Positions 1 to 64,000 are shown, counted from the stretch's first letter. The stretch: DNA of 64,000 nt from an uncultured Nitrososphaerota archaeon (GCA_963718895.1 CAVRAG010000008.1:576001-640000), one strand, 5' to 3'. Made by a program: numbers and translations. The notes: generated by a model from the letters alone, not told the origin.

Positions 1-387
1 GGCACCGCACTTGTAGTGCTCCCTGCTAGGCCGCCTCGACACGACAGTCCTTATTCCGAAGTCGTTGAGGTCCCTAACCTTCTCGTCGACGATCTTCACC
101 GTCTGGTCGTTGGAATCGTCGGCTATCACGACCTGCAGCATCTCCTTGGGATAGTCGATATGCTTCAGCGCCTCCAGCGAGCGCTCGATCACGTATCTCT
201 CGTTGTAGGAAGCTATCAGCACAGACACCATCGGGTGGCTCTTCAGCAGGACCGTCCGGCTCTCAAGATCCCTCGGATACCTGGTCGAGGTCCCGAGAAG
301 GACCAGCCAGTAGTACTCGAGGCCGAGAACGGGGACCGTTATGGCCAAGGTGACGATTTCGATGAGGAACCAGACTTGTACTACCAA
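1..387 (-). CDS. GT2 family glycosyltransferase (cellulose synthase-like), partial; continues beyond window start
   Basis: Not in ORF track. Manual minus-strand translation from TTG at 387 gives an N-terminal TM helix then PMVSVLIASYNERYVIERSLEALKHIDYPKEMLQVVIADDSND...HYKCGA. Confidence 0.85.
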   Translation of the reverse strand, partial: MVVQVWFLIEIVTLAITVPVLGLEYYWLVLLGTSTRYPRDLESRTVLLKSHPMVSVLIASYNERYVIERSLEALKHIDYPKEMLQVVIADDSNDQTVKIVDEKVRDLNDFGIRTVVSRRPSREHYKCGA

Positions 388-689
388 TTATCTGAAACCC
401 TAGCCGACGCAATGCCACCGTTTCGACTTGTTATGTAAGCCTTTGGATAGTTTTCCGTCGATATTACGTCGTTTTCACCCGTTTGCGGGGATCGGCCCGT
501 CGGGTTGAGACGTCACTCGCTAGTCCAGATTCAATCCGCCCGTTGGCAGGCCATCTTCGGCCCCCCTTGTCCAGGTTCAGAAAAGGCGAGGTCGGAACCG
601 AACTGATGACCCAACCCAACAGAGATATAGCCATTCCAGGCGCGGACTGAGAGGAACAGGCGGCCTTCCAAACCGGTAGAGAATAGAAA

Positions 690-1868
690 ATGGTCTTGCG
701 CAGAGTTTACTTCGCCGTCTTCGGCTCCGGGCTCGGCCATGCAAGCCGAATCGTGGAGATAGCACAACGTCTTAGAAGGGGCGGTGACGAGTTCCGCTAT
801 TCGTGCTCCGGACAGGCGCTGGACTACATCGCGACGCAGGCCCAGGGGGGGACCTTGGTGAAGAGCCCATCCCTGGACGTCGAATGGACGGAAGAGGGGA
901 GCTTCGCCTCCAAGGATTTCATCCCTCGTTTCCCTTACATGTTCAGCGCCTTCCTGAGGCAGGTCGCGTTCGAACGCGAGAGCATAGCCAAATTCAACCC
1001 CAAGGTGGTCGTCTCGGACTCCAGGCTCTCGCCCATCCTGGCTTCAAGGGCCAAGTCCTATCCGGTCATCACCATGCTGAACCAGTTCAAGGTCAGTTTC
1101 CCGCCAAGGTTCAGCGGGAAGGGCGTGGGGCGGATATACGAGCGGTTCGCCGGCGACGTCCTTGGGCTCCTCTGGTCTCTCAGCGACGAGATACTGATGA
1201 CCGACCTCCCGCCCCCTTACACGATCGGAGAGGCCAACCTTGCCGGGACGGACGTCTCGAACATCGTGAGATATGTCGGATTCACTTCGCCGGAGGCCAG
1301 GCCCAGCGAGGAGAGCGTCCAGAGGGCCAAGAGGGCGCTCGACATTGACGACAGACCCCTCGCGTTCTTCCAAATCAGCGGACCAGACGTCACCAAGAGG
1401 ACGTTCGTCGACACCGTCATCCAAGCCACGGATGCGCTCGCGAAGAGCTACAACATGGTCATCTCGATGGGGCACCCGAACGGTTCCGGGAAGCCAAAGA
1501 AGCTCGCGAACGGGGCCTGGATCTACGACTGGTGCCCCATCAAGGACGAGCTCTTCTCTCTATCGAGCCTGGTGGTCGCTAGGGCGGGTCACAGGACGAT
1601 AGGGCAGTGCATCGACGCCGGGAAGCCCGCGGTCCTCGTCCCCATTCACAACCACTCCGAGCAGATAGGAAACGCGAACAAGTTCAGCAAGCTGGGGCTC
1701 GGGATAGACATCAGGTCCGAGAAGCTGACCGCCCAGAATCTCACGGAGTCGGTAGAGACCTGTCTCGGCGACCCCAGATACAGGGACAGCGTCGAGAGGC
1801 TTCGGGCCATTTCCAAGAAGTATAACGGAATCCAACGATGCTCCGAGATAATCGAATCGTACACCTGA
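690..1868 (+). CDS. GT-B fold glycosyltransferase (GT28/MJ1255-like)
   Basis: GSGLGHASR N-terminal motif; C-terminal ARAGHRTI...GKPAVLVP...EQIGNA. Confidence 0.85.
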   Translation: MVLRRVYFAVFGSGLGHASRIVEIAQRLRRGGDEFRYSCSGQALDYIATQAQGGTLVKSPSLDVEWTEEGSFASKDFIPRFPYMFSAFLRQVAFERESIAKFNPKVVVSDSRLSPILASRAKSYPVITMLNQFKVSFPPRFSGKGVGRIYERFAGDVLGLLWSLSDEILMTDLPPPYTIGEANLAGTDVSNIVRYVGFTSPEARPSEESVQRAKRALDIDDRPLAFFQISGPDVTKRTFVDTVIQATDALAKSYNMVISMGHPNGSGKPKKLANGAWIYDWCPIKDELFSLSSLVVARAGHRTIGQCIDAGKPAVLVPIHNHSEQIGNANKFSKLGLGIDIRSEKLTAQNLTESVETCLGDPRYRDSVERLRAISKKYNGIQRCSEIIESYT

Positions 1869-1908
1869 CGTGGCGCGGGGCTCGCTCCTCGGCACTCGGG
1901 GCACAGGC

Positions 1909-2889
1909 TCAGATGTTGTAGATTACCTTGCTGCCCTGGAAGTCGAACCTGAACCGGTATTCGACCAGGCCCTCCTTCTCGAGCGCGGCCTTGACCTTGC
2001 GCCTCCCTTCTTCGCAGTAGAGCATCAAGAAACCGCCGCCGCCTGCACCGACGACCTTCCCGCCGAGTGCGCCGTTCTTCAGTGCGATGGAGTACCAAGA
2101 GTCTATGCTATGGTTCGTAATGCTGTCCGCGACACCCCGCTTGACGGTCCAGTGCTCGTGGAGCAACTCACCGAACCTCCTCAGATCTCCCTTCTCGAGG
2201 CTCTTCTTGCTCTCGAGCCCTATCGACTTGATTCGGTGCATCTTCTCGACCGCGTCGTCGTCCTCTGTGACCCTCTTCTGCTGCTTGCCGAGGATCTCGC
2301 TGGCGCTCCTCTTGATCCCCGTGTAGAACATCATGATCCCGTACTCGAGCTCCGAGAGCGTGTCTTCGGCTATCTTGAGTTCCTTGGCGGTCACCTTCCC
2401 CCGTCTGTCTATCTCGTACGCCCTCAACCCACCCAGGCTCGCCGCATACTCGTCCTGCTTCCCCGACGGCTCGTGGAGCCTGTTCTGGGCGATGTCGCAG
2501 GCGGCTTCTGCCACCTGCCCGGGCGTCTTGACGATCCTCTGGTGAGCATAGAGGGCATTGAGGAGCCCGACCGTGAAGCTCCCGGAGGAGCCGAGTCCGG
2601 TGGCCGCCGGGACGTCCGCCAGGGAGACGATCTCGATCCTGTCCTTGAAGTTGAGAAGCTTCAGGGCCTCCCTCACCAGGGGGTGGCGGATAGACAGCGG
2701 AGAATCGACGATCTCCGTCTGCGAGTAGCTGACCCTGATCCCGGGCTCGAACCGGTCGTTGACAACGATGTGCATGTACTTGTCGACAGCTCCGGAGATG
2801 AAGAAGCCACCATACTTTGAGTAGTAGAAGGGAAGGTCAGTCCCGCCACCTCCGAGCGGCAATCTGAACGGCGTCCTCGAGACAATCAT
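1909..2889 (-). CDS. hddA: GHMP kinase, HddA-like D-glycero-D-manno-heptose-7-phosphate kinase
   Basis: RTPFRLPLGGGGTD, PAATGLGSSG, GKQD and GAGGGGF motifs; adjacent to gmhA. Confidence 0.8.
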   Translation of the reverse strand: MIVSRTPFRLPLGGGGTDLPFYYSKYGGFFISGAVDKYMHIVVNDRFEPGIRVSYSQTEIVDSPLSIRHPLVREALKLLNFKDRIEIVSLADVPAATGLGSSGSFTVGLLNALYAHQRIVKTPGQVAEAACDIAQNRLHEPSGKQDEYAASLGGLRAYEIDRRGKVTAKELKIAEDTLSELEYGIMMFYTGIKRSASEILGKQQKRVTEDDDAVEKMHRIKSIGLESKKSLEKGDLRRFGELLHEHWTVKRGVADSITNHSIDSWYSIALKNGALGGKVVGAGGGGFLMLYCEEGRRKVKAALEKEGLVEYRFRFDFQGSKVIYNI

Positions 2890-3034
2890 TGGCTACCCGT
2901 TGGGCCCCTGTCTGGGCGCATTTATGCCTAGGACCTAGTCCGCAGCCGCCGGCAAGAGGCACGAAAGAAGGGTCGACTGTCACCGAGCCCAACGGACAAA
3001 GCTAATTAACGAAGCGACGGGCGGCGAAAAGGAC

Positions 3035-3652
3035 TTGTCGCGCACGCACGAGTACCTAGACGAAGTCTCGGAGATAGTCGGGAAGCTGGACAGGCGCTCC
3101 ATCGACAAAGCGATCGCGATACTCTACGGGGCCTGGAAGAACGACCGTCAGGTGTTCACCATCGGCAACGGCGGGAGTGCTTCGACAAGCACTCACTTCG
3201 CCTGCGACCTCAACAAGTGGGTCTCCGACGAGGCGGGGAGGAAGTTCAGGGCGTTCTCCCTCGTCGACAACATCCCCCTGATGAGCGCGCTGACCAACGA
3301 CAACGGGTGGAGCGACGTCTACTACGAACAGCTGAGGAACTTCTTCCGGAAGGGTGACGTCCTCGTCGCAATCAGCGTCCACGGAGGCTCGGGCAGCGAC
3401 AAAGCGGGCCCGTGGTCCCAGAACCTCCTCAAGGCCGTGAAGTACGCAAAGGAGAGCGGCGGGAAGGTCATCGGACTCTCCGGGTTCGACGGAGGCGTCC
3501 TGAAGACCGCCTCGGACGCGTGCGTGGTCGTCCCGGCAGACTCCACCCCCCACGTCGAAGGGATGCATCTTGTTCTCACGCATCTGATGTGCGAGCAGCT
3601 GAGAGAGAAGATCTCGGTTCGGGGCAAGAAGCGCGAGAAGGGAAGCTACTGA
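3035..3652 (+). CDS. gmhA: SIS-domain phosphoheptose isomerase
   Basis: GNGGSASTSTHFACD, ALTND, GFDGG, HVEGMH. Confidence 0.8.
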   Translation: MSRTHEYLDEVSEIVGKLDRRSIDKAIAILYGAWKNDRQVFTIGNGGSASTSTHFACDLNKWVSDEAGRKFRAFSLVDNIPLMSALTNDNGWSDVYYEQLRNFFRKGDVLVAISVHGGSGSDKAGPWSQNLLKAVKYAKESGGKVIGLSGFDGGVLKTASDACVVVPADSTPHVEGMHLVLTHLMCEQLREKISVRGKKREKGSY

Positions 3653-3768
3653 GGAGCGGTCGTCCCCTTGCAGGCTGAACGGCCGGGGGCCGCAATCCCG
3701 TCATAGGTCCGACCAAGGTCAGCAATTCTTATAGTCCTTCTCCCACCCCCGATGACAAGTGTAGACGG

Positions 3769-4446
3769 TTGGTACAGATATTTCTCGATACCGCGTCCCT
3801 GGCAGAGATTGAGGAGTTCGTGCGATGGGGGATTGCCGACGGAGTCACCACGAACCAGAAGATCTTCCTCTCCGAGGGGGGCGTGGACTTCAAGAGGCGG
3901 GTCCTGGATATCTGCGGCCTCGTCAACGGCCCCGTCAGCGTGGAGACGACCAAGAACACGGTTCCCGAGCTGATAGAGGAGGGCAAGGAATACGCTTCCT
4001 GGCACGGGAACGTCGTCGTGAAGGTGGCGATGTTCGGGGACGGGAGAGGCCTCCATGTAGTGAACCAGCTGGCAAGGTCAGGCATCAAGACCAACATGAC
4101 CGTCATGATGACCTTCAACCAGCTGATCCTCGCCGCCAAAGCAGGCGCGACCTACGTCTCCCTCTTCTACAACCGATCGAAGGAGGCCGGACAGGACCCA
4201 GTGCAGATAATCAGGGACTACGCGGCGACTTCCAAGGAGCAGAACATCCCGGCGAGGCTGATAGTGGGCAGCATCAGGACCCCGGAGGACGTCGCGACCG
4301 CCATCGCGGCGGGCGCCCACGTGATGACCATCCCCTCGAAGGTCCTGAGACAGATGCCCTTCAACAAGAGGAGCGAGGAGACCGTCGCAGAGTTCGACAA
4401 GGCCTGGCAAGAGTTTCTCGCCGCCAATGCAAAGAAACCAGCCTAG
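3769..4446 (+). CDS. tal: Transaldolase / fructose-6-phosphate aldolase family
   Basis: IFLDTA, GVTTN, GPVSVE, Schiff-base VVVK, SIR. Confidence 0.85.
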   Translation: MVQIFLDTASLAEIEEFVRWGIADGVTTNQKIFLSEGGVDFKRRVLDICGLVNGPVSVETTKNTVPELIEEGKEYASWHGNVVVKVAMFGDGRGLHVVNQLARSGIKTNMTVMMTFNQLILAAKAGATYVSLFYNRSKEAGQDPVQIIRDYAATSKEQNIPARLIVGSIRTPEDVATAIAAGAHVMTIPSKVLRQMPFNKRSEETVAEFDKAWQEFLAANAKKPA

Positions 4447-4509
4447 GGACCGGATCTCCACTTTCGAAGAGTTCAGTTATTAAACAGGACAGGAGGAAGG
4501 CCCGTTTCG

Positions 4510-5488
4510 ATGAGAAGAGCCCTGGTCACCGGCGGCCTGGGGTTCATCGGGAGCCACCTCGTCGACAGGCTGCTCAGAGACGGTTGGGAGGCGGTCGTCC
4601 TCGACAACCTCCTTACCGGAAACCGTAGCAACCTGGAGCAACACAGGGATGACCCGAGGCTACGAATCATAGAGGGGGACATCCGGGACCTCCAAACGGT
4701 CATCGAGGCTTCGAGAGGGTGTGACGCCGTCTTCCACCTGGCTGCGCACGCCCTGATGCGCGTCAGCCTCGGCGATCACAGAGCCGACCTCAACTACAAC
4801 GTCATCGGGACGCTGAACGTCCTTGAGGGCATGTCCGCGAACAGGATACCAGACCTCGTCTTCGCCTCCACGTCGGCGCTCTATGGGGAAGCGGAGGTTG
4901 TGCCGACGCCGGAGGAGTACTCGGGGATCCAGACGTCACTCTACGGCGCTGCGAAGCTCGCCGGCGAGGCGTACGCCTCGGCCTTCGTTCAATTCACACC
5001 GATGAAGTTCTGGGCCTTCAGGTTCGGGACGGTTCTGGGCGAGAGGTGCAGGAGAGGCGCCATCTGGGACTTTGAGCACAAGCTACAGAAGGATCCCTCG
5101 GAGCTCGAGATACTGGGGGACGGCAGGCAGAGCAAGGACTACCTCTCTGTCAGTGACTGCGTCGACGGCATCATGGTGGGGTACGAGAGGAGTTCGAGAC
5201 CCGTCAACATCTTCAATCTCGGTCTTCAGGAGCAGACGACGGTCGACGAGCTGGCGGACATCGTGATCCAGGAGATGGGGCTCCAGAACGTAAGGAAGAG
5301 ATACACGGGAGGGCCCCGGGGGTGGGTCGGGGACAACCCGGTGGTCTACCTCTCGATCAAGAAGATTCACGACTTGGGTTGGAGGCCGAAGTCCTCACCA
5401 AGGGACGTCATAAGACAGACCGCGAGATGGACCCTCAGGGAGATAGGCGGAGCGAAAGGGGGACTCCAGCCCCGATCAGGTCGGTTGA
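4510..5488 (+). CDS. NAD-dependent epimerase/dehydratase 1 (UDP-glucose 4-epimerase-like); appears fused in-frame to the next gene
   Basis: GGLGFIG, STSALYG, YGAAK. Removing one G from the G5 run at ~5458-5462 gives TGA at 5486-5488. Confidence 0.75.
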
Positions 5489-5493
5489 TCGGC

Positions 5494-6474
5494 ATGACCA
5501 AAGTCGCAGTGACCGGAGGTGCGGGGTTCCTCGGGTCCAACCTCGTGAAGCGCCTCCTCGACGACGGCCACGATGTCTCCGTGGTCGACAACCTATCTTC
5601 CGGGTCCCTGGAGAACCTCAGGGGGCTCGGCATCGACCAAGAGTGCACTGTCGGTGACCTCAAGGACCATGGATTTGCACGCGACTCGCTTCGGGGAGCC
5701 GAGGCGGTCTTTCACCTGGCTGCGGAGGTCGGCAGCGTGGCGTATCTCCACGGGTCGGACGCCCGGGAGTTGGCAGCGCTGCAGGCCAACCTGGTGATCG
5801 ACACAAACGTCTTCCGGGCTTGCTTGGAGAACGGGGTCCGCAGCGTGGTGTACGCTTCCAGCGTCTCGGTCTACCCCTTCGACCAGCAGCTGGGCTCTCA
5901 CGTCCGGTTCAAAGAGGAGGACTCGGAGACGCACCTGAACCCCGAGGGAGGGTACGGGTGGTCGAAGTACATGGGGGAGAAGCAGCTCTCGCTGATGCGG
6001 GAGACCTCTGTCGGCGTGGCGAGGATCTTCCATGCGTACGGACAGAACTTGTACCTCAGGCCGGACCGGAGCCAGGTCATCGCCTCACTGATGAGGAAGG
6101 CCATAAGGTATCCAAAGGAAGGGTTCGTGGTCTGGGGCGACGGTAGCCAGAGGAGGTGCTTCGTCTACGTGGTCGACGCGGTCGACGCTCTCGCGAGGTT
6201 GCTGGATAGAGCCGAAAAGGGCGAGAGCCTCACCGTCAACGTGGGCTCAACGGAGGAGGTCACCGTCCGCGAGCTCGCAGACATGGTTATCTCCAGGTCC
6301 GGGAAGAGAATCCCCCTCAGCTTCGACAAATCAAAGCCCACGGGCGCCCTTAACAGGACTCCCGACCTGAGCAGGGCGAAGAGGGTCCTCGGTTGGGCGC
6401 CGACAACGACTCTCTCGGAGGGCCTGAGCAGCACGTACACGTGGGCGGAGAAGAGGCTCGCCGAGGATCGCTGA
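5494..6474 (+). CDS. NAD-dependent epimerase/dehydratase 2 (GDP-mannose 3,5-epimerase-like)
   Basis: MTKVAVTGGAGFLG, YGWSK, VWGDGSQRRCF. Confidence 0.8.
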   Translation: MTKVAVTGGAGFLGSNLVKRLLDDGHDVSVVDNLSSGSLENLRGLGIDQECTVGDLKDHGFARDSLRGAEAVFHLAAEVGSVAYLHGSDARELAALQANLVIDTNVFRACLENGVRSVVYASSVSVYPFDQQLGSHVRFKEEDSETHLNPEGGYGWSKYMGEKQLSLMRETSVGVARIFHAYGQNLYLRPDRSQVIASLMRKAIRYPKEGFVVWGDGSQRRCFVYVVDAVDALARLLDRAEKGESLTVNVGSTEEVTVRELADMVISRSGKRIPLSFDKSKPTGALNRTPDLSRAKRVLGWAPTTTLSEGLSSTYTWAEKRLAEDR

Positions 6475-6589
6475 AGACGGGGCGAAGGGCCGCGCAGGGT
6501 GCTTGCTCGCGCCCAGGAGCGACGAGACGGTCATCCCCCGGAGCCTGCAACCCCACAGGAGATCCGAATCTAGGCTCCCACCTAGGTCG

Positions 6590-7081
6590 ATGCTAAATAG
6601 AGAGTCGTCGGAAAGCACGAGGGAATCGCCTACGCGCCTCACCACGACGTTCCATCGAAAGCTGAACGCGCCCAGGAGAACGGTGTTCCGGTTGATAACC
6701 GACTACGAGAAACTTCAGGAGACGTTCCCGCAGATCTTCCTCTCGTTCAGGGTCCTGGAGAGGTCGAGGGGCGAGGTGGTCACTGAGGAGAAGGTCTTCA
6801 TGGTCGGGGTGACGATGACGCAACTATGCAGGCACATGACCAAGTCGCAGACGACCCACATTGTCCGGATAATGACCGGTGACCTAGCAGGAAGCACGAT
6901 TGTAGAGCGTTACTCCTCGGATTCAGACGGCGGGACGACCGTCCACGTCGAGGCCGATTTCGTGCTGGGCGGGTTGCTGTCATTGCTTCCAACGTTCGTC
7001 GCCCGGCCACTCATCGAAAACAACGTGGGACGAGTCTTCGACGAATTGGACGCCGTGCTAGGAACTGGCGCTAGAGCGTGA
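6590..7081 (+). CDS. SRPBCC / polyketide cyclase (START-like) family protein; start uncertain
   Basis: LNAPRRTVFRLITDYEKL pattern, beta strands and C-terminal helix typical of SRPBCC. Confidence 0.65.
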   Translation: MLNRESSESTRESPTRLTTTFHRKLNAPRRTVFRLITDYEKLQETFPQIFLSFRVLERSRGEVVTEEKVFMVGVTMTQLCRHMTKSQTTHIVRIMTGDLAGSTIVERYSSDSDGGTTVHVEADFVLGGLLSLLPTFVARPLIENNVGRVFDELDAVLGTGARA

Positions 7082-8144
7082 TCATCTGCGCGAACGAAAT
7101 TGCCTGTTGGAGGAACGCTCTGGGGTCAATGGTAACACTGGTCGGCTGAAGCTCTACTCCGTATCGGGCCTGGTTCTCCATCATGTGCGACAGGACGGCC
7201 TGAGACAGACTCGCCTGCTCTAGCAGTCCCATTTTCCTACGGAACACGGGCATAAGAAAGTCATAGGCCGTTTCGTAAAAGGCGTATTTTCTGAGCACCC
7301 TCCGACCATATCTGTCGAGGTCGTCGATGTTCTTGACGAGGAGCTCGGAGCACTCCAGTGTCGGGATTATGCCCTCGCCCAGCAGGGGAAAGACGGTCCC
7401 GATGCTCTCTCCCACGCCGACGACCCGGCCGGATCTGAAAGGTTGGCAGAACCTCGGAGGGCAGAGTCGTATCGGCCTTCCTACGATCTTCTCCCTTTCT
7501 CCCCCGTGGCGCTCGAAGAACGCCTCTATCGCTCTAATGTGGCCATGATTCAGGTCGCCCGCGCCCACGTGAGCCCAGCCTCCGCCCAACGGGAAGTACC
7601 ACAGATAACCGCCCATCCCCTCCAGAATCTCGATGTAAAAGTCCCGGAACGGCGGTCGCTCATACTTTACCCTGTACTGCACACACGGAATCCGTAGCTC
7701 GTGGCTCTTTATCTTCGGAAGGAGGACCCTCAGCCCGGTGGCGTCGATTACGAGGTCGTAGCCCTTTAGATCTTCTTCGTTCTTCACCCAGGTGCCGTAC
7801 CGGATGTCGTGTCCACGGCGCATCTCCTCCAATAGACTGTGCTTGTCGAAGCTGACTAGCCCGCACGTTCGGCTCTCGATCTCCATCCCTCCCACAGAGG
7901 TGAGGATGCTACGCCCCTCGTGCAGGATGTGGTCGTCGAAGTCGATGTCGCAATCCTCGGCGAACCGACGGATGTAATCCTTGCTCGTCCCCCAAGCGCA
8001 GACACACTCGAACCGCTCCTTCGGATAGCGTTCGAAGCCGGTGACCTCGTTAGTGCGGCTCAGCTGATTAATGAGATAGGAGCCAGCTACGCCCATCCCA
8101 ACAACCGCAATCTTCAATGCCTCGATTTGAGCCATCGTGCTCAT
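7071..8144 (-). CDS. FAD-dependent oxidoreductase, geranylgeranyl reductase family
   Basis: GMGVAG Rossmann motif, CAWG, DATG, GYLWYFP, GESIGTVFPLLGEGI. Confidence 0.8.
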   Translation of the reverse strand: MSTMAQIEALKIAVVGMGVAGSYLINQLSRTNEVTGFERYPKERFECVCAWGTSKDYIRRFAEDCDIDFDDHILHEGRSILTSVGGMEIESRTCGLVSFDKHSLLEEMRRGHDIRYGTWVKNEEDLKGYDLVIDATGLRVLLPKIKSHELRIPCVQYRVKYERPPFRDFYIEILEGMGGYLWYFPLGGGWAHVGAGDLNHGHIRAIEAFFERHGGEREKIVGRPIRLCPPRFCQPFRSGRVVGVGESIGTVFPLLGEGIIPTLECSELLVKNIDDLDRYGRRVLRKYAFYETAYDFLMPVFRRKMGLLEQASLSQAVLSHMMENQARYGVELQPTSVTIDPRAFLQQAISFAQMITL

Positions 8145-8291
8145 ATATCCTTTCCCTGGCCGGGCAGACCGATTTCATCAGGTCGCGCTTCATCTCATAT
8201 CGAAGCCAACTGAGTTGGAGAAAGAACTCACCCTCGAACATCCTAGAGCCCGCAAAGGCTTAAATCGAGCCGCACCTGAAATCACCCTTGG

Positions 8292-9245
8292 ATGCCTACA
8301 GGAATCCTCATCCCCTGTTCTGAGATAGAATCGAGTTCAGGTGGGCCGATAACGGTCGACACCATCGAAGTCAGTGCCGTCGCAATACCGAGCGTCGAGC
8401 TGAAGGACTTCAATGGAGTGTTCAGCTACGCGTCGTCCAAGGCCAAGAATGTTGAAATCGAGATGGAACTGTCTATTTGCAGCACGTTCTGCGGAGTGGT
8501 ATGCGTGCCATGGCCCATTTGCTGCGTCGGCGTCTCCGGAGGGCTCGCCATATCCAGCTTCACTCAAACCAGCAACCTGGGAGACATCACCATGAACAGC
8601 GGAAGCTTCTGCATGTCGTCGCCGGTGATGGATTTCGGTCCGTTCAGCATGAGCATTCCTCCTCTCGGAGGGGCCGTAAAGACCACAGTTGCAAAAATCC
8701 AGGTCGGCGAGATAAACATGCAGTGCACCGACGTCCCGATGCAAAACCCACTTGGGATAACCCTTGGCGACTCTTTTCAGGTGCCCAACCCGATGGCACC
8801 GATGGACGTTAACATCAAAGGCACTGAGATAGATGAAATCTCTTCGACCACCATATCCACTCCTCCGGCCACGGTGAAGAACATCAAGGCGCTGAACATT
8901 AACATCCCCTCTGTCACGACCAAACCCATCAACATAGCCTCGTCAACGGCGATGTCCGTGAGCATGTCGATGCCATTGTACAACGACGGTTCTACTCTCG
9001 GGAAGAAGGTAACCAGGACCGGGAGCGCCGAATGCGGGCAGATAAAGAGCAACGTGACTCTGAACGTCTCCTCGGTGTTGCTGAAGATAAAGTGCGGACT
9101 GGAATTCACCAACGTGAAGGGTAACGTTACCACCAGCTCGGCGAGTTCGGGGCCGTTTGACATAGATCTCGACCTCAAAGGACTCACGATCAAGGGATTG
9201 AGCATCCTCGGTCTGCAGATGCCCGAAGTCGAGGTTGACCTCTAG
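8292..9245 (+). CDS. Hypothetical beta-rich protein with Cys-rich loop and 5-residue periodicity
   Basis: 317 aa ORF with upstream TTAAAT; CSTFCGVVCVPWPICC loop; rich in S/T/I/V. Confidence 0.75.
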   Translation: MPTGILIPCSEIESSSGGPITVDTIEVSAVAIPSVELKDFNGVFSYASSKAKNVEIEMELSICSTFCGVVCVPWPICCVGVSGGLAISSFTQTSNLGDITMNSGSFCMSSPVMDFGPFSMSIPPLGGAVKTTVAKIQVGEINMQCTDVPMQNPLGITLGDSFQVPNPMAPMDVNIKGTEIDEISSTTISTPPATVKNIKALNINIPSVTTKPINIASSTAMSVSMSMPLYNDGSTLGKKVTRTGSAECGQIKSNVTLNVSSVLLKIKCGLEFTNVKGNVTTSSASSGPFDIDLDLKGLTIKGLSILGLQMPEVEVDL

Positions 9246-9560
9246 GTGGCAAAGGCGCCGAGCAAATCCGCCAAGACCCATCCGGCGAGCGCCGCTCCAC
9301 GGGGGACGGTGCACCTGAAGCAGGAGGAACTGCGGAGGGTGGACGAACTGCGCGTCAACATAGTAAAGAAGAGCAAGACGCAAGCCAAGCCGGACATAGA
9401 ATCGACGCTCGAACTGATGTATCTCCGGGTCTTGAGCCGAGTCAAGAACAGAGGATCGATGGAGAAAGAACTCAAGGACCTGAAGAGCCTCCTGGACAAG
9501 GCGGGCGCCAAGATGACAGAGATACTCGACAAAGCAGACTCGCCGACCGCTTCAAAGTGA
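9246..9560 (+). CDS. Hypothetical basic helical protein
   Basis: Abuts stop of previous gene; Lys-rich, helical pattern. Confidence 0.65.
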   Translation: MAKAPSKSAKTHPASAAPRGTVHLKQEELRRVDELRVNIVKKSKTQAKPDIESTLELMYLRVLSRVKNRGSMEKELKDLKSLLDKAGAKMTEILDKADSPTASK

Positions 9561-9704
9561 AGATTCGGTGTGTCCACAAACTCCGACCAGTAGATGAGAT
9601 AAGGTGTAGGCGGTGCGGACCACCCGGACTCCCGAGTCCCACCACGGGTAGGTGACAGGTGGGTAACGTTTATTACCGGAGGCTTCCCGAGAAATTCGAT
9701 TAGG

Positions 9705-9998
9705 TTGCCAGCTGCGAAGACCATGAAGCAATCAGCGGTAGAGGCCGCAAACCCTGCGACGATAACCATACCCACGCTTTCATCTCTCTTTGCGCCGATC
9801 AGATTCGTCAACAATTCCACTACAGTCCCCAAGGCTTCCGGTAACTGCAACTGCGGATGCTGCGAACAAAGGTCGACCACCGTGTGCCTCACCTTCGATA
9901 CCTCTCTCCTGCAGAGCCTGGTCAACATGTTCCCCAAGATCCAGGTAACGAACAACGTCACCACCTGTGACGACGAAGAAGACGAAGACGAGAAGTAA
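9705..9998 (+). CDS. Hypothetical small Cys-cluster protein with acidic tail
   Basis: CNCGCC motif, DDEEDEDEK tail; TTTATTA upstream. Confidence 0.6.
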   Translation: MPAAKTMKQSAVEAANPATITIPTLSSLFAPIRFVNNSTTVPKASGNCNCGCCEQRSTTVCLTFDTSLLQSLVNMFPKIQVTNNVTTCDDEEDEDEK

Positions 9999-10084
9999 CG
10001 CGAGAATGGTCGGAACCTAGGCGAGACTTCGGGGTCTCTCCGCCGCCAGGGCGGCCGTCGTCCACGCCTACACTTGAACAAAGA

Positions 10085-10483
10085 CTACCGCAGTTTGTAC
10101 GTCAGGAAATAGAATCGGGGGGAGGTCCGGGCCAGTGAAATCACCCGCTCCCATATCTTGTAACATCGCAGGAGCGTCAGAGGATCGCCGAACACCAACA
10201 GATCTCCGGCATTGATAGCTTCTTCAAGAGTCAAACGTCCTTCCAGAACTTTGAAGAGGCAGTCTCTGCTCATGTAGACGCGGGCGTTTATCTCGTTCTT
10301 CCTGGCCCGCGAGGTAATCCTGATCCTTCGGTTTCGGACCTCGATTATGGCCGTCTCTTTGTCGAGCATCTGGAAATAGGTGAGACCCTTCGCCTCCCTG
10401 ATTATCCCGTCGAGCTGCTCGGGATAGTCTTCGCGCAGCAGATCGAGCAGCTCGTTCAGGAACCGTCCGAGTCTCAATGCCAT
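10085..10483 (-). CDS. SCP2 sterol/lipid-binding domain protein
   Basis: LFKVLEGRLTLEEAINAGDLLVFGD is the typical SCP2 C-terminal signature. Confidence 0.75.
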   Translation of the reverse strand: MALRLGRFLNELLDLLREDYPEQLDGIIREAKGLTYFQMLDKETAIIEVRNRRIRITSRARKNEINARVYMSRDCLFKVLEGRLTLEEAINAGDLLVFGDPLTLLRCYKIWERVISLARTSPRFYFLTYKLR

Positions 10484-11595
10484 CTTGTGTTCCCAGTGTT
10501 CCCTCGCGGTCTTACTGACTCGAACCAGGCAGGGATGGTCCCATAGTATTTTTCACCGCCCAAAGTGGCGCTGAAAGCTGCGCTGCAGTACATCTCGTTG
10601 AAAGTAGTTTCAGCCTCTTCAATGCCGGCGACGACTATCGTGCACACCGCCTTGGGCGTGAAGACGACACCCACGCTGTCCGAGTCTTGAGACGCTGAGA
10701 AGGTCGTTGTCTCCGGGATCTTGGGTCGATAGTCAGGGTAGAGCAGGCGGGTGACCCCGGGAAGGTAGGCCCTCTCACCGGAGAACTCGCCCGACTTGAT
10801 GACCTTGACATTCTCGGACTCGAAGAATCTCTCGGTGCCATCGGGCGTCTTGACGATGATCCCACCGTATTCAGACTCGCCTGAGGGGCCGTATCTGTAG
10901 AACAGGAAACTGACTTTGTCCGGTTCACCCTTGTTCGCCGGGTCGCACAGTAGAACCCCGGTGTCCCAACCGGTCACGCTCCCCCAATCGAACCGGCCGC
11001 CTTCGTGGTCCTGATAGCCGGTTGTGGTATCAATCAAGTAGTTGGACCCGTCCACCCCTATGCTTCCGACGACGCTCAGCCTTGGAAGCTCCACCCACTT
11101 GTCCCAGATCTGAGCCATCTCGTTGGCTGCCCCTAGCATCCCCAGCGTTATCCGGTTATTGGCTAGAATGTCAGAGCCAATCTGGTTCATCGTCACCGGA
11201 GGCAAGACCACTGGGAGGTTCAGGTCAAGCGATACTCCGTCTATGTTTCCCTTTATCTTGAACGAGCTGTCACCCAGGTAAGAAACCGATACGCTCCCTG
11301 CCATGAAGTCCGGACTGTAGGGGGATACGCTCAACTCAGTGAGGGGAATCAACTTCATAGCCGTGTGGACCTTGCCGTCTGGCGCCACCAGGAAGGCGAG
11401 GGTCGCTCCGTAGCCGAGCGCGGCATCGTAGGGGTTACCATGAATGGCGAAGTTCAACAGGCCGAAGAGATCTCTCTTGCGGTCAAAGAAGACGAAGTCG
11501 TGCCACTCCTTGTAGAGAGACAGGCGCGGGTCGAAGACCGAGGGGAGGTCGAAAGAGTCAACCCAGGTTACGTCCGCGATGGTCGATGAAAGCAC
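10474..11595 (-). CDS. CrtC/AttH/tocopherol-cyclase-like beta-barrel protein
   Basis: YKEWHDF near N-terminus; GYQDHEGGRFDW...GWD resembles the GYxDHxWG motif of this superfamily. Confidence 0.55.
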   Translation of the reverse strand: MLSSTIADVTWVDSFDLPSVFDPRLSLYKEWHDFVFFDRKRDLFGLLNFAIHGNPYDAALGYGATLAFLVAPDGKVHTAMKLIPLTELSVSPYSPDFMAGSVSVSYLGDSSFKIKGNIDGVSLDLNLPVVLPPVTMNQIGSDILANNRITLGMLGAANEMAQIWDKWVELPRLSVVGSIGVDGSNYLIDTTTGYQDHEGGRFDWGSVTGWDTGVLLCDPANKGEPDKVSFLFYRYGPSGESEYGGIIVKTPDGTERFFESENVKVIKSGEFSGERAYLPGVTRLLYPDYRPKIPETTTFSASQDSDSVGVVFTPKAVCTIVVAGIEEAETTFNEMYCSAAFSATLGGEKYYGTIPAWFESVRPRGNTGNTRWH

Positions 11596-11614
11596 GGGTG
11601 GGGCGCACCTCGCC

Positions 11615-12010
11615 TCACTTCTCGCGCGATTGATTGTCTAAAATCTCTAGGGTCCGGGCCGAGAGCTTCTGCAGTAGGACCATCTGGTCGGTGTTGAACT
11701 GGAGGAAAGCCCTCGTCAGGTCCTTGATCGAGGCTTCCACCACGGTCGACATGTCCTTGCTGTCCAGCTTGGACAGCCGACCCGAGAGAGCACCCATCTT
11801 CTGAATCGATTGGAGGGAGTTCGCCAAGGACGCCTGGGTCAGCTTCGTTATCTGCGCCTGGTATTCAGGACTAGAGAGGGTCTTGACGGCCTGGTCGAGG
11901 ACGCGCTGTACCGTCTTCGGGTCGACGTTGATCGTTGTAGTGCTGGTGGACGAGGCGTGGCGGTGATGACGAGCCGAGTCACCCTTCTTGGTTGTTCTCT
12001 TCGACGACAC
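11615..12010 (-). CDS. Hypothetical amphipathic helical protein
   Basis: 131 aa ORF co-directional inside the operon. Confidence 0.65.
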   Translation of the reverse strand: MSSKRTTKKGDSARHHRHASSTSTTTINVDPKTVQRVLDQAVKTLSSPEYQAQITKLTQASLANSLQSIQKMGALSGRLSKLDSKDMSTVVEASIKDLTRAFLQFNTDQMVLLQKLSARTLEILDNQSREK

Positions 12011-12035
12011 GACAAAACTTGGCTCGGTCGGGCAC

Positions 12036-13058
12036 TTATCTCTTTCGATGTATCAGGTAGTTGGTTTGGTCTAAAAAGAAGTCCTTCCAGCGCCTCTCGG
12101 TCATCCAATCGCATTCATTCTGAAGTATCTCCTTCGCGTCCTTGGCCAATCCCAGCGCGACCTCCCTCGCATTCTCAAAACTGGAGTACTTCACCATGAG
12201 CTCACGCACGAAGGAGACGTCCGACTCCGTCTTCTCCTCTCTCGGCTTCCTGAGGATTCTCCTCATCTCCTTAAGCTCACGGGCGTCGCAAGAGTTGAGA
12301 AGGTGAATCAGGATGAGCGTCCTCTTTCCTTCGAGGATGTCACCGTTTATCTCCTTGCCGTAGACCTTCTCCGAGGCCGACAGGTTGAGAGTGTCGTCGG
12401 TGATCTGGAAGGCCAGCCCGATGTTCAGCGCGAACCGGGTGAATGTCTCGAGCTGTTCGGTGGTAGCAGAGTCGCTGCCGATGATCAACCCCGTCCTGCA
12501 CGGGGTGATGGTCGTGTACCAGCAGGTCTTGTCCTCGCAGAGACGGAAATAGTCGCTGGGCCTCAGGTCGGTCGTGTTGTTCTTCACGTACGTGAGCTCG
12601 GTAATCTGCCCCGCGACGCTCCTGTTCGCCATCGTCTGAATCTCAAGAATCACCTGGAGGGACTTTCTGACTCCTATCACACTGAGGTTGTCTATCAAGG
12701 GGGACATGCTGAGTATCTTCAGAGCGTCCCCCGCGTTCGCTGCGAGGGCGAGGCCGTACTTCCTGTTCAGGGTGAGGTCCCCCCGCCGATAGAGAGACTG
12801 GTCAACCACGTCGTCCTTGATGAGAAAGGCGTTGTGGAGGAGTTCGATAGCGGCGCCCGTGTTCAGAGCGTTCTCGTAGTCTCCCCCGACCGACGCCGCC
12901 GCAGCAAGACAGAATGCGGGCCGGATACCCTTTGCCGGTCGCGTGGGGTAGTCTGAGAGGAGCTTGTACGCGAGGGTGCTAGGACTAAAGTTCTGTCTCA
13001 GGTAATGCTGCATCCGCTCGCCCACCTTCCTCCTAAGCAGTGACATGTCCTCCTTCAA
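12036..13058 (-). CDS. Polyprenyl diphosphate synthase (second paralogue)
   Basis: KGIRP, FARM DDVVD..RRG, GQ, KT, SARM FQITDD, EGK. Confidence 0.9.
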   Translation of the reverse strand: MKEDMSLLRRKVGERMQHYLRQNFSPSTLAYKLLSDYPTRPAKGIRPAFCLAAAASVGGDYENALNTGAAIELLHNAFLIKDDVVDQSLYRRGDLTLNRKYGLALAANAGDALKILSMSPLIDNLSVIGVRKSLQVILEIQTMANRSVAGQITELTYVKNNTTDLRPSDYFRLCEDKTCWYTTITPCRTGLIIGSDSATTEQLETFTRFALNIGLAFQITDDTLNLSASEKVYGKEINGDILEGKRTLILIHLLNSCDARELKEMRRILRKPREEKTESDVSFVRELMVKYSSFENAREVALGLAKDAKEILQNECDWMTERRWKDFFLDQTNYLIHRKR

Positions 13059-13246
13059 ACGATTCCCAACCTTCTCGAGAGTTATTTTAACAGTGCCGTC
13101 GAGCGGCGGTTCACGGTTGGAGACCGGGTGTGTTTGCGCTTCGGACTCGGCAAGAATCGCGTATCCCCCGCAGGCCGACTAGGGACTTGTGCACTGATTC
13201 CCGTTCTTCGGAGACTCATCAGAGCTACGGGACGACCCGCCGCCGG

Positions 13247-14407
13247 TCAGGGCGACCGAGGTTCGTGAATCGCAGCCCGGAGGCAGGCCGGGTCCGAGGA
13301 GAGCGGATCGCCGTAGAAGGAGTAGGCCCTCGCTCTGCTCCCGCCACAGACCTCCCTGAACTCGCAGACGCTGCAGGGGCCGCGCATCCGCCTCATCCTT
13401 ACGTCCAGAAGGAGGTCGTCCTCCCTGTACACGCGTACCAGGTCGTCCGTCTTCACGTTGCCGATCTCGACCGGGACCAGGCCTCCGGGGTGGATCTTGC
13501 CGTCGTACCCGACGAAGATTATCCCGTCACCGTCGAGCGTGCCCCTCGGGTTCAGCGTGGAATGGCCCGTTGGCTGACCCTCGGCCTCGAGGAGTCCTGC
13601 CTTGAGCTTGAGGTACGCGTCCTGCGTCCAGTAGCCGCCCGACTGAGACCTCTGTCTGACGACACGTCTTATGAAGGGCGCCTCGACACACCGCACGATC
13701 ACCCCGTAGAAGGAAGCGTCATAGAGGAAGTTGCAGACACTCTCACACTCCTCTGGCGTGAGATCGTCTACCTGCGAGCCTCTTCCGACTCGGACCAAGA
13801 AGAACAGCTCCCAGGTCTTGACCCCGAGGCTCCTTATCAGATGAAAGAGCTGGGGTAGCTCTGAATAGTTCCGTTCCATGATAGCGGTGTTGATCTGGGG
13901 ATTCAGGCCGAGGCTCACCGCATCCTTCATCGCCTGAATCGTCCTATCGTAGGTGCCCGCTTCCCCCCGGATCGAGTCGTGGGTCTGCGCCAGAGCGCCA
14001 TCCAGACTGAGCGAGACAGAGGTCGCTCCGGCATCTCTGATCCGCTTGAGCACGTCGTAGGTCAGCAGTTCGGTCGCCGCAGGCGAGACCGCGAACCTTA
14101 CGCCCGACTTCGTCGCGTGCGTGAGAAGCTCGAAAAGGTCCTTCCGGAGGAGCGGATCCCCGCCCGTGAAGATTATGGTGGGGCTCGGCCTTCCGAAGGA
14201 TGCGACCTGGTCGATGAGCCGCCGCCCCTCGTCCAGCGTGAGCTCTCCGGGCAATGCCTCCTTGATGGCCGAGGCCCTGCAGTGGACGCACGAGAGCAGA
14301 CAGGCCCTGGTCATCTCCCAGAAGACCAGGACGGGCTTCTCGGAGAACAGCTTTCCCGGCCTAGTCCCGTTGCTCACCACCGCCGTGGGCGTCTGACTCG
14401 TTTCCAT
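13247..14407 (-). CDS. Radical SAM/SPASM protein, AhbD/NirJ-like (TIGR04053-like), probable coproheme decarboxylase
   Basis: CLLSCVHC, TGGDP, C-terminal CSVC...CGGSRARA...DPAC; last gene of the hem operon. Confidence 0.75.
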   Translation of the reverse strand: METSQTPTAVVSNGTRPGKLFSEKPVLVFWEMTRACLLSCVHCRASAIKEALPGELTLDEGRRLIDQVASFGRPSPTIIFTGGDPLLRKDLFELLTHATKSGVRFAVSPAATELLTYDVLKRIRDAGATSVSLSLDGALAQTHDSIRGEAGTYDRTIQAMKDAVSLGLNPQINTAIMERNYSELPQLFHLIRSLGVKTWELFFLVRVGRGSQVDDLTPEECESVCNFLYDASFYGVIVRCVEAPFIRRVVRQRSQSGGYWTQDAYLKLKAGLLEAEGQPTGHSTLNPRGTLDGDGIIFVGYDGKIHPGGLVPVEIGNVKTDDLVRVYREDDLLLDVRMRRMRGPCSVCEFREVCGGSRARAYSFYGDPLSSDPACLRAAIHEPRSP

Positions 14408-14413
14408 GTCAAA

Positions 14414-15320
14414 TCACTCGAAGTGCTTTCCAACGACGAGAGAGTGCAGGCACCCTATAAGCTCGCTCGAGTCGTTCAGGGACTCGCACCTCGCGAGCTG
14501 AGCCCCATGGTCGTTGGCCCACTGCCTGCATTCGACGTCTATGTCGTAGAGTATCTCAAGATGGTCGGAGACGAACCCGACCGGCGCGATCAGGAAGCTC
14601 CTTCTCCCCTTCGCCAGCAGCGACTGAAGGTGGTCCAGTATGTCTGGTCCCAGCCATGGCTCGCGTGTATGGCTGGCGCTCTGGAACGCGAAGCTCCACC
14701 TGTCCGTCCCGACCTTCGCGGCTATCATCCCTGACGTCTCCAGTAGCTGATCTCTGTAGGGGTCCCCCTGGGCCAGTATGCTCTCTGGGAGGCTGTGCGC
14801 CGAGAAGACAAGGGAGTAGTCCTCGGGAAGGGCCTTCTCGGCCTCACGGATCCTTCCAGCCCAGGCCTCGATCAGCAGAGGATCGATTGTGCCACGAGGG
14901 AACCGAGTCGAGCTTCATCTTCTTGCTGAGGGATTCGTTCGCCAGCTCGACCGCAAGCAGGTACGTGCCCGTGCTCATCTTTGAGTAATGGGGCGCGAGC
15001 GCTATTGAGAGGAGTCGATCGACACCGTCGTCCGCGGCCTTGGCAACTACGTCGGAGATGAACGGCGGGGAGTGCTTCATTCCCGTGTACACGCGAGTCT
15101 CTGAGCCTCCGCTGCGGAGTCGAGCCTGCAGCCCGTCTCTCAGGCTCTCCGTGATCCGAATCAAGGGAGAAGTTCCCCCGATGGCTCGGTATCTCGCGAC
15201 GAGGTTGGCAACGTCGGCCTCGGAGGGCGTCCGACCGCCCCGGATGTTGGTATAGTACGTCCCGACATCTTCGAGGGAGCGGGGCGTCCCGTAGGCCATG
15301 AGGATGACGCCTTTCATCAT
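14414..15320 (-). CDS. hemH: Coproporphyrin ferrochelatase (+1 frameshift at ~14885)
   Basis: MAYGTP, GGTSPL, GMKHSPPF; after removing 1 nt: FSAHSLP..GDPY..WLGPD..GFVSDHLEILYDID. Confidence 0.9.
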
Positions 15321-16354
15321 CTTCTGCTCCTGGTCCTCTCGTGGACCAGCTTGACGATGCTCTGGAGGTTCTGCGGGTTGGTCTCTCGCGCGACACCGTG
15401 TCCAAGGCTGAAGACGTGGCCCATGCGTCCCCGGGCCGCCGTGAGGATGCCGGAGACCTTCCTCTCCATCAACTCTCCGCCCGCCACAGCAGCTGCGGGG
15501 TCGAGGTTCCCTTGAACCGCGGTCTCCCCGACGCACCTGGTCCAGACATCCTCTATCGGCACTCTCCAGTCGACGCTCAGTACATCCGCTCCCGACCTGT
15601 GGAAGAGCTCTATCAGGGACGCCGAGTCTGCACAGAAGTGTATTTTGGGAACTCCGCTGATCGCGGCTAGGACCTCTGTGGTGTATGGGAGCACAGACTG
15701 CTCGTAGTCTTCGGGAGCCAGACACCCGACCCAGCTGTCGAAGAGCTGGACCGCTTGAACGCCATGCTTGACCTGGGCGCTCAGGTAGTCCCCGACCATC
15801 TTCGTCAGCTTGGCCATCAGCGACCTCCAGAGCTCCGGCTCGGAGTACATCGTCGCCTTCGTCCTCTCAAGATTTCTGCTCGGGCCTCCCTCGATCATGT
15901 ACGCCGCGAGCGTGAACGGAGCGCCTGCGAACCCGATCAGGGGCACCGTCCCGTCTAGTTTCCTCAAGGTCGCCGCTATCCCGTCGTAGAGATAGGCCAT
16001 GTCGTTCTCAGGCTCGAGGACGCCGAGCGACTCGACGTCTTCGAGGGCTCGGATCGGGTTTGAGACCACGGGCCCGACGTTCTCCTGGATCTTGAAGTCC
16101 ACCCCGATGCCCTCCAGAGGGAGCATGATGTCTGCGAAGACGATCGCGGCGTCAACTCCGAGCACTCTCACCGCATCGACCGCGACCTCTGAGGCCAGCT
16201 CCGGGTCCCTTGCCAGATCTGTGATCACCATCTCGCCCTTGATCCGTGCGTAGCTCGGGAGATACCGCCCGGCCTGGCGCATGAACCAGACGGGCGTGGA
16301 CTCGGTCTCCTTCCTGTTGCACGCCTCAAGAAAAGACGTGTTCACAGCGCTCAC
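15317..16354 (-). CDS. hemE: Uroporphyrinogen decarboxylase
   Basis: PVWFMRQAGRYLP, LIGFAGAPFTLA, QLFDSW, QGNLDP, LGHG. Confidence 0.95.
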   Translation of the reverse strand: MSAVNTSFLEACNRKETESTPVWFMRQAGRYLPSYARIKGEMVITDLARDPELASEVAVDAVRVLGVDAAIVFADIMLPLEGIGVDFKIQENVGPVVSNPIRALEDVESLGVLEPENDMAYLYDGIAATLRKLDGTVPLIGFAGAPFTLAAYMIEGGPSRNLERTKATMYSEPELWRSLMAKLTKMVGDYLSAQVKHGVQAVQLFDSWVGCLAPEDYEQSVLPYTTEVLAAISGVPKIHFCADSASLIELFHRSGADVLSVDWRVPIEDVWTRCVGETAVQGNLDPAAAVAGGELMERKVSGILTAARGRMGHVFSLGHGVARETNPQNLQSIVKLVHERTRSRR

Positions 16355-17640
16355 CTCCGGATCTCCCTGAAGGCACGCCCCGCCGTGTCGATCGTATGGT
16401 CGAGATCCTCCTCTGAATGGGCTGCGGACACGAAGATGGTCTCGAAGGCGGACGGGGGGAGGTACACCCCGCCTTCAAGCATCGCCCTGTGGAACCTGCC
16501 ATAGAGCTTGAAGTTCGTGGCCTTTGCCTCTTCGAAGTTCCTCACTCCGTAGGGACCGAAGAATAGTCCGACCATCGAGGCGGCCCTGTTGATGGTGATC
16601 GCGCGACCTGCAGAGGCGGCGGCGTCTCTCATCCCGGCTTCGAGTCGAGCCGACCGCCTCTCGAGCTTCTGGTAGGTCTTCTGGTCGAGAAGGGAGAGGG
16701 TGGCAAGGCCCGCGGCCATGGCGACGGGGTTCCCCGAGAGAGTCCCTGCCTGATAGACGGGACCTTCGGGCGCGACCATCTGCATGACCTCGCGGCGGGC
16801 ACCGTAAGCGCCGACCGGGAATCCGCCGCCGATTATCTTGCCGAGGCACGTTATGTCGGGCCGAACGCCGAAGATCCCCTGGGCGCCGCCGGCGGCGACC
16901 CGGAATCCCGTGATGACTTCGTCGAATATCAAGAGGGAGCCATGCGCTGTGCAGAGCTTCCTTAGGGCCTCCAGGAATCCGGGCTCCGGGACCACCACGC
17001 CCATGTTGCCCGCCACTGGTTCGACTATCGCGGCCGCGATCGTGTTTCCGTAGAGCCGGAACGCCGCCTCAAGCGCCGGGACGTCGTTGTAGGGGACCGT
17101 CACGGCGTCCGCGCCGATGTATCCCGGCACACCCCCGGAGCTCGGGAGGTCCAGCGTGGCCAGCCCCGAGCCCGCATGCGTCAGGAATGGGTCCGCGTGG
17201 CCGTGGTAACATCCGTCGAATTTCAGTAGCTTCGTTCTCGAGGTGTAAGCTCTCGCCAGACGGAGGGCGGACATCGTAGCCTCGGTGCCCGAATTCACGA
17301 ACCGGACCTTCTCGATGCTCGGGACCAGGGAACACACTTTCTCGGCCAGTTTCAGCTCGGAGACGGTCGGCGCTCCGAAGCTTGTGCCCCGCTCCACGGC
17401 CCCGATGGTCGCCTTCACCACCGCCGGATGAGAGTGTCCAAGAATCATGGGCCCCCACGAACAGACGTAGTCGATGTACTCGTTTCCGTCGACGTCGCGA
17501 ATCTTCGAGCCCCGACCGCTCGCCATGAAGATGGGCACCCCTCCGACGGCCTTGAACGCCCTCACGGGGCTGCTCACCCCTCCGACCATTACCCGCTCCG
17601 CCTTTTCGTAGAGCTCCTTCGAGCGAGTTGTCTTCAGCAA
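16351..17640 (-). CDS. hemL: Glutamate-1-semialdehyde 2,1-aminomutase
   Basis: GGVSSPVRAF, NSGTEATM, FDEVITGFR, LGKIIGGG, AGTLSGNP. Confidence 0.95.
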   Translation of the reverse strand: MLKTTRSKELYEKAERVMVGGVSSPVRAFKAVGGVPIFMASGRGSKIRDVDGNEYIDYVCSWGPMILGHSHPAVVKATIGAVERGTSFGAPTVSELKLAEKVCSLVPSIEKVRFVNSGTEATMSALRLARAYTSRTKLLKFDGCYHGHADPFLTHAGSGLATLDLPSSGGVPGYIGADAVTVPYNDVPALEAAFRLYGNTIAAAIVEPVAGNMGVVVPEPGFLEALRKLCTAHGSLLIFDEVITGFRVAAGGAQGIFGVRPDITCLGKIIGGGFPVGAYGARREVMQMVAPEGPVYQAGTLSGNPVAMAAGLATLSLLDQKTYQKLERRSARLEAGMRDAAASAGRAITINRAASMVGLFFGPYGVRNFEEAKATNFKLYGRFHRAMLEGGVYLPPSAFETIFVSAAHSEEDLDHTIDTAGRAFREIRR

Positions 17641-17646
17641 GGTCGC

Positions 17647-18363
17647 CTAGCCTATCAGGTCCAGCATTCTCTGGGCATCGACCCGCCGGCACGTGAAGAT
17701 GGGCGTCTCGAGCTGGGTGTACATGCTCGCGTCCGACCCCCTCAGGTCCTCGACGAGGGCGAGAAACTCAGACGGGTCATCGCCCTCGAATGCCAGCATG
17801 AACTCCTGGTCGTCGAGTCCGAACGAGTAGCCTGTGTTGATCTTGATTCGTGGATACTTGTGGCCAACCTTGAAGTGCTCGGCCATCATCCGCTGCCGTT
17901 CTACGAAGGGGAGCTTGTACCATTCCCTCTTCTTGACGAACGGATAGACGAAAAGGTACTTTGAAGTGGAGGGTGTTTCTCCTCCTGTTCCTTCTTGCCC
18001 AGGGTGCCTGTGCGAGCCGAGGTAGCGGGACCGGCGGGTCATCGTCAGGTAGGAGTAAGGCGTCTCAAGGTATCTCCCCAGCCTGGTGAGCTGAAGGCTG
18101 GAGAACAAACCTTGGAAGGGGTCGAGGTCGGTCGAACTCGCGAGAATCATGAAGTCGGCATCCCCCCTGATCCCGACGAGCGAGAAGAATGAGAGCTCCA
18201 CGTTCCTCTGATTCGTGAGAACGTCGAGGAACTCGCTCCGACCCTCTTCCCTGTCACTCCGATCGAGGAACCTCCACTCCCGGGCGGTCTTGAAGAAGGT
18301 ATACCTGAGGTACCGCTTCTCGACCTCCATCTTCGAGGGTTCGCCGCTCGCCCCTTCCTCCAT
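17647..18363 (-). CDS. hemQ: Coproheme decarboxylase (chlorite dismutase family, ChdC)
   Basis: YPFVKKREWY, proximal His in MMAEH, FGLDDQEF. Confidence 0.85.
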   Translation of the reverse strand: MEEGASGEPSKMEVEKRYLRYTFFKTAREWRFLDRSDREEGRSEFLDVLTNQRNVELSFFSLVGIRGDADFMILASSTDLDPFQGLFSSLQLTRLGRYLETPYSYLTMTRRSRYLGSHRHPGQEGTGGETPSTSKYLFVYPFVKKREWYKLPFVERQRMMAEHFKVGHKYPRIKINTGYSFGLDDQEFMLAFEGDDPSEFLALVEDLRGSDASMYTQLETPIFTCRRVDAQRMLDLIG

Positions 18364-19359
18364 CTAGCTCGTCTCCCTGAGCCAGCCGGCGGCCTGCTCC
18401 GCGTAGTAGGTGACCAGAATGTCCGCGCCCGCTCTCCTTATGGCGGTCAGCACCTCCATCGCGGCCCTCTTCTCGTCCAGCCATCCTCTCTGACTGGCGG
18501 CCTTTATCATCGAGTACTCGCCGCTGACGTTGTACGCCGCTATTGGCAGATCGAACCGCGACCTAGCCTCCGCTATGACGTCGAGATATGGAAGAGCTGG
18601 CTTCACCATGATGATGTCTGCGCCTTCGTCGACGTCTCCCTCGATCTCCCTCATCGCCTCTCGCCGATTCGCACCGTTCATCTGGTACGCTCTCCTGTCC
18701 CCGAACGAGGGAGTCGAGCCCGCGGCCTCGCGGAAAGGTCCGTAGAACGACGAAGCGAACTTTGCGGAATACCCCATCACGAGCGTCTCTTGAAATCCCG
18801 AGTCGTCAAGGGCAGTCCTTATGGCACCGACCTGCTTGTCCATCATTGCGCTAGGAGCCACGATGTCCGCTCCAGCCCGTGCGTACTCCACAGCAGCCTT
18901 CGCCAGCAGGGGGAGGGTCAGGTCGTTGTCGACGCGACCGTCCTTCAGGACACCGCAGTGTCCGTGTGAGGTGTATTCGCAGAGGCAAACGTCAGCGATG
19001 ACCAGGGCGGAAGGATTCTTCCTCTTGATCTCCGAGATCGCCTTCGGGACTATTCCGTCGCCGGAGTAGGCCTGGCTCCCCATCTCGTCCTTCGTCTCTG
19101 GCACTCCGAAGAGGAGGACTGTGTGGATTCCTAACTCCCAGAGGCGATTGACGTAGTCTCCCAGTCGATCCACCGAGTATCTGTAGACTCCGGGCATCGC
19201 CTCGACAGGCTCGAACACGTTCTCCCCATAGCGAACGAATATGGGTGCAACGAGTCGCGAGACCTGCAGGTCGGTCTCGTTGACGAGCCTCCTTACCGAC
19301 TCCGACCTTCTCAGCCGTCTGAGCCTGACGCCTTCTCCCCCGTGCTCAATCAACGCCAT
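18364..19359 (-). CDS. hemB: Porphobilinogen synthase
   Basis: DVCLCEYTSHGHCG, YSAKFASSFYGPFREA, MVKPAL, AAYNVSGEY. Confidence 0.95.
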   Translation of the reverse strand: MALIEHGGEGVRLRRLRRSESVRRLVNETDLQVSRLVAPIFVRYGENVFEPVEAMPGVYRYSVDRLGDYVNRLWELGIHTVLLFGVPETKDEMGSQAYSGDGIVPKAISEIKRKNPSALVIADVCLCEYTSHGHCGVLKDGRVDNDLTLPLLAKAAVEYARAGADIVAPSAMMDKQVGAIRTALDDSGFQETLVMGYSAKFASSFYGPFREAAGSTPSFGDRRAYQMNGANRREAMREIEGDVDEGADIIMVKPALPYLDVIAEARSRFDLPIAAYNVSGEYSMIKAASQRGWLDEKRAAMEVLTAIRRAGADILVTYYAEQAAGWLRETS

Positions 19360-20107
19360 TCAGCTCCAATATCCTCTCGACAAGTGAATCGAACGTCTGA
19401 ACCTTGGGCGTGATGACATGCCCGAATCCGTGCGCTCTTGCGGCCTTGGCCGTGACCGGGCCGATGCAGACCACGCGCATCTTCCTGCTGCTCTCGAGTT
19501 CTCCCGACGATACCAACTGGCAGAAGCCCTCCACAGAGGAGGGGCTCGCGAACACTATGAGGTCGGCGCCTTCGAGCTGCACCTCTGCACCTTTCCCTCC
19601 ATACTCGGTTCGATAGATTGCAAGCTCCTTCACGTCGAAGCCGCGGCCTCTGAGCTCCTCGGACATGGCCGGATCAGCGATGTCAGCCCGGAGCAGGAGC
19701 ACCCTCCGTCCCGAGTTGCCGGGCAGTTCCTCGGCGAGCCTCCGGGTGAGGTAGCTCGACGGCGTGAAGACCGTAGCGGCTCCCATCTTGGAGAGCGCGC
19801 CCGCGGTACCCTTGCCGACGGCGGCAAAGCTCGGAGGCGCCTCCAGAGGCAGTTTGAGTGAGAGTTTCTTCATACGTCGGGCAAAGAACTCGACCCCGGT
19901 TGCTGAGGTGAAGACCAGCCAGTGGTAGGAGTCGAGGTCCTTCAGGCTTGCGTCGATGGCGGACCAGTTTCGTGGGGCGAGAAACGAGATAGTGTCCACG
20001 GATATTGGGTTGAACCCCCGTCGTCGCAAATCTGCTGCGAGCGCTCTGTTGCCTTCTTTCGACCGCGTAATCACGATGTTCTGAATCCGCGCCGTTCTGA
20101 GGGTCAT
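19346..20107 (-). CDS. hemD: Uroporphyrinogen-III synthase
   Basis: VITRS, FTSATGV, AVGKGTA, FASPSSV, CIGPVTA. Confidence 0.9.
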   Translation of the reverse strand: MTLRTARIQNIVITRSKEGNRALAADLRRRGFNPISVDTISFLAPRNWSAIDASLKDLDSYHWLVFTSATGVEFFARRMKKLSLKLPLEAPPSFAAVGKGTAGALSKMGAATVFTPSSYLTRRLAEELPGNSGRRVLLLRADIADPAMSEELRGRGFDVKELAIYRTEYGGKGAEVQLEGADLIVFASPSSVEGFCQLVSSGELESSRKMRVVCIGPVTAKAARAHGFGHVITPKVQTFDSLVERILELNGVD

Positions 20108-21024
20108 GCGACGAGACTCCTGAGGATCTCCTCTCCTCCGAGCTTCAGCATCTCATCCCCGAGTTCTCTCCCGAGAACCTCGGCGTCCGCGGAATGCGAA
20201 GCACGGGTCCTCCTCAGCATCTGTCTGCCGTCGGTCGACGCGATCATGCCGCACACCGTGAGCGATTCGGCGCTCATCCGAGCGCAAGCCCCGACAGGCA
20301 CGAAGCAGTCACCCCCGACCCTCCTTGCGAACGCCCTTTCGCAGTCGGACTCCAGCCTCGTCTTCTCGTCGTCGATGGTTGAGACGATCCTCTCAGTCTC
20401 GCCGTCTCCCTCCCTGACCTCGACGGCAAGGGTGGCCTGACCCGCAGCAGGGACCATTTCCTCCGTGGAAAAGAACTGGGAGACCTTCCGCGACTCGGAG
20501 ATCCTCTCCACTCCCGCTGCCGCGAGGACTATCGCATCCAGTCGGAGGAGTTCCATCCTCTCGATTCTCGACTCCACGTTCCCATGCAGGTCGACTACAG
20601 ACAAATCTCTCCTGAGGTTCAGGAGCTGCGCCCTCCTCCTCAGGCTGCTTGTACCGACGACTGCTCCTGGATGAAGGTCCCGCAGTCGTTCTCCGCGTAG
20701 AGAGATTAGCGCGTCGCGAGGGTCGCCCCGCGGGGGCGTCGCGGCGATCTTCAGGCCGTCCTTGAGCTGCACGGAGACATCCTTCATGCTGTGCACGGCG
20801 GCGTCTATCTCGCCGCTCAGCAGTAGCGATTCGATCTCCCCTGTGAAGGCCGTCTTCCCATCTATGGCCGTTCGCCTCTGCGGAGGCAACCGGTCACCGG
20901 TCGTCTTGATCGGGACGACCACAATCTCGAGGCCGGGGACCCGCCTCGAGAGCATCTCCACGACTGTCCGGGTCTGCGCCCGGGAAAGCCTGCTCCCCCG
21001 GGCGCCGATCTTCAGGGTGCACAA
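20104..21024 (-). CDS. hemC: Hydroxymethylbilane synthase
   Basis: GARGSRLSRAQ, AVHSMKD, GTSSLRR, GGDC; likely TTG start at 21024. Confidence 0.95.
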   Translation of the reverse strand: MCTLKIGARGSRLSRAQTRTVVEMLSRRVPGLEIVVVPIKTTGDRLPPQRRTAIDGKTAFTGEIESLLLSGEIDAAVHSMKDVSVQLKDGLKIAATPPRGDPRDALISLRGERLRDLHPGAVVGTSSLRRRAQLLNLRRDLSVVDLHGNVESRIERMELLRLDAIVLAAAGVERISESRKVSQFFSTEEMVPAAGQATLAVEVREGDGETERIVSTIDDEKTRLESDCERAFARRVGGDCFVPVGACARMSAESLTVCGMIASTDGRQMLRRTRASHSADAEVLGRELGDEMLKLGGEEILRSLVA

Positions 21025-21025
21025 G

Positions 21026-22307
21026 TCATTTGCTCGCCTCGGGACAGAACAGGGCCTCGAGCACGCGCAGTCTCTCGGCCTGGTTGTTCTCACCCCCTGG
21101 TTGTTTCAACCAGTTTGTGTGGGGCGCTAGGAGCTTGCCCACCAGGCTCCTGCTCATCGCTTCGAGCACCTTCCTGTCGCTCTCGGAGAGATTCGGGAGC
21201 ATCCTCAACGCGACCTCTGTCTCAGAGCTGCGGACATCCTCAGCCCACCGATAGATTATCGCAAGGATGGGAGACAGTCGACTTGCCACAAGCCGCCTCG
21301 TGAACCTCTCAGCCTCCTCGCGGACCATCCTCTCGCTGGAGGCAAGCGCTGGCGTCGCTGGGACCGACCTCGCATGGTTAGCAAGGTCGTCTAGATCATA
21401 GAGCTCTATGAATTTGGAAGTCCTGAAAGCGGGGTCGATATTCCGCGGGAAGGCTAGATCGAGCAGGATCATCTTCCGTTTGTCAGCGAGGTCGCCCTTC
21501 TTCATAACGTAGCCCGAATGTCGGGTGGCCGATATCACAAGGTCTCCCTCCCAGCCCTGTCGCCTGAGCTGCCCGTAGGTCAGCAGTGTGGCATTGGGGA
21601 AGCAATCGAGCGCGTCCTTCCGTCTCGAAGCGAGATGAGATCCTGGCTCCCTTGAGTTGGGTCGCAGCCAGCCTCGCGGTCTTCCCTGTACCGATTAGGA
21701 GAATCTTCTTTGGGCGCCTTCCAAGCTTCTTTAGCGCGAACTCCAGTGCAAATGCGCTCACGGAGCTGTTTTGCTGGGCGACGTCAAGTGACCCTCTCAC
21801 GCGCTTGCCCACATTGAAGGCGGCGACGAAAAGGGCCGATAGAATCGAACCTGCTGACCCGACGGCTCTGGCCTTGGCTCCAGCCTCTCTGATTTGCTGG
21901 AGTATCTGCTCCTCGCCTATAACCAGGGAGTCCAGACCTGCCGCGACTTCAAAGATGTGCGAGACGGCGTCGAGGTCTGTCTTTACGTAGAAGCCATCAT
22001 GTCCTTCCCCTTGGCTTGGCAATCCGGAGAGGACCGATTCAGCGACCCACTCCGGGTCGTCCGTCGCCACATAGAGTTCCATCCGGTTGCACGTGACTAG
22101 CAGACAACTCTCGAGAGCGTGCGGCCTGGCACGTCGGACGGCTCTACGACCTCTCGCTTGAAATAAGCTGAGCGTACGTTCTCGGTACCCTATAGACGAG
22201 GTCTTGAACGACGTGCCGATGAGGACGATCGATGTGAGCGGAGCGACGCCATGTGGACGCAGCCTAGGGACGATACCCTCGGTTCCAGAGGTGAGTGAGA
22301 CCTCCAT
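21026..22307 (-). CDS. hemA: Glutamyl-tRNA reductase (+1 frameshift at ~21637)
   Basis: TCNRMELY, AAGLDSLVIGEEQILQQ, GTGKT, DLAFPRNIDP. Confidence 0.9.
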
Positions 22308-22345
22308 TGCAGCATCCGGAGCGGGCGCCAGGCTGGTTTATTTAA

Positions 22346-22408
22346 CGTTTGTTAGCATCGGAAAGTCGCACGAATCCACCGCTGACGAATCCAAATGTTT
22401 AACAAACG
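22346..22408. promoter_or_regulatory. Inverted 9-bp motif pair (CGTTTGTTA / TAACAAACG) in the divergent hemA-hemY promoter region
   Basis: CGTTTGTTA at 22346-22354 and TAACAAACG at 22400-22408; TTAAATAA TATA-like box next to the hemA copy. Confidence 0.45.
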
Positions 22409-22476
22409 CTCGCTAAACGGTCTAGCCCGAGGGAGCTTGGTCATGGCCCTGGGCACTCTTTCCAAGATGGCTTGAA

Positions 22477-23970
22477 ATGAACAGAGCGGTGGCAGTCGTC
22501 GGAGGCGGGATCTCGGGTCTTGCAACAGCCTACTTCCTTCAGGACTACGCTTCCAGGTCCGGACTTACACTCGAATGCGCCGTTATTGAGGCAGAGCCGC
22601 GGCTGGGCGGGCGGATCCTGAGCGAGAACGTAGACGGGTGCGTCATCGAGGCGGGCCCCGATTCGTTCTTGACGTTGAAGCCCCAGGCGGTGGATCTTTG
22701 CGAGCGGCTCGGTCTCTCCGACCTGCTCATCGGGACGAATTCCGAACGGTCCAAGGTCTATGTGCTCGTCGCGGGAAGACTCAGAAGATTGCCGGATGGC
22801 CTCACCTCAGTTGTGCCACGGAAGCTGACGCCCTTTCTCTGGACGGGCTTGCTCACGCCCTGGGGCAAGTCCAGAATGCTCCTAGACGTGGTAATCCCGC
22901 GCAAGAGCGATGGCGTCGAGGAGACCCTTTCAGGTTTCGTCAGGAGACGCCTCGGTCATGAAGCCCTCGAGAGAATCGCCGAACCCCTGATGGCAGGCAT
23001 CTACGCCGGAGATGCAGCTCAGTTGAGCATGTCGACCAACTTCCCACAGTTGGTCCAGCTCGAACTCAAGAAGCGCAGTCTCGTCCTGGGGACGATTGCA
23101 AACAGCCGACATCCCGCCCCAGGAACGATCCAGGCGGTTCACCGTCCGACGTTCATGGCGCTCAGGGGAGGCCTTGAACGCATGGTCGACGCCCTGGTCT
23201 CTCATCTTGAAGGGACAACGCTCCTCACGGGTAGGAAGCCCGTCATTCTCAGGAGAAAGCATTCGCACGAGAAGGGTGGATACGAGCTTGAGCTCGATGA
23301 CGGGAGTCTCGTCTACGCCGACTCCGTGGTCCTGGCGACGCCCGCCTACGCATCGGCCGGCCTCCTGAAGGACCTGAGCCCTGAAGCGGCATCCATCCTG
23401 GGTAGCATCCCCTACGTCTCGACGGCGACGGTTTCTCTGGTCTATGATCGCTCCAGTTTCCCGCACCCTCTCGACGGGTCGGGTTTTGTCATTGCTCCGA
23501 CTGAGATGAGGAAGATAACCGCCTGCACATGGGTATCCTCGAAGTGGCCCACACACTCACCCGGTGACCGCGTTTTGCTGAGGTGCTTCCTAGGCCGAGC
23601 CGGACACGAGGAGCTACTCCAGCGGGGAGATGCTGACCTGTGCCAGCTTGCCGAGGACGAGCTGAATTCCATCCTAGGCATAACCGCCAAGCCCTTGCTG
23701 AGGCGGATACATCGGTGCGGCAAGTCCCTTCCTCAGTACAACCTGGGGCACTCGGAGAAGCTCGTAGCACTTGGACAGGCAATGGAAGACCTACCGGGGA
23801 TCTTCCTGACCGGCGCGGCCTACAGGGGGGTCGGTCTCCCGGACTGCATAAAGCAGGCTGCGCTGACCGCCTCGGGGACGATAAACTTCCTTGGCGAAAC
23901 GGAGAACAGGGAATATGGAACACCAAGTGTCGTCGCTGGGACGGCGCGAGGGGCCCCTGGATCCTGCTAA
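22477..23970 (+). CDS. hemY: Coproporphyrinogen/protoporphyrinogen oxidase (HemY/CgoX)
   Basis: GGGISGL, EAGPDSF, GIYAGD, LPQYNLGH, YRGVGLPDCI. Confidence 0.9.
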   Translation: MNRAVAVVGGGISGLATAYFLQDYASRSGLTLECAVIEAEPRLGGRILSENVDGCVIEAGPDSFLTLKPQAVDLCERLGLSDLLIGTNSERSKVYVLVAGRLRRLPDGLTSVVPRKLTPFLWTGLLTPWGKSRMLLDVVIPRKSDGVEETLSGFVRRRLGHEALERIAEPLMAGIYAGDAAQLSMSTNFPQLVQLELKKRSLVLGTIANSRHPAPGTIQAVHRPTFMALRGGLERMVDALVSHLEGTTLLTGRKPVILRRKHSHEKGGYELELDDGSLVYADSVVLATPAYASAGLLKDLSPEAASILGSIPYVSTATVSLVYDRSSFPHPLDGSGFVIAPTEMRKITACTWVSSKWPTHSPGDRVLLRCFLGRAGHEELLQRGDADLCQLAEDELNSILGITAKPLLRRIHRCGKSLPQYNLGHSEKLVALGQAMEDLPGIFLTGAAYRGVGLPDCIKQAALTASGTINFLGETENREYGTPSVVAGTARGAPGSC

Positions 23971-24132
23971 CCGCAAGCTGACCTCCTGGATGACCGAAGA
24001 CTCTCGTTCGACCCCATTCTCGGCCGAACCCTGGTCAAGAATCCCACACTATTGAGAAGCGCGAAGAAGGGTGGCTTCCTCCCCCCGCTGCTAACGTCCA
24101 AGCGGCGGACTGACTGTGCGCAGGGGTGTCGA

Positions 24133-25434
24133 TTATCGGACTGCCGAGATTGGACCGGGAACTATGTGAACGGGTGAGACGGGGTTGCCGGAGAACGCGG
24201 AGATGGTGTATTGCTCGTACGCGCCGGTCCTCCACCTGCCCTTGTAGACGTCGTAGGTCTTGGCGGCGATCTGGTTCTTCTCCATGTCAAATGTGAGTAT
24301 CATGACCGTCGATCCTCCGACCTTGTCCCCGTCCGGAGTTGTAGAATCGGAAAAGTCGACCCCCCGTCCCGTCGGGCAGCTCGGGTCGTCCGTGCAGTCC
24401 TGCCTGTCGAACATCAGCTGGTTCCTGTTGTTTATCGGGGTCCCCGTATTGTATCCCTGATCCGTCGCAAAGTGCCCGTTCAAGCTGAGAAAGACGTTGG
24501 AGGAGTGCGCGTCCATGGCACCCTTCAGTCCCGTCACGAAGTCCGCCAGCGTCGGCCCCCACCTCGCGTCGTTGATCTCCCCGTACGCATCCATGTACGC
24601 GTGAGGCGCGATTATGACCTTATGGTCGGCGTACAACGGATCATCTAGCAGACCGGCGACCCATTCTAAAACATCCGGCTGACCGTTCCACTCGACATTG
24701 ATCACGAGAAAGTTCCACCCGTTGGCGGAGAAGGTCACAGCCGTGTTCATCCCGTTGTGATAATCGCTGGCCCAGGTGGTGTAGCCCAGCGCATTCAGTT
24801 TTGGCTTGATGTTCGAAGGATCGAAGGCCGGAGCCCAGACATTCCCCATCCAGCCGGAGGCTGCTTCGCCGCCGATCAAATCGTCGTGATTTCCGGCACA
24901 CCAGCTGTAGGGAATCTTGTTCTTTAGCAGGATGGACATGGCCTCATCTGCATTCTGCCACTGCACCTGCGTTGCGCCAGTCTCCACGATGTCCCCCGTG
25001 TGGATAACCATCTTTCCGTTGTAGGCGCTCCAGTTGTCGACTATCCAGTTCGTCGCCATCCTGAAGAGGGCGGGATTTGACTCTGAGAGAAACTGCGTGT
25101 CGGTAATCCAGAATATCGAGAAGCCGTTGGCGGGTAGTTCAGTCGCGGGCTGTGCCCCACTGCCTGCCGCCGAGGTTACGCTGGTCGTCCGGGTCGTCGT
25201 CACGGTCACAGTCTGAACACTCGAGGCGACGTCGGAGCCAGAAGCGGCGCTAGTCGTCGATGACGTCAGAGACCCAGAAGCGGCGGGTGATGCGCCATGG
25301 TTCGACTTTGCACGTACGTCTGCGGCGTAACCTAAACCTACGCCGGCAACTCCGGCAAGAGCCAGTGTACCTGTCCACTTGAGGAAACTCCTCCGAGCAA
25401 TCTTCTTCTCCCCCTCTGCTTCCGATCGTGACAT
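24133..25434 (-). CDS. Tat-exported calcineurin-like metallophosphoesterase with Ser/Thr linker
   Basis: ARRSFLK twin-arginine signal; DTQ, HTGDIV, GNHD and GH motifs. Confidence 0.85.
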   Translation of the reverse strand: MSRSEAEGEKKIARRSFLKWTGTLALAGVAGVGLGYAADVRAKSNHGASPAASGSLTSSTTSAASGSDVASSVQTVTVTTTRTTSVTSAAGSGAQPATELPANGFSIFWITDTQFLSESNPALFRMATNWIVDNWSAYNGKMVIHTGDIVETGATQVQWQNADEAMSILLKNKIPYSWCAGNHDDLIGGEAASGWMGNVWAPAFDPSNIKPKLNALGYTTWASDYHNGMNTAVTFSANGWNFLVINVEWNGQPDVLEWVAGLLDDPLYADHKVIIAPHAYMDAYGEINDARWGPTLADFVTGLKGAMDAHSSNVFLSLNGHFATDQGYNTGTPINNRNQLMFDRQDCTDDPSCPTGRGVDFSDSTTPDGDKVGGSTVMILTFDMEKNQIAAKTYDVYKGRWRTGAYEQYTISAFSGNPVSPVHIVPGPISAVR

Positions 25435-25638
25435 TGCGACAACCGGAAAAAAGTGCGAGAATTCGTCCGTAATAAGAGTAACGATGTTAATTGCGGCCGT
25501 AACGGTGGGCGTCCTAGGGGAAGGTTTCGAGCGGAAAGTGAAGGATGTCTTCCGGCTATAAACGGAGCCCAAACCAATGCGGGTAATCGAATATATATAC
25601 ACCCGGAATTTTGGTGAGAAACTGGGTGTAACTCTAGA

Positions 25639-26145
25639 ATGAAATCCTCGAGCGCTATATCTGACTCAAGAAAGTATGCGATTAGCCACACGATTGTTGC
25701 CGTGGTAGTCATTGTCTTGGTCTTCGCGGCGGGCATCGCCTATCTCATAGCCTACCCGCCTTCGTCGACATCTGGAGCGACCGTCTCGAGCAACGAGCTC
25801 TCTTACACTAACTACGGCGCAACCCAGTCGTTGACCACGAACACGACCACCGCAGTCACTCCTGCAAACGCAGTGGTGGTGGACATTCCGAGTGACAATG
25901 GATATCCCTTCGCCCAGTTCACGCCTCAGGTGATCACTGTTGTCATCGGTGTGAACAACACGGTGACATGGACCAATCACGACGTACTGACCCATAACAT
26001 CCTGACCGCCTCCGGCCTCTTCGCTTCGGGTGATCTCCCGACCGGTGCGTCCTACACCTTCACGTTCACCCAGGCTGGAACGTTCCCGTACTACTGCTCC
26101 TACCACCCGAGTCACACTGGGATAGTCATAGTCAAGAACGCCTAG
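25639..26145 (+). CDS. Membrane-anchored cupredoxin (plastocyanin/azurin-like)
   Basis: N-terminal TM, VTWTNHDVLTHN, YYCSYHPSHTG. Confidence 0.85.
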   Translation: MKSSSAISDSRKYAISHTIVAVVVIVLVFAAGIAYLIAYPPSSTSGATVSSNELSYTNYGATQSLTTNTTTAVTPANAVVVDIPSDNGYPFAQFTPQVITVVIGVNNTVTWTNHDVLTHNILTASGLFASGDLPTGASYTFTFTQAGTFPYYCSYHPSHTGIVIVKNA

Positions 26146-26367
26146 TCCCGAACAACCTAGTACCGCGTCCAGTCTTCGGCCGGCCATGTGTCTCCGACCG
26201 TCCCCATTGACAATAGTCAGGGTTCAGGGCACGCACAGACTCGTGCTGACGCGTTATACACAAGAGCCCTACCGGATCAAGCCTGCGAGGTCAGACCAGC
26301 GTGATGCATTCGGAATTCTCGCATGGTCCGGGGAGCTTCGATCGCCGGGAGCCGCGGTGAATTGGCT

Positions 26368-26622
26368 CTACGCGACGGTAAGGAGTTTCTTCTTGTAGGC
26401 GTCGGCGCAGGCCTTCGCATGGAAGGTCAGCTCCTTCTTCCCTATGGTTTCCACGTAGGGCTCATAGACGATGGCTCCCCCGCAGAATCCGCACTTGCGG
26501 GCTTTGAAAGCTACGGCGCACTGTCTGGCGTGAAACGAGTACTTCTTCCCGCCGATTGTCAGATTGTATGGATCGTAGGCTATGACACCGCCGCAGTAGC
26601 CACACTTGACTTCCTTTGTCAA
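26368..26622 (-). CDS. Small tandem TRASH/YHS-like metal-binding protein
   Basis: Two repeats of CxxCGGxIxYxPY...IGxK..xFHAxxCA; TTG start at 26622. Confidence 0.75.
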   Translation of the reverse strand: MTKEVKCGYCGGVIAYDPYNLTIGGKKYSFHARQCAVAFKARKCGFCGGAIVYEPYVETIGKKELTFHAKACADAYKKKLLTVA

Positions 26623-26763
26623 TCTCTGTCGTGCCTTTCGGGACTCTCTTCTCTTATAAGCGTTCGAGTCCCACCCTCGGGGTCGTCCTCTGTTGACGCC
26701 CGGCCGGCGACAACTTGGGGCGGCCCAGCCAAGAATCCGGTCGGAGTCTTGAACTCGCCAGGG

Positions 26764-27288
26764 ATGACCGCGAATAAATATGATTTCGTAGTGGCGAAAC
26801 TGGCGCATGGGTTGGTGAAAACTGCGGGGGAGGCAGAGGGCTCGACAGACTACACCTGGACAGTCCGGGTTCATGGGTTAGCGGTCAAGGAAGCAAAGGC
26901 CTATTCGGGCATGCACGCGTTCTCCATAGGGAAGCAGGCCGGTTTCACAGAGGGAGATCCTCTTCCCAGCGCAGTCGAGTACACCCTGGGGGCCCTCGGA
27001 GGCGATTTGGTCGCGGGTTTCCGAAACCAAGCGGAGAAGCGCGGAGTCGATATCGACGCCGTGGAGTCGGTGGTCACGGGTCGTCTCGGCAATCCGATGG
27101 TCTTCCTGGGAGTGATCGGGGCCGAGGGCAACCCCGGCCTTGAGTCGGTCACTGCAACTCTCTATGTCAGCGCTGAAGCTGATGAGGCCGTATTGCAGGA
27201 GGTGTGGCTCGCCACCCTGGCGACCTCACCACTGGTCAACACGTTCAAACGCTCTGCTCCACTTACGCTTACTTTACGTCGGTCATAA
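26764..27288 (+). CDS. OsmC-like protein lacking catalytic cysteines
   Basis: PSAVEYTLGALGGDL and TSPLVNT at the usual Cys positions; start 26764 or 26791. Confidence 0.7.
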   Translation: MTANKYDFVVAKLAHGLVKTAGEAEGSTDYTWTVRVHGLAVKEAKAYSGMHAFSIGKQAGFTEGDPLPSAVEYTLGALGGDLVAGFRNQAEKRGVDIDAVESVVTGRLGNPMVFLGVIGAEGNPGLESVTATLYVSAEADEAVLQEVWLATLATSPLVNTFKRSAPLTLTLRRS

Positions 27289-27457
27289 CCCGCGGTCGCG
27301 AGCGCGACGGTAAGATGGAACTAACCTTGCCGCCCACAGGCCCCGGCTCGTTCCTGCCAGAGGGTCAAATGCCTCGAGACTTCGACCATGGTGTGGCCTC
27401 AGAAAAGGAACACCGTAAGCACATTTAATTACGTGGCAGCCTCGGCATACCCAACCA

Positions 27458-28620
27458 ATGACGGCCTATAGACTGAACGCAGAACAGACCGGTGTCGTTG
27501 AGCGCGCCCGCAAGATCGCCGACGAGGAGATAGCCCCTCACGCCGCCGACGTCGACGCAAGGGGGCGCTTTCCGCAGCGAAGGAATCGACGCACTCGGAC
27601 GTGCCGGGTTTCTCGGGCTGAACATCCCGAAGGAAGAGGGAGGTATGGGCCAAGGGTTGCGCGTCGCAAGCGCCGTGCTGGATGAAATCGCTCAGCGAGA
27701 CGCCTCGCTCGCGATGGTCTACAAGATGCACCTGTGCGGTTGCTCCTGTTATGTCGCTTTTCCTCAGACGGGTAAGGAGTACTTCCCCAAGATCGTCGCC
27801 GGCAAGCACCTGAGCACGCTCGCGTGGAGCGAGCAAGGTTCGCGGAGCCACTTCTGGGCGCCCGCGAGCCAGGCCACAGAGGAGGGCGGGAAGGTCGTCC
27901 TGAACGCCCAGAAATCCTGGGTGACCTCGGCCGGTGAAGCCGACGGATACGTGGTCTCCACGCGGACTGCAGGCGGAACCGCTACGACCGATACCATGCT
28001 CTATCTTGTCTTGAAGGGAGATGCTGGCGCTGCGGGTCGCAGGTGCCTGGAACGGGCTCGGCATGCGGGGCAACGCCAGCAACCCGATGGTTCTGGAGAA
28101 CTGCAGCATCGCTGCCAGCCGCTCACTCTCCAAGAAGAGCGAGGGTTTTCAGACAATGCTCGGTGTTGTTCTTCCCTGGTTCAACCTCGGTAACGAGGCG
28201 ATCTCGGTGGGAATCGCCGAGGCAGCGGTGGCTGCGACCACGACGCACCTCACGTCGAGACGCTTTTCGGACATGAACGATGCCCCACTCTCTGACTTAC
28301 CGACTCTGCGGGCCCGTCTTGCGCAGATGCGGATCGCGACGGATACCGCCCGCGCCCATCTCTCTTCGGTCCTCGACTCGGTCGAGCAACCCGGGCCACA
28401 GACCACCCTGATGGTTCTCGAGTCGAAGGCCGTCGGCGCCGATGCCGCGCTAACCGTCACCGACCTCGGCATGAAGGCCTGCGGCGGAGCTGCCTTCAGC
28501 AGGCACCTCAGCATAGAGCGGAACTTCCGCGACGCTCGAGCGGCCTATGTCATGGCACCTACGTCGGACGTCCTGCAAGAGTTCATCGGGCGGGCCCTCT
28601 GCGGAATGCCTCTGTTCTAG
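27458..28620 (+). CDS. Acyl-CoA dehydrogenase family flavoprotein (two +1 frameshifts, ~27575 and ~28029)
   Basis: LAWSEQGSRSH, KSWVTS, WNGLGMRGNAS, IERNFRDARA across three frames. Confidence 0.85.
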
Positions 28621-28636
28621 CCGAGGTCCCAGACCC

Positions 28637-29464
28637 ACGAAGCCCCGTGTCCTAGTGGGAGCGGTGATCTATGACCCGAAGGTCGTGACCATCTGGGAGA
28701 TCATCAAGGGCTTCTTTGTAGACCAAGGGTACGCCATGGACTGCGTCTTCTACAATAGCTACGACCTGATGACGGACGCGCTTGTGGCAGGTCACATCCA
28801 AGTCGCCTGGAACTCTCCCCTTGCCTGGGTCGATGTCGTCCGACGGACAGGTGGCGCGTGCCACGCTGTCGCGATGCGTGACACAGACCGCGACCGGAGG
28901 ACTCACTTCGTGGCACGCCGGAGCAGCAGGCTCGTGCGCCCGGAAGACCTGCGCGGGAAGACCCTGGCCACGGGGGCCAGCGATTCACCGCAGTCCCACC
29001 TGATCCCGCTGCACTACCTGAAGCAGAAGGGTCTAACAGCCGGTCGCGACTTCAACGTTAGGCGCTTTGATCTTCTTGTCGGCAAGCACGGCGACCACGT
29101 CGGTGGTGAGCTCGAAGCCCTGCGGAGCGTGCAACGCGGCGAGAGCGACGCTTGTGCGATACTCGATTTGAACTGGGCGCGCTGGCAGGCGGAGGGGATT
29201 GCCGACGCTGCTTCACTGGTGTCTCTTGGGACGACGGAATCCTTCGACCACTGCAACTTCAGCGTCCTGGAGTCCTTCCCCATTGACGAAGAACGCCGCT
29301 GGGCGACGACGCTCTTCTCCATGAGATACGATAATCCGTCTCACCGGGAAATGATGGACCTGGAGGGACTCAAGGCCTGGCTACCCGGTCGGACATCAGG
29401 CTACGCCGCTCTGACCGAGGCGGTGGTGGAGCAGAAGTTCTTCGAGGGACGCCCAGACCTTTGA
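28637..29464 (+). CDS. PhnD/SsuA-like substrate-binding-fold protein without signal peptide
   Basis: GAVIYDPKVVTIW, AWNSPLAW, GKHGDHVGGE, FDHCNF; apparent start is ACG at 28637. Confidence 0.8.
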   Translation, partial: TKPRVLVGAVIYDPKVVTIWEIIKGFFVDQGYAMDCVFYNSYDLMTDALVAGHIQVAWNSPLAWVDVVRRTGGACHAVAMRDTDRDRRTHFVARRSSRLVRPEDLRGKTLATGASDSPQSHLIPLHYLKQKGLTAGRDFNVRRFDLLVGKHGDHVGGELEALRSVQRGESDACAILDLNWARWQAEGIADAASLVSLGTTESFDHCNFSVLESFPIDEERRWATTLFSMRYDNPSHREMMDLEGLKAWLPGRTSGYAALTEAVVEQKFFEGRPDL

Positions 29465-30627
29465 CGCGGGAGAATCCCCTGTTCCCTGTCACGTCGGTCG
29501 GGAGCTGGCCGCGCTCCCCCGAGGTGCTGAGGGCACTTCGACAGAGACACGAGGGAGGGGCCTCGGCGGAGACGTTCGAGCGCGTCACAGACGAGGCCGT
29601 GATCGAGGCGCTCCACGCCCAGGAGAGGGCGGGCGTCGATCTCGTGACAGACGGAGAACAGCGGAGGGACAACTTCTACTCTTTTGTTGCCGAGAAGCTG
29701 GACGGCGTGAAGCTCATGACCCTGGCCGAGATGCTGGAAGTGGTCGAGGACAAGGCCAGGTTCGAACGCATCCTCCAGACGCTAGACGTTCCGGCCTACG
29801 CCATGAAGACTGCCACGTGCGTCGGCAAGATCAAGCGGCGTGAACCGCTGGCGCTAGACGAGTACCAGTTCCTCCGAAAGCACACGAAGCGCGCCATCAA
29901 GGTCCCGCTCCCGGGGCCGTATCTGCTGACCCGAGCCATGTGGGTCAGAGAGGTATCGCAAGCCGCGTATCCAACAAAGGAGGACCTCGGGGAGGATGTC
30001 GTCCGGATGATGCGGGAGGAAGTTTTCGCCCTCCGCGACGCCGGCGTGGATTTCATCCAGTTTGACGAGCCGGTCCTGACGGAACTCGTCTTCACCCAGG
30101 GACAGACCAGGACCTTCATGTGCGCCGCGCTCGCCGCGCGCCACGACCCGGCAGAGGAGCTGGAGTTTGCCACCTCTCTCCTGAACCGCGTAGTCGAGGG
30201 GTTGGATGGGGTCAGAACGGGGTTGCACATCTGCCGGGGGAACTGGAGCCAGAACGAGAAGGTCCTGCTGGAGGGCTCCTATCACCCCCTGCTGCCTTAC
30301 CTGAAGCGCATGAAGGTACAGCAGTTCGTGCTGGAGTTTGCCACGCCACGAGCAGGAGGATTGGAGGCCATCGCCGGGCTGCTCGAGGACAGGGAACTGG
30401 GCCTGGGAGTCGTCAATCCTCGCACAGCGGAGATTGAGACGTCCAATCAGATCGTTGCCAGGGCTAAGGAGGCCCTGCGCTACATCCCAGCGGAACGCCT
30501 CTTCCTAAACCCCGACTGCGGCTTCGGGACCTTCGCCCAGAGGCCCCTCAACACGCCCGAAGTAGCGACCCAGAAGCTCGCGGCAATTGCAAGGGCCGCC
30601 GCCAAGTTGAGAGAAGCGTACTCGTGA
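29461..30627 (+). CDS. Cobalamin-independent methionine synthase II family (single-barrel MetE-like Zn enzyme)
   Basis: VGSWPR, TDGEQRR, QFDEP, HICRGN, LEF, NPDCGF. Confidence 0.85.
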   Translation: MTRENPLFPVTSVGSWPRSPEVLRALRQRHEGGASAETFERVTDEAVIEALHAQERAGVDLVTDGEQRRDNFYSFVAEKLDGVKLMTLAEMLEVVEDKARFERILQTLDVPAYAMKTATCVGKIKRREPLALDEYQFLRKHTKRAIKVPLPGPYLLTRAMWVREVSQAAYPTKEDLGEDVVRMMREEVFALRDAGVDFIQFDEPVLTELVFTQGQTRTFMCAALAARHDPAEELEFATSLLNRVVEGLDGVRTGLHICRGNWSQNEKVLLEGSYHPLLPYLKRMKVQQFVLEFATPRAGGLEAIAGLLEDRELGLGVVNPRTAEIETSNQIVARAKEALRYIPAERLFLNPDCGFGTFAQRPLNTPEVATQKLAAIARAAAKLREAYS

Positions 30628-30682
30628 TGGAGGACGCTGCCACCATCCCACCGCTCCAATTGGACTGACTGAGGCCGCTCGA

Positions 30683-31342
30683 TCAGCGTCTAGAAGCGCG
30701 GCGCGGCTTGCCGACGTGGTCTGCGACTATCTTGCCTTCGGCGCGTCTGAGTACCTCATCGAGCGTCGATGGCGAGATCCCCAGCTCGGCCGAGAGAGCC
30801 TTCAGGCTCGTCTCTCGAGGAAACCGGAAGTAGCCGTTCTGTACGGCCAGGCCGACGGCCCGCTCCTGCTTCAGAGTCAGGGACCTGCTGCCCATCTGCT
30901 TGCCGACCTCCGTCACGCTCGCCTCGATGCCATCGCGCTTCAGCTCGGCCAGGAAGCTCTTGACCGATATCTTCCCCGGGAAGACGACGTGCCACTTCAT
31001 GGCAACCTGCCCCCCCGTCCGGGCCACCATTGCGCAGTTCGTGCAGAAGCCCATCATTGAGGACACCGCCTTGCACACAGGTGAGATCTTTGTGACGACA
31101 ATTCCCGAGGCCCTGTGCTTGTCAAAGACACTGAAACTGGTGTAGACGATGTTTGGCTCGGCGCTTATGGCTCGAAGAACGTCTTTGACCGACGAGTGGC
31201 TTGTTACCTCGATCAGCTCTATCATCCCTTTCCGGCCGAACGGTCTGCAATCGACCATCTTTATCATGGCGTTCGACTTGTTCACTACCGAAGTAGCCCA
31301 CTGGTCGACGTGGTCCACCGCTTCGATGGTGACTTCTTTCAA
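30683..31342 (-). CDS. HTH-10 (Bat-family) transcriptional regulator
   Basis: LTLKQ..AVQNGYFRFPRETSLKALSAELGISPSTLDEVLRRAE. Confidence 0.85.
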   Translation of the reverse strand: MKEVTIEAVDHVDQWATSVVNKSNAMIKMVDCRPFGRKGMIELIEVTSHSSVKDVLRAISAEPNIVYTSFSVFDKHRASGIVVTKISPVCKAVSSMMGFCTNCAMVARTGGQVAMKWHVVFPGKISVKSFLAELKRDGIEASVTEVGKQMGSRSLTLKQERAVGLAVQNGYFRFPRETSLKALSAELGISPSTLDEVLRRAEGKIVADHVGKPRRASRR

Positions 31343-31562
31343 GTAAGGTGCCTCATTTCTTCGGATCGAAACATTGGTAGGATTACTCTTTGTTTCAAAC
31401 GTGACACCGCGCTGTGATTTCCGTGTTGTGCGTCAGGCACGTTCGTATAAAAAGACATCCCCAATCAGTTGGGGATGTGCATCTCCGCGGAATCGGACGC
31501 GCCCGCTGGCTCAGGGGACCTGGCGCAACTGGGACCTCTTCCTTGCCTCGGTTGAGAAACCT

Positions 31563-31976
31563 CTACACGAGTGAGATGGACTTTTTCTTCACGTCAACGG
31601 TGAGTTTGAAGTTCCTCAGGAAGCTTCGACCGAGCATGAAGTCGAAAGTGATGAAGCGTGGGGTCTCCAGCTCGAGCACGACGGCCTCAACATCCTTTGC
31701 GACGAGGCTCCCCACGGACACCTTCTGGAGCTTCACGAGGATTCCCCTTTCTATCCCGCGCATCTCCGTGAACCGTGGCACGGCCTCAGGGTGGAGTCTC
31801 TCCTCGTCAGGATGCTTGTTTCCGGCTTGGGCGTAGCCCATGTCCACCGCATCCATGGAGAGAATCGTGCAGTAGGGGGAGTTGAAGTTGATAATCGAGC
31901 TCAGCTCTCGCACGACGCCCATCCTGCCCTCTACACGAGCGGTCACCAGGGCGGGTTCCTTCAGCGGAAGCTTCAA
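31563..31976 (-). CDS. Retropepsin-like protein B1 (catalytic DTG replaced by NFN)
   Basis: C-terminal FDFMLGRSFLRNFKLTVD hallmark. Confidence 0.75.
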   Translation of the reverse strand: MKLPLKEPALVTARVEGRMGVVRELSSIINFNSPYCTILSMDAVDMGYAQAGNKHPDEERLHPEAVPRFTEMRGIERGILVKLQKVSVGSLVAKDVEAVVLELETPRFITFDFMLGRSFLRNFKLTVDVKKKSISLV

Positions 31977-32434
31977 CCTTGCACCCCCTTCCTCACGTCC
32001 TCGACCCTTAGCTGCCCGACCGAGTAGTCAATCTCCAGCTTCATGAACTGCAAGACGCTCCGACCAAGAACTACGTCGAAACCTGTCACCGCAGGCAGGT
32101 CAAGGGCAAGGAAATCTACTTTCGTGAAGGACAGGTTCCCGAGCTCAACACGAGCCATCTCGATCAGTGCCGCCCTTCCGTATCCACCATAGCTTGTAAA
32201 CGTTAGCGTGTTGTTGGCTGGCGTAACCGGGTCGTCGTTTGCTGCTTCTGGGTATCCGAGCGCGTAGGCGTCGACCTTGGGTACGATGCAATACTCCACG
32301 CCGGGATCAAGCAGCGCATTGAACTCCCTGGTGCCACCGCTTCTCCCGGTCAGCCGCACGAACACCGTAGGGAATTTGCCGTACGCGTGCTCGCTGATGG
32401 GAGCTGAGGACTGAACTAGAGGAGGAGCGGATAT
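31973..32434 (-). CDS. Retropepsin-like protein A1 (DPG); possible ATA start at 32434, first canonical GTG at 32365
   Basis: ALLDPGVEY, FDVVLGRSVL. Confidence 0.75.
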   Translation of the reverse strand: MSAPPLVQSSAPISEHAYGKFPTVFVRLTGRSGGTREFNALLDPGVEYCIVPKVDAYALGYPEAANDDPVTPANNTLTFTSYGGYGRAALIEMARVELGNLSFTKVDFLALDLPAVTGFDVVLGRSVLQFMKLEIDYSVGQLRVEDVRKGVQG

Positions 32435-32682
32435 GGGGGCTCACCCGCAAAGAAGATGCAGATGTCCTTGTATTTCTTCAGTTTCATTCTCAGCAAGTAG
32501 CGGTCCATGTCGTCCGCGACCACCTTCCCCTTCGTCGGCTGGAGGTTCTTGTCACGTCCGGTGACACTGATAGCGACCCACCTACCCTTGTATCGTTTGA
32601 AGATTTCAGGTAGGGCAAGTTCCTCCGGCTCGCCTTGCCCTCCTGATGCTTGGACGTCCGTGCTCGAACTCATAGGAAGCAA
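32416..32682 (-). CDS. DUF5678-like small protein
   Basis: KRYKGRWVAI...GKVVA pattern, upstream of aspartyl-protease-like genes. Confidence 0.6.
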   Translation of the reverse strand: MLPMSSSTDVQASGGQGEPEELALPEIFKRYKGRWVAISVTGRDKNLQPTKGKVVADDMDRYLLRMKLKKYKDICIFFAGEPPYPLLL

Positions 32683-32715
32683 CGTCCCTATGAGTCCGAA
32701 CTATTTCAACTTGTG

Positions 32716-33795
32716 CTAGAAGGTGATTGGGTTTGTGCTGGTGGCTGGCTGTACCCCGGGGGTCGCGCCTGGGAGGCTGCGGAGCGCATTCGTCACCGCC
32801 CCAGCCAGGATGTACGTCCGGAACCCGTTCCCCTGACCCAGGCCGTTCGCTCCGAGACTTTCGTGTGTCAGAGGCGTCGCTCCTTCGATGGCCTTAGCAG
32901 CCGCGTTTGCAATCGTCCCCTCGTTCAGAGTCTGGCCGTTGATGGCACCCTCTGCGGCGCTCGATCTGAAGGGTTTCGTGGCGACGTGTCCGAGCACTAT
33001 CTTGGCGTTGGAGGGCGTGTTCCCGTTGAAGGTAGCGACCACTGCGCAACTTGCAAGCGGGAAGTCGATAGCCGTCCTGTCAGCTATCCTGAAGTAGGCC
33101 GACTGGCTTCCAGATGGAGGCGCGGGTATGTTGATCTGGGTCACTATCTCGTTGTAGCGGAGGCTGTTCTCCTTGACACGGCCGTCCACGATACTGACTC
33201 CGGGCAGGAACTGCTCCATCGTCTTGGTGCTGGAGCCTCCTGGGCCCTGTATCGTCAGGGTGGCGCCGAGTGCCATTAGCGCAGGCGAGAGGTCCGATGC
33301 GTGAACGGCATAGCACAGGTTGCCTCCGAAGAGGCTGTGGTAGTAGCGGTTGTCCCCGACTATGGCGTAGCAGACGTTGCCGCCGTTCCGCCAGCAGTCG
33401 TAGTTGTTTCGCAGGTACCAGCACCAGACCTCCTGGTTGATGTTCCCACCCGCGGTGGCCTGGCTGGCTATCTGGACAGTGTGTCCCGATGCTGCTGATG
33501 CGAGAGCGGGGTAGTACTGGATGACGTTGGGGTCGCTCTTGATGGTCGCGATGGGTGTAGTGGCGCCGATGGTCAGCCCACTACCCGAGCTGTAGTTGAT
33601 CCCGGATAGTCCGAGCTGGGAGATGTCGATGACCGTCTCTGGTATCAGCGCATCTATGTGGTTCTTCATCTGATAGAGAAGGTCGGTGCCGCCGGAGATG
33701 ACCCTCGCGTTGCCTCCGTTCTTGGTCAGAAGCGAGACTGCGTCGCTAACTGAGGTCGGTTGCAGATACCCGAATTTGCTTAGTTCGTATCTCAT
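32716..33795 (-). CDS. Xanthine oxidase family FAD-binding subunit with 4Fe-4S insertion (PaoB/HcrB-like), copy 1
   Basis: ISGGTDL, ATAGGN, CWYLRNNYDCWRNGGNVC...CYAVHASD. Confidence 0.9.
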   Translation of the reverse strand: MRYELSKFGYLQPTSVSDAVSLLTKNGGNARVISGGTDLLYQMKNHIDALIPETVIDISQLGLSGINYSSGSGLTIGATTPIATIKSDPNVIQYYPALASAASGHTVQIASQATAGGNINQEVWCWYLRNNYDCWRNGGNVCYAIVGDNRYYHSLFGGNLCYAVHASDLSPALMALGATLTIQGPGGSSTKTMEQFLPGVSIVDGRVKENSLRYNEIVTQINIPAPPSGSQSAYFRIADRTAIDFPLASCAVVATFNGNTPSNAKIVLGHVATKPFRSSAAEGAINGQTLNEGTIANAAAKAIEGATPLTHESLGANGLGQGNGFRTYILAGAVTNALRSLPGATPGVQPATSTNPITF

Positions 33796-33812
33796 TTCTA
33801 TTCACCATCCAC

Positions 33813-36278
33813 CTATAGCTTCCCGTTCTGCTTCATCCATTGCAGAGCCAGGACGACGTCCTCCTTTCTGACTGGGGTTTTGATGAACCTGTACCCACCC
33901 ATGGCGTTGCTCAGCGCGTTCAGGATAGTCGGGATGACGCTCATGAGCGTGTTCTCGCCGATTCCCACTGCGCCGAACGGGCCGTAGGCGTCGTTGTACT
34001 CTGACCACAGTGACAGAGCACGGTTGGGAGCCTGGTAGATGGTCGAAATCTTGCTGTCGAGATAGTTGGGGCTCAGAGTGCCTCCCGAGTACTTCAGGCC
34101 GGTCGAGGAGTCGTTCAAGGTTGTTTCGAAGAGCGTCTCACTGACTCCCAGCCCGAGGAATCCACCCTGGTTCTGGCCGTTCGCACCCATCGCGAAGATG
34201 ACACGTCCGAGGCCAAGCGCTCCGACGTAGTCTACGACTCGGACATCGGCCGTCTCGGTGTCGACTTCGACTTCGCAGATCTTCGTCCCGCCGACACGAT
34301 ACGCGGTCCTCGGTGGAGGAGTGTACGTGCCGACGCCCGTGAGACCCGCGGCCGGCAAGAGCGCGCATGCCGCCTTGAAGGTCATCTGGTTCGTGGGGTT
34401 GGTGGTATCGAAGATGATTCCCGAAGGCTGGCCTGATAGGCCACCGCCGAACGCAAGGTTGGTCGCTTTGGTCCCTGCGGCTAGCTTTGCGGCGATCAGC
34501 GGGAACCACTGGGTCCCTAGGTTCGCCGCGGCTGCCACAAGTCCCATACCTCCGTTGCGAGTCATCCTGCTTCCAGCCGTGACTCCGGTGTCCGTTGTGA
34601 GGGTGGTGTCTGACATGACTGCTGTCAGGTTGGTCATGTCCGGTTGGCCCAGGAGCTCGGCCGCGATGATCGGCAGGGCTGTGACTCCTCCACCTCCGTG
34701 GTCCATCCCTCCGGAGTACATGGTGATCGCACCCGAGGGCACGACCTTGATCTGGCCGGTGTCAGGCGCCGAGAGCGCTCCCTTAGCCCCGGACGTCAGA
34801 GCGATTCCGACTCCTCTGAGCTTCTTCCCGGTCCCGGTCGTCTCGCCGGAGTTCGTCAACGAGTTGCTCGGGGTGCCCCAGCCCTTCCACCTGCCGCTCC
34901 AGTTGAAGGCCCTCGTGGCCTTGAAGTGGCAGTCTGGCTGTCCGTATCCGCTGTACGGGTATCCGGTGGTGTGGTCGAACGCGGTGTTGGAGAAGACCTG
35001 TCCCGTCACCGAGTCGGTGAACGCCGCGGTCCTCATGTTCTGCAGTCTGAATGCAGCCGGGTCCATGTTCATCTTCTCGGCGAGCATGTCCACAACAGTC
35101 TCAACGTACCAGTGGTTCTGGCTCTCGCCGACATCTCGCATCGGGCCCGCGAGGGCGTAGGCGTTGCTGTTCGCCGAGTAGCTGACGAGGTTCATGTTGT
35201 CGACTTTGTAGATGGCGTAGAAGGCGCCCAGGTCGGAGTTGGCACCGCCGTTCGCGCCGACATTCGCATAGATGACTGCCTTGAACGCTGTGATGTTCCC
35301 AGAACTGTCGCATGCGGCCGTGATGTAGCCGCGCTCCGGATACCGGCTGGTCGTGGCGAGCGTATTGGTGTAGCGGGTGTTAAGGAACTTCACGACGCCT
35401 CCCGACTTCTTAGACATCGCGGTCGCTATGATGTACTCCTCGCCTGACGACTTGTTCCCGAGTCCGTTGCCAATCGAAGCGTTCTCATTGCCGCCTAGAG
35501 AGGTCCTCACCTGCACGTTCGCCGATGGGATGCCAAAGTAGTTCGCGACCGTAGATACAATCGAGTGCGCATACTGGGTGTTGCCCCAGATCTTGGCGGT
35601 TCCCTGTGATGTCGAAGCCCACTGCGCGATGAGTCCGCGAGGCTCCATGTCCATGTGCTGGATGTACTGCGTGTCTAGCCTTATGGTGACGACCTGGGCG
35701 GCAGCCGCTATCGCTGCGTCCGCGTTACCGAATGCGACCTGCGCCGATGATGGCTGAGCCACACCCTCCGTTATCGAGCCGCCGGGCGAGTTGCCGCCTG
35801 GCCAGATGGCCGGCGCGTTCGCCGCCAGCGCACCTTCGACGTCGAAGACGTACGGCAGAGGCTCGTACTCCACCTTGACCATGTTGATGTAGTCGTTGAG
35901 GAGGTGGGGCGTAGTGGCTCCGACCGCGACGACCGGGCACCCTGCGTACCTAGCCTGGGTCGTGGGAAGTGGCCCGCGGACCCTGTTGCCTGAGGTCGAG
36001 TAGTAGGTGTATTCGGGTAGGAAGTCCGTATCAAACCCTGTCAGAGTTATGGCCCCGGCCGCTTCGGCCTCGCTGACGTCTACACTCTTGATCAGGGCGT
36101 TGGGGTATGGACAGGTGACGTAGCCCATGTAGATAAAGCCAGTCGTAGCAGAGACGCCGACGTCGGTGGGCATGATGTCGCTCGTGAACTTCTTGGCGCC
36201 CGTGACCTTGGCGTACTGGTCGCGCCTGACGACCTTGGGGTTGCCGACGATTGCGAACGACGTAGGTGTGGTGCTCAT
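33813..36278 (-). CDS. Xanthine oxidase family molybdopterin-binding subunit, copy 1
   Basis: KVTGAKKF, VEYEPLP, MEPR, PMRDVGESQ, GSR, EVEVDTET, GPFGAVGIGE. Confidence 0.9.
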   Translation of the reverse strand: MSTTPTSFAIVGNPKVVRRDQYAKVTGAKKFTSDIMPTDVGVSATTGFIYMGYVTCPYPNALIKSVDVSEAEAAGAITLTGFDTDFLPEYTYYSTSGNRVRGPLPTTQARYAGCPVVAVGATTPHLLNDYINMVKVEYEPLPYVFDVEGALAANAPAIWPGGNSPGGSITEGVAQPSSAQVAFGNADAAIAAAAQVVTIRLDTQYIQHMDMEPRGLIAQWASTSQGTAKIWGNTQYAHSIVSTVANYFGIPSANVQVRTSLGGNENASIGNGLGNKSSGEEYIIATAMSKKSGGVVKFLNTRYTNTLATTSRYPERGYITAACDSSGNITAFKAVIYANVGANGGANSDLGAFYAIYKVDNMNLVSYSANSNAYALAGPMRDVGESQNHWYVETVVDMLAEKMNMDPAAFRLQNMRTAAFTDSVTGQVFSNTAFDHTTGYPYSGYGQPDCHFKATRAFNWSGRWKGWGTPSNSLTNSGETTGTGKKLRGVGIALTSGAKGALSAPDTGQIKVVPSGAITMYSGGMDHGGGGVTALPIIAAELLGQPDMTNLTAVMSDTTLTTDTGVTAGSRMTRNGGMGLVAAAANLGTQWFPLIAAKLAAGTKATNLAFGGGLSGQPSGIIFDTTNPTNQMTFKAACALLPAAGLTGVGTYTPPPRTAYRVGGTKICEVEVDTETADVRVVDYVGALGLGRVIFAMGANGQNQGGFLGLGVSETLFETTLNDSSTGLKYSGGTLSPNYLDSKISTIYQAPNRALSLWSEYNDAYGPFGAVGIGENTLMSVIPTILNALSNAMGGYRFIKTPVRKEDVVLALQWMKQNGKL

Positions 36279-36282
36279 CGCT

Positions 36283-37071
36283 CTAGGCACCTCCTGAGGT
36301 CGCAGCCAGATTCGTCGCAGCTAGTTGTATTGCCGCTATTATTTGCATGTAGTTCCCACATCGGCACAGGTTCCCGCTGACCCCAGCTTTGATATCATTG
36401 ACACTTGGGTTCGGGTTAGACTTTAGGAGGGCCGCTGCCGCCATGATGAAGCCGGGCCCACAGTAGGCACACTGGCCGCCGTCCTCCGTCACCCACGCCT
36501 GCTGCAGCGCGTTCACCACCGGATCGCCCTTGGCGATCTCTGCAGTCATTATGTTGTGACCGACGGCTCGGATCGCCATGATCGTGCAGGATTCATGTGG
36601 TGCTCCATCTATGAGGACTGTGCACGCGCCGCATTCCATCCTGTTGCATGGTCTCTTGGTCGCGATCAGGCCCATAGTGTCCCTCAGAACGTCAACGAGC
36701 ATGCTTCTCGGTTCCACGGTGACGACGAAGGCCTTGTTGTTTACGTTTAGAGTGATCGTTCGCGGAGCGGTTGGATCAGTTGGTAACACCGGCGGTGGAG
36801 CTGGCAGGGTTGCGGTGTTGGTGAGAGTGTAGGTCGAGCTGGTCGAGGAGCTAGATGAAGCCTGCTCCTTTACCGGCTTGAACTGCGCACCCCTCATCGC
36901 AACCGAAGAAACGCCGACCACGGCGACCGCGGTCGCGGTACCCTTCAGCAGGGTCCTCCTGCTGACTTTGGCGTTCGCGATATCTGCCACCGCGCCGCCA
37001 ATACCCGCTTTGGGGGCTTCGACTTTCTTAACTAGAGAAGAACCTTTCTTTTGCTCCTTCTTGACTTTCAT
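36283..37071 (-). CDS. Tat-signal 2x[2Fe-2S] subunit (PaoA-like), copy 1
   Basis: SRRTLLK signal; CNRMECGACTV, QCAYCGPG, NLCRCG. Confidence 0.9.
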   Translation of the reverse strand: MKVKKEQKKGSSLVKKVEAPKAGIGGAVADIANAKVSRRTLLKGTATAVAVVGVSSVAMRGAQFKPVKEQASSSSSTSSTYTLTNTATLPAPPPVLPTDPTAPRTITLNVNNKAFVVTVEPRSMLVDVLRDTMGLIATKRPCNRMECGACTVLIDGAPHESCTIMAIRAVGHNIMTAEIAKGDPVVNALQQAWVTEDGGQCAYCGPGFIMAAAALLKSNPNPSVNDIKAGVSGNLCRCGNYMQIIAAIQLAATNLAATSGGA

Positions 37072-37113
37072 TTCGGTCAGGTTGTGGCCCGTGCCGAGCT
37101 ATATGTCACATTC

Positions 37114-37129
37114 CCCGAACGTATTCGGG
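37114..37129. promoter_or_regulatory. Palindromic operator CCCGAA-N4-TTCGGG upstream of Mo-enzyme operon 1
   Basis: CCCGAAcgtaTTCGGG; repeated at 40437-40456 and 48884-48903. Confidence 0.7.
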
Positions 37130-37180
37130 TAACTGCTTTAATGGCGAACAGAGACGCTCAAGAACATCGCTGAGATCTGT

Positions 37181-37918
37181 TTGTCATCAGAGCCCGTCGA
37201 GGACGCAGAAGTCGTTCGGAGGAAGGTGCTGGCCGAAGGCCTAGGATTCGTCCTCAATGCGTACCTCGGGACCCGCAGCCTCCTTAGTCCGACGGGGCTC
37301 GCGGCCAACGCGCTCAACCAGTACGAGCAGCAGCTCACAAATCAGGAGAGGGAGCAGCTCGGCAAGCAAGAAACCGAGATGCGGGCGATGGTGAGTCAGA
37401 TCGAGAACCTCAAGGCGACGTTCGAGGACGGCAGGCTCGTGGTCCATCTCGACAAGGCGACGGTGCTGGGGCTTGTTGAGAGGACGCTCAGGAAATCTCT
37501 GGCGCGTGAGGAGGCGGGGATGACTGGAGTCTTCAACCTTGACCTGGGCGTCCCTGACGATAAGGATCATGAAGCCGAATTCTCGCTGCCGAACCGCAGC
37601 GTATACTTGAAGTTCGTACCTGAAGGGAGGCCGCTGGCAGAGTTCGCGAACTCGTACCTTCTGAGGGCCCAGGACATGAACCCCTCCGAGTACTGGCTGA
37701 TCACGCCGAGCTGGGATACGATCGACTTCCCTTTCGAACCGGTCTTCACCGAGAACAGGATTGCCCGAGGCAGGCTGAGAACCTTCAACCTAGCGAGCCT
37801 TCTCGTCGAGCTGGTCGGAACCGACTACGACGTCCTGGCGAGCTACGCCGCAGACGGCGGCTTCAGGTTCGTCATAAGCAAGAAGCAAGCGGCACCCTCA
37901 AACGAAGGTACGCGCTGA
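37181..37918 (+). CDS. Hypothetical protein (N-terminal coiled coil)
   Basis: 245 aa ORF with host-like codon usage, divergent from operon 1. Confidence 0.7.
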   Translation: MSSEPVEDAEVVRRKVLAEGLGFVLNAYLGTRSLLSPTGLAANALNQYEQQLTNQEREQLGKQETEMRAMVSQIENLKATFEDGRLVVHLDKATVLGLVERTLRKSLAREEAGMTGVFNLDLGVPDDKDHEAEFSLPNRSVYLKFVPEGRPLAEFANSYLLRAQDMNPSEYWLITPSWDTIDFPFEPVFTENRIARGRLRTFNLASLLVELVGTDYDVLASYAADGGFRFVISKKQAAPSNEGTR

Positions 37919-38103
37919 CCATCTTTCGCCCGGACGTCATATAGTGGCTCGAGTGATCCGCCCGCCTCCTTCCTCTTGTCAATCGCGCGATGAATCTGGA
38001 GATCTGAACCCCCTAGGTCTATCGTGGTCGGCATCCAAGAGGGAACCGGACAGCCGGACTAATCTTTGCAGCTGAAGAGATCAGGGAACAGCGATATCGT
38101 TCC

Positions 38104-38736
38104 CTAGCGGTATCTGAAGCTGGGGCCCACTGAAGCTGCGGCGGCGAGTCTGAGCAGGTCCTCCTGCCTGTCTACGTCGAGGAGGGAGGCTTCCGAGGTC
38201 TCTACGAGCCGAAGCTGGGACCTGTGCCTTGACACGACGCTCTTGAGCCCTCTGGTCTCCTCGTCGATGTTCTCGAGCTCTCCGAGGAGATTCCGGTCGA
38301 AGAGGATGGGGTGTCCCGAACTCCCATGATACCCCGCCGTCACAATCGGGGAATAGCATGTCGAATACTCGTCTACCACGGCGTCAATCATGTTGTGGTC
38401 GACCAGGACGACGTCGCCCGGGAGGACTATCACCGCGTCGGCATTCTTCTTCACCCTGGTCAGACCTTTCCGTACCGAGAAGCTCTGTCCCTTCAGAAAG
38501 TCTTCGTTGAACACAAATTCGCACTTGTAGTCCTTGAGATTGCGCCTTATCTTCTCGGAGTCGTGTCCGAGCACAACGATGACCTGCTTGGCCTTCGACT
38601 TGAGGCTCTCTGAGACGACGCGCCCTACCATCGTGTTTGATCCGATCGGCTCGAGAAGCTTGTTGCGCCCGAAACGTGTGGACAATCCGGCCGCGAGAAC
38701 AATGATCGAGACAAAGTCAGTTGTTTTTTCTGTCAA
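38104..38736 (-). CDS. mocA: Molybdenum cofactor cytidylyltransferase
   Basis: LAAGLSTRFGRNKLL, GD, GHPILF, DVD. Confidence 0.85.
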   Translation of the reverse strand: MTEKTTDFVSIIVLAAGLSTRFGRNKLLEPIGSNTMVGRVVSESLKSKAKQVIVVLGHDSEKIRRNLKDYKCEFVFNEDFLKGQSFSVRKGLTRVKKNADAVIVLPGDVVLVDHNMIDAVVDEYSTCYSPIVTAGYHGSSGHPILFDRNLLGELENIDEETRGLKSVVSRHRSQLRLVETSEASLLDVDRQEDLLRLAAAASVGPSFRYR

Positions 38737-38932
38737 CTAGGCATGACTTCACTCCCCAGAGGGGACGGTAGCTGCCTGGGCTCACGCGCGGCTGACGGAA
38801 CCTATTCTCGGTGCCGATGGATTCGGACAGGACTCGTAGGAGGTCGCTCGAAACGAGATAGAGTCGTCCTTGGCTCAAGACGCACCGCACCTTACGACGG
38901 TGTTGTGCGACTTGGCCAAGCGCGTCCTCTCC

Positions 38933-39397
38933 TTAGACGTATCTCTTGCCGACGTACCCCATCGCGAGGCCCCACAGTCCGAAGAAGACTGCGAGGGGGA
39001 TGAGGACCTCCAGTGTCACGGTGAAGGACATCGTCTGAAGGGTCCCGGTGAGCTGGGGCGCCGTCCAGAATGCCAGATAGACGAGGAAAAGGAACCAAGC
39101 CACCAGGCCGACCGCCAATCCCTGGAATACCGTGTGTTCCTTGAAGGCGAAGGCGAAGATGAGCCCGGCGACTATGCTCAATACGACGAACCAGAGCACG
39201 CCCATCTCGGACACATAGCCCGACATGCCCTGCGCACCGAAGATCGATCCTAACCACGTGTACCACTGAATCTGCCACGTATACCCTAGTGCCGTGCCGA
39301 TGGACGTCACAACGATTATGGCAATCGTCGCCACCACCGTTGCCAGTACGCCCGCCATTATGCCCATTTCGGCCCTTGTCTTTGACGTCATGGTCAT
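38933..39397 (-). CDS. Four-TM membrane protein
   Basis: Four hydrophobic segments; overlaps the cytochrome b stop (ATGA). Confidence 0.75.
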   Translation of the reverse strand: MTMTSKTRAEMGIMAGVLATVVATIAIIVVTSIGTALGYTWQIQWYTWLGSIFGAQGMSGYVSEMGVLWFVVLSIVAGLIFAFAFKEHTVFQGLAVGLVAWFLFLVYLAFWTAPQLTGTLQTMSFTVTLEVLIPLAVFFGLWGLAMGYVGKRYV

Positions 39398-40383
39398 CTC
39401 ACTTCCAACTCCTCTGAGTCATCTTTAACCCCGCCTGGAGGGCCGGCCTTGACTTCGTTGCCTGTGCCCGCCGCGGCCATCGCAGGGGCAGGCCCGCTCG
39501 ACTGAGGAGCGGGTGCTGCGGCAGCCGCCTTCTTCTTCGGCGTCCACCTGCTGCTGTCAAAGTCGTGGTTGTATGCGTCTCCCGATATGGTCCCGGTCAT
39601 GATGCTCCTGAGCACGGGCCAGTTGATCGGGAGGATTGCGAAGTAGATGTGTCCTGCCACGAGCCCGATGAGCAGGAACGCGAAGACGTCGTGCCAGAGC
39701 CTAAGCGCGCTTTCAAAGCTCGGGGAGATGGTTGGCATGATACTGTAAGGGCTCCAGAGATACAGTCCCGAGATTCCCAACACCACGAGGCAGAGAACGA
39801 GACCCCAGTGGAAGAGCTTCATGAAAGCGTCGTACTTACCGTGCCTGGGCTGTACGGAGGGGCCCAGACCGAGGAAGCCCTGCACTCGAACCATCGTGTC
39901 CTTGATGTCGTGCCCCCTGGGAATGATGGTCTTGCCGGTCCTCGAGACTGCCAGGTCCCAAACGATGTGTATGGCGATCAGGCCGAGCAGCAGCCAAAGC
40001 ATGTCCGTGTGCCACGCCAGGTCAGCGGCAGTCTGAGCTGCGGCTGTCCCTGCGACACCGAAGGCGCTCAGAAGGAAATTGAACGAACCGGGCAGATAGA
40101 TAGCGACTCCGCTAACCATGACGAGCCCGAGCGTGATGAACAGTGACCAATGGAAGAGCCTCTCAACAAGATCGAAGGCCTTCACCGTGTTTCCGGGAAC
40201 CTCCATGGGTGTCCCGCCGATCCTCTTCGGCTGCCTGTATGCCCTTCTCACGAAGTGCACAGCGAACACCGCTGCAAAGAGAAGGACAAGTGCGGCAGCA
40301 TATTCCACTTGAAGCCGACCCGCCGATTGCGATTGCGTGTCGGTATCAAGACCAACGGACTGAAGAATACCTAGCAGATTCAA
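39394..40383 (-). CDS. FdnI/hydrogenase-type cytochrome b
   Basis: ERLFHW, GKY..KLFHW, H-x13-H twice, LRSIMTG. Confidence 0.8.
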   Translation of the reverse strand: MNLLGILQSVGLDTDTQSQSAGRLQVEYAAALVLLFAAVFAVHFVRRAYRQPKRIGGTPMEVPGNTVKAFDLVERLFHWSLFITLGLVMVSGVAIYLPGSFNFLLSAFGVAGTAAAQTAADLAWHTDMLWLLLGLIAIHIVWDLAVSRTGKTIIPRGHDIKDTMVRVQGFLGLGPSVQPRHGKYDAFMKLFHWGLVLCLVVLGISGLYLWSPYSIMPTISPSFESALRLWHDVFAFLLIGLVAGHIYFAILPINWPVLRSIMTGTISGDAYNHDFDSSRWTPKKKAAAAAPAPQSSGPAPAMAAAGTGNEVKAGPPGGVKDDSEELEVR

Positions 40384-40436
40384 TCTGAGATTTCGCTCTC
40401 CGGAATCGTTAGTTCAGATTGCTGTATATCTCTAAT

Positions 40437-40456
40437 TACCCTAACAGGTTCGGGTA
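40437..40456. promoter_or_regulatory. Palindromic operator (one mismatch) upstream of cytochrome b
   Basis: TACCCTAAcaggTTCGGGTA. Confidence 0.6.
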
Positions 40457-40753
40457 CCATGCTGAGTCAAACTCGGTTGTCAGAATTCGAGGGGCGCTGC
40501 GCGTCCCGGCGAAACTCAGACAATCGTGGCTTTGCGATGAATAGTCCCTATCGAGGAGGACTGTCCGAGACGTACGATGTTCGCAGTTCGCAGCGGCACG
40601 GCGGAACGAGTCTGCCAACGCTTTCCTCCCGTGGATGATCTTTCGTCGCGGGACCCTCAATTCATCTTTTGGGTCTATGACCGCCGGCCCCCGGTATAGG
40701 CAACGCAAGAACAGTGAGGACAGAGGATTCGGGGTACGGGGACGATGCGGATT

Positions 40754-41371
40754 TCAGGAGCGCTTCGAGAGGCCTAGGCGATCCCGGAGCCGACCTGCTT
40801 GCTTGCTGAGGCGAAGCAATGATGCTTCCGACGTCTTGACCAGATGGCTCTTCGACCTGTATCGGGCGAGGAGGCTCTTGAATCCGAGAATCTCGTCGTT
40901 CATGTTCTTAAGCTCCCCAAGAAGGTTCCTGTCAAAGAGGATAGGGTGCAGGGAGCTGCCGTGGTGACCGGTAGTCACGATTGGGGCGTAGCAGGTCGAG
41001 TACTCGCGAATCAACCTGTTTATCGTCGTGCGGTCCACCAGCGCGATGTCGCCGGGTACGACCATGACGGCGTCGGCCTCCTCTCTCACCGCAGAAAGAC
41101 CTTTCTTGATCGAGTAGCTCTGCCCCCTTGCGAAGTCCTCGTCGAGGACGATGTCGCAGGGATAGTCCCCGAGTGCGCTCCTCACCTTCTCTGCCTCGTA
41201 CCCGACCACTACTATGACCTGCTTGGCCTTCGAGGTCATGCATTCGGAGACGACGTAGTCTATCATCGGTCTCTCCGCGATAGGCTCGAGAAGCCTGTTC
41301 CGTCCTGACCTCATGGAGGAGCCGGAGGCGAGCACGATTATCGAGATGTAGTCCGGGTTCCTTTGTCTCAT
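40754..41371 (-). CDS. MocA paralogue, degenerate
   Basis: Clearly similar to 38104-38736 but LASGSSMRSGRNRLL and loss of the C-terminal DVD. Confidence 0.75.
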   Translation of the reverse strand: MRQRNPDYISIIVLASGSSMRSGRNRLLEPIAERPMIDYVVSECMTSKAKQVIVVVGYEAEKVRSALGDYPCDIVLDEDFARGQSYSIKKGLSAVREEADAVMVVPGDIALVDRTTINRLIREYSTCYAPIVTTGHHGSSLHPILFDRNLLGELKNMNDEILGFKSLLARYRSKSHLVKTSEASLLRLSKQAGRLRDRLGLSKRS

Positions 41372-41874
41372 TTCTCTCGGTTCTTCTAACTTCTCAGGTG
41401 GCGCGTGAGACGCCCCTCGTATATCTCTATTGTTTCTTCCCGTACCGTTAGACTTGACGAAGCCGCACACCCCGACAGATTGCCATCGCATCAAGGTATC
41501 TGCCTGAGTCTTCCATCCTGGGAGAGAGGACCTGACAGCTAACTCTCTTCTGTTGGGCTCGCCAGACTTCGCCCTAATCCCGCGATGCGGTCCGATAGGA
41601 CGTCCCTTCCTTGGTTCTAGTTTGCCTCTTCTTTGGCCGAATCTCCCCTCGGGCGCGATTTCATTCGCAGCTCGAGTGGAGCCACCTCAAGCGGGAATCG
41701 GCCTAGTAGTTCGATCTCAGAACCGATCAATCTGGTCCCTCTTCCACCAGGCTCTAAACCGGTTTCGACCCGGGCAATCTCGCGCACCTGGCTCTGGTCT
41801 CAATAAGCGATCTCGGGTCCCCATCGTTTCCGGATGCTGAGAGTTATGAAAGGCAAGACTATGTCTGAGTCGGT

Positions 41875-42936
41875 CTAGTGCCCATGAATCACCCCTCTTC
41901 CCAGCTTGACAAGCTGGGCCCTCAAACCCCTATGGTACAGAGTGAGACTTACCCTTCTCCGCTCAAGATTTGCCCACCTGCGCAGATACGGCAGGTTGTT
42001 GAGGAAGTCCAGCTCGCTTACCCTGCTTCTGTCGGAGAAGAGATTCTTTACTACTTCATGAAGGAGAACGAAACCCGGAGAGTAGTCAGAAAGGTCTTCT
42101 ACGTACGCCGTGTACAGAGCGTAGGCCATTGGCCCTTGGTGGGACAAGAACCAGAAGGCTTCTGTCTCACCGTTAAGGGACAGCTCCTGTACATCGAGGC
42201 CCCCTCTCGCACTGGCCAGCTCGAACTGGTCCGTCATGAGCCTGAGCCCCGAGGCGAGCGTCTGTCTCTTGCCCTTCCAGCTCCTAGTCATGACGTTGGT
42301 CATCCTCTTGATCAGGCCCCCCGTCCCATCCGGCGACCTAGTTCTTTGGACGTTCCAGACTCCCAAACCGTAGAGGCGACTGGCGGCTTCGCGGTACCTC
42401 TTCCTCAGGTGCGCGCCTCTCGATGAGATGTAAGAATCCCAACTCCCTTCCAGGGATACCGATAATGTGCTTCCCCTTGAAGCAGAATGCAGAGGAAGCG
42501 CGAACTCTCGCGAAATCTTCTCGACCATTTGAACGGTGGGGGAGTCCTGGAGGAGGGAACACAGCTCCATGTAGTCCCAGTCCGTCTCTTCCCGGAGAAG
42601 AAACGTGATGAAGCTCCTGAGCACCTCAACCCTCTGGCCGGGATCCAGTAGAAAGTCAGAGGTCATGTATCTGGGCGTGATGAACGAGACCTTCCTGGCC
42701 TCGATTGAGCGCCACTTGACCCTCGTCAATCTCAATGGAGCAATCCCCACGACTCCTCCTCGTTCTCTAGCGACCAGGACCTTCAGAAACTTCCCCGCCA
42801 AATCCCGTTCGAAGACGAGGTTCTGGTCGAACGTCGCTCCGATGCCAAATCCGGGAGCGAGCGTGCTTAGTCTCGTCCAGTCGTCTTCCAGCTTCTTAAC
42901 CTCGCGAACGGAGTCGACTAGTTCAATCGTGACCAT
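41875..42936 (-). CDS. GNAT family protein (CelD/BcsL-like)
   Basis: VGIAPL, YSPGFVLL, ELDFL. Confidence 0.75.
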   Translation of the reverse strand: MVTIELVDSVREVKKLEDDWTRLSTLAPGFGIGATFDQNLVFERDLAGKFLKVLVARERGGVVGIAPLRLTRVKWRSIEARKVSFITPRYMTSDFLLDPGQRVEVLRSFITFLLREETDWDYMELCSLLQDSPTVQMVEKISREFALPLHSASRGSTLSVSLEGSWDSYISSRGAHLRKRYREAASRLYGLGVWNVQRTRSPDGTGGLIKRMTNVMTRSWKGKRQTLASGLRLMTDQFELASARGGLDVQELSLNGETEAFWFLSHQGPMAYALYTAYVEDLSDYSPGFVLLHEVVKNLFSDRSRVSELDFLNNLPYLRRWANLERRRVSLTLYHRGLRAQLVKLGRGVIHGH

Positions 42937-43355
42937 TCCGGAGATCGACCCATCCCGTGCGCTCGGGCGTCGAGAACCCCGCACCATTTGAGCAGCTAAC
43001 TAGAAATCTGCGTAGAATATAAGAGAACCTAGAAAAAGAGTGAAAGATAGCATAGAATTTGATGAGTTAAGGAGTCGAGCCGCTAGGGAGATGAAACGAC
43101 TTGAGGCCGGACCTCGAGAAGCAACCAAACAATCTGCTAGGCCACGCAGCGGCTCAAACGCACTTGCAGTTGCCACCACGTCAGGGCCACCACCGTGGCA
43201 AGAGTTCCTCTTCTAGGTACGCGCATCCAGTCCTCCGCGGAGCACTCTTCGGATTCAGTCCAAAGTCTTTGCTCCTTCGCGTTCATGAAGAAGGACTTCC
43301 TTGTGACTCCCAGTCGGCACTGCCAACCTGCCAGAATGGCATGGCAATCCTGTAA

Positions 43356-43817
43356 TCAGGCATTCCCGGCCGGGCTAGGTGGCCTCTTTCCCGAAGGGAG
43401 CAGAGAAAGGTAACCGTCCTTCCCATTATTCATGTCAACTGTGAGCTTGAAATTCTTCAAGAATGTGCGGCCCAGAATCATCTCGAAGGTGTGCAAGGGT
43501 AGATGTGGCAGTTCGAGCACCACAGCGTCCACGTTCTCGGAAACCAAGCTACCGAGCGACACCTTGGTGAGAGTCACCAGAATGCCTCGCTCTATGCCGC
43601 GCATGGTGGTAAACCAAGGCACCCTGTCGGGGTGAATCCGCCCCCAGCTGACGGCTTTGTTTGCCGCTTCCGGATAGCCAAGGTCTATCCCGTCTTGAAA
43701 GAGGACCACGCAATACGGAGAATTGAAGTCAATGACCGAGCTCAACTCCCTCACACGACCGTTTTGACCTTCTATTCGAGCGCTTACCAGCATAGGATAC
43801 CTTAGAGCGAATTTCAC
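43356..43817 (-). CDS. Retropepsin-like protein B2 (DFN)
   Basis: Paralogue of 31563-31976; MILGRTFLKNFKLTVD. Confidence 0.75.
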   Translation of the reverse strand: MKFALRYPMLVSARIEGQNGRVRELSSVIDFNSPYCVVLFQDGIDLGYPEAANKAVSWGRIHPDRVPWFTTMRGIERGILVTLTKVSLGSLVSENVDAVVLELPHLPLHTFEMILGRTFLKNFKLTVDMNNGKDGYLSLLPSGKRPPSPAGNA

Positions 43818-44278
43818 GGTTCTGCTCCCTTCTTCCTCATGTCTTCTATCCTCAACTGCCCAACCGAATAATCGAATTCAAGCCTCATGAACTTCAACAG
43901 GCTCCGTCCTAGGACGACGTCGAACCCTGTCGTCTGAGGAAGGTCGGAGGCGACAAACTCGACATTCTCGAAGGAAGTGCTTCCCAGGCTCAGCTGCGCG
44001 ATTCTGATCATTACCGCCCTGAAATACCCATTATAGCTTGAAAAGGTTACTGTGTTGGCAGGCATCGTTACGGGGTTATCGAGCGCGGCTTCTCGATAGC
44101 CGAGCAAGTGAGCATCTACCTTTGGCATGATACAGTACTCGGCGCCGACGTCGACCAGCGCGCTAAACTCTCTCACGATCTCGTTGCGGCCCCTTAGGCG
44201 CACAAATATGGTCGGGAATTTACGGAAGGTATGTTCGGTTACGGATGTGGGAGGGAAAGCTACAGGAGCAGAGGATAT
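43814..44278 (-). CDS. Retropepsin-like protein A2 (DVG); possible ATA start at 44278, first canonical GTG at 44203
   Basis: Paralogue of A1; FDVVLGRSLL. Confidence 0.75.
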   Translation of the reverse strand: MSSAPVAFPPTSVTEHTFRKFPTIFVRLRGRNEIVREFSALVDVGAEYCIMPKVDAHLLGYREAALDNPVTMPANTVTFSSYNGYFRAVMIRIAQLSLGSTSFENVEFVASDLPQTTGFDVVLGRSLLKFMRLEFDYSVGQLRIEDMRKKGAEP

Positions 44279-44523
44279 GGAGGTTCACCAGCATAGAGGA
44301 TACAGATGTCGGCGTATTTCAATATCTTCTGCCTCAGTCTCTACCGGTCCAGGTCGGTCGCGACCACCCTGCCACTTGTCGGCTGAAAGTTCCTGTCTCT
44401 TGCGGTATCTGTCATGGCCACCCAAGTAGACTTGTGTCTCCTGAAATTTTCGGAGAGAGCAAGGTTCTCCGGCTCACCTTGCTCTCGGGTTGGCAGGTCG
44501 TTTGGAGTCGAACCCAGAGACAT
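44260..44523 (-). pseudogene. DUF5678-like copy 2 with in-frame TAG at 44341-44343
   Basis: After the stop the frame continues RLRQKILKYADICILYAGEPPYPLLL*, matching copy 1 where the codon is TAC. Confidence 0.7.
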
Positions 44524-44528
44524 CGACT

Positions 44529-45566
44529 CTACGGGTTCAGTGCCCGCAGCGCGTTCTTCACCACTCCCTGCGCGATGAATACTCGGAATCCGTTCCCCTG
44601 ACCCAGGCCGTGCGCCCCGACGCTCTCGTGCGTCAGCGGTGTGGCACCTGAGAGGGCGTTCTTCGCCGCCTGCGTGATGTCACTCTCTGACAGAGGGAGT
44701 GTCTTTCCGGCGAGGTATGATTCTGCCGAGGAGGATCTGATGGGCTTGTTGGCGACGTGACCCAGCACCACCCTGGCGCTGGAGATTGTGCTCCCGCTTG
44801 TCGTCGCGACGACAGCCGCGCTCGCGAGTGGGAAGTCGACCGCACCCCTGTCGGTCATTCTGAAGAACGTGCTGAGCGTCCCTGATGCGGGCGCGGGCAC
44901 ATTGATCTGGGTCACTATCTCGTTGAAGCGGAGGCTGTTCTCCTTGACACGGCCGTCCACTATGGAGACGCCCGGCATGAACTGGTCCATCGTCTTGGTG
45001 CTCGAGCCTCCCGGACCCTGCACCGTCAGAGTGGCGTCGTGGGCGAAGAGGGCCGTCGTAAGGTCTCCAGCGTGGACCGCGTAGCAGAGGTTGCCTCCGA
45101 AGATGCTGTGGTAGTAGCGGTTGTCCCCGGCGGTGGCGTAGCAGACGTTGCCGCCGTTCCTCCAGCAGTCGTAGTTGTTTCGCAGGTACCAGCACCAGAC
45201 CTCCTGGCTGATGTCCCCGGCGGCGGTGGCCTGGCTGGCTATCTGGTTTGGATGCCCCGTGGTCGCCCCCGCGATCGCGCCGTAGTACTTGTTGACGTTC
45301 GGATCGTTCGAGACTGTGAGGACGTTCGCGGTCGCTCCGATGGTCAGACCGGTGCTCGGGCTGAAAGTTACCTGGTCGAGCCCAAGTCCTGCGATGTCCA
45401 CCACGTACTCCGGCGTCAGCCCATCTATCTGGTTCTTCATCTGGTAGAGCAGGTCCGTCCCTCCGGCGATGACCTTCGCGTTTCCTGCATACTTCGTCAG
45501 GAGTGATACCGCGTCGTCAACCGAGGTCGGCACCAGGTATCCGAATTGGTTTAGTTCGTTTCTCAT
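44529..45566 (-). CDS. Xanthine oxidase family FAD/4Fe-4S subunit, copy 2
   Basis: IAGGTDL, CWYLRNNYDCWRNGGNVC. Confidence 0.9.
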   Translation of the reverse strand: MRNELNQFGYLVPTSVDDAVSLLTKYAGNAKVIAGGTDLLYQMKNQIDGLTPEYVVDIAGLGLDQVTFSPSTGLTIGATANVLTVSNDPNVNKYYGAIAGATTGHPNQIASQATAAGDISQEVWCWYLRNNYDCWRNGGNVCYATAGDNRYYHSIFGGNLCYAVHAGDLTTALFAHDATLTVQGPGGSSTKTMDQFMPGVSIVDGRVKENSLRFNEIVTQINVPAPASGTLSTFFRMTDRGAVDFPLASAAVVATTSGSTISSARVVLGHVANKPIRSSSAESYLAGKTLPLSESDITQAAKNALSGATPLTHESVGAHGLGQGNGFRVFIAQGVVKNALRALNP

Positions 45567-45580
45567 TTCAATCCACTCTC

Positions 45581-48055
45581 CTATGATGGGAGCTTCCCGT
45601 TCGCCTCCATCCATTGCAGCGCCGTGACGATGTCCTCCTTCCTCACCGGGGTCTTGGTGAACCTGTATCCGCCCAGCGCGTTGCTAAGAGCGTTCAGGAT
45701 GCAGGGTATGACGCTGATGAGGCTGGGCTCGCCGATTCCGGTCGCGCCGAACGGACCTACCGGGTCGACGTATTCCTCATAGAGGACGTTCAGTGTGTCA
45801 GGCGCCATCGTTATCGTTGGGACCTTGTTGTCAAGGAAGTTGGCGTTGAGGGCGCCTCCGGAATACTTGAAGCCGTTTGACGAGTCGTTTATGTGCTCTT
45901 CGGTGAGCGACTCGCCTATCCCGTGTCCTATGAAGCCGCCCTGGGACTGACCCTCCGCGCCGTGCTGGAAGATGACGCGGCCAAGGCCAATTCCGACCAC
46001 CGCGTTTATCACGCGAACGTCAGCGGTCTCGGTATCTACCTCGACTTCGCACATCTTCGTGCCGCCGACACGGTACGTAAGGTTGGGGGAACCGAACACC
46101 AACCCCGAGTTCCCCGTAATCGTGGCGGGGAGGAGAGCGGCGGCTGCCTTGAAGGACATCGAGTTGCTCGGGTTGGTCGTGTCGTAGATCGTGTTGTTCC
46201 CGAAGGCGAGGTTGGCAGCCTGCGTCCCGGGCGCTAGCTTGGCGGCGACGATCGGGAACCATTGGCTCGCCAGATTCTGGGCGGCAACTACCTGGCCCAT
46301 GCCCCCGTCGCGTGTCCCCAGGCTGCCGAACGTGCCCAATGTGTCCGTCGTGAGGGAACTGTCCGACATGACGGCTGTCACGTTGCTGAAGTCGGTCTGA
46401 CCCAGGCACTCGGCAGCAATCAGCGGGATCGTCGTGTTCCCTCCGCCTCCATGGTCCATTATCCCTGAGTAGACCGTTATCGCGCCCGTGGGATCGACCG
46501 ATATCTGGCCCGAGCCGAACGCGAAGCCACCCTTCGCCGCAGAGAGTAGCGACATGCCGACCCCTCGCAGCTTCTGGCCTGTGCCCTGGGTCTCACCGGA
46601 GTTGACTGGCGTACCGCTCGGTACTCCCCAGCCCTTCCATCTGCCGCTCCAGTTGAAGGCTGCCGCTGTCCTGAGATGGATTGCCGGCTGGCTGAATCCG
46701 GAGAACGCTTGTCCGGTGCTCGGGTCGAACGCGGTGTCGGGGTAGACCGCTCCTGTTGACGGGTCGGTGTAACCCTTGGTTATCATGTTGTTGAGCCGGA
46801 AAGTCACGGGGTCTATGTTCAGCTTCTCGGCGAGCATGTCCACAGCCGTTTCCATGAAATAGGAGCACTGGCTCTCGCCGACATCGCGCATGGGACCGGA
46901 TGAACACATGCCGTTCGTGTTGGCCGAATAGTTCACGACATCGACGTTTGGAATGGTGTAGCTGGCGTAGAACTCGCTGAGTTCCGTTTCCGCCCCGTCG
47001 AGTGCACCAACGTTCGAGTATACTGAGGCCTTAACCGCTGTGATCTTTCCCGCGCTCGTCCCTGCAATCGTGACATAGGCGCGCATCGGAAAGCGGGCAG
47101 TTGTGGCGAGTGCGTCAGTCACCCTGGTGTTGAGGAATTTCACCGGCGCCCCTGCCTTCTTCGAGAGCGCCACCGCTGTGAGGTACTCTTCGCCGGTTGT
47201 CTTGTTGCCGGTGGCGCAACCTGCAACGGGGTTTCCTGTGGTTGTGTCGGCTCCACCGAGACCGACTCTGCAGACTATGTCGGCCGCCGGTATCATGAAG
47301 TAGCTCGAGACCTGTGCGGGAATCGAGGCGGCGTACTGCGAGTCGCACCAGATGTTGACCCCGCCGTCGGTTGTCCACTCTGCGACCAGCCCGCGGGGCT
47401 CGGTCGTGTAGTGCTGGACGAATTGGGTGTTCAGCACCGGGAGCGTGACCACCGCGTCGGCCGCCGCGATAGCTGCGTCAGCGTCGCCGAAAGCGACGGC
47501 GGCCGTACTCGGCGGATACCCGTTGTCTATACCAGCAGCCCCATTTGGAGAGTTGCCGCCCGGCCACAGCTGTGGCGCGCCCGGCTTCAGCGCTCCCTCT
47601 ACGTCGAAGACGTATGGGAGAGGCTCATATTCCACCTTGACCAGGTTGATTGCGTCGTTGAGCAAGTCCGGCGTGGCAGCCCCGACCGCGACCACGGGCT
47701 GGCCGGAGTACATACACTGGGGGTACGGGAGAGGTCCCCGGATTCTGCCATTCGAGGTGGAGTAATAGTTGAATTCAGGGAGGAAGTCCGTGTCCAGAGC
47801 CGATAGGGTAACGGCTCCAGCCGCCTCCGCTGCGCTCACATCAATGCTCTTGATCATCGCGTTTGGGTATGGGCAGGTGACGTAGCCCATGTAGACGAAG
47901 CTCGAGGCGCCGACGTGAGAGGGAAGGATGTCGCTCTGGTATACTCGCACACCTGTAATCTGGTTGTAGATGGCCCGTCTGTTGACCGTAGACTTTCCTA
48001 CCAGGTTGAAGGGGCCGTTGCCCTTTCCAACGTTTGAACCTACGGGAGAACTCAT
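45581..48055 (-). CDS. Xanthine oxidase family molybdopterin subunit, copy 2
   Basis: PMRDVGESQ, EVEVDTET, GPFGATGIGE. Confidence 0.9.
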   Translation of the reverse strand: MSSPVGSNVGKGNGPFNLVGKSTVNRRAIYNQITGVRVYQSDILPSHVGASSFVYMGYVTCPYPNAMIKSIDVSAAEAAGAVTLSALDTDFLPEFNYYSTSNGRIRGPLPYPQCMYSGQPVVAVGAATPDLLNDAINLVKVEYEPLPYVFDVEGALKPGAPQLWPGGNSPNGAAGIDNGYPPSTAAVAFGDADAAIAAADAVVTLPVLNTQFVQHYTTEPRGLVAEWTTDGGVNIWCDSQYAASIPAQVSSYFMIPAADIVCRVGLGGADTTTGNPVAGCATGNKTTGEEYLTAVALSKKAGAPVKFLNTRVTDALATTARFPMRAYVTIAGTSAGKITAVKASVYSNVGALDGAETELSEFYASYTIPNVDVVNYSANTNGMCSSGPMRDVGESQCSYFMETAVDMLAEKLNIDPVTFRLNNMITKGYTDPSTGAVYPDTAFDPSTGQAFSGFSQPAIHLRTAAAFNWSGRWKGWGVPSGTPVNSGETQGTGQKLRGVGMSLLSAAKGGFAFGSGQISVDPTGAITVYSGIMDHGGGGNTTIPLIAAECLGQTDFSNVTAVMSDSSLTTDTLGTFGSLGTRDGGMGQVVAAQNLASQWFPIVAAKLAPGTQAANLAFGNNTIYDTTNPSNSMSFKAAAALLPATITGNSGLVFGSPNLTYRVGGTKMCEVEVDTETADVRVINAVVGIGLGRVIFQHGAEGQSQGGFIGHGIGESLTEEHINDSSNGFKYSGGALNANFLDNKVPTITMAPDTLNVLYEEYVDPVGPFGATGIGEPSLISVIPCILNALSNALGGYRFTKTPVRKEDIVTALQWMEANGKLPS

Positions 48056-48059
48056 CGCT

Positions 48060-48842
48060 CTAGGCACCTCCTAGACTCGCCGCCGCAGCCTGTACCGCAT
48101 CGATTATGTGCAGGTAGTTTCCACATCGGCACAAGTTACCGCTCAACGCGGCCTTGATCTCGGGGACTGTCGGGTTCGGTTTGTTCTTCAGCAGGTATGT
48201 GGCGGCCATGATTTGACCCGACGCGCAGTAGCTGCACTGGCCCCCGTCTGAGGTAACCCAGGCCTGTTGTAGGGCGTTGACCACCGGGTCACCCGTGGTG
48301 ATCTCTGAGGTCACAATGGTATGGCCGACCGCCCTCACCGCTAGGATCGTGCACGATTCATGCGGCACGCCATCGATCAGGACGGTGCATCCTCCGCAGC
48401 ACATCCTGTCGCACGGCTTCTTCGTCGCTATCAGACCGAGGTCCTCCCTAAGCACGTCGACGAGCATCCTCCTGGGCTCCACGGTAGGAGTGTAGCTCGT
48501 ACCATTGACATTGAGCGTAATCGTTCGTGCGTCAAACGGAGTTGTCGCCACTATTGGCCCCGGCGTAGGAATGGAAGTATTGACGCTCGCAGTGGGGGAT
48601 ATCGTGACGTAGGAGGCCGACGAAGCTGCGGCCTGTTCTTTGATCCTGGATCCTCTCATAGCAAGAGTTGAGACGCCGACGACCGCAACGACAGCCGCAG
48701 TGCCTTTCATGAGGGTCCGTCTGCTCACCTTTGTGCTTGCAACGTCCTGAATCACTCCACCGGTCCCCCCGACGGAGATAGAGGCCTTCTTCTCAGGTTG
48801 AGTTGCCGAGGGAGCCTTTGTTGTCTCCTTCTTGGATTTCAT
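48060..48842 (-). CDS. Tat-signal [2Fe-2S] subunit, copy 2
   Basis: SRRTLMK; CDRMCCGGCTV, QCSYC, NLCRCG. Confidence 0.9.
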   Translation of the reverse strand: MKSKKETTKAPSATQPEKKASISVGGTGGVIQDVASTKVSRRTLMKGTAAVVAVVGVSTLAMRGSRIKEQAAASSASYVTISPTASVNTSIPTPGPIVATTPFDARTITLNVNGTSYTPTVEPRRMLVDVLREDLGLIATKKPCDRMCCGGCTVLIDGVPHESCTILAVRAVGHTIVTSEITTGDPVVNALQQAWVTSDGGQCSYCASGQIMAATYLLKNKPNPTVPEIKAALSGNLCRCGNYLHIIDAVQAAAASLGGA

Positions 48843-48883
48843 TCTGGTCAGAATTTAACATTACTCTTGGCATATTACGGGTA

Positions 48884-48903
48884 TCCCCGAACCTATTCGG
48901 GGA
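48884..48903. promoter_or_regulatory. Perfect palindromic operator upstream of Mo-enzyme operon 2
   Basis: TCCCCGAAcctaTTCGGGGA. Confidence 0.7.
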
Positions 48904-49146
48904 CATCCACACTTTTGCGGTGAGAGGAGTTTCATCAGATCGACTTAGCATGCGGGGATAGCCTACTCGGCAGTCTCTGGAGAGACTACTACAGATCACC
49001 TCTCCAGGTTCAAATTCCTTTCTAACGTGGGAAACCTCGCGCTCGACTCAAAAGGGAGGGCCCGGGCGAGCATCCAAGCCTAGGTTCGAATCCCTCCTGG
49101 ACCCACCAAGTGTATCAGTCGGCTACACCTAATCGCTTAGATGGGC

Positions 49147-49614
49147 CTATGGACTCTTGACCATGACCACACCAGACATGGGGTGGTAGGAGCAATAGTA
49201 GGGATATGTTCCGGTCTGCGTGAATGTGAAGGTATAGGTCTGTCCGGGTGATAGATCTCCAGAAGCGAAAGAACCGTTGTTGCTGATTATGTTATGAGCG
49301 ATGAGGTCTTGATTGATCCAAGTCACCGTATTGTTCACTCCAATCATCACAGTGATGGCCTGGGGAAGGAAATTGGTGGCACCGTCGTCGTTCTCGCCGC
49401 CGCCATATGGTATGTACACCTGAACTGCATCAGGAGGAGTGAAGGCGGTCGTGGTGTTTGTGCTGATTGAAACGGAACTTCCGGAGTCCGTGAAAGGGTA
49501 GAGCTGGGTCGGCGCCGACGTGAATGCTGTCGGGTTGACGTAGAGATAAGCCGCCCCCGCGACCATAACCAAGCCGACCGCCGCTGCAACAGCGCCTCGA
49601 GTAACGGCGCGCAT
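49147..49614 (-). CDS. Membrane-anchored cupredoxin, paralogue of 25639-26145
   Basis: VTWINQDLIAHN, YYCSYHPMSG. Confidence 0.85.
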   Translation of the reverse strand: MRAVTRGAVAAAVGLVMVAGAAYLYVNPTAFTSAPTQLYPFTDSGSSVSISTNTTTAFTPPDAVQVYIPYGGGENDDGATNFLPQAITVMIGVNNTVTWINQDLIAHNIISNNGSFASGDLSPGQTYTFTFTQTGTYPYYCSYHPMSGVVMVKSP

Positions 49615-49745
49615 TCTTGAGTGACGCGTAAATCTCGTGAGATTCAGCTTGAGGGTCTCGCTTTTCTGTTTATCTAATCAGGCTGACGTTTGGCCCTGGG
49701 AATGATCTCCCATTCGCGAAACTTCTTTCAGCGTCTGAATAAGTA

Positions 49746-49762
49746 TGCGCCGGGCGGGATTT
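49746..49762 (-). repeat. Degenerate direct repeat of the tRNA-Glu 3' end (putative att site)
   Basis: TGCGCCGGGCGGGATTT matches 53077-53093 TGCCCCGGGCGGGATTT at 16/17. Confidence 0.65.
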
Positions 49763-49789
49763 AGACCGAAAATAGGTACAAACCCACGC

Positions 49790-49896
49790 TGCCCTCTGTC
49801 TACGAGGACGATCGGCTTGTTTGTGCACACGTTGAGGACCTTCCTAAGGAATACGAGGGCGTACACTGGAGGTCGTTCAAGTATCGTGACAAGCAC
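49790..49896 (-). pseudogene. IS6-family transposase remnant
   Basis: ALVFLRKVLNVCTNKPIVLVDRG resembles the archaeal IS6 DDE segment. Confidence 0.5.
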
Positions 49897-50142
49897 GATA
49901 GATCAAACATCTCAATCGCTTATCTTAACGGTATCGGGATAGTTAGAATAAGGAACTAACTAAGGTCATGGCGCAGAGGATGGTCCAGTCATATAGAGCA
50001 TACACGCAAGAACCTCTGGTCCCGGAGGAATTCCATCCCTCGAATACATGAGCATTAGAGACGACTCGGCGTATAGCAAACTTCCATCCTTCGTCGGGTG
50101 AGCGCACTCTCCCAGTTCATACCAACTGCAATGGTATGTTCT

Positions 50143-50400
50143 TCAATTTCCAATTCTAGCCGTGATTGCAGAATGCTGCCCGAACTTGTTTGATGCAAAG
50201 GTCACTCCAATTGCAGCGACGATGGTTGCGATTCCTGCATAGGTCAGTGTGTAGTTAATGGCCGAAGCGCACTCTCCGGTCGCAGGTGAAACACAACTGA
50301 TAGTTGTTATCGGATGAATAGCACCGAATATTAGAAGCATTGCTCCTATGATGGCTAACATCAATGCAACCTCCAGCATGGTCTTTCTAGTGATCGCTCT
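50143..50400 (-). CDS. Small two-TM membrane protein; start uncertain
   Basis: MLEVALMLAIIGAMLLIFG...CVSPATGEC...YAGIATIVAAIG. Confidence 0.45.
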   Translation of the reverse strand, partial: RAITRKTMLEVALMLAIIGAMLLIFGAIHPITTISCVSPATGECASAINYTLTYAGIATIVAAIGVTFASNKFGQHSAITARIGN

Positions 50401-51005
50401 GTGCCGATTTCTTGAAACGTTAATGCTTAAAGACTTTTGTCCGAACGTCAGGGTTATCGTAACAGTATCGCTCACGTAAGTTTCTTCACTGAACAAGTCA
50501 ATTACGGTTTTCTCCGTCTTAGGATTCAGATTAGATAACGGCCCGTCAGCAACAAATGATTCGGAATCTTGAGGGAACCTTGACCTTTGGCCAGCAGGCC
50601 GCCCAAGGGATTCTTCTAGCATCCGGTATTGGCCGCTGGGGTGTATTGGCTCGATGCCCAAGTCATAGTGAAGTCGCCCACTGAATTCAGAGTCCCGTAG
50701 TTCACGTTCGTGACAGAGGTGCCCGAACAAGAGCCGTAGATACCGAGGTAATCATTCTGATTGACCATTGTGTAAGCACCAGTGATGTAGTTGTTGATGT
50801 ATCCAGCCGACCCCCCAGTATAGATATTTGCACCCGTAAAAGGCACCGTTCCGAACTTGTCAAGTGAGTCGCACCCTCCCAGAGGATAGCAAGTACATGT
50901 GGAAGCGCCACGACAATAGACTGGACTCCAAGGCGTGAGCTAGGCCAACACCTAACACGAAAAGGATTCCAAGCGTCAGCTGTATCGAGGGCGCTTGGTT
51001 CAGCC

Positions 51006-51701
51006 GTGAAGAAGTGGGGAACGCTGAGCAAGACTGAGATCGCATCGGGTGAGACCTGCTACGTTCCGTGTGACGGGCCTTACGATACCTTAGATCAATA
51101 CTTCAAGAGACAGTCATCGAACAGATTCACCTTCAAGTTGAGAAAATCCTTCCAAGGCATGAGCAGATACACGCGCACTACTCCTCTGCTGGTCGATGTC
51201 ATCGCTAACGAGTCCTCGACGAACTGCAAGGCCAAAGCGGTGGTTATTCCCCTCGGCGACAGAGAGGTGCAGGCATACTGGCAACCTCGCGACCTGCTCT
51301 CAATTGACCTGAATCAGGGCGAGACGGCAAGGGTGGAACTGGCGCAATTGGCGAACCCGCTGCTGACGGAGATCTCCAACTACGAGAGCGCGCTCAAGAA
51401 GGAAAAAGACGCCACGGTGATTGAGCACGTCAAGATGCGGCTACAGCAAACATATGAGAACGCGGCCAGACAAAACCCCGTCTGCTTCGTCAGGACTCCT
51501 GATGTAGAGGGAGGTAATGCGTGGGGCGTCGATGGCTTGGTCGTCTACATCCTCATTCTCACCGTCTACTCTGCTGGCGGGTTGGGCTGGTTCCCATTCC
51601 TCCTCCTGAGAAAGCACCTGGAAGAGAGCGAGATGGTGCCGATTATCAAGTACGAATCGAAGAGAATCCAATGGACGGGGAAGGACTTCTACACAGAGTA
51701 G
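51006..51701 (+). CDS. Hypothetical protein
   Basis: 231 aa ORF convergent with the integrase. Confidence 0.55.
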   Translation: MKKWGTLSKTEIASGETCYVPCDGPYDTLDQYFKRQSSNRFTFKLRKSFQGMSRYTRTTPLLVDVIANESSTNCKAKAVVIPLGDREVQAYWQPRDLLSIDLNQGETARVELAQLANPLLTEISNYESALKKEKDATVIEHVKMRLQQTYENAARQNPVCFVRTPDVEGGNAWGVDGLVVYILILTVYSAGGLGWFPFLLLRKHLEESEMVPIIKYESKRIQWTGKDFYTE

Positions 51702-51710
51702 CTTTGTCGG

Positions 51711-53024
51711 TCAGAAGGGAATCTTGACTATCGCCTCGTCATTCGGGAGGGACGCGACGTACTCGAAGCCCTGGCCGATGTATGATCTCACTTCTTGAAT
51801 GGGTATGACTTTCTGCCTTGAGCCGTTGCTTGTCATCATACCGACGAGTCGCTTCCTGACAAGGCTCTGAAGCTCCTCGTTCGTCATGTCGTCCAGGTTC
51901 ATGTTCTCTATCTCTTCCTTCTGGAATCCGGCCACAAGCAGGAACTGCTCCTTGAAGGTGCGCTTGATCTTATCCTCGCTGACCGATTCGGACTTTGTCT
52001 GTAGAAGCTCGCCGACCTTCTTATAGGACTCTCTCATGTCTTCCACGACGCTATCGGGCAGCCTGTTCTTGTTTGTCGTGTATTGGGCCTCAATATCACC
52101 CGTATGACCCATCCAGAACTGCTGGTAGGCGTGGCTCACCAGTCCCTTGCTCTCGGAGAGCATTAGAGTGGTGTCAAAGTAGGTGCGGAAGACGTACGGC
52201 CTCCATGGCAGCTGCACCGCCCTCATCGCCTTCCGTACCTCATCACCTATCTTCGTCGTCCTGAGGAAGGGAGAACGGTCAGAGGCGTTCAGCTGCGCGC
52301 TCTTCCTGGCCTGCGCAGGGGTGGTGGCGACTATTCCCGAGTCGGGACTAAGAGATTCGCCTTCTGACATCCTCCTTTCGAGGTACTCCCTGATGATCTC
52401 GCAGCCTTCTTCGCACATGAAGGTTAGATACCGACGCCTGACCTTGCTCAGCTCCTCCCTCACCACAATGACGGTGGGAACCTTAGCAAAACTGACCTTT
52501 CCATCGCTTAGCTCCATCTCTGGGAAATCCTTGACCCGAAGACCATCAAGACCAAGATAGTCGCCGAGAACCTCTAGCCTGACGCCCGAAAAGCCGATCA
52601 GCGATATGGATGCTCTAGCCCTGAGAGAAGTCATATCGCTGTACAGGACGCGCTTCAGTTCGTCTTTCGTTGGCGCCCTTTCATTCTCAAGGGTCGGGCG
52701 TTTGTTTGGATTGGATATCTTGATCTTCCTCTGGAACGGCTTCCTATTCCAGTTTGCCCAGCTTCTCACCACCTTGAGAAGAGAGCCCAGGTAGCCGGGA
52801 GAATATTTTGCTTCGAACTCATCGATGAAGTCCTGCGTCATGTCTTCGATCTTCTCCAACGGTAGCTCTGCGAACTGCTTCGGTGTCATCTTTGCGTATT
52901 CACAGAACCGCCCGAGTGCTCTGAGGTATATTTCGGCGGAGATTACGCTTCCTTTCCTGATGTTGCTGTACCAGCGCTTCAGGTTGGGATCGTCCAGCAG
53001 ATTGGGCCTGGCCCTTCTCGCCAT
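51711..53024 (-). CDS. Tyrosine recombinase / site-specific integrase
   Basis: SGVRLE, YVFR, MGH, catalytic Y in AQYT; adjacent to tRNA. Confidence 0.9.
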   Translation of the reverse strand: MARRARPNLLDDPNLKRWYSNIRKGSVISAEIYLRALGRFCEYAKMTPKQFAELPLEKIEDMTQDFIDEFEAKYSPGYLGSLLKVVRSWANWNRKPFQRKIKISNPNKRPTLENERAPTKDELKRVLYSDMTSLRARASISLIGFSGVRLEVLGDYLGLDGLRVKDFPEMELSDGKVSFAKVPTVIVVREELSKVRRRYLTFMCEEGCEIIREYLERRMSEGESLSPDSGIVATTPAQARKSAQLNASDRSPFLRTTKIGDEVRKAMRAVQLPWRPYVFRTYFDTTLMLSESKGLVSHAYQQFWMGHTGDIEAQYTTNKNRLPDSVVEDMRESYKKVGELLQTKSESVSEDKIKRTFKEQFLLVAGFQKEEIENMNLDDMTNEELQSLVRKRLVGMMTSNGSRQKVIPIQEVRSYIGQGFEYVASLPNDEAIVKIPF

Positions 53025-53076
53025 GGGAGAAGGTCAGTTAGCCCGGGCTAATATAGGTTTATACCTAAAATAGGAG

Positions 53077-53184
53077 TGCCCCGGGCGGGATTTGAACCCG
53101 CGCTCATCGACTCGAAAGGCCGACATACTCTCGACACTTCTCTGTTTGACCGGGCTATACGCAGAGGCTCTGTACTACCGGGGC
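53077..53184 (-). tRNA. tRNA-Glu(TTC) with two non-canonical D-arm introns
   Basis: GCCCCGG/CCGGGGC acceptor, TCGGC-CTTTCGA-GTCGA anticodon arm, GCGGG-TTCAAAT-CCCGC T arm; removing ~15 and ~17 nt restores a 76-nt cloverleaf. Confidence 0.9.
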
Positions 53185-53208
53185 TGAGCACCCCTTCAGG
53201 CTCTTGGA

Positions 53209-53913
53209 TTAGAGCCTTTTGGGAGGGAACTCAAGGAAGCACCACTCTCCGAGCCCTTCGGCTGTCGGGAACCCAGGGGGAGACCCTGTCCTTACTCTGA
53301 TCAGCGACGATCTAGGTAGGTAGCAGCTCCTTGGAGACGAACTGGAGACCGTTCGCAGCATAGAGGCGAACTCGCCAGCTGGTACGGACGAGCGGTAGTA
53401 CTGCATCCCACCAACCAGGAGAACCGAGCAGCCCTCGGTTGGGTAGTCTGTGACGCACTCTACGTTCTGGTCCGAGTCGAGGAGGGCCTCCGAGACGGCC
53501 GCCTTCTCGTCCGGGGTCAGTCCGGACAGACCGCTCCGCCTGAGCTCAGTCCAGATCCGGAGGCCCTCCATCCTGGGGAAGAGCTGGAGCTCGAACCCGT
53601 CATTCAGCTTCTTCGCCGTGAAGTAGGGATTCCCTTCGACCGGTTCACGCGGGATGCTGAGCAGGCTCGGCATGGCCGGGGCGAGAGCATCGAGCAGCTC
53701 GCCGCTCGACCAAGCGAGGCCTGACCTGAGAATCGTCATCCTGCGGAAGCGGTCCTCCGCATTGAGAGTGTACCCGTCGTTCTTGACGCGAAAGCCCTTG
53801 GTCGCCAGACGCTTCTCAAGGGCCTGTAGCTGTCGCGAGGTGAGTTTGGGAAGAGGAAGGTAGTATCGTTCCAGGCCCTCCAAGTAGATCTGGTGTACTT
53901 CGTACCGGGGCAA
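53209..53913 (-). CDS. Hypothetical protein
   Basis: 234 aa ORF with host-like codon usage. Confidence 0.65.
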   Translation of the reverse strand: MPRYEVHQIYLEGLERYYLPLPKLTSRQLQALEKRLATKGFRVKNDGYTLNAEDRFRRMTILRSGLAWSSGELLDALAPAMPSLLSIPREPVEGNPYFTAKKLNDGFELQLFPRMEGLRIWTELRRSGLSGLTPDEKAAVSEALLDSDQNVECVTDYPTEGCSVLLVGGMQYYRSSVPAGEFASMLRTVSSSSPRSCYLPRSSLIRVRTGSPPGFPTAEGLGEWCFLEFPPKRL

Positions 53914-54047
53914 CGGCGTCCCAGTCTCATCCCCGAGTTAAGAACGGCACCGTCCATCATCGTCGGGCGAAGGGTGGGCAACAAACAGGTCGTTCACGAA
54001 TTGTTAAATAACAACTGAGGAGGGTAGGGACGAAAAGGTTTCAATTT

Positions 54048-54905
54048 TTGGTTGAGAGGGACCCGGCGTTCTTAGATGAGATTACGCTCAAGACGAAGGA
54101 TTATCTCGATCGTTCCAGCATCGCCATCGACAGGGAGCTGGAGCGTTACTCGAGTTCCCGGTTCTTCGGGCCTCTGAAGTACGCGCTCGAGGGGGGCAAG
54201 AGGATAAGGCCTGTCATCGCGCTCCTCTCTGCCGAATCCGTCGGCTCGAAGGACGACAGCGTGCTGGACGCCGCGGTTGCCGTGGAGCTTCTCCACGCAG
54301 AGTCGATCATCCACGACGACATAATAGACCAGGAGGTCGCTAGGAGGGGGAAGGCCGCCTTCCACGTGAGATACGGCTACAGCGCCTCGCTCCTCACGGC
54401 GGATTTCGTCTTCGCCATGATCCTCGCCATCTCGTCGAGATACCCCGACAGGAGGGTCGCGCACACTCTGAGCAAGGCCGCTCTGCAGATGTGCGAGGGC
54501 GAGTACATGGAGCTGACGATAGACCCGATAACGTACAAGCTAGGTTGGGACGAGTACATCGACATAATCTACAACAAGACCGGAGCGCTCTTCCAGACCG
54601 CGACGAAGCTGGGCGCAATAATCGGCGGTGGGACCAACGAACAGATCGAGGCCCTCTCCGGGTACGGAAAGTACCTGGGCATCGCCTACCAGGTCCACGA
54701 CGACCTGCTGGACTGGGGGGCAAAGGACAAGGTCACGCTCGCGCTCAAGCAGGGGAATGAGGAGAGCTCGATACTGACAGAACTGAGGTCACTTACCAGG
54801 AGCTACTCGAAGAAGGCCAAGGAGCAGCTTTCTCTTCTTCCCGACGGCAAGGCGCGGGGACTCCTCTGGGAGCTGACGGATTTCTCGGTCCAGCGAGACT
54901 TTTAG
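54048..54905 (+). CDS. Polyprenyl diphosphate synthase
   Basis: GGKRIRP, HDDIID..RRG, KT, AYQVHDD. Confidence 0.9.
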   Translation: MVERDPAFLDEITLKTKDYLDRSSIAIDRELERYSSSRFFGPLKYALEGGKRIRPVIALLSAESVGSKDDSVLDAAVAVELLHAESIIHDDIIDQEVARRGKAAFHVRYGYSASLLTADFVFAMILAISSRYPDRRVAHTLSKAALQMCEGEYMELTIDPITYKLGWDEYIDIIYNKTGALFQTATKLGAIIGGGTNEQIEALSGYGKYLGIAYQVHDDLLDWGAKDKVTLALKQGNEESSILTELRSLTRSYSKKAKEQLSLLPDGKARGLLWELTDFSVQRDF

Positions 54906-54906
54906 G

Positions 54907-56382
54907 TCAGTGAGGGACAATCGAGGGCACGGCGCCCTGCGAGAATCCGATCCCGACCTGTGGAAAGACACCCAGGCCGATCATCAGCGCGACCAGGACC
55001 GCAAAGACCGCGACGTACAGGATGGGTTCGTTGATCCTTTCGGCGCTGGCAGGCTCGTCCATGTACATTCTCTTCACAATCCACACGTAGTACCCCAGGC
55101 TGAAGGCGCTGTTCAGCAGACCCGCGACCGCCAGCCAGGCGTAGGGACCGTTTACGACCGAGAGGAAGAGAAGGAGCTTGCTCCAGAACCCGTTCAGGGG
55201 AGGGACGCCCGCCAGGGCGAGCATGGAGACAGCGACAGTGAACGCCGTGACGGGGGCTCGCTTCGCAAGTCCTTCGAAGGCGGAGACATCTGCACGGCTG
55301 AGCGAGGTGAGCACGAGCGCCACGGCCACGAACGCCGCAGTGGCCATGATTGAGTGGTTGATGATCTGGAACAGGGCCCCCGCCATCCCGAGGGTGCCCT
55401 CCTTCGCGAAAGAAGGGTTCTGCTGCGCGTAGGAGAAGATGACGAACCCTATCAGGATGTACCCGGCCTGGGCTATGCTGGAGTAGGCCAACAGCCGGGT
55501 CATGGACTTCTGAGTCAGCGCGGCCATGTTGCCGAGTGTCATGGTCAAGAGGGCCAGCACCGCGAGGACATTCGCCACCGTAAAGACCGGATTCTGAGTG
55601 ACGACGTACACCGTCGATACCGCGAGCACGACCCGGATCGCGGCGGAGAACCCGGCCTTCTTGGTCGCCGCTGCCAGCAGCGTAGTGACAGTGATCGGAG
55701 CGCCCTCGTACGTGTCCGGCACCCACATGTGGAAGGGCACAATCGACATCTTGAAGCCGAAGCCTACGATGAACAGGAGGACTGCGACCAGGGTTATCGG
55801 ATTGGAGGTCTGAGTAGCCATTGCGCCGACGACCGTGACGATCCGGGTGCTTCCGGCCAGACCGTAGCTCAGGCTGATGGCGTACAGGATTATCGCCGAG
55901 GAGAGGGCGCCTATGATGGCGTATTTTGCGGAGGCCTCGTTGGACTCCTCCCGCTGTTTGTCGAAACCCGCCAGCGCGTAGGTCGGCAGGCTCATGAGCT
56001 CCCAGGCGACGAAGAGCATCAGGAGGTCGGCTGAATAGGAGAGGAAGAGCATGCCGAGAGCGGAGAAGGAGAGGAGCGAGAAGTAGAGAGGCCCGTTCGT
56101 CCTGTCGGCAATCGTTGGAACGGAGACCAGCGCTACCGCGAGGGTCACCGAGAGGGTAACCAAGGCGAAGAGGCCCCCAAGGCTGTCGGAGCTGAGAAGG
56201 TTGCCGAAATCGCCCGCGGGCTGGGGAGAGAGCGTGTTCAGCGCGACGAACAGCAGCGCCAGGGAGAGAGCAAGCACCAGGAGGTATCCGGGTAGCCTCC
56301 TCCGCGTCCCGGAGAGCTGGAAGAACGGGAGGCCGAGGGAGGAAGCCGCGAGCGAGACTGCGGCGAGGAGTATCAGGTCCAT
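54907..56382 (-). CDS. nuoN: Complex I subunit N
   Basis: FVAWELMS, FKMSIVPFHMWVPDTYEGAP, LLAYSSIAQAGY. Confidence 0.95.
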   Translation of the reverse strand: MDLILLAAVSLAASSLGLPFFQLSGTRRRLPGYLLVLALSLALLFVALNTLSPQPAGDFGNLLSSDSLGGLFALVTLSVTLAVALVSVPTIADRTNGPLYFSLLSFSALGMLFLSYSADLLMLFVAWELMSLPTYALAGFDKQREESNEASAKYAIIGALSSAIILYAISLSYGLAGSTRIVTVVGAMATQTSNPITLVAVLLFIVGFGFKMSIVPFHMWVPDTYEGAPITVTTLLAAATKKAGFSAAIRVVLAVSTVYVVTQNPVFTVANVLAVLALLTMTLGNMAALTQKSMTRLLAYSSIAQAGYILIGFVIFSYAQQNPSFAKEGTLGMAGALFQIINHSIMATAAFVAVALVLTSLSRADVSAFEGLAKRAPVTAFTVAVSMLALAGVPPLNGFWSKLLLFLSVVNGPYAWLAVAGLLNSAFSLGYYVWIVKRMYMDEPASAERINEPILYVAVFAVLVALMIGLGVFPQVGIGFSQGAVPSIVPH

Positions 56383-56385
56383 CTA

Positions 56386-57876
56386 CTACGCACCCTCCAC
56401 CAGATGGACGACCCACTGCGCGACGGGAGCCGCGGGAGCAAGGATCAGGGAGGAGAAGACGAGCAGCACCAGGAGGGGGACGAAGCACAACGCGAAGGCC
56501 GCCGCGTCAGACCATTCGATGTCCCTGATCTTCGCCCCGGGCTCCGAGGGGGAGAGGACGACGCGTTTGATCATCCAGAGCAGGTAGCCTCCAGTCAGGA
56601 CCGGCGCAATCACCACGAAGGCGGTATAGGAGTTCGCGGCGATGCCGCCTGCGACGACGAAGAGTTCGGCGAGGAAGCTCGAGAAGGGTGGAAGCGCCAT
56701 GGCGGCCGCGCTCGCGATGACCAGGAGTCCGGCTGTGCGGGGCATGACGTCGCGCAGGCCCTTCAGGTTCGCAAGCTGCGTCGTGCCTGCCTGCTGTCCC
56801 ACGTAGCCCGCGATCATGAAGAGCGAGCCCGCCGTGAAGGCGTGGACGAACATCTGGAACACGGCCCCTTCCATCCCGAGCAGGTTGCCGGTCGCCACCG
56901 TCGCGAACGCCCCGAAGACGACGAAGCCCATGTGATTCAGGCTCGTGAAGGCGAACATGCGCTTGAGCTCATTGGCCCTCAGAGCGACCAGGGCGCCGTA
57001 GAGCATCGTGGCTATCCCGACCAGCATGAACCCCCAGGCCCACTGGTGCGCGGCCTGAGGGAAGAGCCCGATGCTGATACGGATCAGGCCGTACCCGCCC
57101 AGCGCGGACTGGATCCCAGCCAGGAGCGTCGTGACCGGCGAGGGAGCTTGGACGTATGCGTCCTGAAGCCACCCGTGAAACGGGACGACCGGGAGCTTGA
57201 CTCCGAAGCCGATGAAGGAGGCTAGAAGGGGGAGGTACTGCAGGTCTTGGGGAACCCTGCCCGCCAGCTGGGGGATATCGAACGACGACGAGAAGGGACT
57301 TGCGTCGAGGTAGGCCGAGAAGAAGGCGAGCAGCATCATAGTGCTTCCGGCGAAGATGAAGATCATGAACTTCATGGCGGCGTAGGCCCTCTTGTCGCCA
57401 CCCCAGATTCCGATGAGGAAGAACATCGGAATCGTCACGAGGTCCCAGAAGACATAGAAGAGGACGAGGTTGAGGGAAGTGAAGACGCCGATTATCGCCG
57501 CCTCAAAGAGGAGAATGAGCGCGAGGTAGGACGGGAGCTTTTCGTTGACAAGCTTCCTGGATCCGAGAACGACGAAGAGGGTGAGGATCGCAGCCGCCAG
57601 GATGAGCGGAGAGCTGAGGCCGTCGACACCAAGGAAGATATCGATGCTGAAGCTGGTCGTGCTGACCCACTGAAGCCTCTCCTGGAACGCGTACTGGCCC
57701 GCCAGCGGCACCTTCGCGCTCACGGACCAGAACGTGTAGACAGCGACCGAGAGGACGACCAGAGCGATCAGCAGGGTCGTCGCCACGCCAGCCCTCCGGT
57801 TGCTCCTGGTCAGGAGATAGGCGAGGGGCGACCCGGCCATTGGAATGAAGACCAGGAGCGCCAGGATCGGGATCAT
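56386..57876 (-). CDS. nuoM: Complex I subunit M, second copy
   Basis: GVDGLS, FYVFWD, IGIWGG, KLPVVPFHGWL. Confidence 0.9.
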   Translation of the reverse strand: MIPILALLVFIPMAGSPLAYLLTRSNRRAGVATTLLIALVVLSVAVYTFWSVSAKVPLAGQYAFQERLQWVSTTSFSIDIFLGVDGLSSPLILAAAILTLFVVLGSRKLVNEKLPSYLALILLFEAAIIGVFTSLNLVLFYVFWDLVTIPMFFLIGIWGGDKRAYAAMKFMIFIFAGSTMMLLAFFSAYLDASPFSSSFDIPQLAGRVPQDLQYLPLLASFIGFGVKLPVVPFHGWLQDAYVQAPSPVTTLLAGIQSALGGYGLIRISIGLFPQAAHQWAWGFMLVGIATMLYGALVALRANELKRMFAFTSLNHMGFVVFGAFATVATGNLLGMEGAVFQMFVHAFTAGSLFMIAGYVGQQAGTTQLANLKGLRDVMPRTAGLLVIASAAAMALPPFSSFLAELFVVAGGIAANSYTAFVVIAPVLTGGYLLWMIKRVVLSPSEPGAKIRDIEWSDAAAFALCFVPLLVLLVFSSLILAPAAPVAQWVVHLVEGA

Positions 57877-60027
57877 ATTCCTGTTTGCAACCCCGTCAGG
57901 ACGATCAGGAGCAAGAGAAGCGCCACCAGCCCGAGCGCGAGCACGAGCGCGTAGGATTCGACGACCCCGGTCTGCATCTTCCGGAAGACTCGTGAGAGGT
58001 ACTGGCCCCCGTCGGAGAAGCGGTTGGTCACCACGTCGATGACGTGCCTGTCGAACCAGACTCCCGCCCCTGATAGGTCGAGTCCCAGCGCCTCGCCCCC
58101 TGTGTTCACCTTCTGGAGGACTCCCTGCTCAAAGTGGACCGCCAACCAGTTCGACGCGTCCAGGGGCACGTCCACGAACACTCTGTAGTATACCGCGTTG
58201 ATGTACCACCGTTTCTCAAGGAACCCTCGGACGCCCCTCATCGACACAGAGCTCTCCACGATCTCAAGGGCCGAGGAGCGGCGCAGGACGTAGATCCAGG
58301 TCGCGGCCAGCGCGCCGACGGCCACGACCGCCAGGGTCAGCAGCCCCGGAAGTACCTCGAACGAAGGGGCGGGGCTCGTCAGACCAGCCGTGAATCCCTG
58401 CGTGAAGAGCGACCCGAGGTAGGTGTCGGCGGCAGAGGCGAGCGACCCCTCCAGCCCGAAGAACGCCAGGAGCCCCAGTGCCACTGTCCCCGAAGCCAGG
58501 AGGAGATAGGGCGCAAGGCTCAGCGCACCCGGCTCCTGAATCCCGCGGCCCTCCCTGTCCGATCCGGCGAGGTGCGCGCTCCGCTGGCCGAAGAAGACTA
58601 TTCCGAGCAGGCGGAACGCGTAGAAGGCCGTGATGCCCGCTGTGAGCGACCCCACAATGAAGAGCCCCGTCTGGCCGGAGTTCCATGCCAGGGCCAAGAC
58701 AGCATCCTTGCTCCAGAAGCCGCTCAGCGGAGGTATGCCGGAGAGGGACGCGACCGCGATCAGGAATACGCGCGAAGGTAAGCTTCAGCCTATCCTTCAT
58801 GCCGCCCATGTCGCTGATGTACTTGGAGTGGGCTGAGTGGATGAGCACCCCTGCCATGAGGAAGAGCGCAGCCTTGAAGACGGCGTGGCTGATCAGCTGG
58901 AAGAGGCCTGCCGAAAGGCCCTGGGCGAAGTACCCTGCGTAGAGCCCGGCGAGGCCCAGCGCCATCATCATGTAACCGATCTGCGAGACGGTCGAGTAGG
59001 CGAGGATCTTCTTGAGCTCGTGGCCGACGAGGGCCTGAGTCGCGGCCAGGAACGCCGTGAATGCTCCTATCCAGGCGACTGCCACGAAAAACGGCTGGAT
59101 CAGCGAGGGGTTAGAGGCCACCACGAAGTAGAAGATGGGGCCAATCCTCGCCACGAGGACCACGCCGGCATTCACCATCGTGGCCGCGTGGATGAGTGCC
59201 GAGACGGGGGCGGGGCCGGCCATGGCGTCCGGGAGCCACTCCTGGAGCGGGAACTGCGCAGACTTGCCGATGGCCCCTCCGAGTATCAGGAGAGCGGCCG
59301 GGACCAATAGGCCGTTCTTCGAGAGGGCGACGGCCCAGCTTGACGACGACGCGAGCTGGTGGTAGTTGAACGTCCCGGCGTAGACGAAGAGGATGAGGAT
59401 CCCGGCGAGCATGGCGATGTCCCCGATGCGCGTCATGAAGAACGCCTTCATGCCCGCGTGCGATGGCGGGTAGGCCTGCTCCTCGCCGAGTGCCTTGGAC
59501 CCGGGAGTCCCTACCCAGTTCTCTATTTCGTCCCTGTAGTAGTAGCCGATTAGCGCGTAGCTGCACAGGCCGACGCCCTCCCATCCGATGAAGAGGGAGA
59601 GCAGGTTGTCGGAGAGGACGATGAGCTGCATGCTGCCGATGAAGAAGTTCATGAAAAACCAGTACCTCGAGAGTCCGCTGTCGCCCTTCATGTAGTCCAG
59701 GCTGTAGACCATCACCAGGAAGCTGATCCACGCGACGAGGTTGGCGATGACCAGCGTGTACGGGTCTGATAGGACGCCGACGTTGATCCCCAGCTCTGGA
59801 ACCCATGGCAGCGAGGTAGGGATGAGCGAGTTGTATACTGAAAGCGTCTGCCCCTCGATGACGGGCACGAGAAGGGAGAGCGCGAAGAGGGCGGAGACGA
59901 GCGAGAATCCGACGGCGACGTAGTCCCTCAGCCTCGACCTCCCCGTCAGGGGGGTCAGGAGGGCGCCCAGGAAGGGGGCGACGAAGACCATCCAGATGAA
60001 GTAAGAGGGTACGCTCGCGACAGGCAT
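57873..60027 (-). CDS. nuoL: Complex I subunit L (+1 frameshift at ~58770)
   Basis: GWEGVGLCSY, KSAQFPLQEWLPDAMAGPAPVSALIHAATMV, SHAVFKA; C-terminal RKMQTG in the shifted frame. Confidence 0.9.
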
Positions 60028-60029
60028 CG

Positions 60030-61538
60030 TCAGAGGCCTCCGAGCGGCAGGGTGCTCGCGTAGTGATAGAGGAACCTGAAGAAGAGGTCAGGGTAGATCC
60101 CGATAACAATCGACAGTCCGGCTAGGAAGAGGAGCGGCACCGTCATCGTGAGAGGAGCCTCCTTGACCTGGGCGAGCTCGGCAGGCAGCGCGCCGAAGAA
60201 CATCCGGCGGAGAGGCCAGAACGTGTACGCCACTGTGAGGATCGTCGCCGCGATGCCGAAGATCGCGACCACGAAACTCCAGCCGAGCGGACCGGTTGTG
60301 CCGCGGCTGAAGACCCCGGCGAAGAGAATCCACTCGCCCTGGAATCCGCCCGTGGGCGGGACGGCCGAGAGTATCATCGACCCGAGGACGCACAGGGTGG
60401 CGGTCACCGGCATTCTGGCCGCCAGACCACCCATCTTCCGCATGTCCCTCGTGCCTACTTGGCTGATCAGGATGCCCGCGACGCAGAAGAGTATCGTCTT
60501 GCCGATGATGTGGTTAAGGAAGTAGAAAATCCCGCCCGAGACCCCGAGGAGGCTGAGGCTGCCTATCCCGAGCAACGAGTACGCGTTCTGACTAATCGTC
60601 GACCAGGCATAGAGGTACTTGACGTCGTTCTGGACCATCGTTAGAGCCCCTCCGTAGACCATGGTGATGAGGGCCACCACCATCAGCGGGAACGCGAACG
60701 GGGCGAAGATGGTTGGCATCCCCTGCACCAGCAGCCTCACCACGACGTAGTTCCCGACCCCTACGATGGTCACGATGAACGGAGCGAACGAGGTGGGGTG
60801 CTCCGCGTGGGCGGTGGGGAGCCACATGTGGACACCGAAGACTGCCATCTTGACCAGCCAGCCGAGAAGTATCAGCCCGGCGGCCCAGTAGGCGACGGTG
60901 CCGGGTTGCAGTTTCCCGAGGGCGGATATCTCGAAGCTTCCCGTACCTACGTACGCGAGTATTATCCCTGCGAAGAAGACGAAAGCTCCGATGTGGTTCC
61001 AGATGAAGTACATTATCGCAGTTCTCTCCTTGTTCGTGTAGCCGAAGAGGGCGACCATGAACGCTGATGGGATCAGCATGAGCTCCACGAAGAGGTAGAG
61101 CTCGATCAGGTTCGTCGCGAGCGCGACGCCGATCAGCCCGGCATCAAGAAGCATGAAGTTGATGAAGTAGAGGGAGTACTGGCTTTTCTTCTCCTCCCCG
61201 TACATCGCCTCCAGTCTGTGCTTCATGTAGTCCATGGAGTAGATGGCGGTCGTCGCGACTACGATGTTCATCACGAGCGCGACCGGGAGGCTCAGGTTGT
61301 CCGCGAGGAACCCGAAGTTAAGGCCCGCGATGGGCGCCCAGACATAGTTCTCGGTGACCTGCGCGCCGCCGTTGAAGAGTCCGGTGCCGACCGAGACCAT
61401 GAGAATCGTCGTGTAGAGGAGAGACCCGAAGGCTATCCAACCCACCTTCTTCCCCATGCGACCACCCAAGAAGAAGACAACCGCCGCGAACACCAGAGGA
61501 ACGGCCACCATCTGGAGGAGGACGTAGGGAATCGTCAA
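60030..61538 (-). CDS. nuoM: Complex I subunit M, first copy
   Basis: ADNLS, FVELMLIP, KMAVFGVHMWLPTAHAEHPT. Confidence 0.85.
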   Translation of the reverse strand: MTIPYVLLQMVAVPLVFAAVVFFLGGRMGKKVGWIAFGSLLYTTILMVSVGTGLFNGGAQVTENYVWAPIAGLNFGFLADNLSLPVALVMNIVVATTAIYSMDYMKHRLEAMYGEEKKSQYSLYFINFMLLDAGLIGVALATNLIELYLFVELMLIPSAFMVALFGYTNKERTAIMYFIWNHIGAFVFFAGIILAYVGTGSFEISALGKLQPGTVAYWAAGLILLGWLVKMAVFGVHMWLPTAHAEHPTSFAPFIVTIVGVGNYVVVRLLVQGMPTIFAPFAFPLMVVALITMVYGGALTMVQNDVKYLYAWSTISQNAYSLLGIGSLSLLGVSGGIFYFLNHIIGKTILFCVAGILISQVGTRDMRKMGGLAARMPVTATLCVLGSMILSAVPPTGGFQGEWILFAGVFSRGTTGPLGWSFVVAIFGIAATILTVAYTFWPLRRMFFGALPAELAQVKEAPLTMTVPLLFLAGLSIVIGIYPDLFFRFLYHYASTLPLGGL

Positions 61539-61614
61539 TCAGGTCGGCTCCTCATGGATGCCGCTGCAGTCGCTCCCCGCGAGACGATATCCCAGTCGAA
61601 GGCCTGGAACGTCT

Positions 61615-61920
61615 TCAGCCTCCCAGTTTCTTCAGCTCGCTCACGTTGACATCGTCGTGCAGCCTGTAGGCGACGACGACTATGGCGAGGATCACGGCCG
61701 CTTCCGACGCGGCCAGGGCGATCGAGAAGAGGACTATGGTCTGGCCCAGCGCGTCGGGCCAGAGGAACCGGTTGAAGGCGACGAAGTTGATGTTCGCGGC
61801 GTTGATCAGCATCTCGACAGAGAAGACAAGGCGCATCGCGTTCTTCTTCGTCGCGAGGCCGTAGACGCCCACAGCGAAGAGGGCTGCGGAGACCATGAGG
61901 TAGTCTATCAGCGGGATCAT
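61615..61920 (-). CDS. nuoK: Complex I subunit K
   Basis: SVEMLINAANINFV, AASEAA. Confidence 0.95.
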   Translation of the reverse strand: MIPLIDYLMVSAALFAVGVYGLATKKNAMRLVFSVEMLINAANINFVAFNRFLWPDALGQTIVLFSIALAASEAAVILAIVVVAYRLHDDVNVSELKKLGG

Positions 61921-62426
61921 GGTTCTCCCTTCCTCTCGACCTTCGCCAGCATCATGGCGCCGAGTATCCCTGCGGCGAGCACGAGCGCGAGGAGCTCCAG
62001 CGCAGGCGCGAACGGTCCGGCGATGAATCTGCCGATCCCGACGAAGGTCGGTGCGGTCGTCTGCTCCACCGCTCCCAGGAAGCTGGAAGCAACAAAGGCG
62101 AGTATCAGTGACGAGGCCAGAGCGAGAGCAGTCAGGAGGCCGATGACCTGCTGCCAAGAGCCGAGGGAGTCGCGCATCCACCTGCCTTCTCGGACCAGCA
62201 TGACCGTGAAGAGGATCAGGACCGCGACCGCGCCGATGTAGACCGTTATCTGGAAGACCGCCACGAACGGCGCGTCGAGCAGGAAGAAGATCCCGGCGAC
62301 ACCGAAGAAGCTGAACGCCAGCCCGATCGCCCCGTAGACGATTTCGCGCGCTTCGAGCGCTGTGATCGCGCCGCCGATAGTCGCCACGATCATGGCGAAG
62401 AAGGTTATCTCGGTGAGGTCAACCAT
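61917..62426 (-). CDS. nuoJ: Complex I subunit J
   Basis: QITVYIGAVAVLILFTVML. Confidence 0.95.
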   Translation of the reverse strand: MVDLTEITFFAMIVATIGGAITALEAREIVYGAIGLAFSFFGVAGIFFLLDAPFVAVFQITVYIGAVAVLILFTVMLVREGRWMRDSLGSWQQVIGLLTALALASSLILAFVASSFLGAVEQTTAPTFVGIGRFIAGPFAPALELLALVLAAGILGAMMLAKVERKGEP

Positions 62427-64000
62427 GGGTCACGTTCCCCTTCTTGGGGTCGATCTTCGCCTTGTATGTCCCCGTAGGCCTCGGCGGGCGGAAGAGCATC
62501 TCGGGAGTATACTTGAGGCTCGCTCTGTCGTAGGCTGCCATTTCGTAGTGGTTGGTCATCACCGAGCGCGTCAAAAGGACAGGCGTCGACGCAGTTTGAT
62601 GTCGCCAAGCCCAATGGCGCGAATGTATGGTCTTCCTGCACGGTCACGTCCATCACCCGATAGTTAGCGACGTCAAGTCGTTCGATTCTCCTAATCGGTA
62701 GATACACGTAATCACACGTCAAATGGAATTTGTCGACAAACTTCGTCGGATGGTAATCGAATTCTACTTTCCACAAGTTGGCTAAACGAACAGCCCACCT
62801 ACCAAATGCATTAACATGATAGGATGGCAATCTTTCCTCTTGGTCCTCGCGCTCAATCAAGCCAACTATTCCCAGCATGGCCAAGATAGACTGCTCTTGA
62901 AATGCGAGAACTCTGGATGAGGTTCTGAAGTTGATGTATTTTTGCCGAGGTTGCTGAACCCTGCAACCATCTCCCAACCATATTCCTTTCATCAGCTCAA
63001 GGAGTTTGGATCGTTCGGAGTGGAAGACCCAATCTGTAATCTTCTTGTTTTCTGCTCCTCTTCCAAACTGTGAAAAGAACTTAACGGCCAACACGGAATG
63101 CAGGACTACGTTTACTCGATTGCCTCCAAGGTGGGCCACCGTGCATCCCTTTCCGAAGAATTCCTTTGAGAGCGAATCGATATCCTTTGAAATGGTCGTT
63201 TCGTTCTTGTGTAGACTAAATCGAACAGAATACTCGTCACAAGAACCTTCTGCGATAAAGTATCCAATCAGCCTGAAAAGATTCTGATTCGCCTCCAGTA
63301 CAAGGTGCTTCGTTCTATTTCCCGGACCAAATGGAATGTCCGCTTCGTATCTATCGACACCGACCGTCTTCTTCACAATCGGGTTGACAAGGTAATCTCC
63401 CGCCTTGAGGCCCTCTGGTAGAATCATGAGGAGAGGCTCCAGTGTCTTTAGTAGCCTTCCATCTTTGCGATTCCCACGGGGTCGAGAGACGGCTAAGATC
63501 CTATGATCTTTGGTACATACGAGAGGTTCGGGCTTCCCATAAACGTAGATCTTGTAGAGCGGTCCTGTGTACGTCATGTCCCAGACCTTGGTCACCGGCT
63601 TGTAAGTTCCAGCATGGGTCAGAACCATCTGTCCGACTTGTATCTGACTTATAGGAGTAAAGCCGAGATTTGTTTGAACGTATGTCTCAGAATCTACGCA
63701 TAATCCGCAGTACACACATCTCCCGTAGTCAACCGCGGGCCAGATGTTCTTCTTGTTGTGCGGCCGGTCGAGCTTGACCTCCTGCATCTCTATCGCCACG
63801 GCGATGCCGTCGCAGGCTATGGCGCAGAGCTGGCAGCCCGTGCACTTGTCTTCTATGAGGAGGTGCCGTCCCTTGAAGCCTGGCCTGCCTGTTCCCGACT
63901 TGGCGTCGAACTGGTAACCGGGACCTTCGAGGTCGAGCTTCTGCTCGGGGTAGCGTAGGGTCATCCTCGGCTTGAAGAGGTGCCTCACACCCGACCAGAA
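62419..64000 (-). CDS. nuoI: Complex I subunit I with intein; 5' end beyond window; +1 frameshift at ~62562
   Basis: TLRYPE, CTGCQLCAIAC, DYGRCVYCGL-[intein]-CVDACPFDAL. Confidence 0.9.
62594..63700 (-). mobile_element. Intein (369 aa) with LAGLIDADG homing endonuclease
   Basis: Block A CVDSET, block B CTKDH, LIGYFIAEG and GIWLGDG, block F VMDVTV, terminal SN followed by Cys+1; AT-richer than flanks. Confidence 0.92.

Follow-up and report, generated by a model that had tools for sequence, protein, structure and literature searches.

A DUF and retropepsin-like gene trio as a candidate helper module behind Tat-type molybdenum oxidoreductase operons of soil archaea

Two operons in the genome of a soil archaeon of Ca. 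Gagatemarchaeum (non-ammonia-oxidising Nitrososphaerales) encode a predicted Tat-exported molybdenum enzyme of the XDH family, and each ends in the same three small genes, one for a small alpha/beta protein (DUF) and two for retropepsin-like proteins (RpA and RpB). The trio is probably an undescribed helper module for such enzymes. More specifically, it could by analogy be a dedicated assembly or export-escort factor of a Tat-exported, membrane-tethered MCD Mo oxidoreductase, a reading that is offered tentatively and falls somewhat short of an even chance. Enzymes that carry several cofactors and leave the cytoplasm by the Tat route generally depend on dedicated helper proteins there, and to our knowledge none has been described for archaeal XDH-family enzymes.

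Organization of the two operon copies

In the window (the whole stretch of DNA analysed here, 64,000 nucleotides), the order FeS(Tat)-Mo-FAD/[4Fe-4S]-DUF-RpA-RpB occurs twice on the minus strand, at 31563-37071 and 43356-48842, as the earlier note had described, with open reading frames at the coordinates given in Table 1. RpA and RpB overlap by 4 nt (in copy 1, the start of RpB1 lies over the stop of RpA1), and the remaining intergenic gaps measure -8 to 50 nt. Because the proteins of the two copies share only 59-70% of their residues (nucleotide identity is 69% over 4023 bases), the operons are judged to be old paralogues. The genes that had been placed between the copies are likewise present, namely two MocA-like genes, a cytochrome b561-type gene and a gene for a four-helix membrane protein (TM154). 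The cytochrome b561-type subunit resembles FDH-N gamma and hydrogenase cytochrome b and is likely the electron acceptor of the enzyme, and the MocA-like genes point to a cofactor of the MCD type. Terminator-like matches in the region are equal in number to those in shuffles, and the hairpin listed downstream of copy 1 is a consensus match only.

Table 1. Features of the two operon copies and their surroundings (window coordinates)
Feature	Position	Strand	Basis or remark
HTH_10 regulator	30683..31342	-	Immediately follows copy 1, as it does in relatives
Terminator-like hairpin and T-run	31455..31478	-	85 nt past RpB1 stop; consensus match
RpB1, degenerate retropepsin-like, site N-F-N-S	31563..31976	-	Similarity to RpA
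RpA1, retropepsin-like, site D-P-G-V	31973..32365	-	Asp_protease_2 1.2e-6, above cut-off
DUF1, small alpha/beta protein	32416..32682	-	Model pLDDT 80; no solved fold match
FAD subunit 1, four-Cys insert (PaoB-type [4Fe-4S] site)	32716..33795	-	FAD_binding_5 4e-33
Mo subunit 1 (molybdopterin-binding, XDH/CoxL family)	33813..36290	-	MoCoBD_1 1.2e-39, MoCoBD_2 4.6e-30
FeS subunit 1	36283..37071	-	Pfam Fer2_2 8.6e-24, Fer2; TAT_signal sub-threshold
p245, no known family	37181..37918	+	Near module in most type-1 loci
MocA-like Moco cytidylyltransferase (a)	38104..38736	-	NTP_transf_3 7.4e-32; TIGR03310 6.4e-40, below cut-off
TM154, four-helix membrane protein	38933..39397	-	Paired with cytochrome b gene in all lineages
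Cytochrome b561-type membrane subunit	39394..40383	-	Ni_hydr_CYTB 1.7e-23; TIGR01583 1.5e-13
MocA-like Moco cytidylyltransferase (b)	40754..41494	-	Between the copies
RpB2, degenerate retropepsin-like, site D-F-N-S	43356..43817	-	Similarity to RpA
RpA2, retropepsin-like, site D-V-G-A	43814..44203	-	Asp_protease_2 1.6e-8
DUF2, broken by in-frame TAG	44260..44523	-	Frame otherwise intact through ...PPYPLLL
FAD/[4Fe-4S] subunit 2	44529..45614	-	Pfam FAD_binding_5, CO_deh_flav_C
Mo subunit 2	45581..48067	-	Pfam MoCoBD_1, MoCoBD_2, Ald_Xan_dh_C
FeS subunit 2	48060..48842	-	Fer2_2/Fer2 Pfam match; Tat motif VSRRTLMKG
Cupredoxin (plastocyanin/amicyanin-like), N-terminal hydrophobic segment	49147..49614	-	Recurs near modules

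The enzyme

Five Pfam domains exceed their cut-offs in both copies (Fer2_2, FAD_binding_5, CO_deh_flav_C, MoCoBD_1 and MoCoBD_2); Fer2 does so in copy 1 alone (21.3 vs 21; copy 2 scores 18.5), and Ald_Xan_dh_C passes marginally in copy 1 (31.5 vs 31.3). As read from these domains, the enzyme has the three-subunit architecture of the XDH family, with 2x[2Fe-2S], FAD-binding and Mo-cofactor-binding domains. The twin-arginine motif S-R-R-T-L-[LM]-K-G is visible in both FeS proteins ahead of a hydrophobic stretch, and FeS subunit 1 is laid out as a long Lys-rich n-region, VSRRTLLKG, a hydrophobic segment, a Ser/Thr-rich linker and two [2Fe-2S] domains. The Pfam TAT_signal profile gives the FeS proteins 17.3 and 20.5 bits, below its cut-off of 22.7, and TIGR01409 gives copy 1 16.8 bits against a cut-off of 16.7. 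On its motif, the FeS subunit carries a twin-arginine leader and its export is predicted; a TatC gene is present in the genome.

The solved chains nearest to Mo subunit 1 are 7dqx_A, 8uem_A and 1t3q_B. For FAD subunit 1 the best solved match is the bacterial aldehyde oxidase of Methylobacillus (5y6q_B, 1.3e-32), with PaoB (5g5g_B) next, and the four Cys of its insert align with those in 5y6q_B, as in a [4Fe-4S] insert of the PaoB/HcrB type; the top NCBIfam match is 4-hydroxybenzoyl-CoA reductase beta. The analysis supports the proposed enzyme as extracytoplasmic, PaoABC-like in architecture, MCD-type in its implied cofactor and partnered by a cytochrome b.

As had been noted, Pfam searches find no XdhC gene in the window, but three lie elsewhere in the genome (C8:930084-930833, C8:935204-935905 and C7:140840-141586), and their presence weakens the suggestion, left implicit, that the trio replaces an absent XdhC. 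With these genes in the genome, the trio is not needed to account for Moco insertion.

The three small proteins

The label ‘DUF5678-like’ given previously to DUF is retained only as a weak N-terminal similarity: the two are alike in size, but the match is sub-threshold (E 0.005, 17.1 bits), and the gathering score of 23.2 for Pfam DUF5678 (PF18929) is never reached by DUF (best 17.1 to 19 bits). Among 16 DUF homologues, five match DUF5678 at E<=1, the best at 0.0027. Comparison of the DUF model with solved structures gave no clear fold match. The likely true start of DUF1 is the ATG at codon 4, and the protein ends in a conserved hydrophobic tail (...PPYPLLL). The in-frame TAG of DUF2 (44341-44343) takes the place of a Tyr codon in copy 1; this stop codon, and the broken RpA copies of another genome of the genus (G007, see below), may reflect either faults of assembly or genuine decay.

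Both RpA proteins score above the cut-off of 24.3 bits for Asp_protease_2 (PF13650), at 29.5 (RpA1) and 35.5 (RpA2), and in both the conserved coding extends upstream of the listed GTG, for RpA1 to about 32395. RpB1 (21.4 bits) and RpB2 (21.1) stay below a Pfam cut-off of 28.2, and RpB is 32-35% identical to RpA (E 2e-18 to 9e-21). TIGR02281 scores of the retropepsin-like proteins (18-33 bits) are far under its cut-off of 58. In the alignment, the catalytic-position Asp is found in 35/52 RpA-type rows, and the canonical D[TS]G[AS] in 2/52 of these and in 0/43 RpB rows; RpB rows have the Asp in 38/43 and the Gly in 0/43 (Asn in 38, Ser in 5). In the lineage from another class the sites read S-T-T-T/S (RpA) and N-L-S-Y (RpB), both without Asp, yet the module is kept. 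By their motifs, then, RpA and RpB are degenerate retropepsins. Some atypical catalysis may exist, the Asp being kept in most rows of both. Judged by reading the sequences alone, neither a signal peptide nor a membrane segment is apparent in DUF, RpA or RpB, and all three are predicted to be cytoplasmic.

DUF and retropepsin halves also occur joined, in at least four natural fusion proteins (196-203 aa) that combine a DUF-like N-terminal half with a retropepsin half containing the canonical DTGA. The window profiles match both halves (hhalign E 4.4e-18 and 6.3e-27), the first value being that of the retropepsin profile against its bacterial homologues. For the protease half of the fusion model, the matches were 5c9f, a retropepsin-like protease of Rickettsia (E 1.8e-8), HIV-1 protease and DDI1.

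Linkage and selection across genomes

That the trio might follow Tat-type XDH operons in other genomes was borne out in several archaeal lineages. In its own genome it is found at the two operons only, and the other, cytoplasmic XDH-family loci carry none, specifically (i) a CoxL-like locus with CoxG, (ii) a second Mo subunit and (iii) a FAD subunit that has an FeS-subunit match and, nearby, XdhC. Module carriers are all related soil/peat Thermoproteota and the counts are therefore not independent, from the RpA matches in 8 of the 41 genomes of the genus to the metagenome and class samples below. At the genus loci fetched, each DUF/Rp set lies directly behind FeS-Mo-FAD, save for extra sets in G007, which sit immediately downstream of a full module; some of the RpA copies of G007 are broken. 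The full six-gene order was found in 6/6 further genome-contig loci examined, and the module is also present in a sister genus, a family of another order and a family of another class, in the latter two alongside a divergent cytochrome b/TM154 pair. Among 42 metagenome loci, retrieved by a motif typical of type 1, FAD stands before DUF in 37/37, RpA after it in 38/38 and RpB in 34/34 of those with room. Horizontal spread of one cassette could inflate linkage counts.

A second operon type has Mo and FAD subunits 26-30% and about 38% identical to those of the window, a FeS subunit with a Tat leader (in two loci also a Thr-rich linker and a PKD-like domain), and ends with DUF and one retropepsin. 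Outside type 1, cis linkage is not obligatory, because (i) several Tat-type operons of the second type from the other order (L149, L150 and L154) lack DUF/Rp in cis, (ii) G106 has four second-type Tat operons with the pair at two and (iii) the pair of G036, from another family, lies on the opposite strand 9 kb from a Tat-type operon. In a sample of 401 genomes of the class, a FAD-subunit relative (E<=1e-20) occurs in 12 and Rp in 10, all among these 12; Rp is absent from the remaining 389. Operons examined in the Rp-positive genomes have Tat leaders; in both genomes that have a FAD-subunit relative but no Rp, the single operon examined lacks one. In all lineages where the DUF/retropepsin genes had recognisable neighbours, they are linked to Tat-type XDH-family operons, and they are therefore not passengers of one local duplication, the scenario which the earlier note had allowed for if no linkage to Mo enzymes were seen elsewhere.

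Between copy 1 and its orthologue in G001, dN/dS is 0.05 for DUF, 0.06 for RpA and 0.17 for RpB, compared with 0.10-0.15 for the enzyme genes; the trio is under purifying selection as strong as that on the enzyme genes. Across 22 modules, FAD, DUF, RpA and RpB show correlated pairwise distances (r 0.58-0.79), to a degree reached by 0/500 permutations. Matches in peat RNA libraries suggest that module genes may be expressed.

Proposed role and alternatives

Of the roles that had been suggested for the trio (maturation, processing or ligand binding), proteolytic processing is unlikely because the active sites are degenerate. In the proposed mechanism, RpA and RpB would pair much as the monomers of a retropepsin dimer do, giving a pseudo-protease heterodimer with its peptide-binding cleft retained, and DUF would bind as an obligate small partner. 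Together they would grip a stretch of one subunit in extended form, the long FeS leader or linker being the most plausible, until the cofactor-loaded FeS, Mo and FAD subunits were assembled for hitchhiker export, and the enzyme would probably pass electrons to the neighbouring cytochrome b/four-helix membrane pair. In its most explicit form, for which the chance seems smaller if still appreciable, the trio would be a new class of maturation factor, a non-catalytic peptide clamp on the FeS leader or linker with the DUF tail gating the cleft, which might have been derived by conversion of a retroviral-type protease dimer.

The fold family is proteolytic, relatives fused to DUF have the canonical DTGA and the Asp persists in 35/52 RpA-type and 38/43 RpB rows, all of which would suit an atypical active aspartic endopeptidase formed by RpA/RpB (or by the single Rp of the second type), with DUF as regulator or inhibitor. 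Such an enzyme could trim the leader, linker or a terminal extension of an enzyme subunit, as hydrogenase maturation endopeptidases do after metal insertion. We consider this unlikely, however, given that D[TS]G[AS] is seen in only 2/52 rows, that the RpB Gly is never present, that RpB1 has Asn for Asp and that one lineage has lost the Asp in both proteins while keeping the module.

The trio could also comprise extra structural subunits, assembled in the cytoplasm and exported with the enzyme by the hitchhiker route, as leaderless partners (PaoB and PaoC) are co-exported according to the available part of PMC4273604. Its operon position and coupling are like those of enzyme genes and it co-diverges with the FAD subunit, but the Tat operons of the second type that lack the trio in cis, the DUF-Rp pairs and fusions in unrelated organisms without any sign of this enzyme and the three subunits of the solved PaoABC-type enzymes among the FAD-subunit matches make this quite improbable. 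Just as little probability is given to a self-contained DUF-retropepsin cassette (a regulated protease, or toxin-antitoxin-like), passively inherited behind one ancestral operon, although the DUF family is much wider than these operons alone (259 representatives at E<=1e-3, 37 of them at E<=1e-10), two distant members have N-terminal stretches with sub-threshold RHH_5 or HicB matches and the G036 pair is not adjacent to its operon. Against it, the linkage survives many paralogous duplications and two operon types with Mo subunits <30% identical, purifying selection matches that on the enzyme genes, the own genome has no other copy, and in the class sample the pair is confined to genomes with a FAD-subunit relative, whose examined operons have Tat leaders.

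If the trio is indeed a helper, it would (i) add a new scaffold to the proteins that serve enzyme maturation or the proofreading of export and (ii) give a function to a branch of prokaryotic retropepsin folds and to a family of about 260 clusters of uncharacterised small proteins. The analysis further draws attention to an extracytoplasmic oxidoreductase that is abundant and present in several copies in uncultured acid-soil/peat Thaumarchaeota, and whose substrate may bear on how non-ammonia-oxidising archaea live.

Comparison with known systems

NCBIfam equivalog cut-offs are not reached by the window's enzyme for PaoA (118.4 bits vs 322) or PaoC (94.5 vs 1180), and the closer matches to its Mo subunit are 6-hydroxypseudooxynicotine dehydrogenase, CoxL and quinoline oxidoreductase. 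For the Methylobacillus aldehyde oxidase, we know of no retropepsin or DUF accessory genes. In the available parts of two reports on E. coli, PaoABC is exported by the Tat hitchhiker route and the last gene of paoABCD encodes a system-specific chaperone, PaoD (PMC3909100, PMC4273604). So far as described there, the window's enzyme is like PaoABC in its Tat-leader 2x[2Fe-2S] subunit, FAD subunit with [4Fe-4S] and Mo subunit, and in having its accessory gene(s) last (PMC3909100, PMC4273604). The MCD-type cofactor suggested by the MocA-like genes is a further likeness. Unlike paoABCD, the window has the order A-C-B and an adjacent cytochrome b gene, and it is DUF and the two pseudo-retropepsins that hold the operon position of XdhC/PaoD.

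XdhC-family chaperones, as portrayed in the available part of PMC2997495, are small, cytoplasmic, and encoded with and dedicated to one cofactor enzyme, like the role proposed for the trio. The trio gave no Pfam or NCBIfam match to XdhC, TorD/DmsD, NapD or HyaE/HybE, a result that leaves room for a relation outside those lists, and in fold it appears to differ from the Tat-leader chaperones, consisting of retropepsin barrels and an alpha/beta protein without a solved match. TorD/DmsD, NapD and HyaE/HybE are redox-enzyme maturation proteins that bind Tat leaders and are dedicated to one exported enzyme. RpA and RpB belong to the same fold family as Rickettsia APRc (5c9f), TIGR02281 clan AA and the DDI1 RVP, but have no apparent membrane anchor. 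They also differ from prokaryotic retropepsins in that D-T/S-G-A is not conserved and in that they occur as tandem diverged paralogues, in place of one homodimer-forming gene.

The two operons and their surroundings

The earlier note described a six-gene order (an FeS subunit with a Tat leader, Mo and FAD subunits, a small DUF protein and two retropepsin-like proteins, RpA and RpB) occurring twice; both occurrences are indeed present, on the minus strand, and the enzyme parts of both copies are confirmed by Pfam and NCBIfam. In both copies the two [2Fe-2S] domains of the FeS subunit are preceded by an extension of some 100 residues at the N-terminus, in which an n-region rich in Lys, the motif S-R-R-T-L-[LM]-K-G, a hydrophobic segment and a linker rich in Ser/Thr can be distinguished, and a TatC gene is found in the same genome (3.1 Mb, 11 contigs). 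The Mo subunit is assigned to the XDH/CoxL family, while the four-Cys insert of the FAD subunit aligns with the [4Fe-4S] site of the solved aldehyde oxidase 5y6q_B, its closest solved relative, the second-closest being PaoB from PaoABC, an aldehyde oxidoreductase of Escherichia coli. All six genes are kept in both copies, which share only 59-70% identity as proteins and 69% as DNA (over 4 kb), and the duplication is therefore old.

Features discussed in the text (window positions unless a locus or contig is named)
Feature	Position	Strand	Remark
Window	G000:C8:576001-640000
Module, copy 1	31563-37071	minus	FeS-Mo-FAD-DUF-RpA-RpB
Module, copy 2	43356-48842	minus	Same order
Conserved peptide 5′ of RpA, copy 1	32366-32400	minus
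Conserved peptide 5′ of RpA, copy 2	44204-44240	minus
In-frame TAG in DUF of copy 2	44341-44343		Tyr in copy 1
p245	37181-37918	plus	245 residues
GNAT-family gene (Acetyltransf_6)	41875-42987	minus	Between the two operons
Two MocA-like cytidylyltransferases			Between the copies
Cytochrome b561-type protein			Between the copies; nearest to gamma subunits of formate dehydrogenase-N and hydrogenases
Four-helix membrane protein (TM154)			Between the copies
Cupredoxin and HTH_10 regulator			Flanking the two copies
Extra DUF-RpA-RpB sets, genome G007	L022:11202-12229; L023:10797-12667		Without enzyme genes, directly 3′ of complete modules
XdhC cluster, locus L087	G000:C8:929000-936100		FmdE-like, XdhC, DUF364, two DsrE, Carb_kinase-like, TusA, second XdhC
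ORF with Cas12f1-like TNB (TnpB-type) domain (G000:C7)	L084:8686-10149		Beside FAD-subunit and XdhC genes of the cytoplasmic XDH-type locus

In the loci of relatives the GNAT-family gene was not observed at the equivalent position, and it is thus probably no part of the system. The protein p245 has no Pfam, NCBIfam or ESM Atlas match; it lies beside the module, in varying orientation, in most loci with a window-like operon, and in one genome (G357) an XdhC N-terminal-domain match follows it by about 150 bp, as computed from the locus offset.

Peat metatranscriptome contigs (four runs, one study) cover the FeS, Mo and FAD genes at 32652-37065. Four contigs among those listed show no differences from the window sequence, and two of these four run from FAD past its stop into the first DUF codons. 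No contig lies over 31500-32645; being assembled contigs, the RNA data prove neither co-transcription nor silence of the trio of DUF, RpA and RpB.

Linkage of the trio to Tat-type operons

The possibility, raised in the earlier note, that the trio is unlinked to Mo enzymes elsewhere was examined, and linkage was seen in the genus, in public genomes, in the class, in the phylum and in metagenomes. By tblastn, the trio occurs in its own genome at the two operons only. RpA matches are found in 8 of 41 genomes of the genus, and in the fetched loci all DUF/retropepsin sets of the genus stand directly behind FeS-Mo-FAD. The genome G007 has five full modules, two of which are directly followed by further, partial sets; one of these extra sets contains an RpA with three stops, a fragment of a FAD gene and a lone extra DUF, and the sets are remnants of tandem partial duplications. 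The complete order was present in all six of the other public genomes examined. A class-wide sample gave RpA matches in 10 of 401 genomes, some of them from a sister genus and from a family of a different order, and a phylum-wide sample searched with the DUF profile added a family that belongs to another class (GC 47%) and has the full module, with a divergent cytochrome b/TM154 pair upstream of it. Among 42 metagenome loci, retrieved by a motif typical of the window-like operon and including two on one contig, FAD precedes DUF in 37/37, RpA follows in 38/38 and RpB in 34/34, each counted among loci with room. Since all carriers are related soil or peat Thermoproteota, these counts are not independent events.

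There is a second operon type, found in the other taxonomic order, with a Tat leader and with DUF and a single retropepsin (Rp) at the operon end, whose Mo subunit is only 26-30% and whose FAD subunit is about 38% identical to those of the window. In two such loci of one genome (L081 and L082, G106), the FeS subunit has, between the Tat leader and the [2Fe-2S] domains, a long linker rich in Thr and then a PKD-like domain, an architecture that suggests a stalked, surface-displayed enzyme. A relative of the FAD subunit (E<=1e-20) was found in 12 genomes of the class sample, all 10 genomes with Rp being among them, and in each of the two FAD-positive genomes lacking Rp the single operon examined is without a Tat leader. 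The trio is also absent from the other XDH-family loci of its own genome: one has a CoxL-like gene accompanied by CoxG, one is a second Mo subunit, and in one a FAD subunit has an FeS-subunit match and XdhC nearby. DUF and Rp are absent behind three operons that are Tat-type and belong to the second type (L149, L150 and L154), and in the genome G036 a distance of 9 kb separates the DUF/Rp pair, which adjoins sulfur-carrier genes, from the Tat-type operon; these cases count against a strict cis rule. The neighbours of the G036 pair are YeeE-like, Se/S-carrier and Carb_kinase-like genes.

The retropepsin-like proteins and the DUF protein

RpA of both copies passes the Pfam threshold for Asp_protease_2; RpB of both copies falls below threshold, yet the two are clear RpA paralogues (identity 32-35%, E down to 9e-21). 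At the position of the catalytic motif, copy 1 reads DPGV (RpA) and NFNS (RpB), and copy 2 reads DVGA (RpA) and DFNS (RpB). Among RpA-type sequences, Asp is present in 35 of 52 and a canonical D[TS]G[AS] in 2 of 52, while RpB sequences have Asp in 38 of 43 and Gly in none (Asn in 38, Ser in 5). The lineage in another class keeps the module although Asp is absent from both proteins. Because of these degenerate sites and the retention of the module in the Asp-less lineage, RpA and RpB are read as pseudo-proteases; should they be proteases at all, they would be highly atypical ones.

A peptide [ST]EH[AT][YF][GR]KFPT is conserved 5′ of the first ATG, GTG or TTG of both RpA genes, and this upstream stretch looks coding because the differences between the copies fall there on synonymous third positions. 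In many homologues a canonical start lies about eight codons into the upstream frame, at the DUF stop; in the window copies and the clade closest to them this codon is replaced by CTA, GTA, GTT or ATx, a pattern that suggests initiation at a near-cognate start or by termination-reinitiation. A programmed DUF-RpA frameshift was considered, RpA being always in the -1 frame relative to DUF and the window copies being without a canonical start, and was rejected as the main reading, there being no slippery heptamer common to both copies.

The label 'DUF5678-like' given earlier to the DUF protein proved weak (a score of 17.1 bits, the cut-off being 23.2, with only 5 of 16 close homologues matching even at E<=1). 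Its AlphaFold model, built from 57 sequences (mean pLDDT 80, confident over residues 20-80), has a predicted beta-alpha-beta-beta-alpha-beta order. A Foldseek search of the model against the PDB gave no match at E<=0.001, the top hits of a wide VIA search (Z 3.5, cytidine-deaminase-like chains) were within noise, and an ESM Atlas search gave a best score of 0.87, its clusters being unnamed. Out of 1.84 billion representative clusters, the DUF profile matches 259 at E<=1e-3 (37 at E<=1e-10), nearly all of 66-110 residues, and the C-terminus always has three hydrophobic residues (LLL, LLV, VMI, VVI, VVL or LIL). Among plasmids, tblastn gave no match for a distant RHH-DUF protein.

In copy 2, DUF is broken by an in-frame TAG, with the downstream frame and conserved C-terminus intact. 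A recent nonsense mutation, an error in sequencing, or tolerated decay with copy 1 supplying DUF in trans could account for it. Reading the TAG as pyrrolysine was set aside, as one Tyr-to-stop change suffices. The G007 orthologue of copy 2 has a split RpA, and dN/dS of the copy-2 DUF against G007 is about 0.40 (approximate, the compared stretch extending a few codons beyond the stop); the copy-2 lineage looks more loosely constrained. Since G007 is a single-contig genome, some of these breaks may be assembly errors.

Possible roles of the trio

Of the explanations considered, the one that we favour, tentatively and by analogy, is that the trio is a system-specific assembly or export-escort factor; this reading draws on operon position, cytoplasmic type, restriction to Tat-type operons and a fold that, as a dimer, clamps extended peptides. 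On reading the sequences without a predictor, no signal peptide or membrane segment is apparent in DUF, RpA or RpB. That the trio is instead an atypical maturation protease is unlikely, given the active sites described above. On its side are natural fusions (one DUF-profile match and three further relatives) that join a DUF-like half to a retropepsin half with canonical DTGA, and whose halves are matched by the window profiles of RpA (E 4.4e-18) and DUF (E 6.3e-27, the alignment being reliable in its first half only). The fusion model (pLDDT 87) matches the retropepsin-like protease of Rickettsia, the HIV-1 protease and DDI1 in predicted structure. By the Rosetta-stone argument, the fusions say that DUF and Rp work together, and they also suggest an active protease in the ancestral DUF-Rp pair. 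A complex prediction of RpA and RpB with DUF as partner (custom alignments) scored 0.24, below the mark of 0.32, and speaks on neither side of the question of binding.

Co-exported extra subunits would share the operon with the enzyme just as the trio does; we consider this explanation improbable, and a passively inherited cassette equally so. Distances of FAD, DUF, RpA and RpB co-vary (r 0.58-0.79 over 22 non-identical modules, reached in 0 of 500 permutations), as en-bloc duplication and inheritance predict, and dN/dS between copy 1 and its G001 orthologue is 0.05 for DUF, 0.06 for RpA and 0.17 for RpB, next to 0.10-0.15 for the enzyme genes.

If the trio is an escort factor, a pseudo-protease heterodimer of RpA and RpB would hold an extended segment until assembly is complete, the FeS leader or linker, of unusual length, being the most plausible candidate, and DUF would be the obligate partner; in operons of the second type the single Rp would act as a homodimer instead. 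Conservation of the FeS leader is confined to the close clade and is hence uninformative as a hint of a binding site.

Comparison with known systems

The earlier observation that no XdhC-like gene lies in the window holds; the genome has three XdhC-family genes elsewhere, and the trio therefore need not replace XdhC. Two of them cluster with TusA, DsrE, FmdE and DUF364 some 290 kb from the window, in what looks like a sulfur-relay and Moco-maturation island, and the third is near a cytoplasmic XDH-type locus, beside which a TnpB-type ORF was also seen.

No counterpart of the accessory trio is described in the literature searched on DUF5678 and on retropepsins with twin-arginine or molybdenum, and the main text of the Gagatemarchaeaceae genomics paper (PMC10640624) contains none of molybd-, xanthine, aldehyde, aspartyl or twin-arginine, these genes being unmentioned there. 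The enzyme itself belongs to a known kind, of which it is a new member. As described in PMC4273604 and PMC3909100, the PaoABC trimer is assembled before its export by the Tat hitchhiker route, and the last gene of its operon encodes a dedicated chaperone; it is the position of this chaperone gene that the trio occupies in the operons of the window.
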